Shown: positions 1-64,000 of the stretch, piece by piece
Layout of the letters: every line of letters starts with the position of its first letter
Numbering within the stretch: the stretch's first letter is position 1
NCBI GenBank assembly: GCA_963702005.1
Contig: OY969696.1
Span: forward strand, 128,001 to 192,000
DNA length: 64,000 nt
DNA from: Candidatus Aminicenantes bacterium
GTDB taxonomy: Bacteria; Acidobacteriota; Aminicenantia; Aminicenantales; JAFGBC01
Reading direction: 5' to 3'
Position numbers and translations under genes: made by a program
Notes under the pieces: model-generated
Database searches by the model: none
What the model was told of the DNA's origin: nothing
What the model saw: only the letters and a program-made list of their open reading frames with translations

Positions 1-1144
1 CTTTGTAGTAATTCTGGTCCGTCGAACCGCCTTCCGGCGTGCCGGGCTGACGCCATAACCTCTTCCTCCATTTCACCGCGAATGGCCGGGTTGCTTTCCA
101 TCCGTCCTCTCCGTCGTGATTCCCAACGGCGTCGAAAATTGAACACAGGGGAGTGAGCAAGGACAGCGTTTTCCTCTCGCGCCCCCACAGGTTTTTAAGA
201 TTGCCGTCAACGTCGCCTGGCGGAAGACCCTGTCTGGCATAATGGTAAACGCCTATCATGTCTCCCACCATGAGGATAATGTCCGGCTGTTCGCCCTTGT
301 TGAAGATGTAAGCCGCCGCTTCCGCAAGATGGAACGTATTCCTGAGGTGGCCGGGTTTCAGATTTTCAAGCTTGCTGCCTTTGAAGCAATACGGATCCTT
401 GAGCAGTTTTTCAAAGAAATAGTGAAAATATTCTCCATCCAGGCCGCTGGCGGCCGGGCTTTTCTTGCTGCCAGGCAGCGGCTCCGCCTTGATGAAATTA
501 TCATCAAACAGGTGCGGGTCCGCGATGACATACGCCATCATTCTTTTCTTGTATTTCGGGTGCCCGAAACGGCAGGATGGCGAAACCGGCCTCTTCCTGC
601 CTTTTCCGCACAGCATCACTTGATAATAAATTTCCTCGCTTTCGATTTCGTCGACGGGAATGAGCGCGTCCGCGTCGCCTTTGACGCCGCTTAGTCTGTA
701 AACCCGCCGGCCCGCTGAGCGCGCCGACAAATCGGGCCTGTCGCTTAACGTTATTTCCAGGTCCACATTCTCCTTTGTTCCTATGCTGATGCATACGTAG
801 TGAGGATTCTTGTCTATCGCCACGGCCCTTTCGAACGCCTTTCGAGGGACGAAGCAATTATCCGGGTTCGATATCTGGAGCAACCTCACGGGATCCATCA
901 GAAGCGAGTCTCCCCTGAGATGCACGATTCTTGGCATGTATTTGAGCTCGGGAGGCCATGGACGGAGGGCGCCGAATGTTTCCATCTGTTCTTCGGCCCA
1001 GGCCTTGAGATTCCATCCGCCTTGCGAATACGCGCTTTCTCGTCTTCCTGGGATATGGGATGCCATCAGGCCGTCAGGCAACAGCGCCGCGGCCAGGCCG
1101 GCCGCCATGCCCGAGCCGAGCCTGATGAACTCCCTCCTGGCCAT
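1..1144 (-). CDS. Tat-exported metallophosphoesterase (purple acid phosphatase-like), runs off the left edge
   Basis: Not in the ORF track. Manual minus-strand translation from ATG 1144: MARREFIRLGSGMAAGLAAALL (twin-Arg signal) ... VIADPHLFD ... PDIILMVGDMIG ... DAVGNHDG, open to position 1. Confidence 0.8.
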   Translation of the reverse strand, partial: MARREFIRLGSGMAAGLAAALLPDGLMASHIPGRRESAYSQGGWNLKAWAEEQMETFGALRPWPPELKYMPRIVHLRGDSLLMDPVRLLQISNPDNCFVPRKAFERAVAIDKNPHYVCISIGTKENVDLEITLSDRPDLSARSAGRRVYRLSGVKGDADALIPVDEIESEEIYYQVMLCGKGRKRPVSPSCRFGHPKYKKRMMAYVIADPHLFDDNFIKAEPLPGSKKSPAASGLDGEYFHYFFEKLLKDPYCFKGSKLENLKPGHLRNTFHLAEAAAYIFNKGEQPDIILMVGDMIGVYHYARQGLPPGDVDGNLKNLWGRERKTLSLLTPLCSIFDAVGNHDGEDGWKATRPFAVKWRKRLWRQPGTPEGGSTDQNYYK

Positions 1145-1246
1145 CCTGCCGCCGGCCGCGGCCTCACTGGAGGATTTAAATACCTCTTGCTTATTAAGAA
1201 TTGGGTCAGTTGGCGAGTTTGCATATAAAGGACAATTGACAAGGAA

Positions 1247-1864
1247 GTGGAGAGGATGGATATCCGAGGCGATTTAAGAATTAAATACCTGGAAAAAGAA
1301 GATGTTTTCAGGCTTTTCAGAGCGATTCCTGCGCACTGCTACCGCGACAGAGCCATGTTTGACCTGATATATCGGCATGGTTTGAGAAGAATTGAAGTCA
1401 CCTGGCTGAGAAATGATTGGATTGGCAAAAGCCGCATCTGGATTAAGCGAGCGAAAAACGGAGTCTCTCAGGAATATAATCTTCACCCTGACTCGCAGAA
1501 GCTCATCAGCAGGTATCTCATCCAAAGGGGAGAAGCTGCAAACCCTTTCCTATTCATTGGCAGGGAAAGCGGGGAGAACAAATCAATTTCGAAGGGAATG
1601 ATTTATCATCTGTTCAGAAAATACGCGGAAAAAGCTAAGATTCCTCCGGATAAAAGGTTCGTTCACGTTCTAAGACACTCGATTGCCGTCCATCTTTTGA
1701 ATGCGGGATGGGACATTAGCGACGTCCAGGATTGGCTTGGCCACAAGGATGTCAGAAACACGTTAATCTACGGAAAAATCTCGAATAAGAGAAGGGATAT
1801 GCAGTTTCAAAAATTACTAAGGTCTGGGGAAATCGCCGATACTTTGGCGGAAAGCGGGGTTTAG
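1247..1864 (+). CDS. Small tyrosine recombinase (FimB/XerD-like, catalytic domain only)
   Basis: GLRRIEV, KRAKNG, HVLRHS, WLGHK, TLIYG = R-K-H-R-H-Y catalytic set in 205 aa. Confidence 0.9.
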   Translation: MERMDIRGDLRIKYLEKEDVFRLFRAIPAHCYRDRAMFDLIYRHGLRRIEVTWLRNDWIGKSRIWIKRAKNGVSQEYNLHPDSQKLISRYLIQRGEAANPFLFIGRESGENKSISKGMIYHLFRKYAEKAKIPPDKRFVHVLRHSIAVHLLNAGWDISDVQDWLGHKDVRNTLIYGKISNKRRDMQFQKLLRSGEIADTLAESGV

Positions 1865-2106
1865 AGGGCTGAAAATGAGTTGTTTAATTTATGCATTAAC
1901 ATTAACTTAGGTCATATTCTACATGAAATAACGAATTTGTAAAGTCCTTATTTATCCGCGTTATCTGCATCCCCTCATCGACCTAAATATTGCCTTCATA
2001 TTCTCAATTCCTTTTTTCTTCTAATCGCTAAAACGGTCATGACGGGCGGACCGTCAAAGCACCTTCATAAAGCTCCTCAAATGCTTAAACTTTAGGGATA
2101 ACCCCA

Positions 2107-2952
2107 TCAGAGTCTCTTAATAGGAATTGGCTTGACTAAATAGCGTTCCTGGACTATTTCACCTTTAAGAAGTTTGTCCGTTATAGAAAATATCGTATCA
2201 ATATAAACGGAAAGATTCTGATCGATAGTTCCTACGATTGTGTCAGTCCTGTCGATAAGAAATATATTTTGCATTTCTATGGTATTGTTGAATCCAACAA
2301 TTCCAAAATTACGGTTTTCTAGATCATTTGCTAATTGTGCGCAAAGAGCAGTATATACACCTAGAGCCATTTCATCATTGCAGCAGAATATCCCTTGATA
2401 TTTAGATAAATCTGCGTCTTCAATAAAATTCGTGAAAACATATTGAGCCTTCTGGCGCTGAAAACCTCCAGAAGAAAGAATCTTTACTCGGCTATCAGGA
2501 TAAGCTTGATTAACGAACTCCATAAATCCAAGAATTCTTGCTTGTGAATGAGGGGCATCCTCAATGCCCGGCATAGCTAGGAAATTTACCCTTCCTATAT
2601 CACTAGGAATTTTTCCTAAAAGCATCTTAGCAGCCATTCGTCCACCTTCTCTATTGTCAATTTGGACAATAGGAGGAACTTGGTAATTATTTTTATGGAA
2701 GAATTCATAACCGAAGAACTCGGTATCAATTGTCATCAACGGAGCCTTAATATTAATAAAATATTTCTGAAACAAATCCATAAAAGCACGAGATGGAGAT
2801 GGAACCATTATGATCAGGTCGGGCTTATGTATTTCAAGAATACTATTCATTTCAGCCAGAATAGCGGTCATGCATGCAGAATCGTAATCGGCAAGAGGGT
2901 CTGGTGCTACCATGGAGAACACCATGCCACGCTTGTGCGCGAGAGCGGCCAA
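2107..2952 (-). CDS. LacI/periplasmic sugar-binding-type ligand-binding domain; probably the frameshifted C-terminal part of 3033-4196
   Basis: VQIDNREGGRMAAKML, RILGF, GIFCCNDEMALG, IVGFN, TIDQN; frame stays open upstream to about 3110. Confidence 0.7.
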   Translation of the reverse strand: MAALAHKRGMVFSMVAPDPLADYDSACMTAILAEMNSILEIHKPDLIIMVPSPSRAFMDLFQKYFINIKAPLMTIDTEFFGYEFFHKNNYQVPPIVQIDNREGGRMAAKMLLGKIPSDIGRVNFLAMPGIEDAPHSQARILGFMEFVNQAYPDSRVKILSSGGFQRQKAQYVFTNFIEDADLSKYQGIFCCNDEMALGVYTALCAQLANDLENRNFGIVGFNNTIEMQNIFLIDRTDTIVGTIDQNLSVYIDTIFSITDKLLKGEIVQERYLVKPIPIKRL

Positions 2953-3032
2953 GCGACTTACAAAATCAGCCCAGAATCCAAGTCTAACTGAAACATAAGG
3001 AAAAAAAAGAATTCGCGGAGAATCGTGGACAG

Positions 3033-4196
3033 TTAAAACTTGAGAAGAAGGACTCTTTTTTTCTTCTTTGACTCTAGCGAAGTTTCTTGGTCCTTTAAGG
3101 CTAATGATTTGTTATTTAACTCTTGCCAGATCAAAGCTTCAATTTCCTGAGAACGAACATCTGAAATATCCAGACTGCCGCGCATTTCATCAAGGAACTT
3201 GCGTTCTTCTTCTTGTATAATTCCATCCACAAGAGACATTCGCACAGCGTTGATATATATCTTCTCTACATCAATCTCGGCAGGACCGATTTTATCTGTA
3301 AAAAAGGAGCCAAATCTTTCTTTGAAGTCTTCAAATATCCGATCAGCTTTATAAATATTACCAGTGTGATGGCAAAGGTATTCTATGTTATGTTTTAAAT
3401 CGCTACTCTGAAGCATGAAAACCTCATCCATTGAATAAATAATTAAGGGATGGATAGCAAAAGCAGGAATCTCATTATCCGGACCACATATAAAGAGCTG
3501 TTTGTCGAAACCAATTAAGGATTTCTCTCTTGGAGCTATATAATCACCCATTGAAACTTTAGATGTTCCCATAAGGCGGTACAATGTATGAACAAAACTA
3601 TGACGTTCAACTCGAATTTCTGATAGGTATACTAAGGGAATACGACTTAAGATATTCAAGTGCAGAAGCAGATCAATGACAGCTTTTTCAAGTATAGGAG
3701 TATATTTTTCTATATGATCACTTTGTGGAGATCCATGTCCTGCAGTTTTATTGCGATAAGTGACCATCAGTTCCATAAACCCGAACATTGTAGCAGTATC
3801 ATATTGAGTCCCTTTTCCTGGTTCTAAAAATTCTTTAATAGAATTAAATCCAGCTAATAGATTAATACGCTCCTTACTTTTCTCAAAGATATCTGGAGGA
3901 AACACCGATATTCCAGCTAATTGATTATATTTACTGCATAATCGGAAGAGATTTAACCAATGACCTAATGAAGGCCTCATAATATAAGTCAATGCAAAGT
4001 TAATCTTTTGGTCATCATGGGTAGTTTGAAGGTATTGAGCAATTGTGATGCATGAACAATACATAATTGTTGTTTCGAACAGATAACGTATTTTATTCCA
4101 TCTATCAAGCGTATCCCTCGCACCCAGCACCTTCTCATAACATTTTGCAATCGGATAAGGATATTCATGAAGGATCGACTCTACAATATTATCCAT
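3033..4196 (-). CDS. Hypothetical protein with an RxxxxxH HEPN-like motif and a C-terminal TerB-like segment
   Basis: TYRNKTAGHG; VRMSLVDGIIQEEERKFLDEMRGSLDIS; AT-rich 387-aa ORF. Confidence 0.6.
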   Translation of the reverse strand: MDNIVESILHEYPYPIAKCYEKVLGARDTLDRWNKIRYLFETTIMYCSCITIAQYLQTTHDDQKINFALTYIMRPSLGHWLNLFRLCSKYNQLAGISVFPPDIFEKSKERINLLAGFNSIKEFLEPGKGTQYDTATMFGFMELMVTYRNKTAGHGSPQSDHIEKYTPILEKAVIDLLLHLNILSRIPLVYLSEIRVERHSFVHTLYRLMGTSKVSMGDYIAPREKSLIGFDKQLFICGPDNEIPAFAIHPLIIYSMDEVFMLQSSDLKHNIEYLCHHTGNIYKADRIFEDFKERFGSFFTDKIGPAEIDVEKIYINAVRMSLVDGIIQEEERKFLDEMRGSLDISDVRSQEIEALIWQELNNKSLALKDQETSLESKKKKRVLLLKF

Positions 4197-4494
4197 CTCA
4201 ACACTTCCTTATTTATTGTTTTAATAGAATTCAAATGGCATTAATCTTGCCATCGAAATTTTAACTCCCCCATTTTCCTTTTTCCCTTTTATCTCGAATT
4301 CATTACATCATAAGAAAAATCTGATGTCAATTCCGATGGTTACTTTGCGGCCTATGTTTCAAGTTATAATAATTTTTCATAAGAATTATAATTAGAATGA
4401 AAACTGAGCCTCTTTAAACGCAATAATAGCATCTTCTGCGCATACCCAATTTTAATCCCTCTTCTTAATTCGTTTTCTACCTCTGGGGATTCCC

Positions 4495-5157
4495 ATGAAA
4501 AAGAAGCTCTCCTCTTTCGATTCTGAGAAGGATGTTTGGTATTACCAGCCTAAGATTTACATAGATACGAAGAGCCTGACCTATTCTCTTTACGACGAGT
4601 CCCCCGAATTCCGGTCATTCCTGTCCCGCGACCTGTCGAGGAAACTTGTCGACGGGCTAGATTCTCTTCTTGAGAACGGGAATGACAAGAATAAGGGCAA
4701 ACTGAAGAAGAGAAACGGCCAGAACGGCTCGGACATGGGCGCGCTACTGAAGACGAACGGGAAGCTGAAGAAGCCGGTAATCAGCTTCTTTGCCGACAAG
4801 GCTAAGGTCCTTAAGGAAGAGATAGATAAAATCAACCAAGACGCGGAGGAGCGGAAAAGACTTCACAGAGAAACGAAGGATGAAATATGTGCCGATTCGA
4901 AAGAGATCAGAAGGCTGCTGCAGGAAATCTCGCTATATTCGCCGGGAACGAAGCACTCGATTGACTTGCGACGAATAGAGCTTGAACGGGAGATGCTCGG
5001 CCTACGGAAGGAATCGAGAATTGCGGGCCTTTCATTATGGAAGGATTCCGTAATGCTTCGCCACGAGCTGCGCGAAATCATTTTCGAGTATCAGGCGCTG
5101 AAAAGGATGGCGGAGCTGGTCGAGAACGGAGGCGGCAAGAATGGCGTTTCAGGGTGA
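4495..5157 (+). CDS. Hypothetical coiled-coil protein (element backbone)
   Basis: 220-aa ORF with a charged helical C-terminal half. Confidence 0.7.
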   Translation: MKKKLSSFDSEKDVWYYQPKIYIDTKSLTYSLYDESPEFRSFLSRDLSRKLVDGLDSLLENGNDKNKGKLKKRNGQNGSDMGALLKTNGKLKKPVISFFADKAKVLKEEIDKINQDAEERKRLHRETKDEICADSKEIRRLLQEISLYSPGTKHSIDLRRIELEREMLGLRKESRIAGLSLWKDSVMLRHELREIIFEYQALKRMAELVENGGGKNGVSG

Positions 5158-5215
5158 GTCCGCCGACCACGAGAATGTAACTTCATAAGCCTAGAAATAA
5201 GCAAACCTGGAAATT

Positions 5216-5590
5216 TCAAAAAGCCCTGTTCGGCTGGGCCAAGGTAACGAGCGAGTTCAGGGCTTCCTCTTTCTGATTGTGCATGAAAACGAAGCCGTAA
5301 TAGACGTAGATCGCATCGCCCCTGTTCTCCGTCCTCAGCGTCGCGGACTTAATACTCGAAAGTTCTTCCTTTCTGAGATAAAGGCTGATGTTCCTGAGGA
5401 GCTTCGAAGCATTAAGTATCTCCAGCCCCACGGCCCTTTTCATGTCGGCATCGAAGTCTATGATGAAATCTCCTATCTCGACGCTTCCCTTGGCCTTTTC
5501 GCTGCCCCTGTGCAGGAGCAGGATGTCATCTTCCACGTCATACGAGAATTGCGTTTCGGCTTTCATTTCCACCACATCCTTTTCTGCCAT
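5216..5590 (-). CDS. DUF2283-family protein (putative antitoxin)
   Basis: YDVEDDILLL...GSVEIGDFIIDFD...AVGLEILNASK. Confidence 0.75.
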   Translation of the reverse strand: MAEKDVVEMKAETQFSYDVEDDILLLHRGSEKAKGSVEIGDFIIDFDADMKRAVGLEILNASKLLRNISLYLRKEELSSIKSATLRTENRGDAIYVYYGFVFMHNQKEEALNSLVTLAQPNRAF

Positions 5591-5880
5591 TTGTTTACTA
5601 TTTCATAGGCAGTCTTGACCTTTATCCTTTCGTTCAGAGTGATTATGAGGCCGAGCGTCCTGGCCCTGCTCAGCCTGAACCATAATTTATACTTGAATTC
5701 CGAGGGATTTAAAGATTCCTGCTCCGTCGCCCTGATCAGGTTTTTCGGGTTCATCAGGTTCTGCCTGATGACTTCTTCTTTTATGCCCCTGTAGGCGCGG
5801 TCCTGCGCTACATGGGACGATATGATTATTTTGTCCTCTCCAAAGCTTTTAAGCCACTCCCTCAGATTCTGGCGCTTCAT
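5563..5880 (-). CDS. DUF4258/RelE-like putative toxin paired with DUF2283
   Basis: IIISSHVAQDRAYRGI...IKVKTAY; overlaps the DUF2283 gene; start could be 5913. Confidence 0.55.
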   Translation of the reverse strand: MKRQNLREWLKSFGEDKIIISSHVAQDRAYRGIKEEVIRQNLMNPKNLIRATEQESLNPSEFKYKLWFRLSRARTLGLIITLNERIKVKTAYEIVNKWQKRMWWK

Positions 5881-6025
5881 GCGAACCGATATGCCTATTT
5901 GGCCTGAGTTCATAAATGCTTTTTGACGAACCCCTGCGGCTCATCTACTCTCTGCATTCCATCATCCGCATATTCCGCCTTCTGCATCGGCCAGCCTCTT
6001 CATTAAGCTTTCCGTCGTTTCGTTA

Positions 6026-8059
6026 ATGGGCATGTCTTTTCAGGATGAGGTCGAGGCGCTTTTCCGCAAGCTGAAGCCTGTCCTGGGCAAGGAAATCGAC
6101 TCCCTCTGGCTGGCTTACCATACCCAGACCGACCCGCGTTCCCGGGCTGAGATCCTGGGCATCCTTTACTCCCTGGCCTCCCAATACCTCGACGAGACGT
6201 TTGACAAGCAGCTTCTTCTCTCGCTTCCGGACGCCGGCGATATCGCGGGCGACCACGAAATCGGCAAAGTCGTCTACGCCGGGCGCGAGCTGCATCCCTT
6301 CGGCCTGCGCGAAAACGAATGGCTCCGCCACATAGGTATTTTCGGGACGACCGGCTCGGGGAAGACCAACTGCGCCTTCGTCCTGCTCTCGAAACTGCTC
6401 AAAATGCGAAAACCCTTCCTGGTGTTCGACTGGAAGCGCAATTACCGCGACCTGCTCGCCCTTCCGGATTTTGCCGGGCTGAAGGTCTACACGATTGGCC
6501 GGGAAGAGTCGCCGCTTCTCTTCAATCCCCTGATTCCTCCGCCGGGGACGGGCGCCCAGACGTGGCTCAAGAAGCTCATCGAGGTCATGTGCCATGCCTA
6601 TTTCCTTGGGGAGGGAGTAGCATACCTGCTTCAGAAAGCGATTGACCAGGCCTACTCGGATTCAGGAGTCTACTACGAGCAGGCCGGCGCCTTTCCGACC
6701 TTCCGGGACGTGCTCAATATTCTGGAGAAAACGGAAGTCAAGGGCAGAAAAGCGCTTTGGATGGATTCGACGCTGCGAACCCTGGGCGTCCTCTGCTTCG
6801 GCGAATTCGGCCGCGTCCTGAACGCGGCGAAGCCATCGCCTCTCGCTTCCCTGCTTTCCGAGAACGCGGTTCTGGAGCTCGACAGCCTGACGAATTCCGA
6901 CAAGACCTTCTTCATCGAGGCGCTACTGCTGTGGATTCACCATTTCCGTCTTTCGCAGCCGGAGCGCGAAACCTTCAAGCATGCCATCCTGATAGAGGAG
7001 GCGCACCACATACTCCTGAGGAAGAAGCAGGAGGCCACTGGCAGCGAGGCGGTTACGGACGTCATCCTCCGAGAGATCCGAGAGCTCGGCGAGGCGATAA
7101 TCCTGATAGACCAGCATCCCTCGCTTATTTCGATTCCGGCGCTTGGCAATACGTATACGACTCTATGCTTCGGGCTGAAGCACAGGGCGGACATGTTCAC
7201 CATTTCCGAATCGCTTTTGCTGGCGAAAGACGAGGTCGACTTCCTGGGCCAGCTTGAGACCGGGACGGCGATTGTGAAGCTCCAGGGCCGCTATTTCAAG
7301 CCCTTCCTTGTGCGCATCCCTCTTTTTCAAATACGGAAAGGAATCGTATCCGATTCCGAAGTCAGAAGCCGGATGGCAGGAAATTTGGCTGAAAACGGGG
7401 TTGTCAGGCTTGAACGCGGCCTTCGCGGCATTGTCAGCTCTCTTGAAGGTATTGTTAATAAAGGGGGCGGACAGGTTATTCTGGAGGCAGACGAACGCCG
7501 CTTCCTGGAGGACATCGCAATCCATCCCATTTCAGGCGTGGTGGCGCGCTATACGAGGCTCGGAATGAACAGATACAGGGGCAACCAGATACAGAACAGG
7601 CTTCAAGACAATAAGCTGATTTCGTGGCGCCCCGTTTCAACGAGCTCCGGCCGGCTTAAGGTCCTGGTCCTCACGGACTCCGGGAAGAAGGCGATTCCTG
7701 ACGTCAGGGTCGAGAAGGTCTTCCAGAAGAACGAGTCCTGGGAGCATGCCGTCGCGAAGGCGAAGGTCGCGGACCACTACCGCGCGCTGGGATACAAGGT
7801 CACGCTGGAATACAAGCTTCCGGGCGGCCGGGCCGTGGACGTGGTCGCTGAGAAGGACGGGAAGCGCATCGCTATCGAAATTGAGACGGGGAAATCGGAT
7901 ACGATTTACAATATCAGAAAGGATCTGGAGGCGGGGTTTGAGGAGATTGTCGTAATCTGCTTTCGCAAAGAAAATAAAGAAAATATCCTTTCTGAATTGA
8001 CAAATCTTGGATTGAACAAAAGCGATAAAGTAAAGCTACTGGGAGTCGAAGATATTTGA
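6026..8059 (+). CDS. HerA/FtsK/VirB4-superfamily ATPase (DUF87-like) with a C-terminal PD-(D/E)xK-like domain
   Basis: Walker A GTTGSGKT, FDWKRNY, Walker B ILIEEAH, IDQHPS; C-terminal AVDVVAEKDGKRIAIEIETG. Confidence 0.8.
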   Translation: MGMSFQDEVEALFRKLKPVLGKEIDSLWLAYHTQTDPRSRAEILGILYSLASQYLDETFDKQLLLSLPDAGDIAGDHEIGKVVYAGRELHPFGLRENEWLRHIGIFGTTGSGKTNCAFVLLSKLLKMRKPFLVFDWKRNYRDLLALPDFAGLKVYTIGREESPLLFNPLIPPPGTGAQTWLKKLIEVMCHAYFLGEGVAYLLQKAIDQAYSDSGVYYEQAGAFPTFRDVLNILEKTEVKGRKALWMDSTLRTLGVLCFGEFGRVLNAAKPSPLASLLSENAVLELDSLTNSDKTFFIEALLLWIHHFRLSQPERETFKHAILIEEAHHILLRKKQEATGSEAVTDVILREIRELGEAIILIDQHPSLISIPALGNTYTTLCFGLKHRADMFTISESLLLAKDEVDFLGQLETGTAIVKLQGRYFKPFLVRIPLFQIRKGIVSDSEVRSRMAGNLAENGVVRLERGLRGIVSSLEGIVNKGGGQVILEADERRFLEDIAIHPISGVVARYTRLGMNRYRGNQIQNRLQDNKLISWRPVSTSSGRLKVLVLTDSGKKAIPDVRVEKVFQKNESWEHAVAKAKVADHYRALGYKVTLEYKLPGGRAVDVVAEKDGKRIAIEIETGKSDTIYNIRKDLEAGFEEIVVICFRKENKENILSELTNLGLNKSDKVKLLGVEDI

Positions 8060-8100
8060 TCGGCTAACATGCTCATAATCAACTTTTTTATTTCTCTTTG

Positions 8101-9606
8101 CTAGCCTTCTTTATTTTTTCTTTCTTTTTCAATTTGAAATTGAACATCACAAAATGCCTTGCCAATTTCTCTGACTAAGTTCTGCATTGTAATGATTGTA
8201 ATCAATCTCTCCATTGTAGGTTTGGTCGCTAAAAGACAGGTCGTTATCTGATGCAAAGATATGACAGCATTCTTGGCAGGATCAGCCAAACCATAATTGC
8301 TGGGTCCTGCTAAAAGAACTTCTTGTAATGAATTGTTCTGAATTAATCCAAGTCTGAATTTAAGACTTTTTGAACCAGCATGTACATTAATACAAGCCAT
8401 TTTATAAAAAGGTCTCCACGTGTCCATTTTTATTGATTCTTCTATTTCTTTGAAATTCCTATCCCTCAAGATATTGCTGGGAACCCATCCGTAATCGCTA
8501 CAGAAATCTCTGCCATATTTAGCGCAGACGACATCTCTGCCTCTTTTCAATTCTTGAAATTGATTTCTTGTTAATGGCTTAAATCCTAATCTCTTGCAGT
8601 GTTTTTGGTATTCTTTCGCTTCCTTATAATTCTCGATAATTGTATGAGTTAGATATCTCTCTGCAATACTTCTCCCATGTTTACTTAGAAAAAATGAAAT
8701 AACTGCCAGCTCATGCAAACTTCTCCAACGAGCGAATGCTCCATCTGCCAAACCGCTCTTAAGGAGTGTCATTATCTCAAAGAATATTTGACACCCGCGA
8801 GCATGTATTCTGGTAAGAGCCTCAAAAAGAAAATCCTGATTTCTGGCTGCTTCTTCTCTATGTTTGTTATTGAATTCTTCTCCTGATTCTAAGGCCATCA
8901 CATAAAACATTTCTAACAAATCAACTGGCTTTTGCCATCTCTTCATCAATCGGTTTTCAAATCCTTCTTGATAACTTCTTCTCTCTGTTAACATTTTTGA
9001 ACTTGTCTTCTTAAGTTCGTTCAATAATACTTCCGCAGATTTGGGCAACGTTTTCGACATTATGTTATTTATCATTTTTGATATTTTCTTAGAATCAGGA
9101 ATTTCTTTGCCGGCACTAATTATTGCTTCAAGAATCAACGTACAAAACCAATCGTCAGAATTTCCATTAGTTTTCCCTCTCTTGGTAATATCACTTTTTA
9201 AATTATCAACGGTTTTTTTACATGAAGAAATGTCCATTACCCCTTCCAATTCCGATAACAATTTGTAACAGTTCTCATCAACAATCTTTAATTTATTTCT
9301 AAAGGCTTGATAAAATTCAGAATTGACTGCCCCTTTATTTGAACCAGTCCTAATAGTCTGGTTACACCTATCAAAAATATCTTTAAACTCTTTATTTATC
9401 TTTTTTAAGTCACTCTTTGATAAATCAAATTCTTTTATATTTTCTTCTGTAAGATTACGCTCAAAATTGCTAATGATATTGCTGTAAAAAAATCCTTCAA
9501 CAATGCTTACCGCTTCATTTTGAATTACCACTGATTTTGCGTATTTAGAGACCATCTCTTTAGATTGTTCAATCAGTTGCTCAAGTTTATCTAAAAATTC
9601 ATTCAT
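8101..9606 (-). CDS. DUF5677-like protein (predicted defence-associated)
   Basis: LLKSGLADGAFARWRSLHE, DYGW, YKMACINVHAG; AT-rich. Confidence 0.65.
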   Translation of the reverse strand: MNEFLDKLEQLIEQSKEMVSKYAKSVVIQNEAVSIVEGFFYSNIISNFERNLTEENIKEFDLSKSDLKKINKEFKDIFDRCNQTIRTGSNKGAVNSEFYQAFRNKLKIVDENCYKLLSELEGVMDISSCKKTVDNLKSDITKRGKTNGNSDDWFCTLILEAIISAGKEIPDSKKISKMINNIMSKTLPKSAEVLLNELKKTSSKMLTERRSYQEGFENRLMKRWQKPVDLLEMFYVMALESGEEFNNKHREEAARNQDFLFEALTRIHARGCQIFFEIMTLLKSGLADGAFARWRSLHELAVISFFLSKHGRSIAERYLTHTIIENYKEAKEYQKHCKRLGFKPLTRNQFQELKRGRDVVCAKYGRDFCSDYGWVPSNILRDRNFKEIEESIKMDTWRPFYKMACINVHAGSKSLKFRLGLIQNNSLQEVLLAGPSNYGLADPAKNAVISLHQITTCLLATKPTMERLITIITMQNLVREIGKAFCDVQFQIEKERKNKEG

Positions 9607-9772
9607 TTTTCCCTCATTAAGCTATCTGCTAATGAAACATAAAAGCTATTTCAAAAAGAATTCGCGTATTTCAACAATGCTGCTAATTTTGACGCATATC
9701 TTTTTGCTTCGCTGCGTAGAGCTAAAGTTATATTAAGCCTCTATCGAAAATTCTTTGTCGAAAATATTATTG

Positions 9773-10060
9773 TTATCTTGTAGAACGCTTTAAAATCTTT
9801 CCTTTCTCATTCATTACACCCACAGTGGTTCCTTCTGTTCTATCAAGAGCCTCGTTAAGAATATCATTTGGGACCCCAAGATATACCGGCTTTTTAAATC
9901 CCTGTAATTGCTTAATTCCTTCGGACAGTTTGTTTTTATTTATCTCAACTTCAACGGCGTATTTTGGAGTGTTTACGTCTGGACCTTCTGTGGGTTCATA
10001 TTTTGTTCCTCGTGCTTTGGCGATTTTTTCAGCGACCTTATCATGTTTGCTTTGAGACAT
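9773..10060 (-). CDS. Small hypothetical protein, possible minimal PD-(D/E)xK fold
   Basis: GPDVNTPKYAVEVE; AGGAGG RBS upstream. Confidence 0.6.
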   Translation of the reverse strand: MSQSKHDKVAEKIAKARGTKYEPTEGPDVNTPKYAVEVEINKNKLSEGIKQLQGFKKPVYLGVPNDILNEALDRTEGTTVGVMNEKGKILKRSTR

Positions 10061-10231
10061 TGGTAACCTCCTTGCTTCTTATTATATAACGCGTTCAAGA
10101 ATTATCAAAAGCATATTCCGCATCAAATTATAGAATCTGGACTGGCCAAAGAAAAAGGAGCTAGACTAATAGAGTCTGTGTTATTGACTACAGAAACAGA
10201 AAACAAGCAATAAAATATGTTAAAAATAAAC

Positions 10232-11044
10232 TCAATATGTTCTTTGATCAGTAATTTCTTGTTCGGCCTCGATCCCATTTGAGGCCAAAAAAACTTTTAA
10301 TTCTTCGTATCGTTCTCTAATTGATTTAACTCTTATTATTTTAGGACTGAAAAATAAACTCAATTCGCTAATTTTATCATTTCTTGTTTCCGACTTGTAA
10401 AATAGCGGTGCAAGCAATCGTAATAAGTTTGATGCGGTATCCAGATTTTGTTCCTCTTGTCTTGAAAAAGCATTCACAGCGAATCTCAAAGAACCAATTA
10501 CTATATCAACGAGCGATCCAAAATGGGATTGTCCAATAGCACTATAGTGATAACCTATAATATGATTTAATCTTAAGGTTCTCGAATAGGGTAGTCCCCT
10601 AACGCCGGTAGATAGTTTTTCCCTCAGATGGGCATCAATTTGCTTGTCGCTGAAGCGATCAATTAGCATCAATCCATGAGAGCAGAATCTTTTCAATAGA
10701 CAATCAAAATGATATGCAACTCTATTTATTTCGTTTTTTCTAGCATCCTCGGGGCTCGTGGCTATTTTATGGTGAATCAGAGAAACTAGAATAACACATC
10801 CAGTCTCCACTGCCTTCTGAACTATTCTTTGTTTAAGCTCAACAAATTCTTCATGTTTAAGTTTATTGGGGCGTGGATTGAACTTGAGTAGAAAATCATT
10901 GGGAATACATTTATCCAGTCGAAGTTTGTATATTTCGTCAGATAGAGTCTTTGCCTTCGCTGAGTCAATAACGACTCCGCCATATATAAAGAAAACATTT
11001 TCTGCTGGTCTTAGATTTGTCTCATCAGAATACATTAGATACAT
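10232..11044 (-). CDS. DUF3800-family protein
   Basis: N-terminal YLMYSDET, FIYGGVVI, C-terminal SLVDIVIG. Confidence 0.65.
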   Translation of the reverse strand: MYLMYSDETNLRPAENVFFIYGGVVIDSAKAKTLSDEIYKLRLDKCIPNDFLLKFNPRPNKLKHEEFVELKQRIVQKAVETGCVILVSLIHHKIATSPEDARKNEINRVAYHFDCLLKRFCSHGLMLIDRFSDKQIDAHLREKLSTGVRGLPYSRTLRLNHIIGYHYSAIGQSHFGSLVDIVIGSLRFAVNAFSRQEEQNLDTASNLLRLLAPLFYKSETRNDKISELSLFFSPKIIRVKSIRERYEELKVFLASNGIEAEQEITDQRTY

Positions 11045-11293
11045 GAGCTTTTTCCCCCTTCCATTTTAATTCTACTGCAAAACACGAATTCACAATAGAT
11101 ATAGCTAATCTGCATATTCCACAACCTTAAAAGCAAGCCTTCTAAACTTTTCAGCGGTCTAAAAAGAAACCCTAGTAAATTTTCCTTATCTGCATGATCC
11201 GCAAATCTCCCTAAATGCTTTTCAAATTTATCAGCTTTGGCTATCACAAAAAAGAATAATAACGATCAGAATTGACTTCGAAAAATGCCAAGT

Positions 11294-11875
11294 CTAAGCA
11301 TACGGATCATGCTTAGCGGATTCTATCCAGTCCGACTCTGATGAGGGATCAATCGTTGATAGTTCATTTAGAATAGATTCGACGGTCAAAATGGCATCAG
11401 CGCTATGATTTTCCGTAACCCAGTCTTCCTCTTCAACGATTTCAGATACTTTTTTCCTTCTGGTTTTATAATGAACGAGCCTGTCCCTAAGCTTGAAAAG
11501 TTCTTTTAGCCTTTCATATGACTGTCCATCGGTGTCTAGCGCTTTTCCTGTTATCAATTTTGGAATCAGGATCCACTTGCTCACAGGACTCAGTTTATCC
11601 AGATGGTTATCGAAATAGCTTCTTGAAAATCTTTCAATCGCATAATTGTTTATGAATGCTTCAAGAGTGAGAGCGCTAAAAATGACTGATACCATTGCGG
11701 AGCGTTGAATCGCGGCATTTTTCTCACATACGTAGTCGACATCACGGTCATCCTTCACTATCCTGGCTTCGCGCTCCGAAACAAGCCTCTCCACGTGCTT
11801 GTGATGTCTATATGCAATCGCGAAGAATGTCTTGTGCCTGGTAAAAACTACTTCATGATCATGCTCTTTGTCCAC
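11294..11875 (-). CDS. HEPN-like domain protein
   Basis: IFSALTLEAFIN and LRDRLVHYK (Rx4H). Confidence 0.65.
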   Translation of the reverse strand: MDKEHDHEVVFTRHKTFFAIAYRHHKHVERLVSEREARIVKDDRDVDYVCEKNAAIQRSAMVSVIFSALTLEAFINNYAIERFSRSYFDNHLDKLSPVSKWILIPKLITGKALDTDGQSYERLKELFKLRDRLVHYKTRRKKVSEIVEEEDWVTENHSADAILTVESILNELSTIDPSSESDWIESAKHDPYA

Positions 11876-12080
11876 GAAAAACTCCTTAGCTCAAGGGATA
11901 AAGTCATTTTATTCGATTAAACGCATATTCTGCAATTTTCCTCAGAAGCCTTTCTAAGCATATCGCCAATTCCAATCCGATTTGTCAAATCGGCCTTTTT
12001 GTTTATATTTTTCAAATATTTTATAGGCATAATCAGCAATCCGTATAAACAGCCTTTAAAAAAGCATTATCAATACCCTC

Positions 12081-13124
12081 TTGGGTATGACTGAGGCTCG
12101 GCCAATAATTATTAATCCTGAAATCCTCAACGAAACCTATATCCTGGTCAATACCTCAGTAAGGGAACCCCATTTAGAAGAGCTCCTTCGCTGTTTGAGG
12201 CCCGGCTTTGACAGGAAGAAGCCGATGCATGCCTGGCTATTCGGCGAGCCAGGAACCGGGAAAACCCTCCTGGTCAAGCACGTTCTCGGAAAGATGAGCA
12301 GGGAAGCCCTGGTGGGCGGCGCCTACATTAACTGCTGGGAGCAGAATTCCTTTTATTCGGTTCTTGATAAGCTCGTCAGAGAGCTCAGGATGCTCGGAGC
12401 CGAAAAGCTCAACTCATCCTTCAAGCTCGAAAGGCTCAAGATGTTCATCGGCAACAGGCCGTTCATAATAGTCCTGGACGAAATCGACAAGCCCAAAAGG
12501 GAAGAAAGGGATTCGATTCTCTATAACCTCTGCAACGTCGGCAATGTCGGCCTCGTCTGCGTGTCCAATTCCCGGTCCGTCCTGTATTCCATGGACGAGA
12601 GGATAAAGTCCAGGCTGAATGCAAGGCAGATTGAATTCCGCCCTTATGCTCAAGATGACCTGTTTTGCATCCTGAAGCAGAGGGCGGAGCTGGCGCTAAG
12701 TCCCGGCTCATGTAACGAGGCGACATTGAGGAAAATAGCAGAACTGGCCGAAGGCGACGCGCGCGTCGCCATCCAGACGCTGAAGAACGCCGCTTACAAT
12801 GCGGAGAAAGACGCCGGCAAAACCATAAACGAAAACCACATCAAAGACGGCTTCACTTCAGCCAAGGGCACGAAAAAGACCTATCTGCTCGAAAAGCTGA
12901 CGAGCCATCACCGCCTTCTTTGCGATTTGGTCGCTGAAAGGGGGAAGATCAATTCCGGAGAGCTCTGGCAGGCCTATCTGGACAGGTGCGATTCGCTTTC
13001 CAAGCCGCCCATCGCTTTGCGCACGTTTTCCGAATACATGAACAAGCTCATCGAGCTCGGCCTGGTCCGGTGGGACCGGGCGCTTGTACGAGGCAAAGTG
13101 CGCGTTTTCACAATGCCGAGCTAG
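12081..13124 (+). CDS. cdc6: Orc1/Cdc6-family replication initiator (AAA+ plus winged helix)
   Basis: GEPGTGKT, YINCW, IVLDEID, IKSRL, GDARVAIQTLKNAA, C-terminal wHTH RTFSEYMNKLIELGLV. Confidence 0.9.
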   Translation: MGMTEARPIIINPEILNETYILVNTSVREPHLEELLRCLRPGFDRKKPMHAWLFGEPGTGKTLLVKHVLGKMSREALVGGAYINCWEQNSFYSVLDKLVRELRMLGAEKLNSSFKLERLKMFIGNRPFIIVLDEIDKPKREERDSILYNLCNVGNVGLVCVSNSRSVLYSMDERIKSRLNARQIEFRPYAQDDLFCILKQRAELALSPGSCNEATLRKIAELAEGDARVAIQTLKNAAYNAEKDAGKTINENHIKDGFTSAKGTKKTYLLEKLTSHHRLLCDLVAERGKINSGELWQAYLDRCDSLSKPPIALRTFSEYMNKLIELGLVRWDRALVRGKVRVFTMPS

Positions 13125-13213
13125 CGGGGGTGTTTTTTAGATTTTTCCTGTATGCGCGATTTGGCCTTTATCATTCATTAATATCTCCAACAACAACGGC
13201 TAATAAAACAGAC

Positions 13214-13280
13214 GTTTAAACATTTGTTTAAACATTTTTGATCCCTCTTGTAGCATATAAGTTTAAACACCCGTTTAAAC
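13214..13280. repeat. Four GTTTAAAC palindromes in two 12-bp-spaced pairs; candidate origin or operator
   Basis: GTTTAAAC at 13214, 13226, 13261 and 13273 in an AT-rich gap just after cdc6. Confidence 0.7.
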
Positions 13281-13482
13281 AAAGTTATTTATTTCTCCGC
13301 GCAGATTATGAACCATGACCGAATATTCCGGGGACCGGAGGATCCTAAAAGATACGATGGGGAAAGGGTTCCAGACATGACGCGCGAAGAGATACTACGG
13401 ATACTAGCAATTCCATGTCCTCGTTGGTCTAGCCGATTCGTCTCCATCCATTGAACAGGAGGATGTATATTGGGAAGGGATT

Positions 13483-14184
13483 ATGATAAAACTCAGACAC
13501 GTCATTCGTAAGGCAAAGCTGGAACTTGAATACCAGTTTATGAAAGTCAGCGGAAAAACGAACCTCGGGTATCCTTACTCGGAAGTATATGCTGATTTCA
13601 AGCTGCGCTATCGCAGCCATTCGAGCCGTTTCTGGGACAACATAGCAAAAGACATGGAAAAAGAGATAATCGTCCATGGATTGGATGATTTCCGCAAGCT
13701 TCATTTTATCCAATATTTCAGCATCAATGCCGCCAACGCGAATAACGTGGGTGCCTTCGCGGACATAATGAAATACACGGGATGGGAACTGAACAAGAGA
13801 ATCACGATTTGCGAGATAGGCGGCGGCTATGGGGGTCTTGCCTACATGTTCCTGAAACTCATGCCGAATGCTCATTATATCCTCGTAGATATACCACAAA
13901 CACTTATTCTAGCCCATCGTTTTTTGAATGGGTTGGGTATTGCCGACAGGTGCGAGTTTCTAGTGCCGGATGAGATAAGGAACGTCAAACCTGACCTTTG
14001 GATAAACGTAGACAGCTTCCAGGAGCTTACCTATCACATAATTGATGATTATTTCAGTTACATCAAGAACAATCCGGGATATCTCTACATGAAGGAGCTG
14101 GAAACCAACCACAATTCTGTCGACGGCGTACATTCTGAATATCGACGACTACCCGTTCAAGAGGAACATGCGGATAATCGATAG
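13483..14184 (+). CDS. Putative sugar O-methyltransferase (NanM-like, class I SAM-dependent)
   Basis: ICEIGGGYGGLA, ILVDIP, DLWINVDSFQEL. Confidence 0.75.
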   Translation: MIKLRHVIRKAKLELEYQFMKVSGKTNLGYPYSEVYADFKLRYRSHSSRFWDNIAKDMEKEIIVHGLDDFRKLHFIQYFSINAANANNVGAFADIMKYTGWELNKRITICEIGGGYGGLAYMFLKLMPNAHYILVDIPQTLILAHRFLNGLGIADRCEFLVPDEIRNVKPDLWINVDSFQELTYHIIDDYFSYIKNNPGYLYMKELETNHNSVDGVHSEYRRLPVQEEHADNR

Positions 14185-14418
14185 AAAGGTCCTGCCGCAA
14201 AGGATACGATTTGACAACTGTAGCGGGATATGGGAGCCGTATGTCGTGATGTTCATAAAGATAAAGAAGGAGACTGGTGTATGAAACTCAACTCGGACGA
14301 TTGGTTCATAATAATAATGGTGACGTTGCTGGTGATAGGCATCGCATCCGACCTCATACTGAAGCTACATAAAATATAGCCGTTCAATCGCCGCCGTGTG
14401 AGGCGTTAAAAAGAAAAT

Positions 14419-14638
14419 ATGAAAATCGGGTTATATAACTTGGAGCCGAAGATCGTCAATTATGTGTTATGTTCTCATCGGATACTGGTCCAACAAAAGA
14501 GGAAGACATGATGAGAATGATGCAACTGAGATCCCTCGGCATCGACTCTTTCGTGATGCCCTATAACAAGCAGGATTATTACTACCGAGTATTTGCCAGG
14601 TGGGTCAACTTCAAGGTGATTTTTGAATCAATACCTTA
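14419..14638 (+). pseudogene. Internally deleted remnant of a phage-type radical-SAM-like gene
   Basis: MKIGLYNLEPKIVN joined directly to MCYVLIGYWS...LRSLGIDSFVMPYNK...FARWVN, i.e. N- and C-termini only. Confidence 0.5.
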
Positions 14639-14895
14639 GGAGTTGTATCACCAAAATCCGAATAAACACATCAAATAATTTTCGAGGCGCCTATCAAACT
14701 TGTTTTGATCCAGGTAATTGCTTCAGATTACTGCCAATATGTTCTTGATCTTTTAGGAAACTCTGAACAACCTGTCAACATGGATTTAATTCATAGTCTT
14801 TATACGGTATGTAAACAAAGAAAATCCTCTGTGTCTGGTCCAGAATAGCCATTCTTATCTGCATTGACCGTATCCCATTTGGCATCTCCATGTGG

Positions 14896-14993
14896 GCACT
14901 TTCGGAATATATGACAGGCTGATTGAGCTCGGCCTGGTCCGGCGGGTCAGGGCCCTGGTCAGGGGGAAGGTTAGGGCGTTTAGAGCCGACTGA
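14896..14993 (+). pseudogene. Diverged duplicate of the cdc6 3' end
   Basis: ttcggaatatatga..gattgagctcggcctggtccggcgggtcagggccctggtcagggggaaggttagggcgttt aligns to about 13021-13110 (LIELGLVR.RALVRGKVR.F). Confidence 0.8.
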
Positions 14994-15093
14994 AATTGAT
15001 CTTGTGTGGACAGAATCGATATTAACATGTCGTAATATTTGGACTATCATAATACTAACTTGATAGGGAAAGTGAATTCTCTTTTGCAACAAA

Positions 15094-16542
15094 ATGAATA
15101 AAACAAATTCAGTTCCGAGAATTTTTTTGAGCTCTACAGTAAAAGGCAATACTCCTGATGATCCTGGTCTCGGGCCCTATCGGGGAAAAATTGAAGAAAT
15201 GATAATTAGCAAATTCAGATGGAAATGCATCCGTTCTGAGGGGACTGGTGCTGAATTTTGGGGATCGAATATTTCCGCCTGCCTTGATGCTGTGGCATGT
15301 GCGGATTTATACATAGGTATTTTTTGGAAAAGATACGGACCCATCATAGCTGATTCAGGCTTGCCTCTGACTGAAATGGAATTTTATAGGGCATTGAATC
15401 TAAAAAAGCCCATGAGAATTTATGTAATTGAATCTGAACAAAGAGAGCCTTCACTCCAATTATTCTTGGATTGGGTCAAACATGAACAATTCTTAATCTT
15501 CTGCAAAATAGACGAATTATTACAGAAAATTGGGGAAGGCTTGGAATATTTTGGGAAAAAATGGCCGTCAAATAGACTTCTCTTATCTCTTGTACCACCT
15601 TCCTACATAGATGAGATTCTAAATAAATTGGATTTATTGCCTCAAGAATTGTGTATTTTTAGGACGGAGCCAAAATTTGACATCTTTGACAAAGACCTTG
15701 TTTCAAAAAAATTGAAGAACATGAAGACCTTTCATGAGCTGTATAAGTATGAAGAAGTAATAGGTGAGGGTTGGCAGGTTCTTAACATGCTTAGATTCAA
15801 ACCTCCCCACATATATAAAGAATTTCGCAGATTCTGGATTTCTTTTTTATCTATGTGGGAGGATTCATGTAATTGGTATGGCTATATTCAGGGATCAGTT
15901 GGCAGCCTATGGGCAGCAAAGTCATTGCGTGAAATCTATCGTCTATCTGAAGCATGGTCCTTGTTCAATTCCTCTGCCGGTATCATATCAAGCAACTTAT
16001 ACGCCTTAGCTACTTCGATCGAGGCTAAAGCTACGCTTATTAACATTCCTGCATGGAAAGATATTTTATCAAATCAAGCAAGACAACTGCTTTTTCAATC
16101 ACTCGACTATGTAAATCTATCATTTTGTAGAGGAGTTGCGATATCCGTCGCGGCCTGTTCCATAAGAGGCAATATTAATCGAAAACTAGGCAATTTCGAC
16201 GAGTCGATTGAAAGCCATTTAATGGCGAAAGAAAGATGCACCTCGGATGAAGGCCTGGGTATGCAGATCTCTCATATTGGAAGAGCGAAAATTCTAAAAA
16301 AAGACAAGGATGGGCTTAAAGTTTTGGAAGAAGGAGTAATAATCTGTAAAAATCTCCAGTCGCCATCAGAAGTTCGCACCCTAAAAGCTCTAGGTCAAGG
16401 CCTAGTTGAAATAGGGGAATTTGACAGAGCTGAAGAAATAGGCAAAAACGCTCTTCATCTTGCAGAGAAAAGGAAACTTGGTCATCAACTTGAATCGATA
16501 AGAGCATTGATGAAAAAGATAAAGGCTAAAAAAGGCAACTGA
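15094..16542 (+). CDS. DUF4062 (TIR/NDT-like) domain plus TPR-like repeats
   Basis: RIFLSST, CLDAVACADLYIGIFWKRYG, TEMEFYRA; helical repeat C-terminus. Confidence 0.75.
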   Translation: MNKTNSVPRIFLSSTVKGNTPDDPGLGPYRGKIEEMIISKFRWKCIRSEGTGAEFWGSNISACLDAVACADLYIGIFWKRYGPIIADSGLPLTEMEFYRALNLKKPMRIYVIESEQREPSLQLFLDWVKHEQFLIFCKIDELLQKIGEGLEYFGKKWPSNRLLLSLVPPSYIDEILNKLDLLPQELCIFRTEPKFDIFDKDLVSKKLKNMKTFHELYKYEEVIGEGWQVLNMLRFKPPHIYKEFRRFWISFLSMWEDSCNWYGYIQGSVGSLWAAKSLREIYRLSEAWSLFNSSAGIISSNLYALATSIEAKATLINIPAWKDILSNQARQLLFQSLDYVNLSFCRGVAISVAACSIRGNINRKLGNFDESIESHLMAKERCTSDEGLGMQISHIGRAKILKKDKDGLKVLEEGVIICKNLQSPSEVRTLKALGQGLVEIGEFDRAEEIGKNALHLAEKRKLGHQLESIRALMKKIKAKKGN

Positions 16543-16658
16543 GATTATTTCTCGTATCGACAATAACAACGTTTTTTCAGAATGCATCCTTCAATGCTCA
16601 GTTGTATAAACATCCATTTAAACATAATAATTTATATCCCCCTTCCGATTTTTCTATA

Positions 16659-16853
16659 ATGGTCCGCATCCAGGCGTTCAAGGGAAGCAACAAGTTAAAA
16701 AACGGCATGAAGGGCAAAGAATATCAGCGTCACTTCATCATAATCCCCCAGGCCCTTGTGACGGCGCTGGGCTGGAAGAAGGGCGATGAGATGGACTTCA
16801 TGATAGAAAGGGATAAAATATACTTGAAGAAACAGAAGGCTTTATCGATTTAA
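16659..16853 (+). CDS. AbrB/MazE-type swapped-hairpin DNA-binding protein
   Basis: FIIIPQALVTALGWKKGDEMDFMIE. Confidence 0.75.
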   Translation: MVRIQAFKGSNKLKNGMKGKEYQRHFIIIPQALVTALGWKKGDEMDFMIERDKIYLKKQKALSI

Positions 16854-16890
16854 AGAACATCAAGAGGAGATTTATCTCCAATATAGGAAC

Positions 16891-19092
16891 ATGATCATGC
16901 CTGATGACCTCAAAGATCAGGAATTTAGAAAAAAGCTACGAGAAGCCCACGACTTTGCCCTACAAGAAAAAGAAAAAGCTAAGCGGCAAATCGAGCACAT
17001 AATTGTCGACTTAGATCCCATTGAACTGCTATCGCATATTGCTTTTATCTCGCAATATATTCCAGAGGGCAATCCTGAAATCAATCAAAATATAAGGGAA
17101 TATCCATCTCTACAATTCTTATCTGGCCTTTATCTGAAATTTCGTGAACCAGGGACTAGGCATCCCGAGAACAAAGAAATCGAAATGCTCTTGGAAACTG
17201 TCGAGAGTTATTTCACCTTTTTCATGCAAGACTTAATCCTTCAGAGTTTCAAAAAGGATACGGTATCAGATACCGACGGGTTAATTCTCCAGGCAAGACT
17301 GCAGAGAATTGTCCGTCAAGTTAATGCGACAATATATCCTTTCCAACTCGATATACTTATTCGTGATTTGTTCTCCCATTTTGATGATTACTTTTTAAGA
17401 ACAGTAGGCTTTAGGGCGTCAAAAGCGTTGGAGTTTGGCAGGAAGATCATTAATAGGTACGAGAGACTTATAAACAAGCGATATGAAGAATCGAGATTAG
17501 CTTATATTAATGCAAAAGAAGAATTGAGAGATCCGGTAAAAGGCCCCGCCATCAAGGAACTGATGGGAAAAAACATATCCGAACAGGATTATCTTAACTC
17601 ATATTCCGCTTTCTTGTTATTTTCAAATACAAAAGATCTTTTCGTTTTTAACCCTGACGAGGCATGCAGGGAAGAAGGCATTTCCGACATTGCCGAATTT
17701 AAGAGCTATTTGACTACTCTAAGCTGTAGATTCGGAGACAATCAGACTTTCGACAATTTCCTAGATAATAATGTCATATCCACAAGACCATTTATCTGGG
17801 CTGATGAAGGAAGATATTTTGCGCCCATTTCCCAAGATTTGCTTTACAACCTTCCCCGTTTTCTCGAATTAATCCTGGAGCCGGAAAAGGCTTCCCAGTC
17901 TAGCACCTGGCAGAAGTATCAGTCAAAACGAGCGCGTTTCGTTGAGGATCGGATATATGAATATTTTTCCCGGCTCTTTCCAAAGGACAGAATCTACCGG
18001 AACGTCAAATATGTTTTTCAAGGCAAAGAATGCGAAGCTGACATAATTATTTTATATGATAATAAAACCTTCTTAATAGAATCTAAATCCGGATCATTTA
18101 CTGAACAAGCCCAGAGGGGAGGAATTGACAGTCTAAAAAAAGACCTTAAGAAACTAGTCGAAGAGGCTCACCAACAAGGGAAACGAACGATAGACTATAT
18201 CAAATCAGGTGAAGTTGCCGTTTTTACGGATATGTCCGGGAATAAAGCGCTAGAATTGAACCGCAATTCGAACAAGATTTTCATTGTCAGCGTTACTCTC
18301 GAGCCTTTGATGAGTTTTTCAGCAAGTCTAAAAAATCTCGGGTCGTTGGGCCTATTTGTAGATAACGAATACCCGTGGTCAGTTCATCTCAATGAACTAG
18401 ACATCGTCACCAAACATCTTCCATCGCCTACTATCTTCATCCATTATTTGGAAAATCGCCTGCAAGCTATAGATGAGAACATATTTCATGCTTTTGATGA
18501 GCTCTCTTTCTTGGGTTGGTATTTAAAGCAGGGCAATTTCATCGTTCCGCGCACTAAAGATGACAAAAAGCCAAATATAGTAACGCTCGCTTCTGATTGG
18601 GTGGCCGCGTTTGACGATCATTATTTATTCGGCAAAGCGAGTCCGCAGCTCATAATTGAAGAGGACCTCCTCAAAGTCGTTCGTATCCTAGAATATATTA
18701 ATCCAATAGGCTATTCTGATATCTCAAGTGCACTCCTTGACTTTGATCATGATGCAAGAAAGCTAATATTTGGTAAAATAAATGAACTAATAGAATTATC
18801 TAAGAACGATCATAAGCCGCACGATTTCTCCGTTCTCTACAAAGAAGTATTGGATACTGGCCTCACTTTTATGACCATTCTAGAAAGGCATCGATTAAGA
18901 GAACGCCTTGGTTCTTACTGCACCATAAAGAAATACCAGATGAAAGCAAGAAGGTGGATTGGCATTGGGAGAGACGTGTCAGATGAACGTTGGTACGTCA
19001 ATGAGTTCGCTTTTCTAGATAACCCCTGGGAACATAATTCCAAAATGGATAAACTGTTAAGAGTTTTCCCCATGAGAGATAAGGGTAAATGA
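16891..19092 (+). CDS. Large protein with a NERD/PD-(D/E)xK nuclease-like domain
   Basis: FVEDRI...YRNVKY...EADIIILYDNKTFLIESKSG...AHQQG. Confidence 0.65.
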   Translation: MIMPDDLKDQEFRKKLREAHDFALQEKEKAKRQIEHIIVDLDPIELLSHIAFISQYIPEGNPEINQNIREYPSLQFLSGLYLKFREPGTRHPENKEIEMLLETVESYFTFFMQDLILQSFKKDTVSDTDGLILQARLQRIVRQVNATIYPFQLDILIRDLFSHFDDYFLRTVGFRASKALEFGRKIINRYERLINKRYEESRLAYINAKEELRDPVKGPAIKELMGKNISEQDYLNSYSAFLLFSNTKDLFVFNPDEACREEGISDIAEFKSYLTTLSCRFGDNQTFDNFLDNNVISTRPFIWADEGRYFAPISQDLLYNLPRFLELILEPEKASQSSTWQKYQSKRARFVEDRIYEYFSRLFPKDRIYRNVKYVFQGKECEADIIILYDNKTFLIESKSGSFTEQAQRGGIDSLKKDLKKLVEEAHQQGKRTIDYIKSGEVAVFTDMSGNKALELNRNSNKIFIVSVTLEPLMSFSASLKNLGSLGLFVDNEYPWSVHLNELDIVTKHLPSPTIFIHYLENRLQAIDENIFHAFDELSFLGWYLKQGNFIVPRTKDDKKPNIVTLASDWVAAFDDHYLFGKASPQLIIEEDLLKVVRILEYINPIGYSDISSALLDFDHDARKLIFGKINELIELSKNDHKPHDFSVLYKEVLDTGLTFMTILERHRLRERLGSYCTIKKYQMKARRWIGIGRDVSDERWYVNEFAFLDNPWEHNSKMDKLLRVFPMRDKGK

Positions 19093-19273
19093 TGTTCTTA
19101 TCTTCTTAATCCGCACCCCCCTTCCGAAACCCTTTTCTTTTCTCCTCTTTACTTCCTCTGATGAATCATCAATCAGCGGAGAACGAGCTTCCAAAATGGG
19201 TCAAGCTCGTAAACAGGGCGCTGCGGGGGGATCTGACCCTCGAAGACATCGGCCTCCCCCGGAAGGCGTCAGA

Positions 19274-19495
19274 ATGAATGAAGTCCACATCCTTGACATC
19301 AAGCTTATTGGCGCGGGGATAGTTTTCATTGCCTTCGCCTTGATTGTCGTTCTGGGCTTTGCTCTTGGGCCTTATCTTGAAGTCGCTTCGCCTAAGGATG
19401 GAAAGCTACTTATCTTAGCTTCTGCAATTTCCCTCGGAGTGATGATTGCTACTGCCTGTTTCATAATCTACTCAATGTTTAAACACAAAGAATAA
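19274..19495 (+). CDS. Small protein with two transmembrane segments
   Basis: Two hydrophobic segments; ATG 19274 overlaps the stop of a short upstream ORF. Confidence 0.5.
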   Translation: MNEVHILDIKLIGAGIVFIAFALIVVLGFALGPYLEVASPKDGKLLILASAISLGVMIATACFIIYSMFKHKE

Positions 19496-19712
19496 GCTGA
19501 TTCTGGAAAGCTTCATGAGCATAAAAAGCAGTTCGGAATCTAAATTTCACCTTTGACCTTATCCGCACAAATCGCATCCTTTTCTAATAAGCGATTTTAA
19601 AAGTCTTACCTATTCCCCTATATGGAATTCAAAAACGTGGCTGAACTTTGCGATTTCGTTGACGAAGAAGCGAGGAAAAGGGTCAATAGAATTCTATTAA
19701 CACAAGATAAAA

Positions 19713-19952
19713 GTGCCCATTATGATAGCTGATCATTCCAGAACAATAATCAAAATGAGGGACGCCGAAATCCTCGACGATTACGTAGTCAGGGTACTCC
19801 GGTCAGTAAATGTTCCTGTTTGCATAAATACAATTGCCGTTTTAACTGGCCTTGCTCCTCATAGGGTGTGCAAGGTATTGAACAGACTGGAGCAGGATAA
19901 AAGGATAAGGAAAACAACAAATATCCGCCATGCCTATTGGCAGTTTATATGA
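19713..19952 (+). CDS. Small winged-helix protein
   Basis: INTIAVLTGLAPHRVCKVLNRLEQDKRI. Confidence 0.5.
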   Translation: MPIMIADHSRTIIKMRDAEILDDYVVRVLRSVNVPVCINTIAVLTGLAPHRVCKVLNRLEQDKRIRKTTNIRHAYWQFI

Positions 19953-21172
19953 GCTCTCGCGGACATTACCTGTTTCTTGAGGGCCGGTTCCTCGGCTTCA
20001 ACGGGTTCTTTGACTCCCATTTGTCCGAGAATTTCGATAACCCTGGTCTTTATCATCTCATCCACCATCTTCGGTGTTATCATGCCCAGAACTTTCTTCT
20101 CCTTGTTTCCGAGTTCCAGGGCTGAAGCGATGTCCAGCGGCCTCGCGCATCTCTGACATATTTTTGCCTCGAATTCGTTAGTCTTTCCGCAAATACTGCA
20201 TTCCTTAAACTGCAGTATTTTGTGGCTTTCGATATCCTCAGGCTTCTTCAGGCCGTGAATCTCCAGGATCGCCTCGTCTACGTCCCTTCCCGAAAGGTGA
20301 ACGTAAACCCTCGGCATGCCGGAGCCCTGAACCCATCCCAGATACTCGCACATCTGGGCTTCCGTCAGTTTGTTGGCCAAGTACGTCGCCCTCGAATGTC
20401 TGAACAGGTGGGGATTGACCTTCTTTCGGATTCCGCCCTTTTCGGCGACTGACTTCAGCATCTCCCTTACCGAGTTGTATTTCAGGCCCTTGTCCCGGTT
20501 CTTCGTTCCTATGCTCGCCCACAAAAATGCTTTCGGGTCGTTTTTGTTGGCACAGTGCGCAATCCAGTTTGACAGATACGGAGTCGAATTCACGAGCAGG
20601 ATCCTGCGGGAGCCTGTCTTCCCCGATACCCTGATGGCGCACGTCGGTTCTTCGAACGCCACATCCTTGATTCTCATGGTCAGTATTTCGCCTATCCTGC
20701 AGCCGGATTCGTAGAGAACGGAAATCAGCGCTTTGTCCCGGATGTTTACCGCGTTTTCTATCAGCTTCCTGATGTCCTCCTGCGTTAGCAGGTCCTCGGG
20801 CAATTTAGCGTTTGCCTTTTTTAGCGTGGTCCTGATCCACCTGACCTCTTCTGGATAGGTGTCTTCCGTCTGCCTCAGCCATCGCCAGAATTTCTTTATC
20901 GTCACCTTGTAGTCATGTTTTGTCCAGTCCATGTATGCGGATTGTTCGATTTCAGCGACCAGTCTCTTGATATCTTCCTTCGTCGCTGCCTCCAGGTCCG
21001 TCCCAAGCATCTTGGCTATATTTCGCAAATAGCCTCGATACTTATCCACTCTCGCCTTTGTCAAGCCCTCGGCGTAGCAATCGTTGGCGAATTTATCAAT
21101 TAGCTCTTCGTTCTCCTTCGAGATATTCTTAATTCTATAAGTGAGGCTGGATGCCTTCTTCATGGGTCTCAT
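19934..21172 (-). CDS. Archaeal-type tyrosine integrase with a C-terminal zinc ribbon
   Basis: YESGCRIGE, GKTG, PHLFRHSRAT, LGWVQGSGMPRVYVHLSG, CSICG...CQRC. Confidence 0.9.
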   Translation of the reverse strand: MRPMKKASSLTYRIKNISKENEELIDKFANDCYAEGLTKARVDKYRGYLRNIAKMLGTDLEAATKEDIKRLVAEIEQSAYMDWTKHDYKVTIKKFWRWLRQTEDTYPEEVRWIRTTLKKANAKLPEDLLTQEDIRKLIENAVNIRDKALISVLYESGCRIGEILTMRIKDVAFEEPTCAIRVSGKTGSRRILLVNSTPYLSNWIAHCANKNDPKAFLWASIGTKNRDKGLKYNSVREMLKSVAEKGGIRKKVNPHLFRHSRATYLANKLTEAQMCEYLGWVQGSGMPRVYVHLSGRDVDEAILEIHGLKKPEDIESHKILQFKECSICGKTNEFEAKICQRCARPLDIASALELGNKEKKVLGMITPKMVDEMIKTRVIEILGQMGVKEPVEAEEPALKKQVMSARAHINCQ

Positions 21173-21477
21173 GCTAATAACCTCCTCTGGAACTTTTTAT
21201 TCAAGACCCTCTAAGCTACTATAGAAACAAGATGCACTCCTGGGGCTTCCTATCTCAGTAGTAACTTAGAAGATTGTCTTGTTTTATCTTTAGGAATAGT
21301 TCTACTTAAAGCTTATGGTTAGCCACGCCTGGAAACTTGAGTGTAAATAGGCATACCAGGTCTTCGGCATGCTGCTGGAGGATCCTGAGTTCAGGGAGAT
21401 GCTTGTGAGGAAGGCGGAGACGGCTAAAAATAAAACAACCGGTTAATTAGAATTCCAATGACAATCCCTGGTCCATC

Positions 21478-21909
21478 CTAACAAATAAAGCTACCTTTTA
21501 AAGGCGCCTTCACTCCAATATTTTTTATAGAGACTGTATCGTCATGAGGGAAGGAATCCTTACATTCATCATTGCAAATTGGTTTAGTATGGTAGATTAA
21601 GCAGCATTCGACTTTTTGCCTTCTTGAAGTCCCAAGTTCACACTTGGCTACTTTTAAAAGCGTGTAATTTGTGCAATTTTTTTCCCAACATGACCACTTC
21701 TCGTGTCCTTCGATTCTTGTTCGGACTTTGTCGGCTTCGCCAATATAAAGTAGCTTATAAGATGATGCATCCCATTTATTAGGTTCGGTAGACCTCTTCC
21801 CACAGATAATCATATAAATTCCTTCTCCATCTGGGACATCAGATGGTATTGCGTCTTTTTTTATTTCCCATACGCCATCCCAATTTAAGGTTACGCTTAT
21901 TGTTTCCAT
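21478..21909 (-). CDS. GIY-YIG nuclease-like protein
   Basis: GIYMII...LLYIGEADKVRTRIEGH...VECCLI. Confidence 0.7.
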   Translation of the reverse strand: METISVTLNWDGVWEIKKDAIPSDVPDGEGIYMIICGKRSTEPNKWDASSYKLLYIGEADKVRTRIEGHEKWSCWEKNCTNYTLLKVAKCELGTSRRQKVECCLIYHTKPICNDECKDSFPHDDTVSIKNIGVKAPLKGSFIC

Positions 21910-22026
21910 ATCTGTATCCCTTTTTATTATATATATAACATTTTAAACCTTTTTCTAGAACCTTAAAAGCAAAATCCGCAATCTTGCCGGGTCAATTTCT
22001 AAAATACCCTCCTCAAACCTTGAACA

Positions 22027-22175
22027 TGATTCCTGAAAACCCGCGAAGGACATACGCTTTCACCTGTCCCGGGTGTCTGACGACCTTCCATCTTTACGCC
22101 TGGGAAACCGAGGAAGGCGTTCCCAAGTGCAATTACTGCATGATCCCTCTCGAAAGGATTAAGGAGCGGAGGTGA
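22027..22175 (+). CDS. Small zinc-ribbon protein
   Basis: CPGC...CNYC; first gene of a coupled plus-strand run. Confidence 0.5.
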
Positions 22176-22178
22176 AGC

Positions 22179-22637
22179 ATGAACCTGGAAGAGATGGAAC
22201 ATGAGAAGCAGGTCGAACGCCTGCGAACGGTCCTGAGGTCGGAGAAGGGCACGCTGCCGGGCTTCCTGGCTCTTTTCGCGCTGCGCCATCACGCGATAAT
22301 GGGCCACAAGCCGGAGCTTTCCCTCAGGCCGAGCCTGCGCTGGTATCTGGGCCAGCTCGCCAAGGAATACATCCGCCGCTATTACGCCGAGGCAAAGGAA
22401 GCGATGGAGAGTTTCGCGGCGATCGGCCTGGTGGAGGCCAGGGACGGAGAGCAGGAAGGCCAGAAGGACTTCGTCCTCAGGGAGGCGTTGGTCCCGGCGC
22501 TGCGCGAGGTCCTCGAAGAGGTCTTCGGCAAAGAGACGGTCGAGGACACGGTCGCCAAGGCGAAGTTCTACAAGGAGCCGGCCTACGGGCCGGAGCGCGG
22601 CCGTGCCGGCGCCAAGGCGGGGAGGTCGGAAGAATGA
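22179..22637 (+). CDS. Hypothetical protein (backbone)
   Basis: GGAGGTG RBS; ATGA overlap with the next gene. Confidence 0.65.
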   Translation: MNLEEMEHEKQVERLRTVLRSEKGTLPGFLALFALRHHAIMGHKPELSLRPSLRWYLGQLAKEYIRRYYAEAKEAMESFAAIGLVEARDGEQEGQKDFVLREALVPALREVLEEVFGKETVEDTVAKAKFYKEPAYGPERGRAGAKAGRSEE

Positions 22638-23065
22638 AAGGCGAAATCGAGAGAATCTGGAAGAACAAGACCGGCGACGGCCGGCTCTACAACGTGCTCC
22701 AGATAGGCGGAGAACGGTATTCCCTGTGGGAGGAGAACTACCTCGACAAGCTGCACGAGGGCCAGACGCTGGAATTCGACTTCAGTGAGGCGGGCGACTA
22801 CAAGAACATCTGCAAAATCTACGAGCCGGCGGGAACCGGGAAGCAGGCGGGCAAAGAGGAGCAGCCGCCGGAGACGGCAGGGAACGGCCAAAACCAGAAG
22901 GCGCGCCAGATCGTGAGGATGAGCTGCCTGCGCTCGGCCAGCCAGATCCTGGGCGGGTCGAGAATCCCGGCAGGCGAGCGCGCCGGCAAGACGATAGAAA
23001 TCGCGAAGAAGTTCGAGAAATACATCGGCGACGACAGCATCCCAGGACCCGGCGAGGACGACTGA
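22634..23065 (+). CDS. Hypothetical protein, possible OB-fold ssDNA-binding protein
   Basis: Beta-rich N-terminus, QIVRMSCLRSA helix, acidic tail. Confidence 0.5.
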   Translation: MKGEIERIWKNKTGDGRLYNVLQIGGERYSLWEENYLDKLHEGQTLEFDFSEAGDYKNICKIYEPAGTGKQAGKEEQPPETAGNGQNQKARQIVRMSCLRSASQILGGSRIPAGERAGKTIEIAKKFEKYIGDDSIPGPGEDD

Positions 23066-23112
23066 AAACAGGAGGGGGAATCCGGGCTGGTCAAGACCAT
23101 CCGGGCGGAAGC

Positions 23113-23436
23113 ATGCAGTCCAGACGGGATAGCGGTCAATCCGAATTCCTGAGAGCCCTCGGACGCTACCACAGACCGAGAACGGGCGAAACAATCATCA
23201 CGAGGCATGGAGAGGCGAAAATCTCGCTTATCCTGTCTTACGCGGGCGTCGTCGGAGAGATGGAGGCGTGCGGCATGTCCGGCAAAGACATCGAAAAATT
23301 CAAGGCGCGAGTCGAGCATTTCTTCGGCAACAAGAGGAGCAGGTATTTCGAGTGCGAGCTGGCTTATACGGACGGAGAAACGGAGCGCATCGACTGGAGC
23401 GAATACCTGGCGATGAAGAACGAGGGAAAAAGGTGA
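23113..23436 (+). CDS. Hypothetical protein
   Basis: 107-aa ORF in a co-directional run. Confidence 0.5.
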   Translation: MQSRRDSGQSEFLRALGRYHRPRTGETIITRHGEAKISLILSYAGVVGEMEACGMSGKDIEKFKARVEHFFGNKRSRYFECELAYTDGETERIDWSEYLAMKNEGKR

Positions 23437-23727
23437 TCTTACGGCGACGGAAAGAAGCGCGGTCCTGGGCGGGCAGGGGTTCAGCGTAAGAACCAAGAAG
23501 ATCTATCAGAGGGACCTGACCTCAGACTGCTGGTCCGTCCAGGTCTGGGGCCTCGGCTACTGCTCGGGCTTCGGGGATTACGGCCAGATGTGCGAGTTCC
23601 TGGCCACGGACGAATGCGGCGGGCAGGTGATACGCAAGCGCATTCTGTCCGGCGGCTTCCCGGTTTCCGGCCTCCCCGACGCCCCATCAGAGCGGCAAAA
23701 AGGATGATCCACAAAAAAGGGATGCTC

Positions 23728-23970
23728 ATGAAAGGGAAAATCTACGCGCTGGTAAAGAACTTCGCATGGACAAACCATGATGTCGAGTTATTTAGAACGG
23801 CCAAAGAGGCCGAACTGGCTTTCAAACGCTATACCGGCATCGCTTTCAGTAAGCAATACCTTTGCCAGGACGATGAGGAATACAACGAGAAGTTTTCCGA
23901 GACGAAAATCTATGAACTGGCTTTGCCGGATTTTCTTGCGTTCACCAAAGGCAAACCGAGGAGGCGATGA
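23728..23970 (+). CDS. Hypothetical protein, paralog of the N-terminal domain of the RadC fusion
   Basis: KIYALVKNF...EKFSETKIYELALPDFL versus KIFVLVKNF...EKFSETRIYGLELPPYL. Confidence 0.65.
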   Translation: MKGKIYALVKNFAWTNHDVELFRTAKEAELAFKRYTGIAFSKQYLCQDDEEYNEKFSETKIYELALPDFLAFTKGKPRRR

Positions 23971-24156
23971 ATCTGTACGAGAAATGTCCGCTGGAACCAA
24001 GAAGAAGGTCAAGGCGCGAGCTCAAGGACTCGCATTTCGACGGCTATAAATACAAGGGCTATCGGGTCAGGCGGGCGATTCTCCTGGGCAAATTCCCCGT
24101 CTCCGGGCTTCCGGAGGCCGGATCGGGCGCCGGGCCGTAGGGAGGCTTTCGTTTCC

Positions 24157-24864
24157 ATGAAAAAGTCCAAAATCTTCGTCCTGGTGAAGAATTTCGAGGG
24201 CGTCAACCACGAGGCCGAGCTCTGCCCGAGCTTCGGGGAGGCCAGGAAGCGCTTCCGCCAATACACGGGCTTCGGCTACAACGACAAATACTGCGACCCC
24301 GAAAGCGACCGCTACGAAGAGAAGTTCTCGGAGACGCGGATATACGGGCTGGAGCTCCCTCCTTACCTGAGCGTCTCGCCGGGCCGGGGAAGAAGCCGGC
24401 GCCTGAAGGACTCGGGCTTCGACGGCTTCGAATACAAGGGCTACAGGGTCAAGACGAAGCTCGTGGTCGAGGGCCACAGCAAATACAAGCCGCTGAAGCT
24501 CGGAAGCTCCCATGAGGTCTACGCCGCCTTCCGCAGCCTTTCGGACAGCGACCGGGAGCGCTTCTACTCGGTCCTGCTCGACTGCAAGAACGCCGTCATC
24601 GGCGTCGACATGGTGAGCCAGGGCTCGGGCAACTCTGCGGCCGTCGTGCCCATGGAAGTGTTCAAGCCGGCCCTGCTCGCCTCGGCGGTGGCGGTCGTCT
24701 TCGTGCATTCCCACCCTTCGGGCGATCCGGAACCGTCGTTCCCAGACATCGCGCTCACCCGCGACCTCAAGCAGGCCGGCGAATTGCTCGGGGTCAAGGT
24801 CCTGGACCACGTCATCATCGGCAGGGAAAAGTTCTACAGCTTTGCGGACAAGGGTGGCATATGA
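24157..24864 (+). CDS. radC: RadC-like JAB-domain protein with an extra N-terminal domain
   Basis: RERFYSVLLD, HSHPSGDPEPS..D, VLDHVIIG. Confidence 0.85.
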   Translation: MKKSKIFVLVKNFEGVNHEAELCPSFGEARKRFRQYTGFGYNDKYCDPESDRYEEKFSETRIYGLELPPYLSVSPGRGRSRRLKDSGFDGFEYKGYRVKTKLVVEGHSKYKPLKLGSSHEVYAAFRSLSDSDRERFYSVLLDCKNAVIGVDMVSQGSGNSAAVVPMEVFKPALLASAVAVVFVHSHPSGDPEPSFPDIALTRDLKQAGELLGVKVLDHVIIGREKFYSFADKGGI

Positions 24865-25082
24865 AGAAACCCGGCGAGCGCATGCACGAAGTGAGGGTCC
24901 GGCTCGATCGGCTGCGCCGCTACCGAGGCTGCTCGGACCTGGTCGAGACCTACTGCTGCTCGGCGACTCCCTGCTATTACGTCGACTTTCCGGCGCTCGG
25001 CTACGGCGGCTACTTCCAGACGGCCGATGTCGAAATCAGGAGGCGGGAGCATCGAAGCGATAAAGAAGGAATTGTCGGTTGA
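24861..25082 (+). CDS. Hypothetical protein
   Basis: ATGA-coupled to radC. Confidence 0.45.
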   Translation: MKKPGERMHEVRVRLDRLRRYRGCSDLVETYCCSATPCYYVDFPALGYGGYFQTADVEIRRREHRSDKEGIVG

Positions 25083-25089
25083 AGAAACG

Positions 25090-25374
25090 ATGAAGCGCTA
25101 TCCCAGGCTGACCGCGCACGTGATAGCCGAGTCTCTCGGCTACGCCACGCCTTCGCGGGCGGCAGCCATCGTCAGGGACGCAAAAGAGCGCCGGCCGAAT
25201 TATTGCGAATGGATCGACGCCTGCTACGGCTGCGACCCGCTGCCGGCGGTGAAGAACGCAATAAGGAACAGGCACAATCACAGCGGCTTCATGGCCGAAT
25301 ACAAGCTCGCGCTGGCGTTGGTGCGCCGCGCAATCGACACGGGCGACGAGCCGGTCTTCGCGAGCTGGTTTTAA
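25090..25374 (+). CDS. Hypothetical protein
   Basis: MKRYPRLTAHVIAESLGY...; start uncertain (ORF track gives 25027). Confidence 0.55.
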   Translation: MKRYPRLTAHVIAESLGYATPSRAAAIVRDAKERRPNYCEWIDACYGCDPLPAVKNAIRNRHNHSGFMAEYKLALALVRRAIDTGDEPVFASWF

Positions 25375-25393
25375 GCGGGGTTGAGGTGGGAAA

Positions 25394-25684
25394 GTGACGA
25401 AATTCGATACGGACGGGGAGAATCTTTACATCGACGGCAAGAAGGTCCTGCGCGGTTGGGAGTCGTTCTCGGGCTGGTACTGGTTCGCTACCGAGAAAGT
25501 CCGGAAGCAGTTGAGCGATTTCGGCAACGGAAAGGGAGTCCCCGATACCATCTATTTCGGGCTGGTCCAGGGCTTCGAGGAGGAATGGGGCTATTTCAGC
25601 CAAGCAGAAATCGAGAGCCTGAAGCCTAAAACTTGGGAGATCCCGAAGGAGAATCTGCCTTATGCGGGAAGGAGAAGACGATAG
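25394..25684 (+). CDS. DUF2958-like protein
   Basis: WYWFATE...YFGLVQGFEEEWGYFSQAEI. Confidence 0.65.
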   Translation: MTKFDTDGENLYIDGKKVLRGWESFSGWYWFATEKVRKQLSDFGNGKGVPDTIYFGLVQGFEEEWGYFSQAEIESLKPKTWEIPKENLPYAGRRRR

Positions 25685-25687
25685 CAG

Positions 25688-26122
25688 ATGAAATCCACTA
25701 AATTCATGTCGGCGGAAGAAAAGGGGAAAGTGCTTAAAGACTGGCAGCGCTTCATAGCAAGTGATTTCAGCAGGGCATATTTCACCCATTCTCTCTATAA
25801 CCACCTGATTCAACATTGCTCTTTCATCGCGCACTACAACGAGCAGGGTTTTTATGGTTCTTATTTCGAAGATCCGGGGAAGACGCTGAAATTCCTGAAA
25901 CAGTTTGACGGGGATTATGGCTGCAAAAGCGTCGAGTATGGGTCAGGATACTGGCTAACGAACGAGGAGTATAGGGACATTAACTCTGCCATGATAAATG
26001 CCCTCCAGCCGCATAAGAAAACGATATATTCAGGACTGAAGCAAAAAACAAGGGAGACAAAATTACGGCAGATGGAGAAATTGAGAATTGAAATAGAGGA
26101 GTTAGATCGACGAGGTGACTGA
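25688..26122 (+). CDS. Hypothetical protein
   Basis: LYNHLIQHCSFIAHYNEQGFY; coupled run. Confidence 0.6.
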   Translation: MKSTKFMSAEEKGKVLKDWQRFIASDFSRAYFTHSLYNHLIQHCSFIAHYNEQGFYGSYFEDPGKTLKFLKQFDGDYGCKSVEYGSGYWLTNEEYRDINSAMINALQPHKKTIYSGLKQKTRETKLRQMEKLRIEIEELDRRGD

Positions 26123-26321
26123 AATGGGAACGCACACCGTCCATACGGATTGCGTTAAATGCAGGGGAAAAGATTCTTTAATCTATACGTTTGACACGAG
26201 AAATCCAATTTCGGGCGAGGCCTTCTGCCTTAACTGCGGCCGTTATTACAGCACTATTGAGAAGAAGCTGGCCAAAAAAGAATTGACAGAATTGAGAAAA
26301 GAATACGGATGGGGTGACTGA
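26115..26321 (+). CDS. Small zinc-finger protein
   Basis: CVKC...CLNC; overlaps both neighbours. Confidence 0.55.
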   Translation: MTEMGTHTVHTDCVKCRGKDSLIYTFDTRNPISGEAFCLNCGRYYSTIEKKLAKKELTELRKEYGWGD

Positions 26322-26664
26322 GACGAGCTATTACCTTACCGTCGCCGACCAGGGCCTTAAAGCCAAAAAGGACATCTCTGACGAACTCAAAAAGCTATAC
26401 GATGAAAACAAGGTTTATCTCTATTGGCACTGGGAAAACGGTTTCGTTGGCTTAGACGATGGATATTTCAGATGGGACGAGGATTTCTTCCAGGACCTGC
26501 TTGCGCTAAAATCCATTGGCGTCAGGGGAGACATGACGGCTCAAGGCGAAGAAGGCGAGCACTATAAGTATGTCATAAATAACAGAGCCGTGAAGGAATA
26601 TTACGGCACAGTCAGGTTTCCAAAAAAGCCCGCCAGGGTAATCAAAGGCAATATGGACCTATAG
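26314..26664 (+). CDS. Hypothetical protein
   Basis: Coupled GTG start; 116 aa. Confidence 0.55.
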   Translation: MTETSYYLTVADQGLKAKKDISDELKKLYDENKVYLYWHWENGFVGLDDGYFRWDEDFFQDLLALKSIGVRGDMTAQGEEGEHYKYVINNRAVKEYYGTVRFPKKPARVIKGNMDL

Positions 26665-27137
26665 TAATTTGATTTTAAGGGTGATTGATTGGACCCTGAT
26701 ATTTGCTGATACAACAAGGAGTCAAGGTGATAGAAACCTTCGCACGGAAATCAACCGCTAACAATCCATCTGGACCATTAGAATTCTACTTGAAAAACCG
26801 GTTCAAAATAGAACGCAATAATTCTGATTTTCAACTTGTACGCTTAGAGTTAAAATGAGAAACGCTATTTTTTTATGAGATTTCCTAACACAAAGGAGAT
26901 TATAACGAAAACTGTGTAAACCTCATTGAATAGGTAAAATGAATCAAGGAGGTTCCATTGACACTTGACCGGGACGAACTGAAAAAACTGCTCAAGAAAA
27001 CGGCTGGCCAAGCTGAAAGGTTCCCGATGGCTCGGGATACTCGATACCTAGCGCATCATATGGACGAAATCAAGGGCCGGAGCGAGGCAACCTTTTTCGA
27101 GTTACAATCGTCTTCTAAATAGAAAGGAAGGTTTGTT

Positions 27138-28598
27138 ATGGAGACTGAAAAATCGGCGGCTCGAATCAAATCAGCCATGGCGACCGGCGTTTTGTTTATT
27201 GCCGTTCTCTTAGGGATCTGCCGGGAGCTGGCGGCGCAGGGCCCGGCCGTCTCCTATTATTATCATCCCCAAACGGAACTTTCCTGGGCCCGCTGCGAGG
27301 TCCGACTGGCGGGAAGCTCTCGGCAGAAGATTCCGTTCCTGCCCGTCGTCTGTTCCAGCTTCAGGCACGCGTCGATGGGGATTGGAAATTACGAAAAAGA
27401 TGTCTTAATTGACGGTCCCATCGTCTTCGTCGGAAACGGGATTCCTGGGGCTGGTGCCCCGGACTGTTACACTGGGAAAAGGGCGGATTACACCGACGGC
27501 CGGATTGATGTTTCGGGATGCATCGTCATTTTCTGCTATGACATGGCCGACGGCATCGAGGCAAAGAGGGGAAAGGAATTCCCTCTCTCCAGGCGGATTG
27601 CCGAAGCTGCCGCACGGAAAGCGGCTGCCGTCGTCGTTTTCTCGTCCACTAAAGAGTTCCCGTTCCCGACCGTCGGGTACGACCGGGAGGATCAAATCCC
27701 CGACATTCCGGTCATCGCCGTGACGAAGAGCTCGATTCTGAACATTTTGGCCAGCGCCGGGGAGGACGGAGAGGCTCTGTTGAAAAACTGGGCGGAATCC
27801 GGCAATCCTCTCAAATCCCGAGTCCTCATCTCCCGCTTGTCGCTCAAAATCAGGGGCCGGTTTGACAAGATCGAGACCGAAAATTTTCTCTTCCGGTTCA
27901 TGAATGATTCGATCCCCGGAGACCAGATGGCCGAACTGGCCCGCGTTAACGAGAAGGCCTTGGCGCTTCTCCGGAAGCTCTTCGAGGAAGAGAAAGGTCT
28001 ACGCTGGGAAAAAAGCCCGGTTTATTACTTCCGCGACTATGACATCAAACTTTTTTATACGCACCATTGGGGGCTAGGCTGGGCCACCGGGGAAGGGACA
28101 TACATGGTACACGAGGGAGGTGCACCAAACTTCCCCTTAGTCGCGCATGAAAACGCCCACATCCTGATGTTCGCGAACTGGGGAGGCTCATCTTCTTTTC
28201 TCTCGGAAGGGATCGGGAGATACGCCGAGGCCGAAGCTGGCGACCGGGACGAAAATGACCGCTTGACGGTTCAATATCTCAAGGAAGGGAAGCTCTTCCG
28301 TTTGAAGGATATGTTATCTTTCGACATCGGAATGCCCGGCCAAGAAACGGAGGTCGGATACCCCGCCTCCGGCTCCTTCGTCGGATTCCTCATCCGCTTG
28401 CACGGCCTCAAGTCTCTCAAGGAGGCCTACAGGCTCGTCGCCCGGACCGAGGACGGAGGAAAAAGCGATGATATCTGGCGGAAGGCGGCCGGGAAATCCC
28501 TCGCCGACCTGGAACGAGAATGGCTGACCGGCCTGGCGAAAGGCCATCCGGAGGACGCCGACGCCGTCCGCGCCTATCTCGCGAAACTAGCCAAATAG
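27138..28598 (+). CDS. Secreted PA-domain protein with a zincin (peptidase MA-like) domain
   Basis: Signal peptide; IVFVGNGI...DVSGCIVI; VAHENAH; FLSEGIG; ASGSFVGFLI. Confidence 0.75.
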   Translation: METEKSAARIKSAMATGVLFIAVLLGICRELAAQGPAVSYYYHPQTELSWARCEVRLAGSSRQKIPFLPVVCSSFRHASMGIGNYEKDVLIDGPIVFVGNGIPGAGAPDCYTGKRADYTDGRIDVSGCIVIFCYDMADGIEAKRGKEFPLSRRIAEAAARKAAAVVVFSSTKEFPFPTVGYDREDQIPDIPVIAVTKSSILNILASAGEDGEALLKNWAESGNPLKSRVLISRLSLKIRGRFDKIETENFLFRFMNDSIPGDQMAELARVNEKALALLRKLFEEEKGLRWEKSPVYYFRDYDIKLFYTHHWGLGWATGEGTYMVHEGGAPNFPLVAHENAHILMFANWGGSSSFLSEGIGRYAEAEAGDRDENDRLTVQYLKEGKLFRLKDMLSFDIGMPGQETEVGYPASGSFVGFLIRLHGLKSLKEAYRLVARTEDGGKSDDIWRKAAGKSLADLEREWLTGLAKGHPEDADAVRAYLAKLAK

Positions 28599-28885
28599 TG
28601 ACCATTCCGGGTTCGTCGTCATTTCCTACGATTCCGGGGCATGTGGTCTATAACAGTTTTTCAGAATACACCGGAACCGAGCCGCCAAACCTCGAACCAA
28701 CTGGTCAATTTTCATCCTTTTCCTTGAATTCCACCTGCTGCTGAATTCTTAAGGATTCTTCCTGGCCTAGAGTCGAGAGATACCTCAAGACCATGGAGAT
28801 CGACGAGTGGCCCAGATGGTGCTGGAGGGCTTTAGAGTTTCCGGTCTGCCTCAGCCCAAAAAGCAAAACGCAGCTCTGTCACTTG

Positions 28886-28966
28886 CAGCCAAGAATCGGG
28901 AGCTTGAAGCCAAAGACTTGGGAGATCCCGAAGGAGAATCTGCCGTATTCGGGGAGAAGAAAATAA
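28886..28966 (+). repeat. Relic copy of the DUF2958-like gene 3' end
   Basis: Shares acttgggagatcccgaaggagaatctgcc with 25631-25659. Confidence 0.85.
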
Positions 28967-28994
28967 TAGACTAGAAAGGCAGTTATAAGCAGAC

Positions 28995-30737
28995 TCAATT
29001 ACAGTATTTTGTAATGAAGTTTTTATCAATATAAATTTCTTTAGATAGCTCGTCTTTTAGCCATTTTTTAAAAATGGATGGACTTAGCCTTTCACCTCCA
29101 AAGATATTACAAGAAATCATATAACACCTTTTTCGTGTCCTAGCTAGAGCCACAATTAATCTATATATATCTCTATTACTGGGAGGCGTTTTTTGAGGGA
29201 AATGATTTTCATTAACTCCAACGATAAATACGTACTGAGCCGCTAAGCCTTTTGAGCCCTCAAATGAAGTACAAAGAATATAAGGTGTATCAACTTCTTT
29301 TCCCAATATTTCTTTCTGTGTTTTGGCTTCTTCTTTATAATTTTGCAGTTTTGATTCTATCTCTTCTAAAGAAAGGCATAGAGTGGCTTCGATTGTTTTT
29401 TGTTCTACAACGTTCAGATCATTGCCGCATAATATTTTATTTACTATATTCGATATTTTCTGATGTTTAGAGATATATTTTTTTGATGAGATGAAATCAT
29501 ATATGTCGCGCTTTTCCGAAATTGCCTTTCTAATAATTTTATTGATATTAGTGCAAGGATCACAATGCAATAATATACGCCAGCCCAAACGAGATTTGCC
29601 ATTTTTTACTACGGATTTATACCCATCTAAAATATTTATTACATCATCCTCTCGTTTTTTTTCCGCAACATAGTCGAACTTTTCATTCAATTCCTTCCTA
29701 ACACCTTCAAGGAATTGTCCGGGTCCAATGATCAATGCTGTTGGTTCCTTCAATCTTTTTGATTCCCTAATATATGAAGCTGGAATTTCGGATATCTCTT
29801 TTACGATAAATTTCCCTATATAATGGCAATTTTTCCTTTCCACAGTACAGTTCACGTTAATAATATGGGGATGTCTCTTACTATCTTCTTCTTTGTCTGG
29901 AGGAAAATACTTGAACAGTTTATTCACCCTCCCATCTAAACGTCCATTTTCCTTTGCGATACAGACTATTTTATTAACAGCATCAACAATGATTCTCGTA
30001 CATCTCGAACAATAAGGCAGTTCGAATCTTTGATATTCCGAATCATGAATTAACCGCCTGATGTAATCAGGTGAAGCCTGTTTAAAAGCATACAGTGCTT
30101 GATCATCGTCACCTACTATCAATACTGGACTCTTCCTAGACAGAACTTCGACCAAGCTTATCTCCAAAAAGTTAAAATCTTGATATTCATCAACAACAAT
30201 CAGAGGGTAATTGCGAATTCGATTTGGATAAGTTTCATAATATTTAATAACTCGGTATACAGAGTCAGAATGGCCAGCTGCATTATAATAATCCCCGATC
30301 TTTAACGTTGATTTAATTACTTCATCATTTTTTAGCCCAAAAAAGCACCTTTCAATATTCTCATCACTATTTTTATCAAGTTCAAGAATATCAAAATCCT
30401 CTTCAATTACTTTAAGAATATTCGGATAATACTCAAACGCTTCATTCTTGAAACTATGAACTATCGATTTACAATAAGCATGAAAAGTTGAAACTTTTGC
30501 CAACCCTGCCAACTCAATTTTCAAGTCAGCGACTAGATTTTTTATAAAAGTAAGAGCTAACCCTTCTTCACCAGAAGCATCCTTAAGCTTTCTAAATAAG
30601 GACTTAAATATATATGTTTTTCCTGTTCCAGGACCGGCAATTATCAATTTTTTCCGGCTTGGCGAATTCATGATTGCGTCAGTATATTTCTTGCGGTCCT
30701 TTTTATAGAAATCCATATCAAAGTCATTCATAAACAA
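28995..30737 (-). CDS. UvrD/Rep-like SF1 helicase
   Basis: AGPGTGKT, STFHAY, VVDEYQD, VGDDDQALY, SKGL, VALARTRK. Confidence 0.85.
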   Translation of the reverse strand: MFMNDFDMDFYKKDRKKYTDAIMNSPSRKKLIIAGPGTGKTYIFKSLFRKLKDASGEEGLALTFIKNLVADLKIELAGLAKVSTFHAYCKSIVHSFKNEAFEYYPNILKVIEEDFDILELDKNSDENIERCFFGLKNDEVIKSTLKIGDYYNAAGHSDSVYRVIKYYETYPNRIRNYPLIVVDEYQDFNFLEISLVEVLSRKSPVLIVGDDDQALYAFKQASPDYIRRLIHDSEYQRFELPYCSRCTRIIVDAVNKIVCIAKENGRLDGRVNKLFKYFPPDKEEDSKRHPHIINVNCTVERKNCHYIGKFIVKEISEIPASYIRESKRLKEPTALIIGPGQFLEGVRKELNEKFDYVAEKKREDDVINILDGYKSVVKNGKSRLGWRILLHCDPCTNINKIIRKAISEKRDIYDFISSKKYISKHQKISNIVNKILCGNDLNVVEQKTIEATLCLSLEEIESKLQNYKEEAKTQKEILGKEVDTPYILCTSFEGSKGLAAQYVFIVGVNENHFPQKTPPSNRDIYRLIVALARTRKRCYMISCNIFGGERLSPSIFKKWLKDELSKEIYIDKNFITKYCN

Positions 30738-30818
30738 TATCCCTTTGACTGGGATAATATCAGAATAGGTTTACTTCTCGCAATCGATAATCAAGACCTT
30801 AAGACATTGAATGTCAAG

Positions 30819-30857
30819 AAGAAGGACTTGCCGTATGCGGGGAGGAGAAGAGATTAA
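30819..30857 (+). repeat. Second, shorter relic of the DUF2958-like gene 3' end
   Basis: gaaggacttgccgtatgcggggaggagaagagattaa (KDLPYAGRRRD*) versus ENLPYAGRRRR*. Confidence 0.65.
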
Positions 30858-30867
30858 ACGGAAGGTG

Positions 30868-31062
30868 ATGAAAACGGACAGAGTAAAGCTCACTGTTGAA
30901 GATATAGAGCCGCTGGAAAAGACTATTGAAAAATACGCTTCTATGGGAAGCGGCCTTATCTGGTATAAAGGTGTTGGATGGGACTGGAGAATGGCGATAT
31001 ATGCACTTGAGGATTTGAAGGCAAGGAGGCATGAATACAAAAAGCAGAATTCTAGAGAATAA
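30868..31062 (+). CDS. Small hypothetical protein
   Basis: GGAAGGTG RBS before ATG 30868. Confidence 0.45.
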   Translation: MKTDRVKLTVEDIEPLEKTIEKYASMGSGLIWYKGVGWDWRMAIYALEDLKARRHEYKKQNSRE

Positions 31063-31076
31063 AAAAAAGGATTTAT

Positions 31077-31772
31077 TTAATGAGTTTGCTGAATTTTTGA
31101 ATAATTATAGCATTTTTTTTGAAGAGAACACTTTTCACACTTAGGATTACGTGGAGAACATATTAAAGCGGTAAAATCAACTATCCCCAGATTCGCTTTT
31201 TTGGGATTGTTACATGACGCGTACTTTTTTGCAATCCCAATGATATATCTATCCCTTCTTCCTTCTTTAGTTGTAGAAATTCCAAAATATCTCTTAAATA
31301 TTCTTACTATATTACTGTCAACAGCCCATTCTGGCTTGTTGAAAGCCACAGAAAGGACCATGCCGGATACATAATCGCCTGTTCCTGGCATCTTGATTAG
31401 ATCCTCTCTTTTCTTTGGAATTCTTCCATCATAATTTTTTACCAAGTATCGGCAGACTTTTTTGAAATTTTTAACTCTCCATAATAGCCCCAAAGGATAA
31501 AGAATTTTGTGAATATTTTTTAAATTTGTTCTTGCAACGTCATTTGGATCGCTGAATTCAGAAAAAAACTTATTATATACATCCACCACCTGATCTGCTT
31601 TTGTCCTCTGAAGCATCATTTCGGCGATCAGAATTCTGAATGGATCGGAGGTTTCCCTCCATGGATATTTTCTCTCATTCCTGTTAAACCATCGAACAAT
31701 TTTATTCCTGAATTTGACAATATCTTTTTCAGCAGGAAGTTTTTCTCTGTCTGCTAACAAATCAGCATTCAT
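31077..31772 (-). CDS. HhH-GPD DNA glycosylase (short MutY/Mig type with a 4Fe-4S motif)
   Basis: YPWRET, EMMLQRT, MPGTGDY, AVDSNIVR, CSPRNPKCEKCSLQKKC; no NUDIX tail. Confidence 0.85.
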   Translation of the reverse strand: MNADLLADREKLPAEKDIVKFRNKIVRWFNRNERKYPWRETSDPFRILIAEMMLQRTKADQVVDVYNKFFSEFSDPNDVARTNLKNIHKILYPLGLLWRVKNFKKVCRYLVKNYDGRIPKKREDLIKMPGTGDYVSGMVLSVAFNKPEWAVDSNIVRIFKRYFGISTTKEGRRDRYIIGIAKKYASCNNPKKANLGIVDFTALICSPRNPKCEKCSLQKKCYNYSKIQQTH

Positions 31773-31777
31773 GATTT

Positions 31778-33436
31778 CTAAGTCCTAATTTTCAAGATTA
31801 GATTCAATAATATCTGCACCATTTCTGGAATTTTCATTCCATCTATTTCATTCTTCTGTTCCACATATTGCATAATATTATGTGCTTTCGAATTGGCATA
31901 CCTTCTGAATGGTTTGCACAGTTCCAAAAACTTATCTATATATGACTGTTCTTCCTGAGTGAATTGATTTTTATTCTGATCCAGATTTTCAATAAGCGTG
32001 GCAAAATCATGCGGTCGATTCTTCCCTGTGTTCCAGCGAAGTTCTGCTTTTTTGGGATATTTGTACTCCAGCAAATTGGATAAGAGATTTTCTATCATCT
32101 TTCTTGAAAGCAGCAGGCAGGCGTTAAATAATTTTGTTGAATAGCACGCGTTGATTTCTCTTTCAAGGGGTTCATAAAACACCCAGGGGTAGTTTTTAGA
32201 AAATGCCAATAACTCTTCAGTCTCAATCTTTTTTGTCTCAGGCAGGGTTTTCCTTTTCTTAACTGGCAAATTTTTATTTTCTTTTCTTTTCCTGTTCTCT
32301 ACAAAGAGTTCAATCGATTTATATATAAACTTTTTCAGATCTTCCCATGCTTCGTTTTCAACGATACCTTCACGAGTAGTCGTATCAATGATTTCCGGAT
32401 TATTCTTCTTGGACAACTTAACAAAACCTATAATCTGATTGTATCCCGGATAGTTGGAGGGATCGTTCACTCTGAGCTTGTCCAGCCCTGCCCAGTCTCC
32501 GGTTAGATTTACTTTAAAACCATCTCTGTACAGAAAAAGGCCGCTGAATCGGTCAAGAATATTTTTCACATTCTTAATGCTTACACTTTCAGGATAATTC
32601 CCTCTTTTATCACGATAGAAAAAATAAAGATCAAACTCTGCCGAACCACATTTCATATTTCCCAAGTTAAAATATGATCTTTCGATTTTGCCTTTGCGGG
32701 CTGATAATCTAAAATCTACGGTACCATCTGGTCTGAGAGTTGATTTGAATTTATAGACATTAATAGCGAGAAAACGATTCTGAAGCTTTTTAATAGTACA
32801 GGGGGAATTACCAACAAATACTTTCACTTTGAAATTGGGAATATACTTGACCGGAGGCAGCAGCAAGCCCAGAGTCCTCTGAAAATCATCAATTCTGGAA
32901 GCATTCCAGCGTTCTCGAAGATTCCCAAGAACTATTTCAAAACCGTGCTCTTTTTTCTTTTTCGGGAAGCTGAATGCCTGGTTTGGTATCTTGTCAAACG
33001 GGCCACCCTTCTCATATTCATCCCAGTCAATTTTAACGCTGAAGCCATATTTTTCATTTTCAGGTTTAGAGATAACATCGATAGAATGCGCAAGTTTCTC
33101 AGTAGCAAACCTTCCTATTCCTTTTTCGCCTACCTTCTGCCTCCTGTATTTATGGGTGAGAGGCTTTTTTTCTTTATCATCTGTCGCAACGGTCATCCAC
33201 GTGTTTTCAAATTCCTGAAAACTCAATCCGCTGCCATTATCGATCACACGGATCTTCCCATGTTCCGATTCGGAATTCTCAAAAATGATCTTCACTTCCG
33301 TTGCATCTGCGTCCCATGAATTCTTTACAACCTCACATAAAGCAACAATTGAATTTGAGACAGATTCCCGTCCCAGGAGGCGTGCTATCTTACCCTTGAA
33401 TTTAAAATAAAGCGGATCCAGTTTTTCAGGTTCCAT
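31778..33436 (-). CDS. GHKL (MORC/HATPase_c-like) ATPase with a C-terminal HEPN/DUF4145-like domain
   Basis: EVVKNSWDADA, IDNGSG, GEKGIGRF; C-terminal EINACY...RKMIENLL...RRYANSKAH. Confidence 0.8.
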   Translation of the reverse strand: MEPEKLDPLYFKFKGKIARLLGRESVSNSIVALCEVVKNSWDADATEVKIIFENSESEHGKIRVIDNGSGLSFQEFENTWMTVATDDKEKKPLTHKYRRQKVGEKGIGRFATEKLAHSIDVISKPENEKYGFSVKIDWDEYEKGGPFDKIPNQAFSFPKKKKEHGFEIVLGNLRERWNASRIDDFQRTLGLLLPPVKYIPNFKVKVFVGNSPCTIKKLQNRFLAINVYKFKSTLRPDGTVDFRLSARKGKIERSYFNLGNMKCGSAEFDLYFFYRDKRGNYPESVSIKNVKNILDRFSGLFLYRDGFKVNLTGDWAGLDKLRVNDPSNYPGYNQIIGFVKLSKKNNPEIIDTTTREGIVENEAWEDLKKFIYKSIELFVENRKRKENKNLPVKKRKTLPETKKIETEELLAFSKNYPWVFYEPLEREINACYSTKLFNACLLLSRKMIENLLSNLLEYKYPKKAELRWNTGKNRPHDFATLIENLDQNKNQFTQEEQSYIDKFLELCKPFRRYANSKAHNIMQYVEQKNEIDGMKIPEMVQILLNLILKIRT

Positions 33437-34826
33437 GGATATCGTCCTCCTGATTTAAATGTATTTTCCTCAATTCTTTTAAGATAACTCCGGCTACGAT
33501 ACGGGCTAATAGAGGAGGAACGGCATTACCGACCTGCTTAAATTGATTGGTCCTGAAGCCTTCAAATTTAAAATTATCAGGAAAGGATTGACATCTTGCC
33601 GCCTCTCTTACAGTAAAAGACCTGCACTGGTGGATATCGGGGTGAATATAATGATGCCCGTCCTTACAGATATGCGCTGTAATTGTTGAAGATGGGCGAT
33701 CCCACCACTGAACCCTGAATCTGTCAAAAAATTTATCAAGATGCTTATGTTCAGGAACAAGTTCAGGTCTTTCTTTCATGAGAACCTTCAAATTTGCTGC
33801 TCCGTTTCCATTTCTCTGGTGTTCGATAAAGAATCTGTATCTTTTAAGGTCATCCTTCATATGCGGTCTTGCCCTGTGATTTATGATTCCCGCAGATTCC
33901 TTTCTCATTTTTTTCCGATAGGATCTCTGATTTGCCTCTGTATCATAACGTCCATACCACTTATCACTTCCCTCCCCCGGTCTAATAGAGGGCAGATCAT
34001 CAATGGCATCCCTGACTGTGAGGTGGCCTAGTTTTCTTTTTCTAATTGCTTTCTTCTGCAATTTAGTAAATATTTCTTTTATATTCGGACTCCTCCGCTC
34101 AAGAGACTTCCTATATCCTACAAGAAACAGCCTTTTTCTGCTCTGCGGAATTTTAAAATCGGCACTATCAAGAATATAACTGCAAGGGTCTTCATAAATT
34201 CGCTCCAGAGGGGGCGTGATTTCATAAGCAGGATTTAATGATGAAAAATCTTCCAGCATTCTGCTGAATATTTCTCTTCCTCTTGCTCTCGCTGTGAAAA
34301 GTCCCGGAACATTCTCATACACAAAAAAGTCAGGCTGAAGGCGTTCAATAATTTCAAGATAGTACCTGTAAAGGTAATGCCTTCCGTCATTTTCCATCCT
34401 GAATGGATCTCTAGCCCTGCCCGCAATGGAATAGGGCTGACAGGGTGGACCTCCAAGAAGCACATGGATTTTTGATGCACCATGATATTTCTTGCTGGAT
34501 TCAATTCTCTCCAGTATCTGCTCTGTTTCATCGTCTCCGAAAGCTGCCTGAATAACACGACAGGAAATCTTTTGTTTTATTTCGGGGAATCTGTTCAGAA
34601 TTTCATTTATAGAAGCCTTCCCCTGCAGATATCTGTGATAGAGAAATCCCTTTCCTATTTTCCTCAATTCCCAGTAAAGATGGCGTGTTTTAAGACTCTT
34701 ACATGCCCATTTATCCATTTCAACTTGGGCAATAACCTGAAATCCTGCCTGAATGAACCCCTCGCTGAGGCCACCGCAACCGGCAAAAAGGTCAACCGCA
34801 AAAAAGTTATTTTTATGTATCCTCAT
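33426..34826 (-). CDS. dcm: DNA (cytosine-5)-methyltransferase
   Basis: DLFAGCGG, GGPPCQ, YENVPG, QSRKRLF, EAARCQSFPD, QVGNAVPP. Confidence 0.95.
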   Translation of the reverse strand: MRIHKNNFFAVDLFAGCGGLSEGFIQAGFQVIAQVEMDKWACKSLKTRHLYWELRKIGKGFLYHRYLQGKASINEILNRFPEIKQKISCRVIQAAFGDDETEQILERIESSKKYHGASKIHVLLGGPPCQPYSIAGRARDPFRMENDGRHYLYRYYLEIIERLQPDFFVYENVPGLFTARARGREIFSRMLEDFSSLNPAYEITPPLERIYEDPCSYILDSADFKIPQSRKRLFLVGYRKSLERRSPNIKEIFTKLQKKAIRKRKLGHLTVRDAIDDLPSIRPGEGSDKWYGRYDTEANQRSYRKKMRKESAGIINHRARPHMKDDLKRYRFFIEHQRNGNGAANLKVLMKERPELVPEHKHLDKFFDRFRVQWWDRPSSTITAHICKDGHHYIHPDIHQCRSFTVREAARCQSFPDNFKFEGFRTNQFKQVGNAVPPLLARIVAGVILKELRKIHLNQEDDIHGT

Positions 34827-35493
34827 CTACCTTCACAATGGAAAATATCTTTTCAAGCTTATTAAAAAGCTCTTCCTTCGGAAAAACCGTCGTATCTTTA
34901 TCCGCAAATTCTATATGGATCGTTTTGGTGAGGGGTCTCAGCCAGTTCTGTCTGGACCTAACATCGCACTCTTTTGCTTTTTCTCCGAGCCATTCTATTA
35001 TACGATGATCATTTTTTGTTTCGCTCCTGTCGAAAAATTCACTCCAAGATGTCCAGTCGCCGGCCATTTTAACAAACTCCCATGGAAATTTTGAAAGCCG
35101 GTAACAGTAAGAAAAATGACTCGTGGATGGGTCTCTCTTTGCCCTTTCTGAAAGTGGACCTGGCGCAAGTTTTCCGGCATGATCATAAAGTGCCCTCCAG
35201 ATAAAATCCCTGTCGCCGGGTGCAATGAGCGAGGTGTCATCAACAAAGTCAAGCCTTTTACCCACCTCGTACCATAATTTCAGTACTTCTCCTTTTTTCC
35301 CCTTTAATGATAAAAGCTCGCAATTTTTCATTTCGTGCTCAATCTCTCTCAACTTATTGGAAAGAAATTCGTCAAGTTTTTCGGCTTTAACCTTTCCTTC
35401 CTGAGTAACCAGTTTGCCCGGCTGAGCCCTGTATACTTTTACAGTGTATTCCTTCCCTTCGATTATCTTCTCTTCCCTGATGATCACCGCCAT
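34813..35493 (-). CDS. Hypothetical protein in the methyltransferase operon
   Basis: 226 aa; overlaps dcm and abuts the upstream gene. Confidence 0.7.
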   Translation of the reverse strand: MAVIIREEKIIEGKEYTVKVYRAQPGKLVTQEGKVKAEKLDEFLSNKLREIEHEMKNCELLSLKGKKGEVLKLWYEVGKRLDFVDDTSLIAPGDRDFIWRALYDHAGKLAPGPLSERAKRDPSTSHFSYCYRLSKFPWEFVKMAGDWTSWSEFFDRSETKNDHRIIEWLGEKAKECDVRSRQNWLRPLTKTIHIEFADKDTTVFPKEELFNKLEKIFSIVKVDEDT

Positions 35494-35495
35494 AA

Positions 35496-37478
35496 TCAGA
35501 TTTCTCCTCGCCTGAATTTAAAAAGTATTTCACCCACAACCTTCCTTTCCTGCTTCAGAATTTCCTGGGGATCATCCCTTTGTTCTTCTATGAAAATAAT
35601 GGTTCTTTCCTGAAGAAGGTCATACCTGCAAATTTCAGGGGCCGCTATTCTCAAAATGTATTCGGCAAGATCTTCCTCATTTTCAGAAACCGGCGTATAG
35701 CTCGGATGGTTCACATTATAATAAAGAATCAGCCCTCTTTCGCTGCCATATTCACTGTATCCCATCCAGTATTTTATCGGTTCCTCATCAGGAAAACCGA
35801 AGGCCTCGCATCTTTCAAATAAACCTTTTGTCGGGGGGTCTTCCTCCAGATAAAAACTTTTCGTTTTGTAATCCAGCTCCGTTCCCTTATCCTCTTCTCT
35901 CATCGATAAAATCCTTGCCACCACCGTATATTTGCCCGCATCTGGATAATCTATTTTTTTGAATGTCTCCTCAAAAGGTCCGATGTCCGTCGTTGTAGAA
36001 TTTGCTCTCACGGTGATATCTTCCTCTGCAAAAGTTTTGAGAGGCTTATCGAAATATCTCAAAAATAGTTTCACACGGATATATGCGTCCTGAGAAGAGT
36101 CATTTATCACACGCATCTTGATGTTTTTTACGGGTTCACCGTAATTGATTCTCAGATCGCCGGGACGCGGCAGTGACAGTTCCTCAATCTGAACTCGTAT
36201 CACTCTGGGAACTCTCTCGCCGCCCGGTCCCTCTCTGGTAACCCCCGGCCCCAGTCCGATACCCAGATCGCGTGCAAAGTTGTTGGCAGCCAGGAGTGCT
36301 CTCCTCTCGGCATTTCTCTGCTGCTGTCTTCTTATTTCCCTTTCATCAATTCGGTATCCGAGTTTTTCCTGTGCAAATCTTACTATTTCATCCTCAATGT
36401 ATCTTTTGATTGCTCCCGGCAGAGAACGCCTGAAATCATATGAATAATGCTCGATTCCCTCATCCGAGATAAGATCCTCTTCTGTGGACGAATCCACCGT
36501 GATATATCCATAAAGTTTTTCTGCGATTTCCCTCCCTAAATATCTGGGTTCTATGCTGCATATCTTCATTCCGTCTCTCTGGATGGCAATACCCCGGATA
36601 TCTTCCGGGACTATCTCGTTCCTTCTGTAAATGATGTGAAGTTTTCTTACACGGAAAAGTGGCGTTCTCGCATTCTCCTGTATCCATACCTTGTATTCCT
36701 GCGAATCCCTTTCTGGAAGAGCAAACTCGGATGGGATTCCAGCAGGATACTCTCTCTGCTGCACCCGGACCGAAATTCTTGCGCCATACTTCTGAATAAT
36801 CTCCCACCATGTCTCTCCAATATTCCTGAGAAATTTTCCGTTTTTAATATCCCTAACAACCTCATCAACCGGCTCAACAATTATTACCCTTGCTCCCACA
36901 GTATTGAGAGGCTCAATAATTCCTCCCGTCATCTCTCTCAGCATCCTTCTTCCATCATCATTCTCATATGCGGCAACCGGCGATTCAGTTCTGATAACCG
37001 TTCTGAAGCCGAATCGATATAAGCCGTCATCTCTGAGCGTATCGTACAAAATGGTATGTTCTTTCGATGCTCCCACAAATATGAATTTTCCGCGCCCCCT
37101 TGAGCCCAGGGTTCTTTCCTCTCTTGGCTGTGTGAAGGCAACTCCTTCAAAACGTCCCCATCTTTCCTCTCCCGGAAGATCAAGCTCATACTCTTGCAGT
37201 GTCAAAATTCGACCAGTCAAACCCTTTGTACCAGCATCTGTCATAAGAAGGAATATTTTGCCTTCCTTCTCCACGAGTTCATAAACAAAAGACCAGTCAT
37301 TTCCCCTTTTGTTCTTTCTTGCGCTCCAGCTATTCTGAATGGCATCCTTCTGAACAGCATTAGAAATTGTTGTATAAGCCCTGTATCCATCCACTATCGC
37401 CCTGATCTGCTCTGGCCAGTTAAAAACAGTTCTCCGTACCTCAACACCGGCCAGATAACGATCAATCATTCTGGACAT
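35496..37478 (-). CDS. Divergent GHKL-type ATPase-like protein
   Basis: KDAIQNSWSA, MTDAGTKGL, LGSRGRGK; GGGGG RBS before ATG 37478. Confidence 0.65.
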   Translation of the reverse strand: MSRMIDRYLAGVEVRRTVFNWPEQIRAIVDGYRAYTTISNAVQKDAIQNSWSARKNKRGNDWSFVYELVEKEGKIFLLMTDAGTKGLTGRILTLQEYELDLPGEERWGRFEGVAFTQPREERTLGSRGRGKFIFVGASKEHTILYDTLRDDGLYRFGFRTVIRTESPVAAYENDDGRRMLREMTGGIIEPLNTVGARVIIVEPVDEVVRDIKNGKFLRNIGETWWEIIQKYGARISVRVQQREYPAGIPSEFALPERDSQEYKVWIQENARTPLFRVRKLHIIYRRNEIVPEDIRGIAIQRDGMKICSIEPRYLGREIAEKLYGYITVDSSTEEDLISDEGIEHYSYDFRRSLPGAIKRYIEDEIVRFAQEKLGYRIDEREIRRQQQRNAERRALLAANNFARDLGIGLGPGVTREGPGGERVPRVIRVQIEELSLPRPGDLRINYGEPVKNIKMRVINDSSQDAYIRVKLFLRYFDKPLKTFAEEDITVRANSTTTDIGPFEETFKKIDYPDAGKYTVVARILSMREEDKGTELDYKTKSFYLEEDPPTKGLFERCEAFGFPDEEPIKYWMGYSEYGSERGLILYYNVNHPSYTPVSENEEDLAEYILRIAAPEICRYDLLQERTIIFIEEQRDDPQEILKQERKVVGEILFKFRRGEI

Positions 37479-37491
37479 TTTTATCCCCCTT

Positions 37492-37710
37492 TCATAATTT
37501 AAATTTCTCTTCCTTTGAGAAGAAGAATTTTGACTTTGCTTCCTTAACCTTTTTTTCAATTGCTGAAAATATTATATCCACCTCTTCTTCGGTATAATCA
37601 TAATACTGTCTGTTGGCACAGTTAGACAGCACCCTCAGTTTCTGGAGAACCGCATTTGTTCTCGCTGCTGCAATACGCTTAAATCTTTCCTTTGAAGTTT
37701 CTGCTTTCAT
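37492..37710 (-). CDS. Small helical protein leading the methyltransferase operon (possible regulator)
   Basis: ERFKRIAAARTNAVLQKLRVLSNCANRQYYDYTEEEVDIIF; GGGGAG RBS. Confidence 0.75.
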   Translation of the reverse strand: MKAETSKERFKRIAAARTNAVLQKLRVLSNCANRQYYDYTEEEVDIIFSAIEKKVKEAKSKFFFSKEEKFKL

Positions 37711-38118
37711 AAATTAGTCTCCCCTTAAAATATATATCATATATTTATAACGATTACCGCATTTTTAAATTACTGCATATTTATAAAAATTGAAATGGTT
37801 TCCATGAAAAAATAAAGCGTCAAATCCGTTCATTCGATATTTTACGAAATAGGGAGGTCCAGGGAAATCCGGCCTCCGCCCGCCTCATCACTTCCCAGGA
37901 CGTCCAAATCCAGGGTAAATTTCGCTTCTGCGCATCTTTAAATGGCCGAACAGAACTCCACGACCCACTGGAAACCCGGAAAACAACGGTTTTTGGCCCG
38001 TGGCCGGAAAAACGAGGCTCTAGGAAGCTCGTAGAACAGAGATCTTATATTGGGCAGGGCTTTTGCCTTGGGGATTTTATCCCTTGTCGCCCTGTCAGGT
38101 AATCAGCGAGCACCTGGA

Positions 38119-38340
38119 CTAACGCCACTCGACTATCTTCCTCCATCGTCTTTCCCCGTCCTCTATCTCTCCTTCCATCTGCGCATCAAGACGCTTCCGG
38201 TCAATCCTCCAGCCCACTCCCTTGAGCTTAATGGCTGGCAGCCGGTGGGAACTAATAAGACTGTAAACAGTCATCGGATGGACGGAAAGATATTCGGCCA
38301 CTTCGCGCGGCTTCATCCATCTCCTTTCTCGCTTTTCCAT
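38119..38340 (-). CDS. Excisionase-like HTH DNA-binding protein
   Basis: WMKPREVAEYLSVHPMTVYSLI...LPAIKL..GWRI; GGAGG RBS; about 1 kb from the att site. Confidence 0.8.
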   Translation of the reverse strand: MEKRERRWMKPREVAEYLSVHPMTVYSLISSHRLPAIKLKGVGWRIDRKRLDAQMEGEIEDGERRWRKIVEWR

Positions 38341-38401
38341 TGCGTCCTCCCAAGCGAGAAGCATATTGCGGATTCCGTGTTTGATTCAATTGACCGGCTC
38401 C

Positions 38402-38560
38402 AAATATGCTATAATTCATATGGTTCTCTTGTGCCGGCTGGGGAGAGCCCCCACCTTGATGGTTTCCATCAAAACCCCCCTTTTGCTGACACAGCCGGCA
38501 TCTTCTCCAGCATAGAAAGCGACCTGGAACTCCTGAATTCCGAGGCAATCCAAGGACTCA
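38402..38560. repeat. About 150-bp structured intergenic repeat, copy 1
   Basis: Aligns to 60403-60560 (ccccaccttgatggtt.ccatc.aa.ccccc.ttttgctgaca.cagccggcatctt...gaaagcgac...gaattccg). Confidence 0.8.
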
Positions 38561-38672
38561 AACTTTGGCTACGTAACATATTTAAAGCATCATGCCCCAT
38601 TTATTAACATAATCCTCCCTGCCATTCGCGGACTCGTTCCGTTGGATGGCAGGAATTATCATATTGATTTCT

Positions 38673-39224
38673 ATGACGCACGAAAAATCCGCGATATTCA
38701 TCGACGGAGGGTATCTGAATCAAGTTCTCAAGAAGCATTTTAAGGAAAAGGAAATAGATTTCCTCAAGCTATGCGAGAATATCTGCGAAAAGACAGAAAC
38801 CAAGCGACTGAGGACCTATTACTACCACTGCCTGCCCTTGCAAAGAAAGGACAATACTGAGGACACGCGAAGAATACAGAATATGGAAAAGTTCCTTACA
38901 AAGCTCAGAAGGCTTCCGCGCTTCGAAGTCAAGCTAGGAAGGCTCCAGCTCATCGGCGGTTTCTTCAAGCAGAAGATGGTCGACATTCTCATGTCGCTTG
39001 ATATCGTAGACCTTTGTTACTCTCATCAGATTCAGCACGCAATTCTCGTTGCCGGGGACGCCGATTTCGTCCCAGCGGTCAAACAGGCAAGGGAATCAGG
39101 AGCGATAATCCACCTTTTCTACCATCCCGAGACCGTCCATCACAAGATACTCGACCACGTCGACGAGAGACACGAGCTGACCAACGAATTCATTGAGAAA
39201 TGCAAACAAAAGGAACACTCATGA
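38673..39224 (+). CDS. NYN/LabA (PIN-like) domain protein
   Basis: IFIDGGYL, KQKMVDILMSLD, ILVAGDADFVPAV. Confidence 0.9.
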   Translation: MTHEKSAIFIDGGYLNQVLKKHFKEKEIDFLKLCENICEKTETKRLRTYYYHCLPLQRKDNTEDTRRIQNMEKFLTKLRRLPRFEVKLGRLQLIGGFFKQKMVDILMSLDIVDLCYSHQIQHAILVAGDADFVPAVKQARESGAIIHLFYHPETVHHKILDHVDERHELTNEFIEKCKQKEHS

Positions 39225-39280
39225 GAGCGGGCCGGGTGCACAACCTTAGATTCTATGGGACCGAGACGATGATCGACAAC

Positions 39281-39472
39281 TGTGCCCAAACTGTGCCCAA
39301 ACCGCGTCTAAAATATCGAAAAACATCAAAGACTATCGAACTCCATCGAAACCTGATTCAGGAGCTAAAATGCAGATTTTCATGAAATAGCCTTATTTTC
39401 CAGGTGTGGGCTTTTTCCGTAGCCGCCTACACACGGTAGGAGTCACAGGTTCAAATCCTGTATCGCCCACCA
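39281..39472 (+). repeat. att-like site 1: arm repeats plus the 3' half of tRNA-Val(CAC)
   Basis: TGTGCCCAAA x2 at 39281; cacacggtaggagtcacaggttcaaatcctgtatcgcccacca at 39430-39472; no tRNA 5' half. Confidence 0.85.
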
Positions 39473-39659
39473 TATTCTTTTCAACCACTTGCACGATCCC
39501 GCGTCCCGGTAAAACGACGGGTGTGGCCCCTCCGTCATGATTGCCGGGATTGAATTGCGATGCGGGTGACACGCACCAGAAATCAATATTCAGCCGCCAG
39601 CGCTGCTCCCTCCTTCCCTTTTTCCCCTCTTTGTGCCTAACTTATTTCTTAAGCTGCTT

Positions 39660-39971
39660 CTATAATTTTACTTCACTAATCTGAATCGAGGGCTGGATGT
39701 CGGTGAAGTTTGGAATATCTCCCATAATCGCTTGGGCGTGCGGGCCAAAGGCAGTTTGAAATGACTCTACCGAATCGAAATATAGATGAAACATGACGAG
39801 ATAGGTTGCCCGTGATCCAGGCTCTGCGCCCCCCAGTCCCTGTTCTACGGCCACACGCTTAAACGCAGCCCCTAACTTTTGTTGGATCATGGGGATGTGC
39901 TCATTAAAATAGTACCCCATATCAAATTTTTTGCCTTCTTCATTCGGATAAAACACACTGACTTTGATCAC
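39660..39971 (-). CDS. EthD-family protein
   Basis: IKVSVFYPN...FDMGYY...HIPM...GDIPNFTDIQP; AGGAGG RBS before GTG 39971. Confidence 0.85.
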   Translation of the reverse strand: MIKVSVFYPNEEGKKFDMGYYFNEHIPMIQQKLGAAFKRVAVEQGLGGAEPGSRATYLVMFHLYFDSVESFQTAFGPHAQAIMGDIPNFTDIQPSIQISEVKL

Positions 39972-39987
39972 TTGTCTGTCCTCCTTC

Positions 39988-42900
39988 TTAAGAAAGATCC
40001 TCAAGGAGCGCCTTCGCCCCGATAAGATCGGGAGTGGCGAACCCTTCCGTGAACCAAGAATAAACCTCTTCCAGATTCTTTCTGGCCTCTTCTCGTTTTC
40101 CTTGTCTTTGCCACAAGCGGCTCAAACTCATCACGGCCCTGAGCTCCCATGACTTGGCCAACCGTAGGCGAGAGATCTCAATAGCCTGCTTGAAATACTT
40201 CTCAACTTCTTTCTCGGGCTCACCCCGCATCCGCAATAATTCACCCTTGAGCCGATAGAGCTCGGCTTCCATGTATCTCTCATCATATTTCTCGACGGCT
40301 TCAAAGGCCCAGTCCACGGCAGAAAGACCTTCCTCCAGATCTCCTGCTTTTCGGCAGGCTTCAGCGATCCTCGCCCTCAGACGCGAGAAACAGGTCATGG
40401 TCCCCGTCGCTTCCATGATCGACAAGCTTTGACGCATTTGGGCTATTCCTTCTTTGACCTTTCCCTCGAGAACGGCTCTCTCTCCGCGATAAAAATAGCC
40501 ATGCGCTGCTACGAGTATGAATCCATTTTTCTCGCAGAACGGAACAAGTTCTTCCGTATCCTTGTCGATCCGTGGAAAATTGCCGAGGAACCAATTCAGC
40601 TCGCACGCCGTGAGCAGGGCAAAAGCCAGCGAGTGCGGATGACCTAATTTTCGAGCGATGCTCACCGCTTCATCAAGTTGTCGGAGAGCTTGGTCGGGAT
40701 AGCCAATAATCCACTGCGCCCAAGACCCTAAACCCAGATTGAATACTCCGATATCATAGCCGAAGAGATAAGCCATGAAGCCGAATTTTTCCGGGTCATA
40801 GTTAGCTTTCCAATGTCTGAGGTTTTCCACGCTCTGGACAAGTTCTCCCACATTGAGCAATTCCCAGACGTCGGAATAGTGGGAGATAGCCTCGAGCATC
40901 GGGTTCTTTGACTGTTCGGCTATTGGAATCAACTGCTCTATCATTTTCAGCGATTCTCTGTACTGGGCCGTAGATACATAGTATGTGGCAAGCTGAACGA
41001 GCGCGTAAAACCGCTGAAGTGGATCACCCAATCGATCACTAAGCTCTCTGGCTCGAACGACGACTTGGCCCAATTCCGGAGCACCAAAGCCCTTCGTGGA
41101 CATGAGCGGAACGGCCAGGGCGAGCCGTAAAGCAAGCTCCTGTTGATCACGCTGAGGCGTTTCCGGAAGCTTTTGAAGAAGTCCCAGAGCTTTATGGTAG
41201 TGGGCAATCGCCGCCTCGCCGGCGGACAGCCGGACAGCTTTGTTTCCTGCTTTGTGAAAATAGTCTATGGCCTTCGGCATTATTCCCGCCTCCAGGAAGT
41301 GCCTCGCCAGTTGCACGGCAATCTCTTCAGTCTGCTCTCCGTAAAGGGCTTCTAAAATATTTCCTACTTCTTCGTGAAGTTGCGCTCTCTCCACCTTATC
41401 GAGGCTGTTATAAAGATATCTCTGGAACAGGATGTGCCGGAAAAGATACGAGGATAAGCGCTGTTTTTCGAGCTGCCGGATGCCTTTGGCAGACACCAGA
41501 TGATGCCGTTTATCCAGCTCCCTGCTTAAAAGCTTGATCAGCTCTCGGACCTCTTCTTTCTGGATCCGGGCAACCACCTCGGCCGTAAATTCTTCGCCTT
41601 CGACACTGGCGATCATTAAAATCTCCCGCAATTTTTCATTGAGCCTTTGAACACGCTCTTCAATGACGGCGTCCACGCGCGCCGGGAGCACGTTCCAATC
41701 CAAGGCTGGGCCCTCCATCCATCGGCCGTCCTTATCCCTGACCAAAGCCCCGCGTTCCTCCATGTCCTTCAGCAATTCAACCGTAAAGAGAGGATGTCCT
41801 TTGGTCTGGCTATAGAGCGTCTCCCGGAATTTAGGGCCTAGCCGGTTGGGCTCCGTATCAATATAATCATCCACGAATCGACGGGCTTCCGTTTTTCCAA
41901 CTTCGATCTCAATCTCCCCAAAATCCCGTTTGAGTTCATGAAGAATAGGCTCGAGGGGATGGCGCTCCACTCCCCGGCCCAGAGCAACCTCTGCCGGCCG
42001 CAAAGCCCCGACGATAAGGATCCGGTTCCCCTGAATCCGGCGGCCCAGATGAAAGAGCAAGCTTGCCGAGCCGGGATCGACCCACTGGAGGTCGTCTAGA
42101 ATAAGAAGCAGCGGCTTTTCTTTGGCCAGATCTTGCAGCACTCTGGTGTATTGTTCTAGCAGATTGCTCTGCTGGAGCATCAGATCCGGAGGGAGTGAGG
42201 ACTTTCGCTCCACGAGCTTCTTCAAGCCGGCCAGCCAATATGTCATTCGTGATGAGAAAGCTTCGCTTCGGGATGCCAAGGCTGCTCCGGGGATAAAAAT
42301 ATTGACCAAATCCAGGCCGTTATCCAATAAGGCTTTGACAGAAAGAGGCAGAAGATTCCACAGCCGAAGAGCGTGTTCTCTGGACATGACGCCAGCCGTC
42401 CATTTTGATTCAACGTCTCCGGTCAAAAGACTCAATATCTCGATGAACGGCAGGTAAGGATCTCCGATTCCGGCGTGGGCGTTGCATTTGCCCGAGGCGA
42501 CAATAAGTTCAGGATATGTCTCTTGGACACGCTGGGCAAACTCCTGGACTAAGGCTGTTTTCCCGCTGCCCGCTTCGCCGAGCAGGAAGACCACTTGTCC
42601 CTTGCCGCTAAGGGCGGCCTCGAGTTTCTGATACAGTTTACCCAATTCTTGTTCTCGGGCCACAAAGACCGATCGCTTTAGCGGAGCCTCTTCCACGCCC
42701 TCGCTAAGAAAAGCCGGAATCTTAGGTTTCAGGGCACCCGCTGCCGTCGGTAAACCCTCTTCCAGGCATCTAAATTCCGCCAGCAATTCCTCCGCCGTCT
42801 GGTATCTCTTCTCCCGATCCTTTTCCAGGCATTTCAGGATGACCGTGGTGAGTTCTTCAGAGAGCTGGGGATTGATCTCCTTAGGGCTCAGAGGGAGTTC

Positions 42901-43704
42901 AGCCTTGTGCTTCATGGCGATGATCAAGGCCGTATCGCCCTCAAAGGGAACTCGCCCCGTCACCATTTCATAGAGCGTGGCTCCCAGAGCATAAATGTCC
43001 GATCGCGCGTCCGCTTCCATCCCCCCCACTTGTTCGGGGGACATGTAGTCAGGGGTCCCGATGATCACTCCGGCTTCCGTTACACCTTTGGCGGCCAGTG
43101 ACCGGGCGATGCCAAAGTCCATAATGCGGATATTTCCGTTTTTCTCGATCATGATGTTTTGCGGCTTCAGATCACGATGAACGACACCCAGTCGGTGCGC
43201 CTCCATCAGTCCCTCGCAGACCTTCACGGCTATTGGCACCGCTTCACCTTCAGGCAACCGGCCTGTTCTCGTGATAACGGTCTTTAAATCCTCTCCCGGC
43301 ACATATTCCATTGTGATGAAATAGGTGTCATTTTCCCTGTTGATATCATGCATCCGGCAGACGTTCCGGTGGGTGATCCTGCGTGCGTATTTAAGCTCGT
43401 TCCGGAATCGTTCGATCGTCTTTTCGTCGGAGGCAATTTCAGGGTTCAGGAGCTTGAGGGCCACCTCCTCCTGAATCTCTTTATCTAACACCCTGTAAAC
43501 TTTCCCCATGCCGCCGTGACCGAGTTCTTCGATCACCTCGTATCTTCCCGCGTAGAGGCTCCCTTGGGCAAGCCCGCTGAGAGAAACCTGAAGAGTCCTG
43601 GTGGCGGAAAACGGCTTCTTTTCAGAAAGGGAGAAATCGAACCCGCAGTTTCCGCATAAGCGGGAATCGGAGGGATTCTCAAAGAGACATTTTGGACATT
43701 TCAT
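39988..43704 (-). CDS. Zn-ribbon Ser/Thr protein kinase fused to an AAA ATPase and TPR repeats
   Basis: CPKC..CGNC, LGHGGMG, VALK, HRDLKPQN, DFG, GEAGSGKT, LDDLQW, TPR tail. Confidence 0.9.
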   Translation of the reverse strand: MKCPKCLFENPSDSRLCGNCGFDFSLSEKKPFSATRTLQVSLSGLAQGSLYAGRYEVIEELGHGGMGKVYRVLDKEIQEEVALKLLNPEIASDEKTIERFRNELKYARRITHRNVCRMHDINRENDTYFITMEYVPGEDLKTVITRTGRLPEGEAVPIAVKVCEGLMEAHRLGVVHRDLKPQNIMIEKNGNIRIMDFGIARSLAAKGVTEAGVIIGTPDYMSPEQVGGMEADARSDIYALGATLYEMVTGRVPFEGDTALIIAMKHKAELPLSPKEINPQLSEELTTVILKCLEKDREKRYQTAEELLAEFRCLEEGLPTAAGALKPKIPAFLSEGVEEAPLKRSVFVAREQELGKLYQKLEAALSGKGQVVFLLGEAGSGKTALVQEFAQRVQETYPELIVASGKCNAHAGIGDPYLPFIEILSLLTGDVESKWTAGVMSREHALRLWNLLPLSVKALLDNGLDLVNIFIPGAALASRSEAFSSRMTYWLAGLKKLVERKSSLPPDLMLQQSNLLEQYTRVLQDLAKEKPLLLILDDLQWVDPGSASLLFHLGRRIQGNRILIVGALRPAEVALGRGVERHPLEPILHELKRDFGEIEIEVGKTEARRFVDDYIDTEPNRLGPKFRETLYSQTKGHPLFTVELLKDMEERGALVRDKDGRWMEGPALDWNVLPARVDAVIEERVQRLNEKLREILMIASVEGEEFTAEVVARIQKEEVRELIKLLSRELDKRHHLVSAKGIRQLEKQRLSSYLFRHILFQRYLYNSLDKVERAQLHEEVGNILEALYGEQTEEIAVQLARHFLEAGIMPKAIDYFHKAGNKAVRLSAGEAAIAHYHKALGLLQKLPETPQRDQQELALRLALAVPLMSTKGFGAPELGQVVVRARELSDRLGDPLQRFYALVQLATYYVSTAQYRESLKMIEQLIPIAEQSKNPMLEAISHYSDVWELLNVGELVQSVENLRHWKANYDPEKFGFMAYLFGYDIGVFNLGLGSWAQWIIGYPDQALRQLDEAVSIARKLGHPHSLAFALLTACELNWFLGNFPRIDKDTEELVPFCEKNGFILVAAHGYFYRGERAVLEGKVKEGIAQMRQSLSIMEATGTMTCFSRLRARIAEACRKAGDLEEGLSAVDWAFEAVEKYDERYMEAELYRLKGELLRMRGEPEKEVEKYFKQAIEISRLRLAKSWELRAVMSLSRLWQRQGKREEARKNLEEVYSWFTEGFATPDLIGAKALLEDLS

Positions 43705-43749
43705 GGCCCTCGCCTCCTTTATCTGAGGTATAAAAACCTGGTTATCAAG

Positions 43750-43969
43750 TGACCAGCCCCCCATCAATGCACCAGCCCTTGAGTGAATTTTTCGACCATA
43801 AAGGCCTCTGGAGCCGGCGGCCTGTAGCCTAAGAAGATGTGCGGCCTTAAGCGATTGTATGTCTTTCTCCAGCCCTCCACAAGGACCTTCGCTTCGGCCA
43901 ACGTGTCCAGCACCTCCCCGTTGAGAAGCTCATCCCGGAGCTTCCCGATGAAGGACTCGACGTAGCCAT
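43750..43969 (-). mobile_element. IS3-family remnant (transposase C-terminus plus right end)
   Basis: GYVESFIGKLRDELLNGE...YNRLRPH..LGYRPPAP, ending ...GGGGGCTGGTCA. Confidence 0.8.
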
Positions 43970-44031
43970 AGTAGCCTTAACTTGGTATCTTGCTTCTCCT
44001 GGAACCTTCCAACCTTCCTGTCGTTTACGTT

Positions 44032-44214
44032 TGTGCCCAAAATACGTCAGGAATATCGAAACATATCTAAAGATATCGAACTCCTTCGAAATCCTGGCGC
44101 CCCTGACAAACAAGCCTATTATAGGGGAAATTCCTTATTTTCTGCACGTTAGCTTTTTCCGCTGCTTCCTACACACGGTAGAAGTCAGAGGTTCAAATCC
44201 TCTATCGCCCACCA
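44032..44214 (+). repeat. att-like site 2: arm plus tRNA-Val 3' half
   Basis: TGTGCCCAAAA at 44032; cacacggtagaagtcagaggttcaaatcctctatcgcccacca at 44172-44214. Confidence 0.85.
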
Positions 44215-44440
44215 ACCTTATTCCGAAACGATACCATTATCTGGATTCGCCTTGATTACTCAAGGGGGATAAGGGGGGGGTAATATAGCTAAGGATAAAT
44301 CTTGGGGGAATTACGGATTCTTTTGCAGACACTGACATGATTGCTGGCCTCCCCTGATTAGTCAGGACAAGTAGGTGGGATTAATAGTTTAAATAAAAGT
44401 CTTGGAAGTGTCCCGGACATACCATGGCCGCGGATTCCCC

Positions 44441-46939
44441 CTATTTCTTTTTATCCAGGGGGAGGCCTATGCGGCGCAGCAAGGCCTGGTAGCGCGGGTC
44501 GCCGCGCAGGGGGTCCCAGAAAGGCATGCCGATATAGGCTAACTCGGGATCGTGTGCGTCGTAGGCCTTATAGAACCAGTCGATGGTCCGGTCCTTGTCG
44601 CCGGCATCGAAATAACGCAGGGCGATGCCCACGGCGCTGTGATATTCGGACTTTTTATACCGTGCCGCCAGGACGTCGGCGATGCCCCGCTGCGCGCCCT
44701 CGTATCCGCCTTCCGCGAGGCCCCGCTCGAAAGCCGCCAGTCGTTCGGGGTCACGGGCGATCCTCAGTCTCTGGTCGGCCAGCTGCTCGTCGCGCATCCC
44801 CTTGACGATGTAATATCGCTGAATAGCGGTGAAGGCGATCCCCATATCGGGCCTAATGGAGAGTGCGGTGCGGGCGGCGGCGAGGCTGTCGTCATAGCGC
44901 CCGAGGTACTGCAGGACAATCGCGTGCATGCTGTGATACAGCGCGTTGAACGGGTCCAGCTTGAGCGCCCGCTCGATGTGCCGGATCGCCTCGCCCGCGC
45001 GTCCCCTGTGCGCCAGGAAGTGGGAGTAGTACGCGTGCGCGTTGGCGCCGTTGGGATTGAGCTCGAGGGCGCGCTTCCACTCCGGCTCGGCGTCGGCCCA
45101 GTCCCATTCGGACCACGTCATGACCGAGGCCAGGGCTTCGTGCGCCTCCGCGGAGTTGTCATCAAGAGCGAGGCATTGAAGCGCCGCCGCTTTGGCCTTG
45201 GGTCCGGCCTCACTGGCCGGTACGATTGCCATTTGTTGGCGGGCCAGCCAGACCCACGTCAAACCCTCATAAGCCGGGGCGTAGGATGGGTCCTTGACGA
45301 GCGCCTGCTCGAAGCAGCTCTGGGCGGCGTCTAAATCGGCCGGCTTCATCGTCTTCCAGAGGGAAGAGCCCTTGAGATAGGCGCTATAGGCCTCAGGATT
45401 GACCGTCCGGGCAAAGGCCAGGCGGGCCTGCTCGGCCGGGAGCAGCTTGACCGCCAGGGCTTTGGCCACGCTCTGCGCCACCTGGCCCTGCACCGTAAGG
45501 ATGCCCGAGAGATCGTGCTCGTACGTGTTGGCCCAGATCTGCGTCTGGTCGGTCACATGGATCAGCTCGGCGCTGATGCGGACGCGGTTCGCCTCACGCC
45601 GGGCGCTGCCCTCCAGGACGTATTCCACCCCCAGCTCGCGGCCGACCTGGTCGATCGGCGTTTCGGCCTTCTTGTAGCGCATGACCGAAGCGAGGGCGAT
45701 GACGTTTAGGGCCGCGGGATGGAGGCGCCCGAGCTGGGTGATCAACTCCTGCGTAACGCCGTCGGAGAGGACCTCTTGCTCCGGGTCGCCGGACAAGTTC
45801 ACGAACGGCAGCACCGCCAGCCTGATCGCGGGCTCGGCGCGGCCTTTCCTTCCGAAAACCCGATCACGAAAGCCTCCGATGTTGAGGCCGAAGAGGATGA
45901 GGCTGACCGCCAAGGAGGCACGAAGCAGATAAAGTAAATTCCGTCCGAATGCTTTTCCCCTTATCCTTCGCTTGGCCTTGAGCGGCTTGAGTCCTTGGGC
46001 GACGGCCTCGAGGTCCTCCCGAAACTCCTCCATGGTCTGGTAGCGTTGAGCGGGATCCTTAGCCAAAGCTTGGAAGACAATCCGTTCAAGTCCGGGCGGA
46101 AGGCCAGGCCGTGTTTTGCCCAGCGGCTTCGGCTCCCGGTGGAGGATTGCATGGATGACCGTCTGGTCATGATCGCCCTTGAACGGCAGCTCGCCGGCGA
46201 GCATCTCATAAAGCACGACGCCGAGGGACCAGATGTCGGTCCGGCTGTCCAGATCCTCGCCTCGGGCCTGCTCCGGCGACATGTAGGCAACCGTGCCCAG
46301 CGTTGTCTGGGTTTTGGTGAGCGAACTCCCGCCCCGCAGCTTAGCCAGCCCGAAGTCCATCACCTTGGCCTGGCCCTTCTCCGTGACCATGATATTGGCG
46401 CTTTTGATGTCTCGGTGGATGATGCCCTTGACGTGGGCCGCTCCCAGTCCGGCCGCGACCTGGCTGACGATGTCAAGGGCCTCGTCCGGCTTCAGTGGCC
46501 CCCTCTTGATCCTGTCCCGAAGCGTCTCGCCTTCCACATACTCCATGGCGATGTAGGGCCGGTCCTCGCCCTCCCCGACCTCATGGATGACGCAGATGTT
46601 CGGGTGGGAGAGGGCCGCGGCCGCCTGGGCCTCGATGAGGAATCGTTCCCTGAGCTCGACGGAATCCGCCAGTTGCGGCGGAAGGAACTTCAGGGCCACA
46701 ACGCGCTTGAGCCTGATATCTTCAGCCCTAAAGACGACCCCCATCCCGCCCCGCCCGATTTCTTCAACGATCCTGTACTTTCCGGCGATGAGGCTGTCTT
46801 TCGAGATGATGGGAAGAGGGGTAACCAGGGTTTTTGTCAGGGAGGACGGCTCAGGCCCCGCCTCTCCAAGGGGCGTCGCGCAATTGCCGCAGAACCGCGA
46901 GTGTTCCTTGTTCTCGGAATGACATTTCGGGCATTCCAT
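44441..46939 (-). CDS. Zn-ribbon Ser/Thr protein kinase with TolB-like and TPR domains
   Basis: CPKC..CGNC, IGRGGMG, HRDIKSAN, DFG, LAVLPFVNLSGDPEQE, TPRs. Confidence 0.9.
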   Translation of the reverse strand: MECPKCHSENKEHSRFCGNCATPLGEAGPEPSSLTKTLVTPLPIISKDSLIAGKYRIVEEIGRGGMGVVFRAEDIRLKRVVALKFLPPQLADSVELRERFLIEAQAAAALSHPNICVIHEVGEGEDRPYIAMEYVEGETLRDRIKRGPLKPDEALDIVSQVAAGLGAAHVKGIIHRDIKSANIMVTEKGQAKVMDFGLAKLRGGSSLTKTQTTLGTVAYMSPEQARGEDLDSRTDIWSLGVVLYEMLAGELPFKGDHDQTVIHAILHREPKPLGKTRPGLPPGLERIVFQALAKDPAQRYQTMEEFREDLEAVAQGLKPLKAKRRIRGKAFGRNLLYLLRASLAVSLILFGLNIGGFRDRVFGRKGRAEPAIRLAVLPFVNLSGDPEQEVLSDGVTQELITQLGRLHPAALNVIALASVMRYKKAETPIDQVGRELGVEYVLEGSARREANRVRISAELIHVTDQTQIWANTYEHDLSGILTVQGQVAQSVAKALAVKLLPAEQARLAFARTVNPEAYSAYLKGSSLWKTMKPADLDAAQSCFEQALVKDPSYAPAYEGLTWVWLARQQMAIVPASEAGPKAKAAALQCLALDDNSAEAHEALASVMTWSEWDWADAEPEWKRALELNPNGANAHAYYSHFLAHRGRAGEAIRHIERALKLDPFNALYHSMHAIVLQYLGRYDDSLAAARTALSIRPDMGIAFTAIQRYYIVKGMRDEQLADQRLRIARDPERLAAFERGLAEGGYEGAQRGIADVLAARYKKSEYHSAVGIALRYFDAGDKDRTIDWFYKAYDAHDPELAYIGMPFWDPLRGDPRYQALLRRIGLPLDKKK

Positions 46940-47016
46940 GACACCCTCACATTGCCGATGCCCGAATCGTATCACCGCCGGAGCGGCCGGTCAATCGAGA
47001 AACACGTTCTTTCGGC

Positions 47017-47209
47017 TGTACCCAAATCGTGCCCAAAAAATGTCAGAAATATCGAAGACTATCGAAAGATATCAAAATCCATCGAAATCCTGGAGCCCAT
47101 AAAACAGTCCTATTACAGAGGGAATCCCTTTATTATCTGCGCTTTAGGTTTTTCCACCGCTTCCTACACACGGTAGAAGTCAGAGGCTCAAATCTTCTAT
47201 CGCCCACCA
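47017..47209 (+). repeat. att-like site 3: arm plus tRNA-Val 3' half with two substitutions
   Basis: tgtacccaaatcgtgcccaaaa at 47017; cacacggtagaagtcagaggctcaaatcttctatcgcccacca at 47167-47209. Confidence 0.85.
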
Positions 47210-47381
47210 TCTTGTTATCAATAACTCGCCTGATTCCTTTATCGGGCAAAATCGCGGTCGTGCCTAAATCCGAACCAGCGAGCCGTTCTGCTTCTCCTTT
47301 CTGCCGTTAGCGTCCGACTCTGGGGAGAGGAAGTTCCCGTAATTCCTCATGTCTTTGGCAACGCCGCCTTGTCACGGTTAG

Positions 47382-48848
47382 TTAAACCTTAAACTCATTC
47401 AACCAAGTAATGAACTCCGCCCATTTTTTTCGCCAAAACTCTAAAGCTCTCTCTTTTTCCTCGGGATCCATAGCCGAGTAGATGAGTGAGTTCATCGCCA
47501 ACTGCTTAAGGCATTTCAAATCCAATTCCCACGCCATGAACGCAGCGTAGAAATCATAAGAAAACGTGCATTTCCATATGCCTGGATCATCGGGACAAAT
47601 GACAACTGGCAGGCCGCTGTTGATATAGAGCACAGCGGGGTGATTGCGAAGATCGGCGACATAACCGAGAACTTGGTTGCTGATTGGACAGACCTCAATG
47701 GCGATACCCCGTTCTTTCACCATTTGCATGAGGAGAGGATGCTTGAAAAGCGCGATACCATGGCCTATCCGCCTGGCATCAAGGAGAATGGCATCTAGAA
47801 CATTTTCGTTTTCCGTCCAGTTGCTTTCGCCGGAATGAATGTATAGGGGCAAGCTGAGATTGCGCTGTTCCGCCTTATGGCCTGCTTCAATAAGTTCATT
47901 GATAAAATAAAGATTCGTATGGCATTTGTCCTCTTCCTCCATCAGATCATAACCAATAATAAGACCTGGGTTTGCCGCTCGTTGATCCAGGGCTTGACTC
48001 AAGTTCTCGGCGATTCGCTCCCGGGGAGCGGAGCGGGGAGAGGAAAATATGTATTTGACCTTAAATTCCGGATGGTCGCGCTGTATCTCCTTTATGATTT
48101 CCTGACTCCCTAGGTCACCCCGGGTCTCGACATACTGCACGTTTTCCGTGATCAAATCTCCAAGCATTTTGCGGCAAAAGCCACTCCAGATCTCATTACT
48201 GAATAGGCCCATAGACCTAGCGAAACATTTTCTGAATTCAGCCCAGATATCCGGCTGGCCAAGATCTTCTTCACCGAGAGTTACAGCTTGGTAGAGCTCT
48301 TCATCAAATTCCTCAACATTATCTGCGGCTTTGCGGAGGTCGCTGACGAGGCGCCAGCCTTCTCCAGGCGGTTCCCTAGAGATCCTCATGGACCCTTTGC
48401 GAGGCGGTTCCTCCTCTCCTTGGTAAATATAACAGTTCTGCAGATAAGTCGCATGCTTAACAAGCCAGTGGAAGTCTCCCATGGCAAAACCGTGGCCATG
48501 AAGAATTCCCCCTTTAGGCATGCGCTTCATGATTTTCAGTATGGAAGATTGGTCGATCAGTTGTCTTGTTTTGTATTTCAGAAAACTATGTGCTGGGGGA
48601 AAATATTCATGAGTTCGTTCTATTTCCTCCTGCTTGAGCAACATCAGCCGACGGTTCGCCTCCTCCTCTTCGGGCACAAGCTTGATTCCGGCATCGATTC
48701 TCATCGCCAGCTCGGCCTGAATCACTCGTTTTCTCACTTTCATATAATCATCGACATCTTCATAACGCCTTTGAACAAAACTATCCTTCTGTTGTAGAAA
48801 TCCGCAAAAGAAAAGCGAACATACGAAAAATATAAAACCGCGTTTCAT
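47382..48848 (-). CDS. Adenosine deaminase, ADA2/ADGF-like, with a probable signal peptide
   Basis: MPKGGILHGH, GYDLMEEED, HSGES, RRIGHG, EVCPISNQVL, LRNHP, PDDP. Confidence 0.85.
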   Translation of the reverse strand: MKRGFIFFVCSLFFCGFLQQKDSFVQRRYEDVDDYMKVRKRVIQAELAMRIDAGIKLVPEEEEANRRLMLLKQEEIERTHEYFPPAHSFLKYKTRQLIDQSSILKIMKRMPKGGILHGHGFAMGDFHWLVKHATYLQNCYIYQGEEEPPRKGSMRISREPPGEGWRLVSDLRKAADNVEEFDEELYQAVTLGEEDLGQPDIWAEFRKCFARSMGLFSNEIWSGFCRKMLGDLITENVQYVETRGDLGSQEIIKEIQRDHPEFKVKYIFSSPRSAPRERIAENLSQALDQRAANPGLIIGYDLMEEEDKCHTNLYFINELIEAGHKAEQRNLSLPLYIHSGESNWTENENVLDAILLDARRIGHGIALFKHPLLMQMVKERGIAIEVCPISNQVLGYVADLRNHPAVLYINSGLPVVICPDDPGIWKCTFSYDFYAAFMAWELDLKCLKQLAMNSLIYSAMDPEEKERALEFWRKKWAEFITWLNEFKV

Positions 48849-49040
48849 AATTCTACCTCCTTTCATTGCATCTCAGATGGATCAAAGAGGAATTCATGGT
48901 TAGCGGATTAAGTTCCTATAACAATTATCACCACGGGAAATGGGATGTCAATTGAATGGAAAAGCAGATCTCCCGCTCCAAGTGACCATGTGTCACAGGA
49001 TATACAGATTTTGCTTAGAATCGCTTCTAGATTGACAAGT

Positions 49041-49200
49041 TGTGCCCAAACTGCGCCCAAAAATATCAAAAAAGATCGAGAGCCAAAGAGCCCTAAAAAA
49101 TCATTATTTACAACGAAAACCCCTTATTTTCTGCGCTTTCTCTTCAGGCGTGGCTTCCTTCACACGGTAGAAGTCAGAGGTTCAAATCCTCTATCGCCCA
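49041..49200 (+). repeat. att-like site 4: arm plus tRNA-Val 3' half lacking CCA
   Basis: tgtgcccaaactgcgcccaaaa at 49041; ttcacacggtagaagtcagaggttcaaatcctctatcgccca at 49159-49200. Confidence 0.85.
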
Positions 49201-49240
49201 TCCTCTTCTTTTAAAACTAATTTGAAATGAAGAAGTTAGG

Positions 49241-50676
49241 GGGTTCCCGTAAGGACATCGCTAAGTGAATAACCGTAAGGACATCGATAAGCGATTTGCT
49301 CATCGCTTAAACTCTTTCCCATTCCAGTGGGAAGGAGATCTTTGCGGTGAGCATCAAGAGCGAATATGAGACTCGGAAGAAAGCCATTGAAAATTACTAT
49401 GATGGGATTGGGTTTAACGAAATCCTCCGCACCGTCCATCGGAGCGGCTTTTGGCTCTCCAAATGGCTCAATCGCCATCGAAAATTCGGGCTTGATGGGC
49501 TTCGCGACCAAAGTCGGGTACCGAGACATATCCCCCATCAAACGCGGGAGCCCTTGGTCCGGAAAATCCTGGTCCTGCGCGACGAACTGGCGGCCCACAA
49601 GACCCGTCGCGCCGTTTTTGCCGGCATCGGCGCCGAAACGATCCATTTCGAGCTTCAGCGACGGGGCGTCCGCCAGCTTCCCGCCATCTCGACCATCGAG
49701 AAGATCCTGGCCCGCGCCGGACGAACGAAAAAGGCCAAGGCCAAACGCTCCTCCAACGGGCCTCCCTATCCCTACGTCCCGGCCCGTAAGATGGGCGACC
49801 TTCAGCAAACCGACCTGGTCGGGCCCCGTCATCTCCGCGGTCCTGCGGGAGTCACCCGCTTCTACTCCATCCACACCATCGACGCCGCCGGACAGACCAC
49901 TGCGGCCAGCCAGGTCCGCGACAAGAGAACGATCTCGCTCTGCCGTCATCTGGTTGATTCCTGGCAAGTTATGGGGCTTCCCCGAATCTCCCAGATGGAC
50001 AACGAGATGGCCGCGACGGGAGGGGGACGGTATCGCTACAGTCTCTCTCAGCTCATCCGGCTCCATCTTTTGTTGGGCATCCAGCTTCGCTTCATTCCCC
50101 CGAAAGAACCCGGCCGCAACGCCGCTATCGAAAGCTTCAATGCGGTCTGGCAGGCGCGGGTGCTCCGTCATCCCTGTCCGGATCTTCGGTCCTTGCGCCG
50201 CACGAGCGAACGATTCCTCCGCTACTACCACTTCGAGAAGCCGAATCGAAGCCTCCGGGCAACCGATCACGGCACCCGCTTTCCCGGCCAACTCCGCGAC
50301 CGGCTCTGGTCCGCACTTCGTCATCTCCCATCCGCCTTCAATCTCGATCAGCATCTCGATTCCCGGGGACACCTCGATCTGCCGATCGCCAAGGGCTGCG
50401 TCTCGTTCGTCCGCAAGGTGGATGCCCACGGTTGCATCGAATTCAACGGCGCCGCGTATTTCATCCTCCGTAGACTGGAACGACAGTACGTCGTGGCCAC
50501 ACTCTCGACGTACCATCGCAGAGTCTTCGTCAAGTACGAGGGGAAGGTTATCAAGACGTTTCCTTTTCCGTTCGTCGGTAAAGTCGTCGATCCGATCGCT
50601 TGAAGGCCGATCAGTTATCGATGTCCTTACGGTTTCACTCATTAAGAAACGCTTATCGATGTCCTTACGGCTGCCA
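49241..50676 (+). mobile_element. IS481-like insertion sequence with doubled terminal motifs
   Basis: CCGTAAGGACATCG at 49247 and 49273, inverted at 50619 and 50657, flanking a DDE transposase. Confidence 0.8.
49347..50603 (+). CDS. IS481-family-like DDE transposase
   Basis: N-terminal HTH KWLNRHRKFGLDGLRDQSR; QQTDL, QMDNE, IESFN. Confidence 0.85.
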   Translation: MSIKSEYETRKKAIENYYDGIGFNEILRTVHRSGFWLSKWLNRHRKFGLDGLRDQSRVPRHIPHQTREPLVRKILVLRDELAAHKTRRAVFAGIGAETIHFELQRRGVRQLPAISTIEKILARAGRTKKAKAKRSSNGPPYPYVPARKMGDLQQTDLVGPRHLRGPAGVTRFYSIHTIDAAGQTTAASQVRDKRTISLCRHLVDSWQVMGLPRISQMDNEMAATGGGRYRYSLSQLIRLHLLLGIQLRFIPPKEPGRNAAIESFNAVWQARVLRHPCPDLRSLRRTSERFLRYYHFEKPNRSLRATDHGTRFPGQLRDRLWSALRHLPSAFNLDQHLDSRGHLDLPIAKGCVSFVRKVDAHGCIEFNGAAYFILRRLERQYVVATLSTYHRRVFVKYEGKVIKTFPFPFVGKVVDPIA

Positions 50677-51197
50677 GCTAGGCAATATTATTTTGTTCGG
50701 CTTGGATAATAAAGTTGCGTTGCGCTTCCTTCCAAGAGTAGAAGGCAGAATGATTGACGCTCAATCGCCAACCAAATGATTTAGCTGCAACTTGGTCAGT
50801 TTCTAGAATCCTTCTTTTTGCTCACAGTGGCCACGATTGTGGCTACTCTGACGTTCTGCCGGTCAACAACCTTCTTGAGATTCTCGTCCAAAAAGGTGTG
50901 AGCAGAAATGCCTGGTGATGAGTCCGGCAAGCTCTTCGCTGACGGGACTCATGCGCTCACCCGTTTTGGGCTTCCAATCAATCTATTCCCTTATAGAAAT
51001 CCTCCGAATTCGCAAACTGCGTGAGATTGAACCCAGATCCTAGGATTCCCTAGCGGGTCTTGAATTACTTGAAAATTAGGCTTTTAATAATAGATCATGC
51101 AGGCGGATATTCTTGGGCGCTTCCGCCTTGGAGTAAGCAACGGAAAGGCAATCAAGAAGCAACGCTATCGCTGATAATAAACAAAGGAGCATGCAGA

Positions 51198-52826
51198 ATG
51201 AGAATCAGCAGGAATGTGAGTCGGATTTTGATGATGACGTTATTGTTATTTTCTGTGTTCCGGTTGTGCTTTCCGTGCACTTCCATAATCGTGACTAAGG
51301 GCGCGTCCGCCGACGGATCGGTGATCATCAGCTATTCCTGCGACGGAGAATTCCTTCCCCGGTTGCGGCTCTTGCCGGCCGCGGATCACGGCCCGGGGGA
51401 AAAAATTGAAATCAGGGGATTCGAAGGCAAGAAGGGCGAGATTCCCCAGGTTGCCCACACTTATCGAGTGCTCGACCTCATGAATGAATTCCAACTGGCC
51501 ATCGGGGAGACGACCTTTGACGGCCGCCTCGACCTCGTCAACCCGGACGGCCTGCTTCCTTATTGGGAACTAATGGTCATTACTCTGCAGCGGGCCAAGA
51601 CGGCCCGCGAGGCCATCAAGGTCATGACCGACCTCGTCGACGAATATGGCTACGCCAGCAGCGGGGAATCCTTTTCCATCGGCGATAAGGAGGAAGCCTG
51701 GATACTGGAGATGATCGGAACGGGGAAGGGGGGACACGGGGCCGTCTGGGTGGCGCAGAGAATCCCGGACGGCATGATCTGTGCTCACGCCAACATGTCC
51801 CGCATCGGCGAATTTCCGCTGAACGACCCTGAAAATTGCCTTTATTCGAAAAACGTCATCTCGTTGGCCGTAGACAAAGGCTTTTACAACCCGAAGATCG
51901 GGCCCTTTAATTTTTCCCTGGCCTACAATCCTCCCAGCGAGGACCAGGTCAGATACTCCGCCCGGCGGGTCTGGAGTATTTTCCGTCGGGCGGCGCCGTC
52001 GTCGAATCTTTCCCCCGACTTCAGCTCCTCGGTCAAGAACGCCAAGCCCTATCCGCTCTGGATTAAGCCGGACAACAAGCTTTCCGTTCGGGATGTCATG
52101 GCCCTCCATCGGGATCATTATGAGGGAACCGCCTTTGACATGACCAAGGATCTCAGCGCCGGGCCTTTTGGCGCGCCGGACCGCTGGCGGCCGATCAACT
52201 GGGAGATCGAGGGGAAGTCCTATGCCTGGGAGCGCCCGATTTCCACCCAGCAGGTCGGGTTCATTTTCGTCTCTCAGTCAAGGTCCGCCGTCCCGGATTC
52301 CGTGGGCGGGGTCTTCTGGTATGGAATGGACAACCCTTATACCAATTTCTTTATTCCGCTCTACACGACCATCACCGAGTTGCCCGAGGCCTACACCAAG
52401 GGTTCCATCCAATCCTTCAGCCGGGATTCCGCCTGGTGGACGTTTAATTTTGTCGCAAATTACGCCAACTTGCGATACAGCGACATGATTGTGGATATTC
52501 AGAAAGCCCAGAAGGAAATCGAGAATTTGGAATTCAACCTTCAACCGGCCATCGAACAAAGTGCGCTGAACCTGCTGAGCTCCAATCCGCAGATGATTCC
52601 AGGTTTCCTGACGCGCTACTGCGTTTCCAACGCCCAGATGAACCTGGATCGATGGTGGAAGCTGGCCGAGTTTCTTATAACCAAGTATAACGACGGCTAT
52701 GTTCAAGATGAGAAAGGGCATCCCCGGGAGGTCGGCTATCCCGAAAAATGGCTGAGAGAGGAACTGAAGAAGAATCCCGAAAAATTCATTCTCAAAGAGA
52801 AGCGACGCGGGCAAAAAGAGCTCTGA
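51198..52826 (+). CDS. Peptidase family C69 (dipeptidase/secernin-like), secreted
   Basis: Signal peptide then CTSIIVTKGASADGS, MNEFQLAIGETT, ESFSIGDKEEAWILE. Confidence 0.9.
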   Translation: MRISRNVSRILMMTLLLFSVFRLCFPCTSIIVTKGASADGSVIISYSCDGEFLPRLRLLPAADHGPGEKIEIRGFEGKKGEIPQVAHTYRVLDLMNEFQLAIGETTFDGRLDLVNPDGLLPYWELMVITLQRAKTAREAIKVMTDLVDEYGYASSGESFSIGDKEEAWILEMIGTGKGGHGAVWVAQRIPDGMICAHANMSRIGEFPLNDPENCLYSKNVISLAVDKGFYNPKIGPFNFSLAYNPPSEDQVRYSARRVWSIFRRAAPSSNLSPDFSSSVKNAKPYPLWIKPDNKLSVRDVMALHRDHYEGTAFDMTKDLSAGPFGAPDRWRPINWEIEGKSYAWERPISTQQVGFIFVSQSRSAVPDSVGGVFWYGMDNPYTNFFIPLYTTITELPEAYTKGSIQSFSRDSAWWTFNFVANYANLRYSDMIVDIQKAQKEIENLEFNLQPAIEQSALNLLSSNPQMIPGFLTRYCVSNAQMNLDRWWKLAEFLITKYNDGYVQDEKGHPREVGYPEKWLREELKKNPEKFILKEKRRGQKEL

Positions 52827-52920
52827 TAGCCCGCCCGGCGTATTTCTTGAAAAGGCCTTAGATCAGGGCGTTAGTCCGGTGGCCTTCCCGGGTTTTCTGG
52901 CCGATGAATAGGCATTGGAG

Positions 52921-54003
52921 ATGAAAATGAGATTGAAAAAGATCTTGCTTGTTCTGTGGCCCGTACTATCAGTCCTTATCCCCTTGCGACAGGGACTCGC
53001 CCAAACGACCGTCAACCCCGACATCAGCTTTATCGGCGATATGAGGCTCACCGGACTTCATGATGCCGCTCCCGCCGTGGGCAAGAATAAGATGCTTTTT
53101 GATTTTCACGAGCTGGAGATCACCGCCGGAAGTCATCTGAACCCCTACGCTCGCGCTGATGTGACCTTGGGGATTACTCAAAGCGGGATCGACATTGAAG
53201 AGGCCTATGCCACGCTTCTCCGCGGACTTCCTTTGAATCTGCAGATCAAGGCCGGCCAATACCGGGTGGATTTCGGGAAACTCAATACTCAACATACACA
53301 TCAATGGCCTTGGGTTGAAAGGCCTTTGATGTTTAAGCGCTTCTTCGGCGAAGAGGGACTGGATGCCGCCGGGGTGAACATCTCGAGCCTAGTTAGTCTC
53401 GGAAGCAGCGCCCTCACGCTTTCCGGAAATGTTTTCAGCGGCGGTTCTTATTGGGGAGATTCCAAGGGCCGAACCCTCGATAATCTGGCCGAGAGCGCCA
53501 GGATCTCGGTTTTCGCGCCTTTGATGAATCACGCCAATCTCGAAATAGGCATTTCCGGACTCACGACGCGGGAAGGCGCCGCGCCGGGCGGCCGGACGAC
53601 GATGGGGGATTTCGATTTAAAGTATAAATGGCGGCCGGACATGTACCATTCAATCGTTTTCATAGCTGAAGCTTTGATCGGTTCCCGGCTTGCGGCCGGG
53701 GACAACGCAGCCCTCGAGGAGCCGGCGCGGATCACGGCCACCGGGTTCTTTGCCGCCCTCGACGTTCAATTCCGACGGCAGTATAATGCGGGAGCCTTTA
53801 TTGATTATTGTCAAGATCCGACGCCGGAGAAGGGCCATCAGACCGGTTTCGGCGTTTTTGCCGGCTTCTCTCTCGTTGAAGAAACCTACCGCATCGGCCT
53901 TCTCTTGAGACAGGACCAGGGCCCGGCGTTCCCCAGGCCTTATCAGACGGTCTGCCTTCAGCTTTTGTGGTCTTTGGGGCCCCACCAACCACACCAATTT
54001 TAG
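52921..54003 (+). CDS. Outer-membrane beta-barrel protein associated with metal ABC uptake
   Basis: Signal peptide, NPDISFIGD, EEAYATL, FGKLNTQHTH, C-terminal GPHQPHQF. Confidence 0.7.
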   Translation: MKMRLKKILLVLWPVLSVLIPLRQGLAQTTVNPDISFIGDMRLTGLHDAAPAVGKNKMLFDFHELEITAGSHLNPYARADVTLGITQSGIDIEEAYATLLRGLPLNLQIKAGQYRVDFGKLNTQHTHQWPWVERPLMFKRFFGEEGLDAAGVNISSLVSLGSSALTLSGNVFSGGSYWGDSKGRTLDNLAESARISVFAPLMNHANLEIGISGLTTREGAAPGGRTTMGDFDLKYKWRPDMYHSIVFIAEALIGSRLAAGDNAALEEPARITATGFFAALDVQFRRQYNAGAFIDYCQDPTPEKGHQTGFGVFAGFSLVEETYRIGLLLRQDQGPAFPRPYQTVCLQLLWSLGPHQPHQF

Positions 54004-54015
54004 GGAGATGGGATC

Positions 54016-54912
54016 ATGAAATATCGATGGGCGATTATTGTTTTCGCAACAGCTATTATGACGATCTACGCCGGTGCTGCGGTTCAGGTCGTGACCTCGA
54101 CGACGGACCTGAAATCAATCGCTGAATATATCGGCGGCCACCAGATCAACGTAAGGTCCATCACCACGGGGAAGGACAATCCTCATTTCGTCGAAGTCCT
54201 CCCCAACTATATGGTGATGGTCTCCAAAGCCTCCCTCTATCTCAAAATTGGTCTGGGGCTTGATTTTTGGGCGGACCCGATCATCGACGGCTCCCGTAAC
54301 GGCCGGCTGGTAGTCGTGGATTGTTCGGAAGGCGTAGAAGTCCTGGAGAAGCCCTCGGGTAAGGTCGATGCCTCGATGGGCGATGTCCATCCTCAGGGGA
54401 ATCCGCATTATTGGCTGGATCCTCGGAATGGCCTGATCATGGCCAGAAATATCGAAACGGCATTGGCTCGGGTAGATCCCGGCAACGCCAAGCTCTATGA
54501 AGCGAACCTCCAGAAGTTTGAGGCGGAGCTCGGAACGAAGATCGAAACCTGGCAAAAAGCGGCGGAGGGCCTCAAGGGGCTGGAAATCGTTACTTTCCAT
54601 AATTCCTGGCCCTATTTTTGCAAGTTTCTCGGTATCAAAGTGGCCGGTTTCATCGAGCCGAAGCCGGGGATCGAGCCGACCGCATCCCATATCGCGGAGC
54701 TGATCGATCTCATGAAATCCCGCGGAATCCGGATCATCGGAAAGGAACCGTATTATTCCGACAGGGCACCGAACATGATCGCCGCCAGCACCGGGGCCAA
54801 AATCGTCGATCTCCCTCCTTCGGTTGAGGGATCGGAGAGAACCGAAACCTATTTTTTACTTTTCGAAACACTGCTTTCTCGTTTGTCCTCGGCGGCAAGG
54901 AGCATTCCATGA
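54016..54912 (+). CDS. ZnuA/TroA-like metal ABC substrate-binding protein
   Basis: VVTSTTDL, NPHF, GDVHPQGNPHYWLDP, FHNSWPYF, EPKPGIEP. Confidence 0.9.
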   Translation: MKYRWAIIVFATAIMTIYAGAAVQVVTSTTDLKSIAEYIGGHQINVRSITTGKDNPHFVEVLPNYMVMVSKASLYLKIGLGLDFWADPIIDGSRNGRLVVVDCSEGVEVLEKPSGKVDASMGDVHPQGNPHYWLDPRNGLIMARNIETALARVDPGNAKLYEANLQKFEAELGTKIETWQKAAEGLKGLEIVTFHNSWPYFCKFLGIKVAGFIEPKPGIEPTASHIAELIDLMKSRGIRIIGKEPYYSDRAPNMIAASTGAKIVDLPPSVEGSERTETYFLLFETLLSRLSSAARSIP

Positions 54913-55778
54913 TCCATATGTTCTCCTATCCGTTCGTTCAAATGGCCCTTTTAGCGGCTTTGATCCTCGCGGGGATCCATTCCTATCTGGGATTCCATGT
55001 CGTCAGCCGCGGCGTCATCTTCGTTGATATTTCGATGGCCCAGGCTGCGGCTTTCGGCTCCGTCTTGGGGCTCACCTTGGGATGGGCCCAGCATTCTTGG
55101 CCCACCTATTTCGTGAGCTTGTTCTTTACGCTGGCCGCAGCGGCCCTCATCTCCGTATCGCGTATTCGCGATAACCGAATCCCCCAGGAAGCTTTTATCG
55201 GCATCATATACGCCGGCTTTGCGACGTTAGTCATGTTGCTTTTGGCGAAGCACGCCGGCGGATCGGAAGAGCTCGAAGAAGTTCTGGCCGGATCCCTCTT
55301 GACGATCCAAATCCACGATCTGATATCCACCGCCCTTCTTTACGCCGGGATCGGAGCATTTCATTGGCTTTTGAGAGCACGCTTTTTCCGTATTTCTCAA
55401 GACCGAGCAAGTGTCGTCCAAGACGGCTGGAAGGTCGGTTGGTGGGATTTCCTTTTTTACGCATCGTTTGGGCTCGTTGTGACCTCATCGGTGCACGTAG
55501 CAGGAGTCATGCTTGTCTTCTCATTTTTGATTATTCCGCCCGTCATAGCGCTTCTGTTCACCCGGAAACAGAGCTTGAGGCTCGTGCTCGGTTGGTCGGT
55601 CGCATTTGCGGGAAGCGTCGCCGGGATCATGATCTCTGTCGGAATGAACCTTCCGACCGGCCCATCGATCGTCGCGTCCCTGATCGTCTTCCTGCTGATT
55701 GCCGTGGCGATCAGGCGGTTGATGACTTTGTTGGCGACGTCACGCAAGAAGATCAGCAAATCCGCTGGAGCGAAATAA
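54909..55778 (+). CDS. ZnuB-like ABC-3 metal permease
   Basis: Hydrophobic; YLGFHVVSRGVIFVDISMAQ, GVMLVFSFLIIP, LPTGP. Confidence 0.9.
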   Translation: MIHMFSYPFVQMALLAALILAGIHSYLGFHVVSRGVIFVDISMAQAAAFGSVLGLTLGWAQHSWPTYFVSLFFTLAAAALISVSRIRDNRIPQEAFIGIIYAGFATLVMLLLAKHAGGSEELEEVLAGSLLTIQIHDLISTALLYAGIGAFHWLLRARFFRISQDRASVVQDGWKVGWWDFLFYASFGLVVTSSVHVAGVMLVFSFLIIPPVIALLFTRKQSLRLVLGWSVAFAGSVAGIMISVGMNLPTGPSIVASLIVFLLIAVAIRRLMTLLATSRKKISKSAGAK

Positions 55779-55881
55779 TGTTGCCGCCCTTGGCGACGAA
55801 GTTGCTGGCGAATGTGTGCCTGAGATCGTGAAGCCGGTGACCTACAGAGACAGGCTGGTGGACTGATATAGAAAAATATTT

Positions 55882-57934
55882 CTACATGAAAATCCGGAGA
55901 ATCCTCATGAAAATCCCGCCAACCAGGATCGCGAAAAATATTTTGAACACCGTGATGAATCCCGCCTTCTTCCACCCGGTTTCCTTCACCAGCGCCGCTA
56001 TGGTCGCCGCGCACGGGATGTAGAGCATCGTCACGAGCGTGAACACCAGCATCTGGACGGGCGTCATGACGGCGGCAAGGTTGGCCGCACCGAAAAGCGA
56101 GGTCAGCATTATGAGCGTGAGCTCTTTCCTGATTATTCCGAACACGAAGGCTATCCCCGCGACCGCGGGAAGACCGAGCCACAGCACCGTGACCGGATAA
56201 AGCGCGCCCGACACCGGCGCCAGCATCCCCAATGCCTTCATCAGGTTGATCACGACTGCGCTCGCTATTATGATGGGGAAAGCGACGAACACGAAATCCT
56301 TCATCTTGTACCAGGCCTCCCTGACGGTCGTCCTAAACTGCGGCACGCGCATGTCCGGTATCTCCATGATGAGGCCTACCGACTCGCCGGGAAGGACTCT
56401 GAAGGCTATTTTTCCCAGGGCGAATATTATGAGCAGGTCGATGGCGTAAAGCCCGATGGCCCACAACAGGCTCACGTATTTTGCGACGAGCCCGAGCACG
56501 ACGGCGGTTACGGCCGCGCACGGTATCATCGAAGTCACGAAAATGGCCAGCATGCGCTCCCTTTTCGTTTCCATCACCCTGCACCCGAGGCAGGCGGGGA
56601 CGTTGCATCCGAATCCCATGATCATCGGTATGAAGGCCTTGCCGTGCAGGCCTATCTTGTGCATGGCGCTGTCCATGAGGAAGGCCATCCTGGCCAGGTA
56701 TCCCGAATCCTCGAGCAGCCCGAGGATGAGGTAGAACGGGAGTATGTACGGCACGACCACCGTCACCGCGGCGACCATGCCCTCCATGAATCCCGTCAGA
56801 GTGCCGGCAACCACGCCGCTGCCCGCAATGGAACGGACGGCATTGACGAAGTCAAGGAGATATCCTTCCATGAGGCCGGACAGGAAATTGCCGAAGGAAA
56901 AAAGCGAAATGAAAACAAGGACTATGATTCCCGCCATGATTGGATAGCCCCATATCCTGTGAAGCAGCAGGTCCGCGAACCTCGACGATACGGGCCTGTC
57001 GGGGACGGTCGCCTTCTGGACCCTGCGGGTTATGTTGCCGACGGCCGCGTATTTTTCGCAGGCCATCGCGGTCGGGCATGAATGGTCATGGATGGTTTCT
57101 ATATTTCTCGATATCTTCCTTGCCGCGGCCACGGTCTCCTTGTCCATGCTTCCGGCGACTTCGGCGTCCTCCTCGAGGAGCTTTATGGCCTTCCATCTCG
57201 CGGGAAGGCCCTTCAAAGACGCGTTCTTTTTCACCATTTTCTCGATCTTGCCTATGCTATTTTCTATTTCCTTGCCGTAGACGATTTTCACGGGCTTCCT
57301 TTTATTCAGGCAGACCCTAATCGTCTCTTCCACCGCCTCATAGATCCCGGTCCCCCTAACCGCGACGGCGGGAATCACCGGAATGCCGAGCGCCTTCGAG
57401 AAGCTCCTCGTAATCTATAAAGATGCCCTTCTTCTCCGCCATGTCCGTCTGGTTGAGGACGACGACCATGGGAATTTCGAACTCCATCAGCTGGAGCGTG
57501 AGAAAAAGATTTCTTTCAAAAACGGAGGCGTCTACGACGTTTATCAGCACGTCCGGCTTCTCTTTGGCTATGTACTCCCTCGTCACTTCCTCCTCGATGG
57601 AATACGTGGAAATGGAATATATCCCCGGCAGGTCTATGACGTCGATTTCGTAACCCTTGAAATGGAACGTTCCCTCCGCCCTCTCGACGGTCTTGCCGGG
57701 CCAGTTCCCGATGTGCTGGTGAAGCTTGGTGAGGTAGTTGAATATGACGGACTTGCCGACGTTCGCGTTACCGGCCAGGGCGAATCTAAGCTTTTTAGAA
57801 ATCCCGGCCTCGCTTGGCCCGCCGGGACCCCCGGATTTGGCGGAAGCGCTGAATACGCCCGGCTTTTCGCAACCTGCAAAGTAGGAAGCCATCCGACTTG
57901 CACTGTCAGTCTTTTTCGTCCGAATCTTGGTCAT
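55882..57934 (-). pseudogene. feoB: Ferrous iron transporter FeoB split by a single-base frameshift near 57400
   Basis: G-domain [20 protein letters not shown] in 57356-57934; membrane part GFGCNVP in 55882-57378; removing one base restores [13 protein letters not shown]. Confidence 0.85.
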
Positions 57935-58593
57935 CCGTCCACCTTGAGGTATATCTTTTGTGCCATGCCCCTTCCTATCGCCAGAGAAGAACCCCTCACC
58001 CGTATCTCCACGGGTCCCCCGAGCGGCGCGGTCCTGGACACGCTGATTTCCGCCCCCGGCGTGAGGCCCATGTCCTCGAGCCTCCTTTTTGCCTGCTGGC
58101 CGGAATCAATCGAAACGACCGCGCCCTGCTGGCCGGGCTTCATGTCCGCCAGCGAGACCATTCCCTTCCTTTTAACGCGCGTCTCGCCGATTTCCTTCTT
58201 GATGGCATTCTCGAGGTCCTTCGATACCGTATGCTCCAGCCTGCACGCTTCGTTGTGGACTTTGTTCTTCGAGATACCGATCGCGATGAGGAATCTTTCC
58301 ATGAGGCGGTGCTTCCTGAGGACGGTCTTGCCGATCGCTTTTCCCTTTGCCGTGAGAGCCGCGCCTCCGTAAGGCTCGTACCTCAGGTACCCTTTATTGT
58401 CGAGCTTCCTGAGCATTTCGGACACGCTCGGCGCGGAAATCCCCAGCTCGCCGGCTATCGCGGTCGTCGTGGGCCTTCTCCCTTTCTCCGTTATCCTGTA
58501 TATAGTCTCGAGATACTCCTCGACGTTCTCTGATTCCGTGGTATACCCGGTCCCAGATTCTCTTGGATTTTTCCCGACTGATTTCGTGCTCAT
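57931..58593 (-). CDS. DtxR/MntR-family metal-dependent regulator with a FeoA domain
   Basis: [50 protein letters not shown]. Confidence 0.9.
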
Positions 58594-58603
58594 ACGATCT
58601 TAT

Positions 58604-58617
58604 TTAGGCATGCCTAA
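58604..58617. promoter_or_regulatory. DtxR-type operator palindrome
   Basis: TTAGGCATGCCTAA immediately upstream of the regulator start. Confidence 0.75.
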
Positions 58618-58655
58618 GTATTTAAGTTAAGAAGATATATTATAATTGAGGTTGT

Positions 58656-58769
58656 GTCAACCTTTCGACTCCCCGGCACGAATGCCGGGGCTTGTTCAGG
58701 GTTAACCCTGAGCCTCGCCTCTCGTCCCCGCCTTGAAAGGCGGGGCTTGGCGTCGGCGAGCGGGTCAAT
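58656..58769. mobile_element. Non-autonomous palindromic element (IS200/IS605-end or REP-like)
   Basis: GTCAA at both ends; hairpins CCCCGGCACGAATGCCGGGG-CTTG, TCAGGGTTAACCCTGA, CCCCGCCTTGAAAGGCGGGG-CTTG. Confidence 0.6.
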
Positions 58770-58789
58770 GACCTGCCCTTGAAGTTGAT

Positions 58790-59120
58790 CGCTAAAAGGG
58801 CCGCGAGCGTCGTCCTGACCCAAGCCGGGCTGACGAACATCATGGCCTTGGTCGAGCAGGGGGCGAATTATCCGCCAGCGCATTCTGACCTGGATCATCA
58901 ATAAGATCAGCCGGACGATCCTGAAGGCGGCTTTCGTGGCCATCGCCTTCGTGGCGACCGGCAAGTTCGTCGTCTCCGCCTTTGCGATGCTGCTGCTCGT
59001 CTTCATGACGGACTTCGCGAAGATCTCCCTGGCCACCGACCACGTTCGACCGTCCGGAAAACCGAAGACGAGGAACATCGGGGGTTACATCACCGTGTCC
59101 GTGGCGCTGGGCGTTGCGAT
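58790..59120 (+). pseudogene. Internal fragment of a P-type (H+-type) ATPase
   Basis: AASVVLTQAGLTNIMALVEQGR...WIINKISRT...LLVFMTDFAKISLATDHVRPS. Confidence 0.7.
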
Positions 59121-59381
59121 CGAAGGGAGGCTTGTTGAATCACATTAAATGTAACCCAAACTCTGGTCCCGCGAGCTGCTCCCCTCGCGGGCGTTCTTCC
59201 TCCAATGCATCGCCCCACTGTTTATTCACAAGTCCATCCATCTTCTCGCGCCAAGTCATCGCGACATTCACGAGCGGACGGATTCAAACCGACATCGAGC
59301 CTGAGCTCCGAGAGATTTCGAGACCCTCCCTTCTCGAAAAATAGCCTCTATCTCCTTTTGGGGACACAAAGAATTTTATGG

Positions 59382-59411
59382 TTGACATTGTTATGAGCAT
59401 ATGCTTATAAT
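59382..59411 (+). promoter_or_regulatory. Sigma70-type promoter with an overlapping palindromic operator
   Basis: TTGACA(59382)-18 bp-TATAAT(59406); near-palindrome TTATGAGCATATGCTTATAA at 59391-59410. Confidence 0.75.
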
Positions 59412-59417
59412 GTCATC

Positions 59418-59717
59418 GTGGCCAGGCCGAAAAAGTGCAGATGTATTAATTGCACCCCCAATGCTTTTTATTTTAAGCCGAGGGGGATTCCCATGTTCCG
59501 ACTTGAGGAGATATCCCTGAGCCTCGATGAACTCGAGGCGATAAGGCTCGCCGACTACGAAGGGCGTTACCACGAAGAAGCCGCGACCGGGATGAAGGTG
59601 TCGCGCGCAACCTTCGGAAGGATATTGAACAAGGCCCGCAACAAGGTCGCTGAAGCGATCATCTTTGGTAAAGCCTTACGCATAGAGACAAACCCAGACC
59701 AAGGAGGCAACAGATGA
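59418..59717 (+). CDS. DUF134-family DNA-binding protein
   Basis: MARPKKCR, YFKPRGIP, DELEAIRLAD, MKVSRATF. Confidence 0.9.
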   Translation: MARPKKCRCINCTPNAFYFKPRGIPMFRLEEISLSLDELEAIRLADYEGRYHEEAATGMKVSRATFGRILNKARNKVAEAIIFGKALRIETNPDQGGNR

Positions 59718-60097
59718 AAGTATGTTTCGCAGTTCAAAAAGATGACGGCGTTGAAAGTGCGGTTTATGACCATTTCGGTTCTGCTCCCGCATTTATCGTC
59801 GTGGATACCGAGCTTGACAAGACAGTAACGGTCAATAATCGTGATCTGAACCACGTCCACGGGGCCTGCAATCCGATCCAGGCCCTAGGCGGACTCAGCG
59901 TCGATGCGTTGGTCGTCGGGGGCATAGGGGCTGGAGCCATCACGAAGCTCAAGGCGCAAGGGATCAAAGTTTACCGCTCTGCGGCAGCGACGGTGAAACA
60001 GAACCTGGACCTGCTGAAAGAGAATAAGCTGCCCGAACTCTCAGTGCGGAACGCTTGCGGCGGACATCAAGAAAGCCAGGGGGGCTGCTCACGCTAA
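59714..60097 (+). CDS. NifB/NifX-family (FeMo-cofactor-binding-like) protein
   Basis: HFGSAPAF, HGACNP, VGGIGAGA. Confidence 0.85.
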   Translation: MKVCFAVQKDDGVESAVYDHFGSAPAFIVVDTELDKTVTVNNRDLNHVHGACNPIQALGGLSVDALVVGGIGAGAITKLKAQGIKVYRSAAATVKQNLDLLKENKLPELSVRNACGGHQESQGGCSR

Positions 60098-60126
60098 CAC
60101 CCCGACAGAAACGCGGAGGAGAACCT

Positions 60127-60360
60127 ATGCCGATCTACGAATATCGTTGTGCAAAGTGCGGTGAAGTCAGCGAATTTCTCATCTTGGGCAAGCAGAAACA
60201 ACTCAACTGTAAACAGTGCGGAAGCGAAGAGTTGATCAAGCTCGTTTCTGCCTACAATACGGCCGGCAGGCAAGCGCCTGGCTCCGGCGGCTCCAGCTCT
60301 GGAGGCTGTTGCGGCTCACCTGATTCATGCGGAACGCCGGGAAGCTGCTGTTCAGAATAG
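60127..60360 (+). CDS. FmdB-family zinc-ribbon protein
   Basis: MPIYEYRCAKCG...CKQCGS; Cys/Gly-rich tail. Confidence 0.85.
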   Translation: MPIYEYRCAKCGEVSEFLILGKQKQLNCKQCGSEELIKLVSAYNTAGRQAPGSGGSSSGGCCGSPDSCGTPGSCCSE

Positions 60361-60402
60361 CGAGACAATAAGATAAATACAGGGAGGCCATGGGACAGGG
60401 AG

Positions 60403-60560
60403 ACAATATGATATTTATGGTTTTTTTGCGCCAGATGGAGGGGCCCCACCTTGATGGTTACCATCCAATCCCCCTTTTGCTGACAACAGCCGGCATCTTG
60501 GGCGTCGAGAAAGCGACATGACTTTCCAGAATTCCGGGGACGCCCCGAGGGATTTTAAGC
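60403..60560. repeat. About 150-bp intergenic repeat, copy 2
   Basis: Diverged match to 38402-38560. Confidence 0.8.
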
Positions 60561-60719
60561 CCCTTGCATTATATTCTTGTTTCCCCCCCATTTTAATTAT
60601 TTCAGGAATGATGAGCTTTTAGACGGCATGTCCCGCCAAGGAGGGGAAAGCCTTCGCATATTGCCGCTAGATCGACGCTCTAGGATGCCCCAGAATCGAC
60701 AATCTTGAGCCGATCCATA

Positions 60720-61547
60720 TCAACGGAGATGGACGATGTTCGCCGTGATCAGCCGCGCGTGGTTCGAACACAGGAACGCGATCACCTCGGCGACCTCTTC
60801 CGGACGGACGATATGGATGAGATCGCGCCGGCGTTTCACGTCGTCTCGAACCTCATCGTTCACCCAGCCTGTGTCGGTCACCGGCGGATAGACAATGTTC
60901 GCCGTGATGCCGAACTCCGCCAGCTCGAACGCCGCGGCCATCGTGTAGTTCTCGAGCGCGGCCTTGGCGGCTCCATATGAGACTTCGTTCGGGAAACCGA
61001 GCGGGCCACCCGAGGTCAGGCCGACGATGCGGCCCCACCTGGCGCCCCGGGCCACGTGGCGCCGCGCCAGTTCCGACATCATGAGCGCGCCGCCGCGAGC
61101 GTCGACGGAGAACAGCTGGTCGTAGGTCGCCGCGGACACCGGTTGGACGTGCACCCCGTAATGCGTCTCGCCGGCAGCGGCGAAGCTGTCGGCCGCCCAG
61201 CCGACACTCGCATTATTCACGAGGATGTCGACCGGACCCAGCTCCTTCTCGGCGAAATCGAACAGCCGCGCCGGCGTTTCCGCGTCCCTCAGATCGGCTT
61301 CCATCGCGACCGCGCGCCCGCCACACGCGCGGATCGCGGCCAGCACTTCCTCGGCTCCTTTCCCGCGGTTGGCGCGATACGGCGCCGGGAAGTCGAACGG
61401 ATCGATCGTGCGCAGGTAGGAGACGAGCACCGACGCGCCGCACCCGGCGAGCGCCCGTGCCGTCGCGGCGCCTATCCCGTGGTTGGCGCCGGTGATCAGG
61501 GCGACGTGCCCCTTCAGGTCATAAGGCAGCGCCGCGACATCAGGCAT
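60720..61547 (-). CDS. Short-chain dehydrogenase/reductase
   Basis: ITGANHGIG, LVNNAS, YGAAK. Confidence 0.9.
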   Translation of the reverse strand: MPDVAALPYDLKGHVALITGANHGIGAATARALAGCGASVLVSYLRTIDPFDFPAPYRANRGKGAEEVLAAIRACGGRAVAMEADLRDAETPARLFDFAEKELGPVDILVNNASVGWAADSFAAAGETHYGVHVQPVSAATYDQLFSVDARGGALMMSELARRHVARGARWGRIVGLTSGGPLGFPNEVSYGAAKAALENYTMAAAFELAEFGITANIVYPPVTDTGWVNDEVRDDVKRRRDLIHIVRPEEVAEVIAFLCSNHARLITANIVHLR

Positions 61548-61556
61548 GAACGCCTC

Positions 61557-61808
61557 CTACGAGCCTGCCGGCTGCTGGTACAGGCCGATCACGTTTCTGC
61601 CGGGGTCCCGGAACCTCGCGGTGATTTCAGGATCGTCCGCGCCGATCGGCTGCACTACCTCTCCGTCGTTCGCGAGGACGGCGTCGATGGTCGCCGCGAC
61701 GCTATCGACCATGATGTAGACGAGCAGTCCCGGTTCTCCCGACGCCTTCCGGCCGGCAATCCACGTCCCGCTGACTTCACCGGCGCCATCGTCGAACGCC
61801 AGGTGTCC
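61557..61808 (-). pseudogene. 5'-truncated VOC/glyoxalase-family gene
   Basis: AFDDGAGEVSGTW...LVYIMVDSV...ARFRDPGRNVIGLYQ; N-terminal half missing. Confidence 0.65.
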
Positions 61809-61919
61809 ATGAGGATAAGAATTTGCTTTTCGGCGGCGTCCGCTCGCGCAACTGATTTCGAATCGATTTCCCATCCCGCCTCCATAAATAAGCATAATTT
61901 CCGGCTCGGGGGATGTCAA

Positions 61920-63589
61920 CCGGGATTTCCCATATGACCGATCAAAGCCATCTGATTCCTTCTCGCCAGATTGGATTCTCCTATTATTGAGTAACATTTT
62001 CAAGAACTCCAGTCCCGGACCGATCCTTTTTGCCTCCACGGGCCACGATATCGACATTTCGCCCATGCAATCACCTTTTCTCTCGACTTGAAGACGGGCC
62101 TCTCCACGAGATTCGCAGACTCCGCGACCTTCAGTGTGCCGTCCATCTTAACTGGTTTCAGGCAACAACCGCAGCTGGGCGATCTTGTCCAGGATCAACG
62201 CAAACAAGCTCCGCGGAATCGCCACTTCGGCCATCTGAAAAGTAACATATTTCGCGTGCCGTATGACTTTGGCCCCTATCTTGATCATTTTTTCCCGCAA
62301 GGTGGTCAGAGTCCACTGGCTGATCCTGCTGGGCAGGGCCAGTTTGCGCAGGAAATTGCCAACATTGTATGCCAGGGCGAACAGTTGCAGCCGCACCTCG
62401 TTGTCCCGGAAGTCATGACACGACAGCCGCGTCCACGTCAGCGCGATCTTCCCCTCCTTGATCCACTGCTCGGCGGTCCCGCGCTTGTTGTAAAACCGCA
62501 CCACGTTTTTGGCTCGCCGGTTCAGGTTGGTCACGATGAAGCCGACGCGCGGGAACAGCTCGTCATGATGCCATTCGACCTTGGCCACCACTCGCCGGGG
62601 CCGCCCCCAACTCTTGGCCTGATACATGAAGCTGTGATAGAAAACCTTGGGCTTGTAGGACGGCCGGCCCACGGGCCGGGTCGTCAGGTGCTCGATCTCC
62701 CGTTGCAGCACGTCGTTGATTGGCAGGCGGACGGCGTAAAGAAACCTCTCGCCTTCCAGATATTCATAGATTTCGGGCTGGGCGAACGCCGCATCACCCC
62801 GGAAGTAGCGATTCAGCAAACACTCCCGATAACGGGCAACCACCGGCTCCAGCACCGCCCGCCAGTTGTCGGCGCTGTGCACGTTGCCCTCGCGCAGCAT
62901 CGCCCGCTCCAGATCGCCAAACTGATTGAAACAAAACAGCGGATGATATCAGGTGCACTCGAAATGACCGTTCCAGGCCGACCCTTCCTGCCGGCCGTGG
63001 GTCTGACTTTCCGAACTGTCCATGTCCAGGATCAGTTTCTTTGTCTTTGAACGACGATTGGCTTCCGATATCCACCTTCCACACAAATCGGCCAACGCCT
63101 GGACATTTTCATCGCTGGTCAGAATCTCCGTCTCGAAACGGCTCATCTGGCTGGTCGAGGCCGCCAGGTGTTCCTTGGCGCGGCCCCCTACGATCTGACG
63201 CAGGGCCGGGTCGACTCGCAGCCGCTCGGCGTCATTGGTATCCTCGTATCCGGCCAACCGCCCATATACCGCCTGCCGAAGCAATGCCGTCATCGTGTGC
63301 TGGGTATTCTGGCCCGTGCGCGGATCCTGAAGAACTTTCTCGGCCAAAACCGTCAATCCCATCACTTCATCCATCTCTCTGAAAAGCAGCAGACCGCCAT
63401 CACTGGTTATTTTTGCGCCCTGGAATTCCAGCTTCACACTGGGGTCAAACTGGACCCGCAAGACCTCTTTTTTGCTCTCACCCATCAGGTCTCTCCGTTT
63501 TTCTGCTTCAATATCGCTATCAGCCTTTATTCATCAGCCTTTTCAGCTAATATTATAACAATTTTTGATTTCTATTTGGGAAATATGGG
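61920..63589 (-). mobile_element. IS1380-family element (about 1.67 kb)
   Basis: Imperfect terminal IRs CCGGGATTTCCCATATG / CCCATATTTCCCAAATAG around the transposase. Confidence 0.75.
62148..63485 (-). pseudogene. IS1380 transposase interrupted by one in-frame TGA at 62949-62951
   Basis: ITSDGGLLL, GYEDTND, LDMDSS, GHFECT*YHPL, RGDAAF, YNKRGTAEQWIKEGK. Confidence 0.85.
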
Positions 63590-63602
63590 TTTAGATGAAA
63601 GC

Positions 63603-63680
63603 TGTGCCCAAACTGTGCCCAAAAATATCGAAGACTATCGAAAAATATCTAAATCCATCGAAAGCCGAAAGCCCTAAAAA
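63603..63680 (+). repeat. att-like arm region 5 without a tRNA core
   Basis: tgtgcccaaactgtgcccaaaaatatcgaagactatcgaaaaatatctaaatccatcgaaa, closely matching arms 1-4. Confidence 0.8.
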
Positions 63681-63762
63681 CGGGTACCCAACAGGGGAAT
63701 GAGACAGATTCATCTATAGGTTTTATGAACACTCAATCGAGTCTAGTTCCTTCCTGTGCAGA

Positions 63763-64000
63763 CTAATCCACAGTTTCCTTCAACTTCAGGAAGCGCGCAG
63801 CATTGTTGTAAAAAATGTCACGCTTTTCTTCTTTAGAGAGAAACTTAGCTGATTCAATTCCCTCGATGGCCATGCCAATAGCCTCAGGCCACACCATCTG
63901 ATCGGATCCGAACATTAGTCGTTTTCCAAAACCTGCTCTAATCAAATCTTTGAGATATTCATGGAATTCTTCCCGTGGGATGATCCAGTTAATAGTTGCA
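63763..64000 (-). CDS. Amidohydrolase-family protein, C-terminal part (starts beyond the window)
   Basis: RLMFGSDQMVWP...EKRDIFYNNAARFL. Confidence 0.75.
   Translation of the reverse strand, partial: ATINWIIPREEFHEYLKDLIRAGFGKRLMFGSDQMVWPEAIGMAIEGIESAKFLSKEEKRDIFYNNAARFLKLKETVD

Follow-up and report, generated by a model that had tools for sequence, protein, structure and literature searches.

The actinomycete integrative and conjugative elements (AICE) combine int and rep with a single FtsK-like Tra motor. In haloarchaeal plasmids and viruses, the replicon's own initiator is of the Orc1/Cdc6 type. Thaumarchaeal integrated elements, cryptic or ICE-like, carry a tyrosine integrase and, as the sole recognisable replication gene, Orc1/Cdc6, which is presumed to recruit the replisome. 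They are described as bearing variable cargo, including R-M genes and helicases, and as being devoid of capsid or conjugation genes (PMC6563490). Finally, Krishnan et al. 2024 reported mobile neighbourhoods with Orc/Cdc6, HerA/FtsK, wHTH and REase components, for which a role in immunity was predicted (PMC10853773).

The element described here lies in the window, i.e., the whole stretch of 64,000 nucleotides that was analysed, and resembles each of these systems in part. Like AICE, it has an integrase, one candidate initiator and a single motor of the FtsK/HerA superfamily, and no type IV secretion system; unlike in AICE, an Orc1/Cdc6-type protein is the candidate initiator, the motor has a nuclease-like domain and no membrane segments, and transfer would be hypothetical. 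The tyrosine integrase, Orc1/Cdc6 as the sole recognisable replication gene and the variable cargo described above for the thaumarchaeal elements recur here as well, and neither capsid nor conjugation genes were recognised. Our element differs from them, as they are portrayed in PMC6563490, in its bacterial host without MCM, in a backbone that adds a hairpin-HerA-nuclease pair, an SSB/PriB-like protein and RadC, and in that att sites were not found. It resembles the neighbourhoods of PMC10853773 in its probable mobility and in that Orc/Cdc6 is coupled to a HerA/FtsK ATPase with a putative wHTH and a putative REase-fold domain. In contrast to their description there, our Cdc6 has no inactive-REase insert, persists without HerA and is linked to a Zn-ribbon integrase, the word "integrase" occurring 0 times in the main text of that paper.

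A bacterial host that lacks MCM

The host genome consists of one contig of 4,309,361 bases with 60.4% GC. It encodes a bacterial SSU (1579.9 bits) inside a 16S-tRNA-tRNA-23S operon and DnaA (233 bits); the host is a bacterium. A search with PF00493 for MCM gave a best score of 35.6 bits in this genome, covering model positions 19-137 only. As bacterial control genomes also exceed the cut-off, such scores reflect other AAA+ proteins. The genome thus holds no real MCM, and the usual client of Orc1/Cdc6 is missing.

A sequence-only reading of the window had proposed a cross-domain or unrecognised bacterial family of Cdc6-initiated integrative elements with an archaeal-style backbone, and had named a chimeric assembly as the alternative. 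A related rival is that the whole contig is archaeal. The GC mosaic along the window (34-63%) and the labels of two Cdc6 relatives, one Helarchaeota and one Aenigmatarchaeota, would fit these two explanations. Against them stand the single 4.31 Mb contig with its DnaA and bacterial rRNA operon, and the presence of the element in two diverged copies at a distance of 3 Mb within this genome. Bacterial MAGs measuring 2.6-4.6 Mb share the backbone, as do contigs 200-300 kb long, and four of five backbone-bearing MAGs have bacterial SSU on other contigs. Moreover, the Helarchaeota-labelled contig measures just 3.9 kb, and the Aenigmatarchaeota-labelled one has FeeM, RelA/SpoT and ABC transporter genes, which are not archaea-diagnostic. 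A chimera or an archaeal contig is therefore very unlikely and close to refuted. The kinase-TPR genes noticed in the flank were found at 39988-43767 and 44441-46975.

A conserved backbone is present in two copies

The conserved element spans approximately window positions 1172-25684 (Table 1). An earlier delimitation to 4495-26664 is revised here, as the left start lies at ~1172 and the last conserved gene ends at 25684. The order of the backbone is small recombinase, coiled-coil hairpin, HerA/FtsK-wHTH-PD-(D/E)xK, Orc1/Cdc6, AbrB-like, integrase, OB-fold and RadC. A second, diverged and syntenic copy of the island, termed loc2, is located at C1:3109236-3134406 in this genome; colinearity between loc2 and the window extends over 15 proteins of 42-85% identity. 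This gene order is unlikely to be due to chance, since it recurs at loc2 and in dozens of unrelated contigs. All tested genes are under purifying selection, with dN/dS values of 0.04-0.23 across seven backbone genes, e.g., 0.04 for the small recombinase, 0.11 for the hairpin gene, 0.13 for herA and 0.19 for cdc6 (at dS 0.41).

Table 1 Features of the island and its right-hand repeats, in window coordinates.
Feature	Position	Strand	Basis or remark
Small tyrosine recombinase cassette (gene 1247-1864, 205 aa)	1172-1950	+	Phage_integrase 4.6e-27
Variable cargo: Peripla_BP_4 protein and 387-aa protein	2107-4196	-	Pfam; between small recombinase and hairpin
Hairpin protein, 220 aa	4495-5157	+	Predicted disordered N half, then long antiparallel coiled coil
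Inserted pair: DUF2283 protein (5216-5590) and 116-aa partner (5563-5913)	5216-5913	-	Splits hairpin-HerA operon
HerA/FtsK-type ATPase, 677 aa, with C-terminal winged helix and PD-(D/E)xK nuclease-like domain	6026-8059	+	
Hot spot 1, HerA to Cdc6: DUF5677 protein (8101-9606) and four small/unknown ORFs	8101-11875	-	
Conserved cdc6 upstream region, promoter/operator candidate	11950-12080	+	Alignment A7
Orc1/Cdc6, 347 aa; likely true start ATG 12087	12081-13124	+	TIGR02928, Cdc6_lid
Four GTTTAAAC palindromes, two pairs spaced 12 nt, operator/origin candidate	13214-13280		Just 3' of cdc6
Hot spot 2a: methyltransferase-like gene (13483-14184), cdc6 3'-end remnant (14914-14993), DUF4062-TPR (15094-16542)	13483-16542	+	
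AbrB/MazE (SpoVT-AbrB) type small DNA-binding protein	16602-16853	+	MazE_antitoxin 1.7e-5
NERD-domain protein, 733 aa, and 99-aa two-TM protein	16891-19495	+	NERD 1.4e-4; TM scan
Small HTH protein, excisionase/regulator candidate	19713-19952	+	HTH_Crp_2 8.2e-4, below cut-off; adjoins integrase
XerA-like tyrosine integrase, C-terminal zinc ribbon, 412 aa	19934-21172	-	Phage_integrase 5e-23
143-aa protein	21478-21909	-	Weak endonuclease-like matches only
Right arm: ORF152, OB-fold protein (22634-23065), ORF107, ORF126, RadC (24157-24864), continued below	22179-25684	+	
Right arm after RadC: ORF73, ORF115, ORF96 (25394-25684)		+	
76-nt repeat D1 (ORF96 3' end), three copies: 25609-25684, 28894-28969, 30782-30857	25609-30857	+	

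Orc1/Cdc6 and its putative regulatory sites

The window Cdc6 scores 186.2 bits against TIGR02928 (cut-off 181.3), and a search of the genome with this model returned two Cdc6 copies, at 185.6 and 181.7 bits, both above the cut-off. Cdc6_lid matches at 2.7e-16, whereas Cdc6_C reaches just 19 bits, short of its cut-off of 25.1. Positions 5-329 of the Cdc6 profile align insert-free with residues 4-347 of S. solfataricus Orc1-1 (2qby_A, 1e-51). Residues G55, G58-T62, D133-E134 and R228, in the Walker A, Walker B and sensor arginine motifs, are invariant in 18 sequences. By these sequence criteria, the protein is a member of the Orc1/Cdc6 family with a canonical AAA+ core, lid and C-terminal winged helix. 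Because MCM is missing, we claim this family membership only and not the canonical initiator mechanism.

About 130 nt 5' of cdc6 are almost invariant between the window and three relatives (L095, L097 and L098), with an exact GTTTAAAC box in L097 and a degenerate copy in the window. Five GTTTAAAC matches were observed in the window versus 0.69 expected, and the group just 3' of cdc6 is the sole cluster of at least three boxes within 150 nt in the genome. Boxes occur at a fixed offset upstream of 15/26 AbrB-like genes and 14/56 cdc6 genes. Homologues of the AbrB-like protein are encoded downstream of cdc6 in many loci, making this a frequent backbone gene.

Hairpin protein and HerA-winged-helix-nuclease

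The AlphaFold model of the hairpin protein predicts helices at residues 93-145 and 154-212 with pLDDT above 90; searches against Pfam, NCBIfam and PADLOC gave no match. In 16 of the 40 sources, its gene immediately precedes HerA. In the window, the two are separated by the DUF2283 pair, which is also found in L136 and is missing from loc2 and most relatives.

The HerA-like ATPase matches DUF87 (4.7e-13) and the solved HerA structure 4d2i (6.8e-8). C-terminal residues E573, H574, D605, E618, E620 and K623 are invariant in seven sequences, suggesting that the nuclease motif E-H...D...ExE.K of the fusion is intact. Pieces of the HerA C-terminus gave sub-threshold REase-fold matches in four of four cases, ranging from Hjc (0.003) to AHJR-like (0.18), and one piece matched a PadR-type wHTH (E 0.092). 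At L010 and L014, HerA is missing despite ample upstream sequence, and thus cannot be an obligatory helicase. In the PHROGs, HerA shows a P-loop-level match to a terminase family (5.4e-8).

Recombinases

The flanks of the small recombinase are conserved (alignment A5) and carry the inverted motif TTTGCATA / TATGCAAA. The protein is 72% identical to its loc2 copy and 80% to that of L108, where its gene adjoins the hairpin gene.

The Phage_integrase (PF00589) match of the large integrase spans profile positions 3-169 of 172. Its translation contains HLFRHSRATYL, LGWVQGSGM, RVYVHL and a C-terminal CSICGK...CQRC zinc ribbon; we take HLFRHSRAT to be the HxxR box and RVYVHL to be the C-terminal tyrosine region. 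All but two of the 37 rows in the integrase set (35/37) share the CxxC...CxxC ribbon. Judged by its match to XerA_Arch (4.6e-39, 134.6 bits), the integrase is a relative of XerA. An assignment as the XerA chromosomal dimer resolvase was rejected, the score being below the equivalog cut-off of 220. The small HTH protein accompanies window-type integrases in L127 and L156.

Nearly all proteins named by the sequence-only reading could thus be recovered, namely Orc1/Cdc6, the Zn-ribbon integrase with the HSRAT/LGWxxGSxM signature, the HerA-like ATPase, the AbrB-like protein and DUF2283 (8.9e-6). DUF4258, proposed for the 116-aa partner, was not, as no Pfam family matched at E<=0.01 or E<=0.05.

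Distribution across bacteria and archaeal ancestry

Relatives' loci, numbered with the prefix L, were mostly found through Cdc6, which renders any count of loci with Cdc6 circular. The best genome-contig matches of Cdc6, at 44-67% identity, are bacterial MAGs, archaea reaching at most 39% with one exception; the top MAGs are labelled Bacillota, Planctomycetota, Armatimonadota, Ignavibacteriota, Chloroflexota and Zixibacteria. In total, the backbone was found in many metagenome contigs and in bacterial MAGs whose phylum labels number at least seven; these labels are taken from the MAG records and can be wrong. Defence-type cargo is carried at fixed hot spots. The synteny of cdc6, HerA and integrase was searched for in bacterial MAGs and recurs across several phyla. 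At L009-L020, an integrase was present in 9/12, HerA in 7/12 and the OB protein in 6/12 loci. Across 40 sources, Cdc6 was recorded in 38, HerA in 27, integrase in 18 and the hairpin in 16, and their order was always constant.

The distribution is patchy. Among the genomes of the host class, own genome included, 2/201 contain Cdc6, 3/201 the integrase and 2/201 the element, compared with 4/201 genomes with the element in a Planctomycetota order. When the latter 201 genomes were searched with the integrase first, each of the four integrase places had a Cdc6 at a distance of 0.4-10.5 kb on its contig. The integrase family is thus rare in the host class, but common in the Micrarchaeota phylum, with 35 of 151 genomes.

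In the Cdc6 tree (79 rows), 11 bacterial sequences, both own-genome copies and one Aenigmatarchaeota-labelled sequence group together (SH-aLRT 99), and this clade is nested within Cdc6 of DPANN and haloarchaea. The nearest outgroups of both Cdc6 and integrase are DPANN archaea, in trees that were quick searches with midpoint roots. Both phylogenies point to an archaeal-style ancestry. Plasmid, phage and IMG/VR records yielded no close relative. Similarity there was confined to haloarchaeal Orc1/Cdc6 (453 plasmid and 9 virus records) and is distant, with a best identity of 26-33%.

A probable family of mobile integrative elements

Three features fit a mobile element: its distribution is patchy, a genome can hold several copies (two in the own genome and two in genome G205) and its GC content is deviant (34-58% in the island versus 60.4% genome-wide). 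We did not find att repeats flanking the element as a whole, D1 being without a left-hand copy, nor a tRNA fragment at its borders, nor a circular form among the relatives' contigs examined. Relatives from the host class without the element are too divergent to reveal an empty site by comparison. Profile searches of the window for conjugation proteins gave 21.7 bits for VirB4 (cut-off 643) and 18.8 bits for TraD (cut-off 366). A TM scan detected no hydrophobic segments in backbone-linked proteins except for the 99-aa ORF, and a PHROGs scan of 32 window proteins gave no match to phage structural families. Taken together, the island very probably belongs to a family of mobile integrative elements. 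That the window holds one of two copies of a cryptic bacterial integrative element with a backbone of archaeal, DPANN-like ancestry seems probable to us, if less firmly so. The proposal of an unrecognised bacterial family is borne out by the bacterial host, loc2, the synteny across phyla and the DPANN outgroups; of the term "Cdc6-initiated integrative elements", the integrative family holds, and initiation by Cdc6 is what we infer for a genome without MCM.

Proposed mechanism and rival explanations

In the proposed mechanism, the Zn-ribbon XerA-like tyrosine recombinase would insert and excise the element. Orc1/Cdc6 might then bind DNA beside its own gene and start or license replication of the excised form, with assistance from the SSB/PriB-like OB-fold protein and from either RadC or a Cas4-like nuclease. 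A host enzyme, or the element's own HerA-type motor, could serve as helicase. The AbrB-like protein, on GTTTAAAC boxes, may restrain cdc6 and its own gene. The hairpin and the HerA-winged-helix-nuclease could act jointly as a DNA pump in segregation, transfer or rival exclusion, while the three hot spots would gather defence-type cargo benefiting the host. That Cdc6 is the replication initiator of the element is quite possible, and we adopt it tentatively. Given the recurrence of the backbone in many bacterial phyla, one may ask which role Cdc6 plays in cells without its usual helicase partner. One bolder answer, which we consider improbable, is that Cdc6 without MCM loads a ring motor of the hairpin-HerA type or recruits DnaB, together with the SSB/PriB-like protein, as a domain-independent module that enabled a DPANN-type element to spread into at least seven bacterial phyla.

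The main rival holds that hairpin, HerA-winged-helix-nuclease and Cdc6 make up a defence system against invaders, of the "HerA/FtsK capture" kind, which is carried on an integrase-borne island. In this view, Cdc6 would position the complex on foreign DNA, which HerA would pump into the nuclease. This rival draws on the predicted immune role of the published neighbourhoods, at least as presented in PMC10853773, on the C-terminal wHTH and PD-(D/E)xK motif of our HerA with its invariant, apparently catalytic-type residues, on the position of HerA 0-8 genes 5' of cdc6 in 27/40 sources, on the lack of MCM and on the richness of the islands in defence genes (DUF4062-TPR, NERD, R-M and GajB-like; in L014 OLD, PRTase-CE and BsuBI R-M). 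However, the published systems are described as invariably having an inactive REase inserted between the Cdc6 AAA+ core and the wHTH (PMC10853773), an insert missing from our 347-aa Cdc6, which aligns gap-free with Orc1-1. Cdc6 also adjoins the integrase where HerA is missing (L010, L014, L015, L016 and contig C27 of G205, with a gap of 394 nt), and in the Planctomycetota sample the integrase never occurred without Cdc6 (4/4 places). In addition, the partner of HerA is modelled as a coiled-coil hairpin rather than a nuclease, and no PADLOC system model fits. We thus regard the defence function as rather unlikely.

Even more doubtful is that Cdc6 acts as a DNA-binding AAA+ regulator or recombination helper and neither as an initiator nor as an immune sensor, e.g., as a transcription switch like Sulfolobus Orc1-2 or as a target-choosing ATPase for the integrase like MuB/TnsC/IstB. 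To our knowledge, no tyrosine recombinase requires an ATPase of the latter type. The tight Cdc6-integrase linkage, down to 0.4 kb, and the missing MCM would agree with such a role, as would accounts of an Orc1/Cdc6 paralogue as damage-response regulator (PMC6061795) and the assignment of the Tn7 and Mu transposase ATPase subunits to the Orc/Cdc6 family (PMC10853773), as far as these two papers describe them. Nonetheless, Cdc6 retains the full initiator architecture and exceeds the initiator HMM cut-off. DNA synthesis is also the better fit because an SSB/PriB-like protein and nucleases travel with Cdc6.

Right arm, cargo hot spots and repeats

The right arm is colinear with loc2 (46-85% identity) and also with L127, L128, L140, L153 and L165. 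RadC matches at 4.3e-37. The model of the OB-fold protein (pLDDT 72.6) has its VIA best matches in SSB and PriB (Z 8.0-8.6, rmsd ~2 Å over 65-70 aa), and suggests an SSB/PriB-like protein. To its left, the 143-aa protein has an 80% identical homologue at the same position in L134.

Three cargo hot spots were identified: between HerA and Cdc6, between Cdc6 and integrase, and downstream of ORF96. The content of the first varies between loci and comprises, in the window, the DUF5677 protein (DUF5677 2.2e-26; phrog_27456 1.1e-70). In the second, the methyltransferase-like and DUF4062-TPR genes match methyltran_NanM (2.7e-21) and DUF4062 (6.1e-6), and the cdc6 3'-end remnant (repeat D2) is 78% identical to 13042-13099; loc2 has a remnant too. 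The NERD and two-TM module is common to the window, loc2, L131 and L165, its proteins being 63% and 73% identical to those of loc2. The Peripla_BP_4 and 387-aa cargo genes occur neither in loc2 nor in L108. Downstream of ORF96, the D1 copies (100, 86 and 66%) bracket two integrase-less islets, one encoding a PA-domain protein and the other a UvrD/GajB-like helicase according to Pfam and PADLOC.

A bacterial element with an archaeal-type Cdc6-integrase core

Orc1/Cdc6 is regarded as characteristic of DNA replication in archaea and eukaryotes. The island described here very probably belongs to a family of widespread but rare bacterial integrative elements, which join an archaeal-type Cdc6-integrase core to a hairpin-HerA-nuclease module and defence cargo. 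The sequence-only reading had proposed a bacterial family of this kind as its main inference, which holds on the evidence of synteny, linkage and trees. The host genome, a single contig (C1) of 4,309,361 bases with 94% completeness and 2% contamination, carries a bacterial 16S-tRNA-tRNA-23S operon and a full DnaA (233 bits), and a genome search found no MCM. Its mean GC content is 60.4%, with values of 34–58% over positions 1–40 kb of the window. The Orc1/Cdc6 and Zn-ribbon integrase named in the earlier reading are both present, as are, by Pfam, DUF2283, the AbrB/MazE-like protein and the HerA/DUF87 ATPase, and the kinase-TPR genes on the right flank are real. Its DUF4258 assignment is unconfirmed, because the protein at 5563–5913 has no Pfam family at E ≤ 0.05.

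When 45 proteins of the window were compared with the complete genome by tblastn, a colinear second set emerged at C1:3109236-3134406. At the nucleotide level (blastn), the two copies share blocks of 65–82% identity interrupted by unrelated cargo. Homology sets in at ~1172, some 70 nt before the 205-aa recombinase gene, and extends to the stop codon of ORF96 (25684), which gives the element a length of about 24.5 kb. The island that had been placed at 4495–26664 is thus real, with its left border further out and its right end at 25684.

Features of the element and its surroundings. Identity is between the window and second-copy proteins; dN/dS values are pairwise (NG86), with dS above 1 in several comparisons.
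Feature	Position	Identity (%)	dN/dS	Remarks
Left-flank word	1148-1170			15-21 nt, found at many genome places
Small recombinase, 205 aa	1247-1864	72	0.04	
Hairpin protein, 220 aa	4495-5157	79	0.11	
HerA ATPase, 677 aa	6026-8059	75.5	0.13	
Cdc6	12081-13124	59	0.19 (dS 0.41)	TIGR02928 186.2 bits (cut-off 181.3); Cdc6_lid 2.7e-16
cdc6 3' end and its duplicate	13042-13099; 14914-14993			~1.8 kb apart, 78% identity, flanking methyltransferase-like cargo
Palindrome boxes	13214-13280			four copies of GTTTAAAC, just 3' of cdc6
NERD protein		63		
99-aa protein		73		
Integrase, 412 aa	19934-21172	42		tyrosine integrase with HLFRHSRATYL, LGWVQGSGM and CxxC...CxxC ribbon; opposite orientation in the second copy
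ORF152		63		
ORF143	22634-23065	74	0.23	
ORF107		56		
RadC		69		
ORF115		84.5	0.16	
ORF96		85	0.16	
D1, first copy	25609-25684			last 76 nt of ORF96
PA-domain protein	27138-28598			between first and second D1
D1, second copy	28894-28969			86%
UvrD/GajB-like helicase	28995-30737			between second and third D1
D1, third copy	30782-30857			66%
150-nt segment	30880-31033			small minus-strand ORF; matches C1:3133908-3134061 and L153:12425-12580
Restriction-modification-like cluster	31077-34826			HhH-GPD 'type II nicking endonuclease' (PADLOC 2.1e-47), HATPase_c_3 protein, C5 cytosine methylase (DNA_methylase 6.4e-58)
Promoter-like segment	38402-38541			~140 nt with TTGAC...TATAAT start, ~86% identical to C1:3142857-3142996
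FeoB, membrane part	55882-57378			FeoB read as two ORFs
FeoB, GTPase part	57356-57934			
IS with DDE_Tnp_1_4	62148-63485			broken into two ORFs

Distribution, gene order and linkage

Of 4554 candidates scored for similarity to Cdc6, 494 are relatives at E ≤ 0.001; those named by organism among the best 120 of the 494 come from four Aminicenantes bacteria and one Helarchaeota (3.9-kb contig). Among species-representative genomes, 146 pattern matches led to 101 that encode Cdc6 relatives, of which 80 were kept, and metagenome contigs gave 84 relatives, again with 80 kept. In the genome set (80 kept of 101), the closest proteins, at 44–67% identity, derive from MAGs that are bacterial by label (Eubacteriales, Pirellulales, Phycisphaerae, Armatimonadota, Ignavibacteria, Dehalococcoidales, Zixibacteria and a deltaproteobacterium) and from one labelled Aenigmatarchaeota; the other archaeal Cdc6 proteins, mostly from Micrarchaeota and Woesearchaeota, reach at most 39%.

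The recurrence in bacterial MAGs of the gene order, which the earlier reading had suggested looking for, is seen among twelve related loci (L009–L020). There, tblastn of window proteins detected the integrase in nine, HerA in seven and ORF143 in six, always in the order hairpin-HerA-Cdc6-integrase-ORF143. Compact versions exist as well: L108 holds small recombinase-hairpin-HerA-Cdc6 within 7.2 kb, and L140 holds hairpin-HerA-Cdc6-AbrB-integrase-ORF152-ORF143-ORF107-RadC-ORF73-ORF115 in 10.5 kb. In two further loci (L128, L165) ORF96 comes last and is followed by unrelated DNA. ORF clustering over 40 sources, all located via Cdc6 and many of them truncated, recovered Cdc6 in 38, HerA in 27, the integrase in 18 and the hairpin protein in 16. 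Variable genes occupy three places: the HerA–Cdc6 interval, the Cdc6–integrase interval and the DNA beyond ORF96. The HATPase_c_3 protein of the window's restriction-modification-like cluster also accompanies the element in one relative (L014).

Since these loci were found via Cdc6, Cdc6 and the integrase were searched independently in 201 genomes from the order of G205, a planctomycetotal relative's genome. Cdc6 occurred at five places in four genomes and the integrase (E ≤ 1e-50) at four places in three genomes. All four integrase places share a contig with Cdc6, at gaps of 394, 2994, 8731 and 10536 nt. Among 201 genomes of the host's own class, two contain Cdc6 (the host itself and one with a broken fragment) and three contain the integrase (the host itself and two with fragments). 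Cdc6 and the integrase travel together, and their rare, patchy occurrence is as expected of a mobile element.

Ancestry of the core genes

A quick maximum-likelihood analysis of 79 rows, midpoint-rooted and with archaeal sampling biased by the search patterns, places the two Cdc6 copies of the host in a clade (SH-aLRT 99) with 11 bacterial rows and one row labelled Aenigmatarchaeota. Its nearest neighbours are archaeal (Aenigmatarchaeota, Halorussus, Nanohaloarchaea), and one of these, L024, has an integrase 360 nt downstream. The Cdc6 phylogeny proposed in the earlier reading thus yields a bacterial clade next to archaeal proteins.

Scoring of 6460 candidates for the integrase gave 3293 relatives at E ≤ 0.001; where an organism is named, the sources include Pseudomonadota, Aenigmarchaeota, Nitrososphaerales and Thermoplasmatales. 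The integrase is present in 35 of 151 genomes of the Micrarchaeota phylum (E ≤ 1e-40). In a 37-row tree, integrases of the second-copy type group with those of bacterial MAGs (support 94), and 12 Micrarchaeota rows are the sister group of this assemblage (support 94); the window integrase forms a separate lineage with L127 and L156 (support 100). The placement of the two integrases in separate lineages suggests that the resident copies of the element differ through an integrase swap. The main text of a review of archaeal tyrosine recombinases contains none of the words 'zinc', 'ribbon' or 'DPANN' (PMC8371274).

The nearest Atlas clusters of HerA are bacterial, most commonly from Planctomycetota, followed by archaeal ones (Methanobacteriota, Parvarchaeota, Micrarchaeota). 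One relative's genome binned as Aenigmatarchaeota, G203, has a 75.8-kb contig (C4; L012, L205) on which a Cdc6 and an integrase, both of bacterial clades, are separated by 44 kb. Their neighbours FeeM, RelA/SpoT and an ABC transporter are non-diagnostic of archaea, and the contig is either a mis-binned bacterial one or a true archaeal carrier.

Backbone proteins

Along its whole length, the Cdc6 family profile aligns with Orc1-1 of S. solfataricus (2qby_A, 1e-51), Aeropyrum ORC1 and others; the family is insert-free, with invariant P-loop, DE box and sensor arginine. The best solved relative of the ATPase is HerA 4d2i (6.8e-8). Its C-terminal third combines a winged-helix-like stretch with a PD-(D/E)xK-type motif, in which E573, H574, D605, E618, E620 and K623 are invariant across seven sequences (36–75% identity to the window protein). 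All four C-terminal pieces searched match restriction-endonuclease-fold Pfam families below the cut-offs (Hjc 0.003, CoiA_nuc 0.018, MTES_1575 0.02, AHJR-like 0.09–0.18).

The 220-aa protein is modelled with a disordered N-terminal half followed by a long coiled-coil hairpin (pLDDT above 90), and a nuclease reading was rejected on account of this hairpin. ORF143 is modelled as an N-terminal five-stranded barrel with two helices (pLDDT 72.6). Foldseek ranked RPA, LEF-3 and SSB highest, at E 4e-3 and weaker, and VIA-align gave SSB and PriB at Z 8.0–8.6 (rmsd ~2 Å over 65–70 residues), which is borderline by the tool's standard; nearly all of its top ranks are SSB- or PriB-type OB folds. None of the 128 relatives of ORF143 at E ≤ 0.001 has an organism name or a Pfam domain. 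In some relatives of the element, the RadC arm is swapped for a Cas4-like PD-(D/E)XK nuclease (3e-28). PADLOC returned no system-level match for the backbone, and its proteins gave no match to conjugation or capsid families. Membrane segments are absent from all of them except the 99-aa ORF.

The small recombinase gene lies between conserved DNA, TTTGCATA upstream and TATGCAAA downstream, in an alignment (A5) of the window cassette (1172-1950) with those of L007 (~4120-4900) and L108 (~350-1150). The inverted repeats around the gene are visible only in this alignment and were missed by the repeat tool. An SSV-type split integrase, with the small recombinase as C half and ORF96 as N half, was dropped because the 205-aa protein spans the whole catalytic domain, has conserved flanks of its own and occupies the same place in L108, and because ORF96 lacks integrase similarity.

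Replication or defence

The data show directly which genes the element has and in what order, that they are under selection (low dN/dS), that their distribution is patchy and that the host has two copies. On the model of those archaeal plasmids, viruses and integrated elements that carry Orc1/Cdc6, we infer that the Zn-ribbon integrase would integrate and excise the element and that Cdc6 would start its episomal replication, with the OB-fold protein and the nucleases as accessory factors. Orc1/Cdc6 is described for archaeal integrated elements in PMC6563490, and plasmid and phage collections hold haloarchaeal plasmid and virus records with it. Because the genome lacks MCM, a helicase would have to come from the host or be the element's own HerA-type motor, and the absence of HerA from some loci counts against the latter as the needed helicase. 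The main rival is that neighbourhoods of HerA/FtsK, Orc/Cdc6 and a restriction endonuclease are defence systems, as predicted in PMC10853773. The HerA-winged-helix-nuclease architecture agrees with that picture; however, Cdc6 is here canonical and insert-free, and its linkage to the integrase is tight and independent of HerA, neither of which matches that prediction.

Archaeal Cdc6-bearing integrated elements are the known kind, alike in combining Cdc6 with an integrase, whereas the host here is bacterial and without MCM. Full-text literature searches found no description of an element with canonical Orc1/Cdc6 and an integrase in bacteria, which is not proof of absence, and did not find 'Cdc6' together with 'Aminicenantes'. 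A canonical Orc1/Cdc6 kept under selection on integrative elements of bacteria without MCM would make the family a tractable group of mobile elements that crossed the archaea-bacteria divide with replication and integration genes, and would pose a testable question, namely what Orc1 loads or recruits without MCM. Cdc6-type genes in bacterial bins would then not necessarily be contamination; one misassembly screen even treats TIGR02928 as a marker of archaeal chromosomes (bioRxiv 10.64898/2026.05.20.726742). The elements also carry defence genes, at three fixed cargo hot spots.

A shared DNA motif near cdc6

The palindrome GTTTAAAC has five matches in the window against 0.69 expected, and the cluster next to cdc6 is the only one in the genome with at least three boxes within 150 nt. 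Related loci carry box pairs 12 nt apart whose distance to the downstream AbrB-like gene is constant (about 45 and 57 nt). Of 26 AbrB-like genes, 15 have one or more exact boxes within 200 nt and 8 have two, and 14 of 56 cdc6 genes have one within 150 nt upstream, at a background of 0.097 boxes per kb. Across four close relatives, the 130-nt stretch preceding cdc6 shows almost no variation. Judged from their arrangement, the boxes are probably a common operator of the AbrB-like protein, a candidate that would tie cdc6 to the element's switch; alternatively, they could be an origin box.

Borders and traces of mobility

A repeat search over 1–40 kb found no repeat pair bracketing the element, and no bracketing att pair was obtained when the genome was searched by BLAST with the ORF96 end and with the left flank, or when the tRNA-Leu beside the second copy served as query. 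The window gave no matches in scans for tRNA genes and Rfam families, none of the retrieved contigs of at least 3 kb had the terminal repeat of a circular form, and the plasmid, phage and IMG/VR collections gave only distant haloarchaeal or P-loop-level matches. The word on the left flank is possibly a small dispersed repeat.

At the right end, the D1 copies bracket two integrase-less islets and look like stacked att-type scars. In the second copy and in L153, ORF115 and ORF96 are separated by the 150-nt segment, which in the window is found 5 kb further right, directly behind the third D1; a circular intermediate could explain this permutation. The duplicated cdc6 3' end has a similar remnant in the second copy (C1:3125466-3125521), which suggests insertion at, or recombination within, the end of cdc6. 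The counterpart of the promoter-like segment lies about 110 nt from a tRNA-Leu(taa) gene on the right flank of the second island, and no tRNA piece is present at the window position. A tRNA-Leu gene is also near the element in L022, and in a Micrarchaeota MAG (L033:2803-4072) a 45%-identical Zn-ribbon integrase directly adjoins one.

Follow-up and report, generated by a model that had tools for sequence, protein, structure and literature searches.

The analysed window, a 64,000-nucleotide stretch, contained the motif TGTGCCCAAA 12 times with at most one mismatch, compared to a mean of 3.96 in shuffled sequences, none of which (0 of 100) reached 12. Reading and alignment revealed four complete units of ~190 bp, of which U4 is shorter, and a truncated fifth, U5 (Table 1). 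Each complete unit contained TGTGCCCAAA arms, ATCGAA-type repeats (typically four, spaced ~11 bp apart, and fewer in U4), a TTATTTTC box resembling CCTTATTTT, and a 43-nt 3' half of tRNA-Val(CAC) whose first bases are the anticodon CAC. The original prediction had described these four units, and motif counts, alignment and a profile search all agreed with it; the arm repeats it gave to each unit were found as doublets in U1, U3 and U4, but U2 contains only one (at 44032). When the 4.3-Mb genome was searched with a profile of 17 units, U1 to U4 scored E = 1e-45 to 1e-55. No complete units beyond these four were found in the genome by this search, and truncated unit relics lay at genome positions 198,265 and 206,418. 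U5 broke off at profile position 133 and had no tRNA half. Column conservation was 80-90% in the arms, repeats and box, as opposed to 40-50% in the spacers.

Table 1. Features of the array (window coordinates).
Feature	Position	Strand	Basis or details
Arm doublets TGTGCCCAAA	39281/39292, 47017/47028, 49041/49052, 63603/63614		
U1, attR-type unit	39281..39472	+	profile E 1e-51
U1 arm doublet	39281-39301		
U1 ATCGAA-type repeats (four)	~39313-39352		
U1 CCTTATTTT box	~39391		
U1 tRNA-Val 3' half	39430-39472		
P' (integrase-side) arm remnant, cassette 1 left end	39473..39526	+	tblastn, integrase residues 355-381, E 1e-7
EthD, cassette 1	39660-40004	-	Pfam
Pkinase+AAA_16+TPR, cassette 1	39988-43767	-	Pfam; 1259 aa
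U2, attR-type unit	44032..44214	+	tRNA half 44172-44214, CAGAGG/CCTCTA variant
Cassette 2 left-end leader, hairpin type	44215..44300	+	
Zinc-ribbon+Pkinase+TPR kinase, cassette 2	44441..46975	-	Pfam; 844-aa ORF
U3, attR-type unit	47017..47209	+	arms 47017-47037; tRNA half 47167-47209; E 4e-55
P' arm remnant, cassette 3 left end	47210..47276	+	tblastn, integrase residues 350-381, E 2.5e-6
ADA2-like adenosine deaminase (A_deaminase_N + A_deaminase), cassette 3	47382..48866	-	Pfam
U4, attR-type unit	49041..49203	+	arms; tRNA half 49161-49203, ending CCCATCC
Fifth segment, 14.4 kb	49204..63602	both	unknown 468-aa ORF, peptidase C69, ZnuA/ABC-3, split FeoB, DtxR-FeoA, FeMo-cofactor-like protein, SDR, split DDE transposase
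U5	63603..63699	+	arm doublet + four ATCGAA repeats; profile E 1.5e-15

The unit-to-unit segments have one or two genes each, as predicted, but measured 4550, 2776 and 1812 bp instead of 4.7, 3.0 and 2.0 kb. Pfam agreed with the proposed cargo (EthD plus kinase-AAA-TPR; kinase-TPR; ADA2-like deaminase), all on the minus strand and none an integrase; the single-strand pattern holds for cassettes 1 to 3, however, and not for the fifth segment. Promoter-like sequences were found in cassette 2 (TTGACC-N17-TACGAT, 46994-46966), where homologue alignments of the kinase ORF begin at residue 13, and in cassette 3 (TTGACA-N16-GATAAT, 48951-48924). Metagenome contig L092 had a 93% amino acid match to the final 72 residues of the deaminase, with other neighbours there. 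At the left ends, the cassette 1 remnant was a homologue of the stretch that separates the intact tRNA from the integrase, with the break inside the first arm site, and the cassette 3 remnant carried one degenerate arm site (CGTGCCTAAA). The leader of cassette 2 consisted of ATTCCGAAACG, an imperfect inverted repeat CGCCTTGATTACTCAAGGGG (44248-44267) and a G run. Since the left ends were degenerate in cassettes 1 and 3 and had no recognisable arm site in cassettes 2 and 4, lambda-like excision of single islets may be impossible.

ARAGORN detected no intact tRNA in the window; an intact tRNA-Val(CAC) was found at genome 89457-89531, 38.5 kb to the left, where the original prediction had expected both it and an integrase. 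An exact arm doublet follows at genome 89581/89593, and a 381-aa Phage_integrase ORF reads through this TGTGCCCAAA doublet into the tRNA. An excisionase-family ORF (HTH_17, 73 aa) abuts the integrase and is 67% identical to the ORF beside the G173 integrase. The model of the integrase (mean pLDDT 74.8) exhibited an N-terminal three-strand sheet plus helix and aligned with full-length lambda Int (1z1b, 1z1g) over 354-360 columns; the protein is a lambda-type tyrosine integrase. U1 forms the right end of a 78-kb integrase-bearing element. These data support the view that the units serve as att sites for a tyrosine integrase specific to tRNA-Val(CAC).

In bacteriophage lambda, the core is flanked by arm repeats on either side and by accessory repeats on the P side only, with int by P' and xis upstream. 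The present system has the same layout: arm-type repeats on both core sides, tandem accessory repeats only on the P side, an int gene that adjoins P' and is transcribed towards the core, and xis upstream of int. The TGTGCCCAAA arm sites on both core sides are most likely integrase-binding sites, and the four ATCGAA repeats, confined to the P side, most likely serve the excisionase or an accessory factor. We infer this pairing of proteins with repeats, as well as current mobility, from the sequence. Unlike in lambda, integration here targets the anticodon loop of a tRNA, the int reading frame continues across P' into the tRNA half, and binding is predicted.

In G001, a genome of the same genus as the one carrying the array (G000), the tRNA is followed ~125 nt on by the DNA found at 216,190 in G000. 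The site is empty in G001; in G000, ~127 kb has accreted at tRNA-Val. The tRNA halves of U1, U2, U3 and U4 differed from the resident half at 0, 3, 5 and 5 of 43 positions, so that divergence rises with distance from the tRNA and is followed by the truncated relics. The T-stem read CAGAGG/CCTCTA in the G001 tRNA and in U2 to U4, and CACAGG/CCTGTA in the G000 tRNA and U1. This pattern is what would be expected if a composite of the integrase element and cassette 1 had integrated once from a foreign source, and the tRNA-half variants indicate a recent foreign arrival. The region is probably the distal part of a ~127-kb composite island formed by tandem accretion at tRNA-Val(CAC), with CIME-like islets.

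Such an island would have grown as elements integrated one after another, site-specifically, in the anticodon-loop region of tRNA-Val(CAC), with the lambda-type integrase and its excisionase-family partner as drivers. At each integration, the element's own 3' half would restore the tRNA, and the earlier 3' half would be pushed to the right, behind the P arm of the element, to give one unit. An islet would then comprise a short leader at the left end, cargo of one or two genes opposite to the tRNA strand with their own promoter, and a P arm; several islets have evidently lost xis-int from an integrase-bearing ancestor. Cis-mobilisation could account for the spread and reshuffling of the islets, in that recombination between the attL of an integrase-bearing neighbour and any distal unit would take islets along; recombination between repeated cores would also reshuffle them.

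Other families of the order have equivalent arrays at this locus; across the order, the P arm is present in 31 of 246 genomes and a full-length cognate integrase in 3. The arm-plus-tRNA unit recurs in relatives, with cassette content and order that differ. Contigs of 17 genomes held 36 bounded segments (median 3045 bp between att sites), two with a full integrase, five with catalytic-domain stubs and 29 with none; the relatives are mostly fragmented MAGs in which repeats may be collapsed, and one contig occurred in two bins (G149 and G239, 99.9% identical). Cargo kinases common to different families were 75-88% identical, whereas flanking genes were 54-63% identical. The G023 array, with syntenic flank genes in that same range, contains cassette kinases 86% (the orthologue of the cassette 1 kinase) and 76% identical to those of G000, in reversed order. 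KinA cassettes (76-82% identical) lie beside the tRNA in G023 and G149 and behind another cassette in G143 and G024, and their leader subtype tracks the kinase subclade. The congeners G221 and G024 have one common cassette (95.5% nucleotide identity), followed by different neighbours.

These comparisons bear on the idea that unequal crossing-over between tRNA halves multiplied a kinase gene together with its upstream unit, and that the copies diverged in place, with no site-specific insertion of separate elements. Neighbouring G149 cassettes indeed contain a 1.2-kb repeat of 77.6% identity (kinase 5' part, promoter and unit), P arms are often most alike inside one array (81% in G149, 80% in G022), and paralogous kinases occur in 14 of the 36 segments. 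However, the other 22 hold unrelated cargo, e.g. deaminase, peptidases, MacB-like permeases, a methyltransferase and a LuxR regulator. Kinases of one array are 47-60% identical and have closer relatives in other families, and the kinase tree is largely devoid of clades made of one array's cassettes. Furthermore, several leader types coexist inside one array, and the foreign tRNA-half variants do not fit; we regard tandem duplication as a very unlikely origin of the array. The within-array likeness of P arms, together with the G023 P arm right of the type-C kinase (58% identical to its best matches, with that of G000 not among the three closest), suggests that local duplication or gene conversion acted as well as accretion. 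G177 has three kinases directly after one another, with no units separating them, which counts against the accretion reading.

Integrase stubs of graded lengths were observed in the relatives, and stubs or P' tails occupy the left end of 8 of the 36 segments. Together with the P' remnants of 54-67 nt after U1 and U3, the truncated integrases indicate that at least some cassettes are eroded derivatives; judging from their sequences, several derive from integrase-bearing elements. The predicted minimal cassettes are compact, integrase-less and common to families above flank-gene identity, but, partly against the original prediction, not all of them arose as such. A stronger version holds that all are inert fossils of eroded larger integrase-bearing islands, now fixed, with genome differences arising from differential loss and occasional homologous recombination. 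The graded stubs, the truncated U5 and genomic relics, and a solo site (L057) in which the arm repeat is the fusion point of P' and P would fit, as would the rarity of the integrase: 28 of the 31 P-arm genomes have no full-length cognate integrase, so many arrays may be inert. However, G000 keeps an intact xis-int beside the tRNA and tRNA-half variants that point to recent foreign arrival, the predicted binding-site columns are selectively conserved, array order and position vary, and cassettes are more alike between families than flank genes. We consider complete inertness improbable.

The original prediction had the cassettes mobilised in trans. They would then be designed minimal mobile units (promoter, gene and att) that form single circles and insert at tRNA-Val with Int/Xis provided in trans by a rare helper element, a true integron analogue on lambda-type att sites. 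Consistent with this, the segments are uniform in architecture and compact: 21 of the 36 are at most 3.3 kb long, many with a single gene 50-70 nt from both att borders, and metagenome contigs added another 16 intervals, of 1.3-4.5 kb. Conservation extends to the left ends: among 88 non-redundant flanks to the right of tRNA halves, 25 had a C-rich 7-9-bp hairpin (20 of 1760 shuffles), which started 21-33 nt past the tRNA end in 24 of the 25. One KinA cassette without an integrase recurs, with homologous joining of leader and gene, at position 1 in G149 and internally in G024_C15, and arrays outnumber the integrase tenfold. However, these comparative data are also accounted for by cis-mobilisation, most cassettes have no P'-side arm sites, and the left-end stubs and tails argue against designed units. 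The predicted circular junctions were not seen: Logan contigs (short ones only) contained no circles, core-to-core junctions or excision products, and terminal overlaps were found in 0 of 80 metagenome loci. Mobilisation in trans is for this reason something we infer as a possibility for individual islets, and we consider the reading as a whole unlikely compared to accretion with cis-mobilisation.

Integrons (IntI, attI, attC) recombine folded attC sites and keep the integrase on a fixed platform. The present array is likewise one-sided, with short uniformly oriented cassettes, a single primary site, cassettes that outnumber recombinase genes and similar recombination sites within an array. 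However, its integrase is lambda-type with an arm-binding domain and lies inside the first element, the att sites are double-stranded with a tRNA half, the cassettes bear their own promoter-like sequences, and no attC-like recombination hairpin was found in them. The proposed integron-like gene capture is thus an analogy, not membership, and the likeness is one of function only.

Tandem accretion with integrase-less att-flanked islets has already been described for the CIMEs of the ICESt1 family (reportedly by Pavlovic 2004 and Bellanger 2011) and for Dehalococcoides ssrA islands. CIMEs have lost integration and transfer genes but kept attL and attR; in Streptococcus thermophilus they are described as stacked by site-specific integration at the target-gene end, and composite excision with a functional neighbour as possible (PMC5704250). 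Att-flanked remnants are stacked in the same manner here, but most islets contain a single gene (median 3.0 kb), an array can have as many as 5-8 att sites with a ~150-nt P arm apiece, no conjugation genes were seen, and the host is an uncultured lineage in which islet mobility is predicted. The Dehalococcoides account describes many tandem islands up to 100 kb downstream of one small-RNA gene, with 3'-end direct repeats, fifteen of them without an integration module and proposed to be cis-mobilisable (PMC3146451). Cargo comes from one expanded family in both cases, rdhA there and Ser/Thr kinases here. The recombinase there is CcrB-like, of the serine type, with a 20 bp repeat in the tmRNA T-loop and a six-gene integration module (PMC3146451), whereas here a tyrosine integrase plus Xis is paired with a 43-47-nt anticodon-loop repeat and long arm regions.

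Islander, as described, recognises an intact tDNA accompanied by a directly oriented, displaced 3' fragment, and 2083 of its 3919 islands belong to the class whose crossover is centred on the anticodon; it accepts tandems only if every member has its own integrase, and lists 125 of two or more and 4 of three or more (PMC4383910). The intact tDNA, displaced direct 3' fragments and anticodon-region crossover of the present locus conform to this pattern, but the rules as described would merge or miss arrays of integrase-less members like this one. Since relatives stack their islets likewise, the array would represent island growth of a known kind, in a form that is unusually compact and resembles cassettes.

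We aligned the five repeated sites of the array (U1 to U5) and found a common plan, in which an arm doublet is followed by four ATCGAA-type repeats about 11 bp apart, a variable stretch and a TTATTTTC box. The arm motif TGTGCCCAAA (one mismatch or fewer) occurs 12 times in the window against a shuffle mean of 3.96, and none of 100 shuffles reached 12. U1 to U4 are 190-bp direct repeats, each ending in 43 nt copied from the 3' half of a tRNA, with the anticodon CAC as the first bases, and U5 ends after the ATCGAA repeats. The inter-unit spans were 4550, 2776 and 1812 bp. With a profile made from 17 units of several genomes, U1 to U4 were recovered at E = 1e-45 to 1e-55; no further complete unit was found in the 4.31-Mb genome (G000), and no hidden one between U1 and the integrase. 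The arm, repeat and box columns of the unit alignment were 80 to 90% conserved, compared to 40 to 50% for the spacers, and this selective conservation leads us to read them as putative binding sites. The arm repeats were kept in 15 of the 17 aligned units. The motif excess over shuffles, the alignment of the five sites and the profile scores together confirm that the unit architecture in the original prediction is real. A shorter form, in which the arm doublet is joined directly to the tRNA 3' part without ATCGAA repeats, was observed past the window and at loci L108, L126, L132, L142 and L052; it is known from G000, the related genome G024 and several metagenome contigs.

Coordinates of the array features and their surroundings in G000 (positions in the window, G000:C1:128001-192000, unless marked as genome)
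Feature	Position	Strand	Remark
U1	39281-39472		arm doublet from 39281
P' remnant after U1	39473-39526
U2	44032-44214		lone arm copy at 44032
U3	47017-47209		arm doublet from 47017
P' remnant after U3	47210-47276
U4	49041-49203		arm doublet from 49041
U5	63603-63699		arm doublet from 63603
69-codon open stretch	43770-43976	minus	between kinase start and U2
Candidate promoter	46994-46966
Candidate promoter	48951-48924
Split FeoB, two overlapping ORFs	55882-57378, 57356-57934	minus	FeoB_N GTPase 192 aa; Gate/FeoB_C 498 aa
DDE_Tnp_1_4 transposase, two ORFs	62148-62900, 62949-63485	minus	just left of U5
Rejected integrase match	55592-55833
Match to G010 array DNA	59274-60406		1.1 kb, around FeMo-cofactor-like gene
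Right part of 78-kb element	6026-39224		G+C down to 34-40%
Tyrosine recombinase	1247-1864	plus	205 aa
Tyrosine recombinase	19934-21172	minus	412 aa
Intact tRNA-Val(CAC)	genome 89457-89531		ARAGORN
Exact arm doublet by the tRNA	genome 89581/89593
PF00589 match	genome 89638-90069		102 bits, within 381-aa ORF
RemA-like (PF04025) ORF	genome 90926-91222 (L059:2926-3222)	minus	98 aa, just past xis
Second tRNA-Val(CAC) call	genome 3717067-3717160		unusually long, 94 nt (ARAGORN)
T-arm/acceptor fragment	genome 198,265		relic past the window
Arm site joined to final 17 nt of tRNA	genome 206,418		relic past the window
Short unit form	genome 206,418-206,470 (window 78418-78470)

The intact tRNA-Val(CAC) and the integrase that had been expected to the left of the window were both found there. 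The integrase is a 381-aa tyrosine integrase ORF on the strand opposite the tRNA, and its frame crosses the arm doublet and stops within the tRNA 3' half. Given the direct 43-nt copies in U1 to U4, the intact tRNA stands at one end and the 3' repeats at the other. The integrase adjoining the intact tRNA belongs to the first element, and the cassettes have none. Directly upstream of it lies a 73-aa ORF of the excisionase type (HTH_17, E 1e-13), 67% identical to its counterpart at the equivalent place in G173, another genome of the order. A conserved gene on the left side of the tRNA was considered as a fixed recombinase of an insertion platform and rejected; it is not a recombinase and gave a weak zinc-ribbon match only. 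The exact arm doublet was also found in metagenome loci (L086, L134, L158 and others), where it stands at the 3' ends of genes for integrases only 20 to 28% identical to this one; it may be common to a wider integrase group or partly reflect coding constraint (LGTVLGT in the tRNA-Val integrase).

The integrase was modelled with AlphaFold from an alignment of 5 sequences, with a mean pLDDT of 74.8. The N-terminus of the model showed three strands (residues 3-7, 10-17 and 20-27) and a helix (30-45) with pLDDT >80, which at the level of the model form a putative arm-binding domain. No arm-binding Pfam family was listed for the integrase at E ≤ 0.001. In Foldseek, full-length lambda integrase was aligned with the model over 354 to 360 columns, and the last 59 residues, overlapping the P' (integrase-side) arm and the tRNA, were of low confidence. 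Arm-type repeats flank the core on both sides, as the P' doublet and as the P arms of U1, U3, U4 and U5. The arm sites on both sides, the accessory repeats on the P side only and the xis-int pair beside P' correspond to the layout of a lambda-type system. As in heterobivalent systems of this type, a predicted arm-binding domain, two-sided arm repeats and a putative excisionase gene are present. From the layout, we infer the assignment of the integrase and the HTH_17 protein to the arms and the ATCGAA repeats.

In G001, a genome of the same genus, the syntenic tRNA on contig C163 is followed after ~125 nt by DNA matching G000 position 216,190. The two genomes were 85% identical in nucleotides on either side of this junction, indicating an empty site in G001. 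The extra DNA in G000 amounts to ~126.6 kb, much of it with low G+C. The island shares the features of tDNA islands formed by anticodon-loop tyrosine integrases, namely the tRNA with its 3' repeat, an adjoining integrase and an empty site in a relative. The tRNA halves of U1, U2, U3 and U4 differed from the resident tRNA at 0, 3, 5 and 5 of 43 positions, respectively. Such a gradient would arise if new arrivals always entered at the intact tRNA and supplied their own 3' half. The T-stem reads CAGAGG/CCTCTA in the G001 tRNA and in U2 to U4, and the compensatory pair CACAGG/CCTGTA is found in the G000 tRNA and U1. A single integration, from a donor carrying the other tRNA allele, of a composite of the 78-kb integrase element and cassette 1 would account for this. 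The cassette 1 kinase is 86% identical to a kinase of G023, a genome of another family whose tRNA carries the CACAGG/CCTGTA allele.

The fifth segment (14.4 kb) holds a mixture of transport and metabolic genes on both strands, among them a split FeoB that is probably a frameshift or a pseudogene. An integrase match in this segment (tblastn E 0.01) was rejected after BLASTP with the overlapping 241-aa ORF was negative. A stretch of it was 89.9% identical in nucleotides to array DNA in an 11.3-kb segment of G010, which belongs to a different family. The right part of the 78-kb element has the appearance of a defence-type mosaic, with a HerA/DUF87 ATPase, a NERD protein, a UvrD-like helicase, an NYN nuclease-like protein and an HATPase_c_3 protein adjoining a C-5 cytosine methylase. 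The two further tyrosine recombinases within the 78-kb element are unrelated to the tRNA-Val integrase (22 to 40% identity over short stretches), and other elements are probably nested inside it. A backbone common to this element and the 21.4-kb element of G173 was considered and rejected, since besides the integrase they have just one weak protein match (30% identity over ~700 aa). Genes for a primase, a TerL-like ATPase and DUF5131 are found in the G173 element.

Read from the tRNA side, a cassette consists of a tRNA half, a short leader, cargo on the opposite strand and then the P arm. Cassettes 1 to 3 were bounded by tRNA halves, and no integrase was found in them by Pfam or tblastn. Two leader types were recognized among 88 non-redundant flanks. 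The first (9 flanks) is the integrase-side arm, ATCAAC.ACTTGC plus an arm site. The second (25 flanks) is a C-rich hairpin of 7 to 9 bp, found in 20 of 1760 shuffles, and it begins 21 to 33 nt past the tRNA end in 24 of the 25. The hairpin is not a genome-wide repeat, occurring at just 2 places in G000. We read it as a putative terminator, which would insulate the tRNA, once restored, and the cassette gene convergent to it. The kinase cassettes showed a conserved TTGACC-N17-TAATAT upstream, ~25 nt from the arm doublet; the candidate promoters in the window are sequence matches, with a scan total not above shuffles. In U2, the place of the first arm copy is taken by an open stretch of 69 codons with a possible resemblance to the C-terminus of an IS3-type transposase. 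A PDB sequence search gave one match for this peptide (E 0.66), leaving the transposase assignment unsupported, and the ORF overlapping it in another frame had no Pfam match.

We searched for the unit in relatives. The query matched 38 of 41 genomes (G000 and 40 relatives), mostly in the tRNA part alone, and complete units in arrays were found in G023, G028, G022, G033, G024, G008, G009 and G010. Among 246 genomes of the order (G000 counted), the P arm was present in 31, from 7 of the 9 families including that of G000. A full-length cognate integrase was found in only three of them, G000, G173 and G072 (59 to 63% identity over residues 1-381), and the remaining full-length matches were 27 to 40% identical. 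We delimited 36 segments between two att cores on contigs of 17 genomes, counting once a contig common to two bins (G149 and G239, 99.9% identity). Their median length was 3045 bp, with 26 segments of 5 kb or less and 21 of 3.3 kb or less. Two contained a full integrase (78 kb in G000 and 21.4 kb in G173), five a truncated gene and three a P' tail only, while 26 to 28 had no trace. Metagenome contigs were also scanned for the exact doublet, which gave at least 119 stretches, and 80 loci were analysed. Those listed included 24 complete units and 16 more core-to-core intervals of 1.3 to 4.5 kb, and no full-length cognate integrase. As anticipated, the unit occurs in relatives, and cassette order and content differ among the arrays. 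Locus L057 is syntenic with the left flank of G000, with four genes 58 to 72% identical in amino acids and the tRNA-adjoining gene 35%. Contigs C2 and C28 of G021 (L077 and L078) share 6.8 kb at 100% identity, with the tRNA-Val and an integrase stub of 171 aa inside it; the second copy is either an artefact of assembly or a genuine duplication.

The predicted cargo genes were recovered by Pfam, all on the minus strand: EthD and a Pkinase+AAA_16+TPR protein in cassette 1, a Pkinase+TPR protein in cassette 2, and an adenosine deaminase with an ADA2-type N-terminal domain in cassette 3. At least one full-length Ser/Thr kinase was present in 14 of the 36 segments, mostly of the zinc-ribbon+Pkinase+TPR type (~830 aa). 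G000 has 27 kinase-domain loci, 3 of them within the island. In the other 22 segments, 30 ORFs scanned for domains included peptidases (M29, S9 and S41), alpha/beta hydrolases, glyoxalase, MacB-like permeases, a methyltransferase, BNR proteins, an amidohydrolase-TPR protein, a lactonase and a sigma factor. A 2.5-kb cassette of G173 carries a LuxR-type regulator. PADLOC gave no evidence of a defence role: its kinase matches (PD-T4-6, mad6 and related models) cover the generic kinase domain only, and the match of the deaminase to CARF_ADA is confined to the deaminase part of that model. We see in the cargo accessory signalling and enzyme genes with no established defence role.

Several comparisons speak for mobility of the cassettes. 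The syntenic flank genes of G000 and G023 were 54 to 63% identical, and the cassette kinases they have in common were 86% and 76% identical, in reversed order. Cassettes with one kinase type (KinA, 76 to 82% identical) adjoin the intact tRNA in G023 and G149 and stand behind another cassette in G143 and in G024 (contig C15). The KinA leader subtype tracks the kinase subclade, and an integrase-less leader-gene junction is common to G149 and G024 contig C15. In the congeners G221 and G024, one cassette was 95.5% identical in nucleotides and was followed by differing neighbours. The deaminase cassette recurs beside other neighbours in a metagenome contig (93% amino acid identity, last 72 residues). 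Single-cassette mobilisation in trans seems unlikely to us. Other findings speak against independent, designed cassettes. Many integrase stubs, from five genera or more, start at about residue 265-293, with unrelated DNA past the break; P' tails directly follow U1 and U3, and in a solo site P' is joined to P at the arm repeat. These stubs, tails and fusion point to deletion in elements that once bore an integrase as the origin of at least some cassettes. Local duplication or gene conversion also shapes the arrays, as indicated by P arms that are often closest to others of their own array, a 1.2-kb block in G149 (kinase 5' part and unit) repeated at 77.6% identity, and three kinases of G177 that stand back to back without units.

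Terminal overlaps of 20 to 200 nt, the sign of circular elements, were found in none of the 80 metagenome loci listed. We also searched Logan assembled contigs of 24 sequencing runs, the best of which share 0.43 and 0.41 of words. Compared with window 38000-52000, four of the 24 runs gave short pieces that were mostly conserved kinase parts of other organisms. One assembled record joins 47104 to 49168 with 14 other letters in between.

The array was compared with known systems. The attC sites of integrons are folded imperfect inverted repeats, whereas the units are direct repeats with a tRNA half, and the leader hairpin of some cassettes lies outside the repeated core. An integron platform carries IntI; here, in contrast, the integrase is carried by the first mobile element, and 243 of 246 genomes lack it. 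Furthermore, integron cassettes are promoterless, as opposed to the candidate own promoters seen in these cassettes. The array thus lacks all three defining features tested, and its likeness to integrons is one of function only. Tandem accretion and cis-mobilisable elements (CIMEs) are known from a few Firmicutes, Dehalococcoides and some pathogens, usually as large decayed islands. According to a review (PMC5704250), CIMEs have lost integration and transfer genes and kept attL and attR, and they arise by integration, decay and accretion, with CIME-ICE tandems being co-transferred. Cassettes 1 to 3 are likewise flanked by att sites and have no recombination or transfer genes. Indirect signs that they may be mobilised along with a functional neighbour are the tRNA-half variants and the shared cassettes. 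In Dehalococcoides (PMC3146451), numerous islands stand in tandem downstream of ssrA, with a 20-bp repeat bounding each of them, and 15 without an integration module were proposed to be cis-mobilisable. Islander (PMC4383910) counts tandem arrays only if every member has its own integrase, and gives 4 arrays of three or more. No description of this array at tRNA-Val, or of comparable ones in Aminicenantes, came up in full-text searches of the literature outside subscription journals.

Tandem accretion, with CIME-like islets moving mainly in cis, is probably the best explanation of these data. The original prediction stands as regards the att sites at tRNA-Val, their recurrence and the sharing of cassettes; its integron membership does not, and its independent, designed cassettes seem unlikely given the stubs and P' tails. 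A cassette system proper, with integrase-less promoter-gene-att modules of 1.5 to 5 kb that a rare phage-like Int/Xis helper excises as circles and inserts in trans at tRNA-Val(CAC), is doubtful. If true, the integron principle would have been invented a second time, independently, and mobilisation in trans would build and reshuffle arrays that diversify the repertoires of Ser/Thr kinases and secreted enzymes. On the preferred reading of accretion, the array represents a known process in a form that is unusually compact and also widespread.

With an integrase, a putative excisionase and five naturally occurring att variants, the system is simple and lends itself to asking what number of arm sites lets an element without an integrase be moved in cis or in trans. 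Island finders that require one integrase per island would overlook such arrays. Here the logic of accretion yields a near-cassette array, in which many single-gene islets with putative own promoters and conserved ends are gathered at one tRNA gene. Such arrays recur in at least 7 families of a lineage of sediments and wetlands that is uncultured, and their cargo is enriched in Ser/Thr kinases with TPR domains. These data suggest that tRNA-linked att arrays could be general stores of accessory genes.
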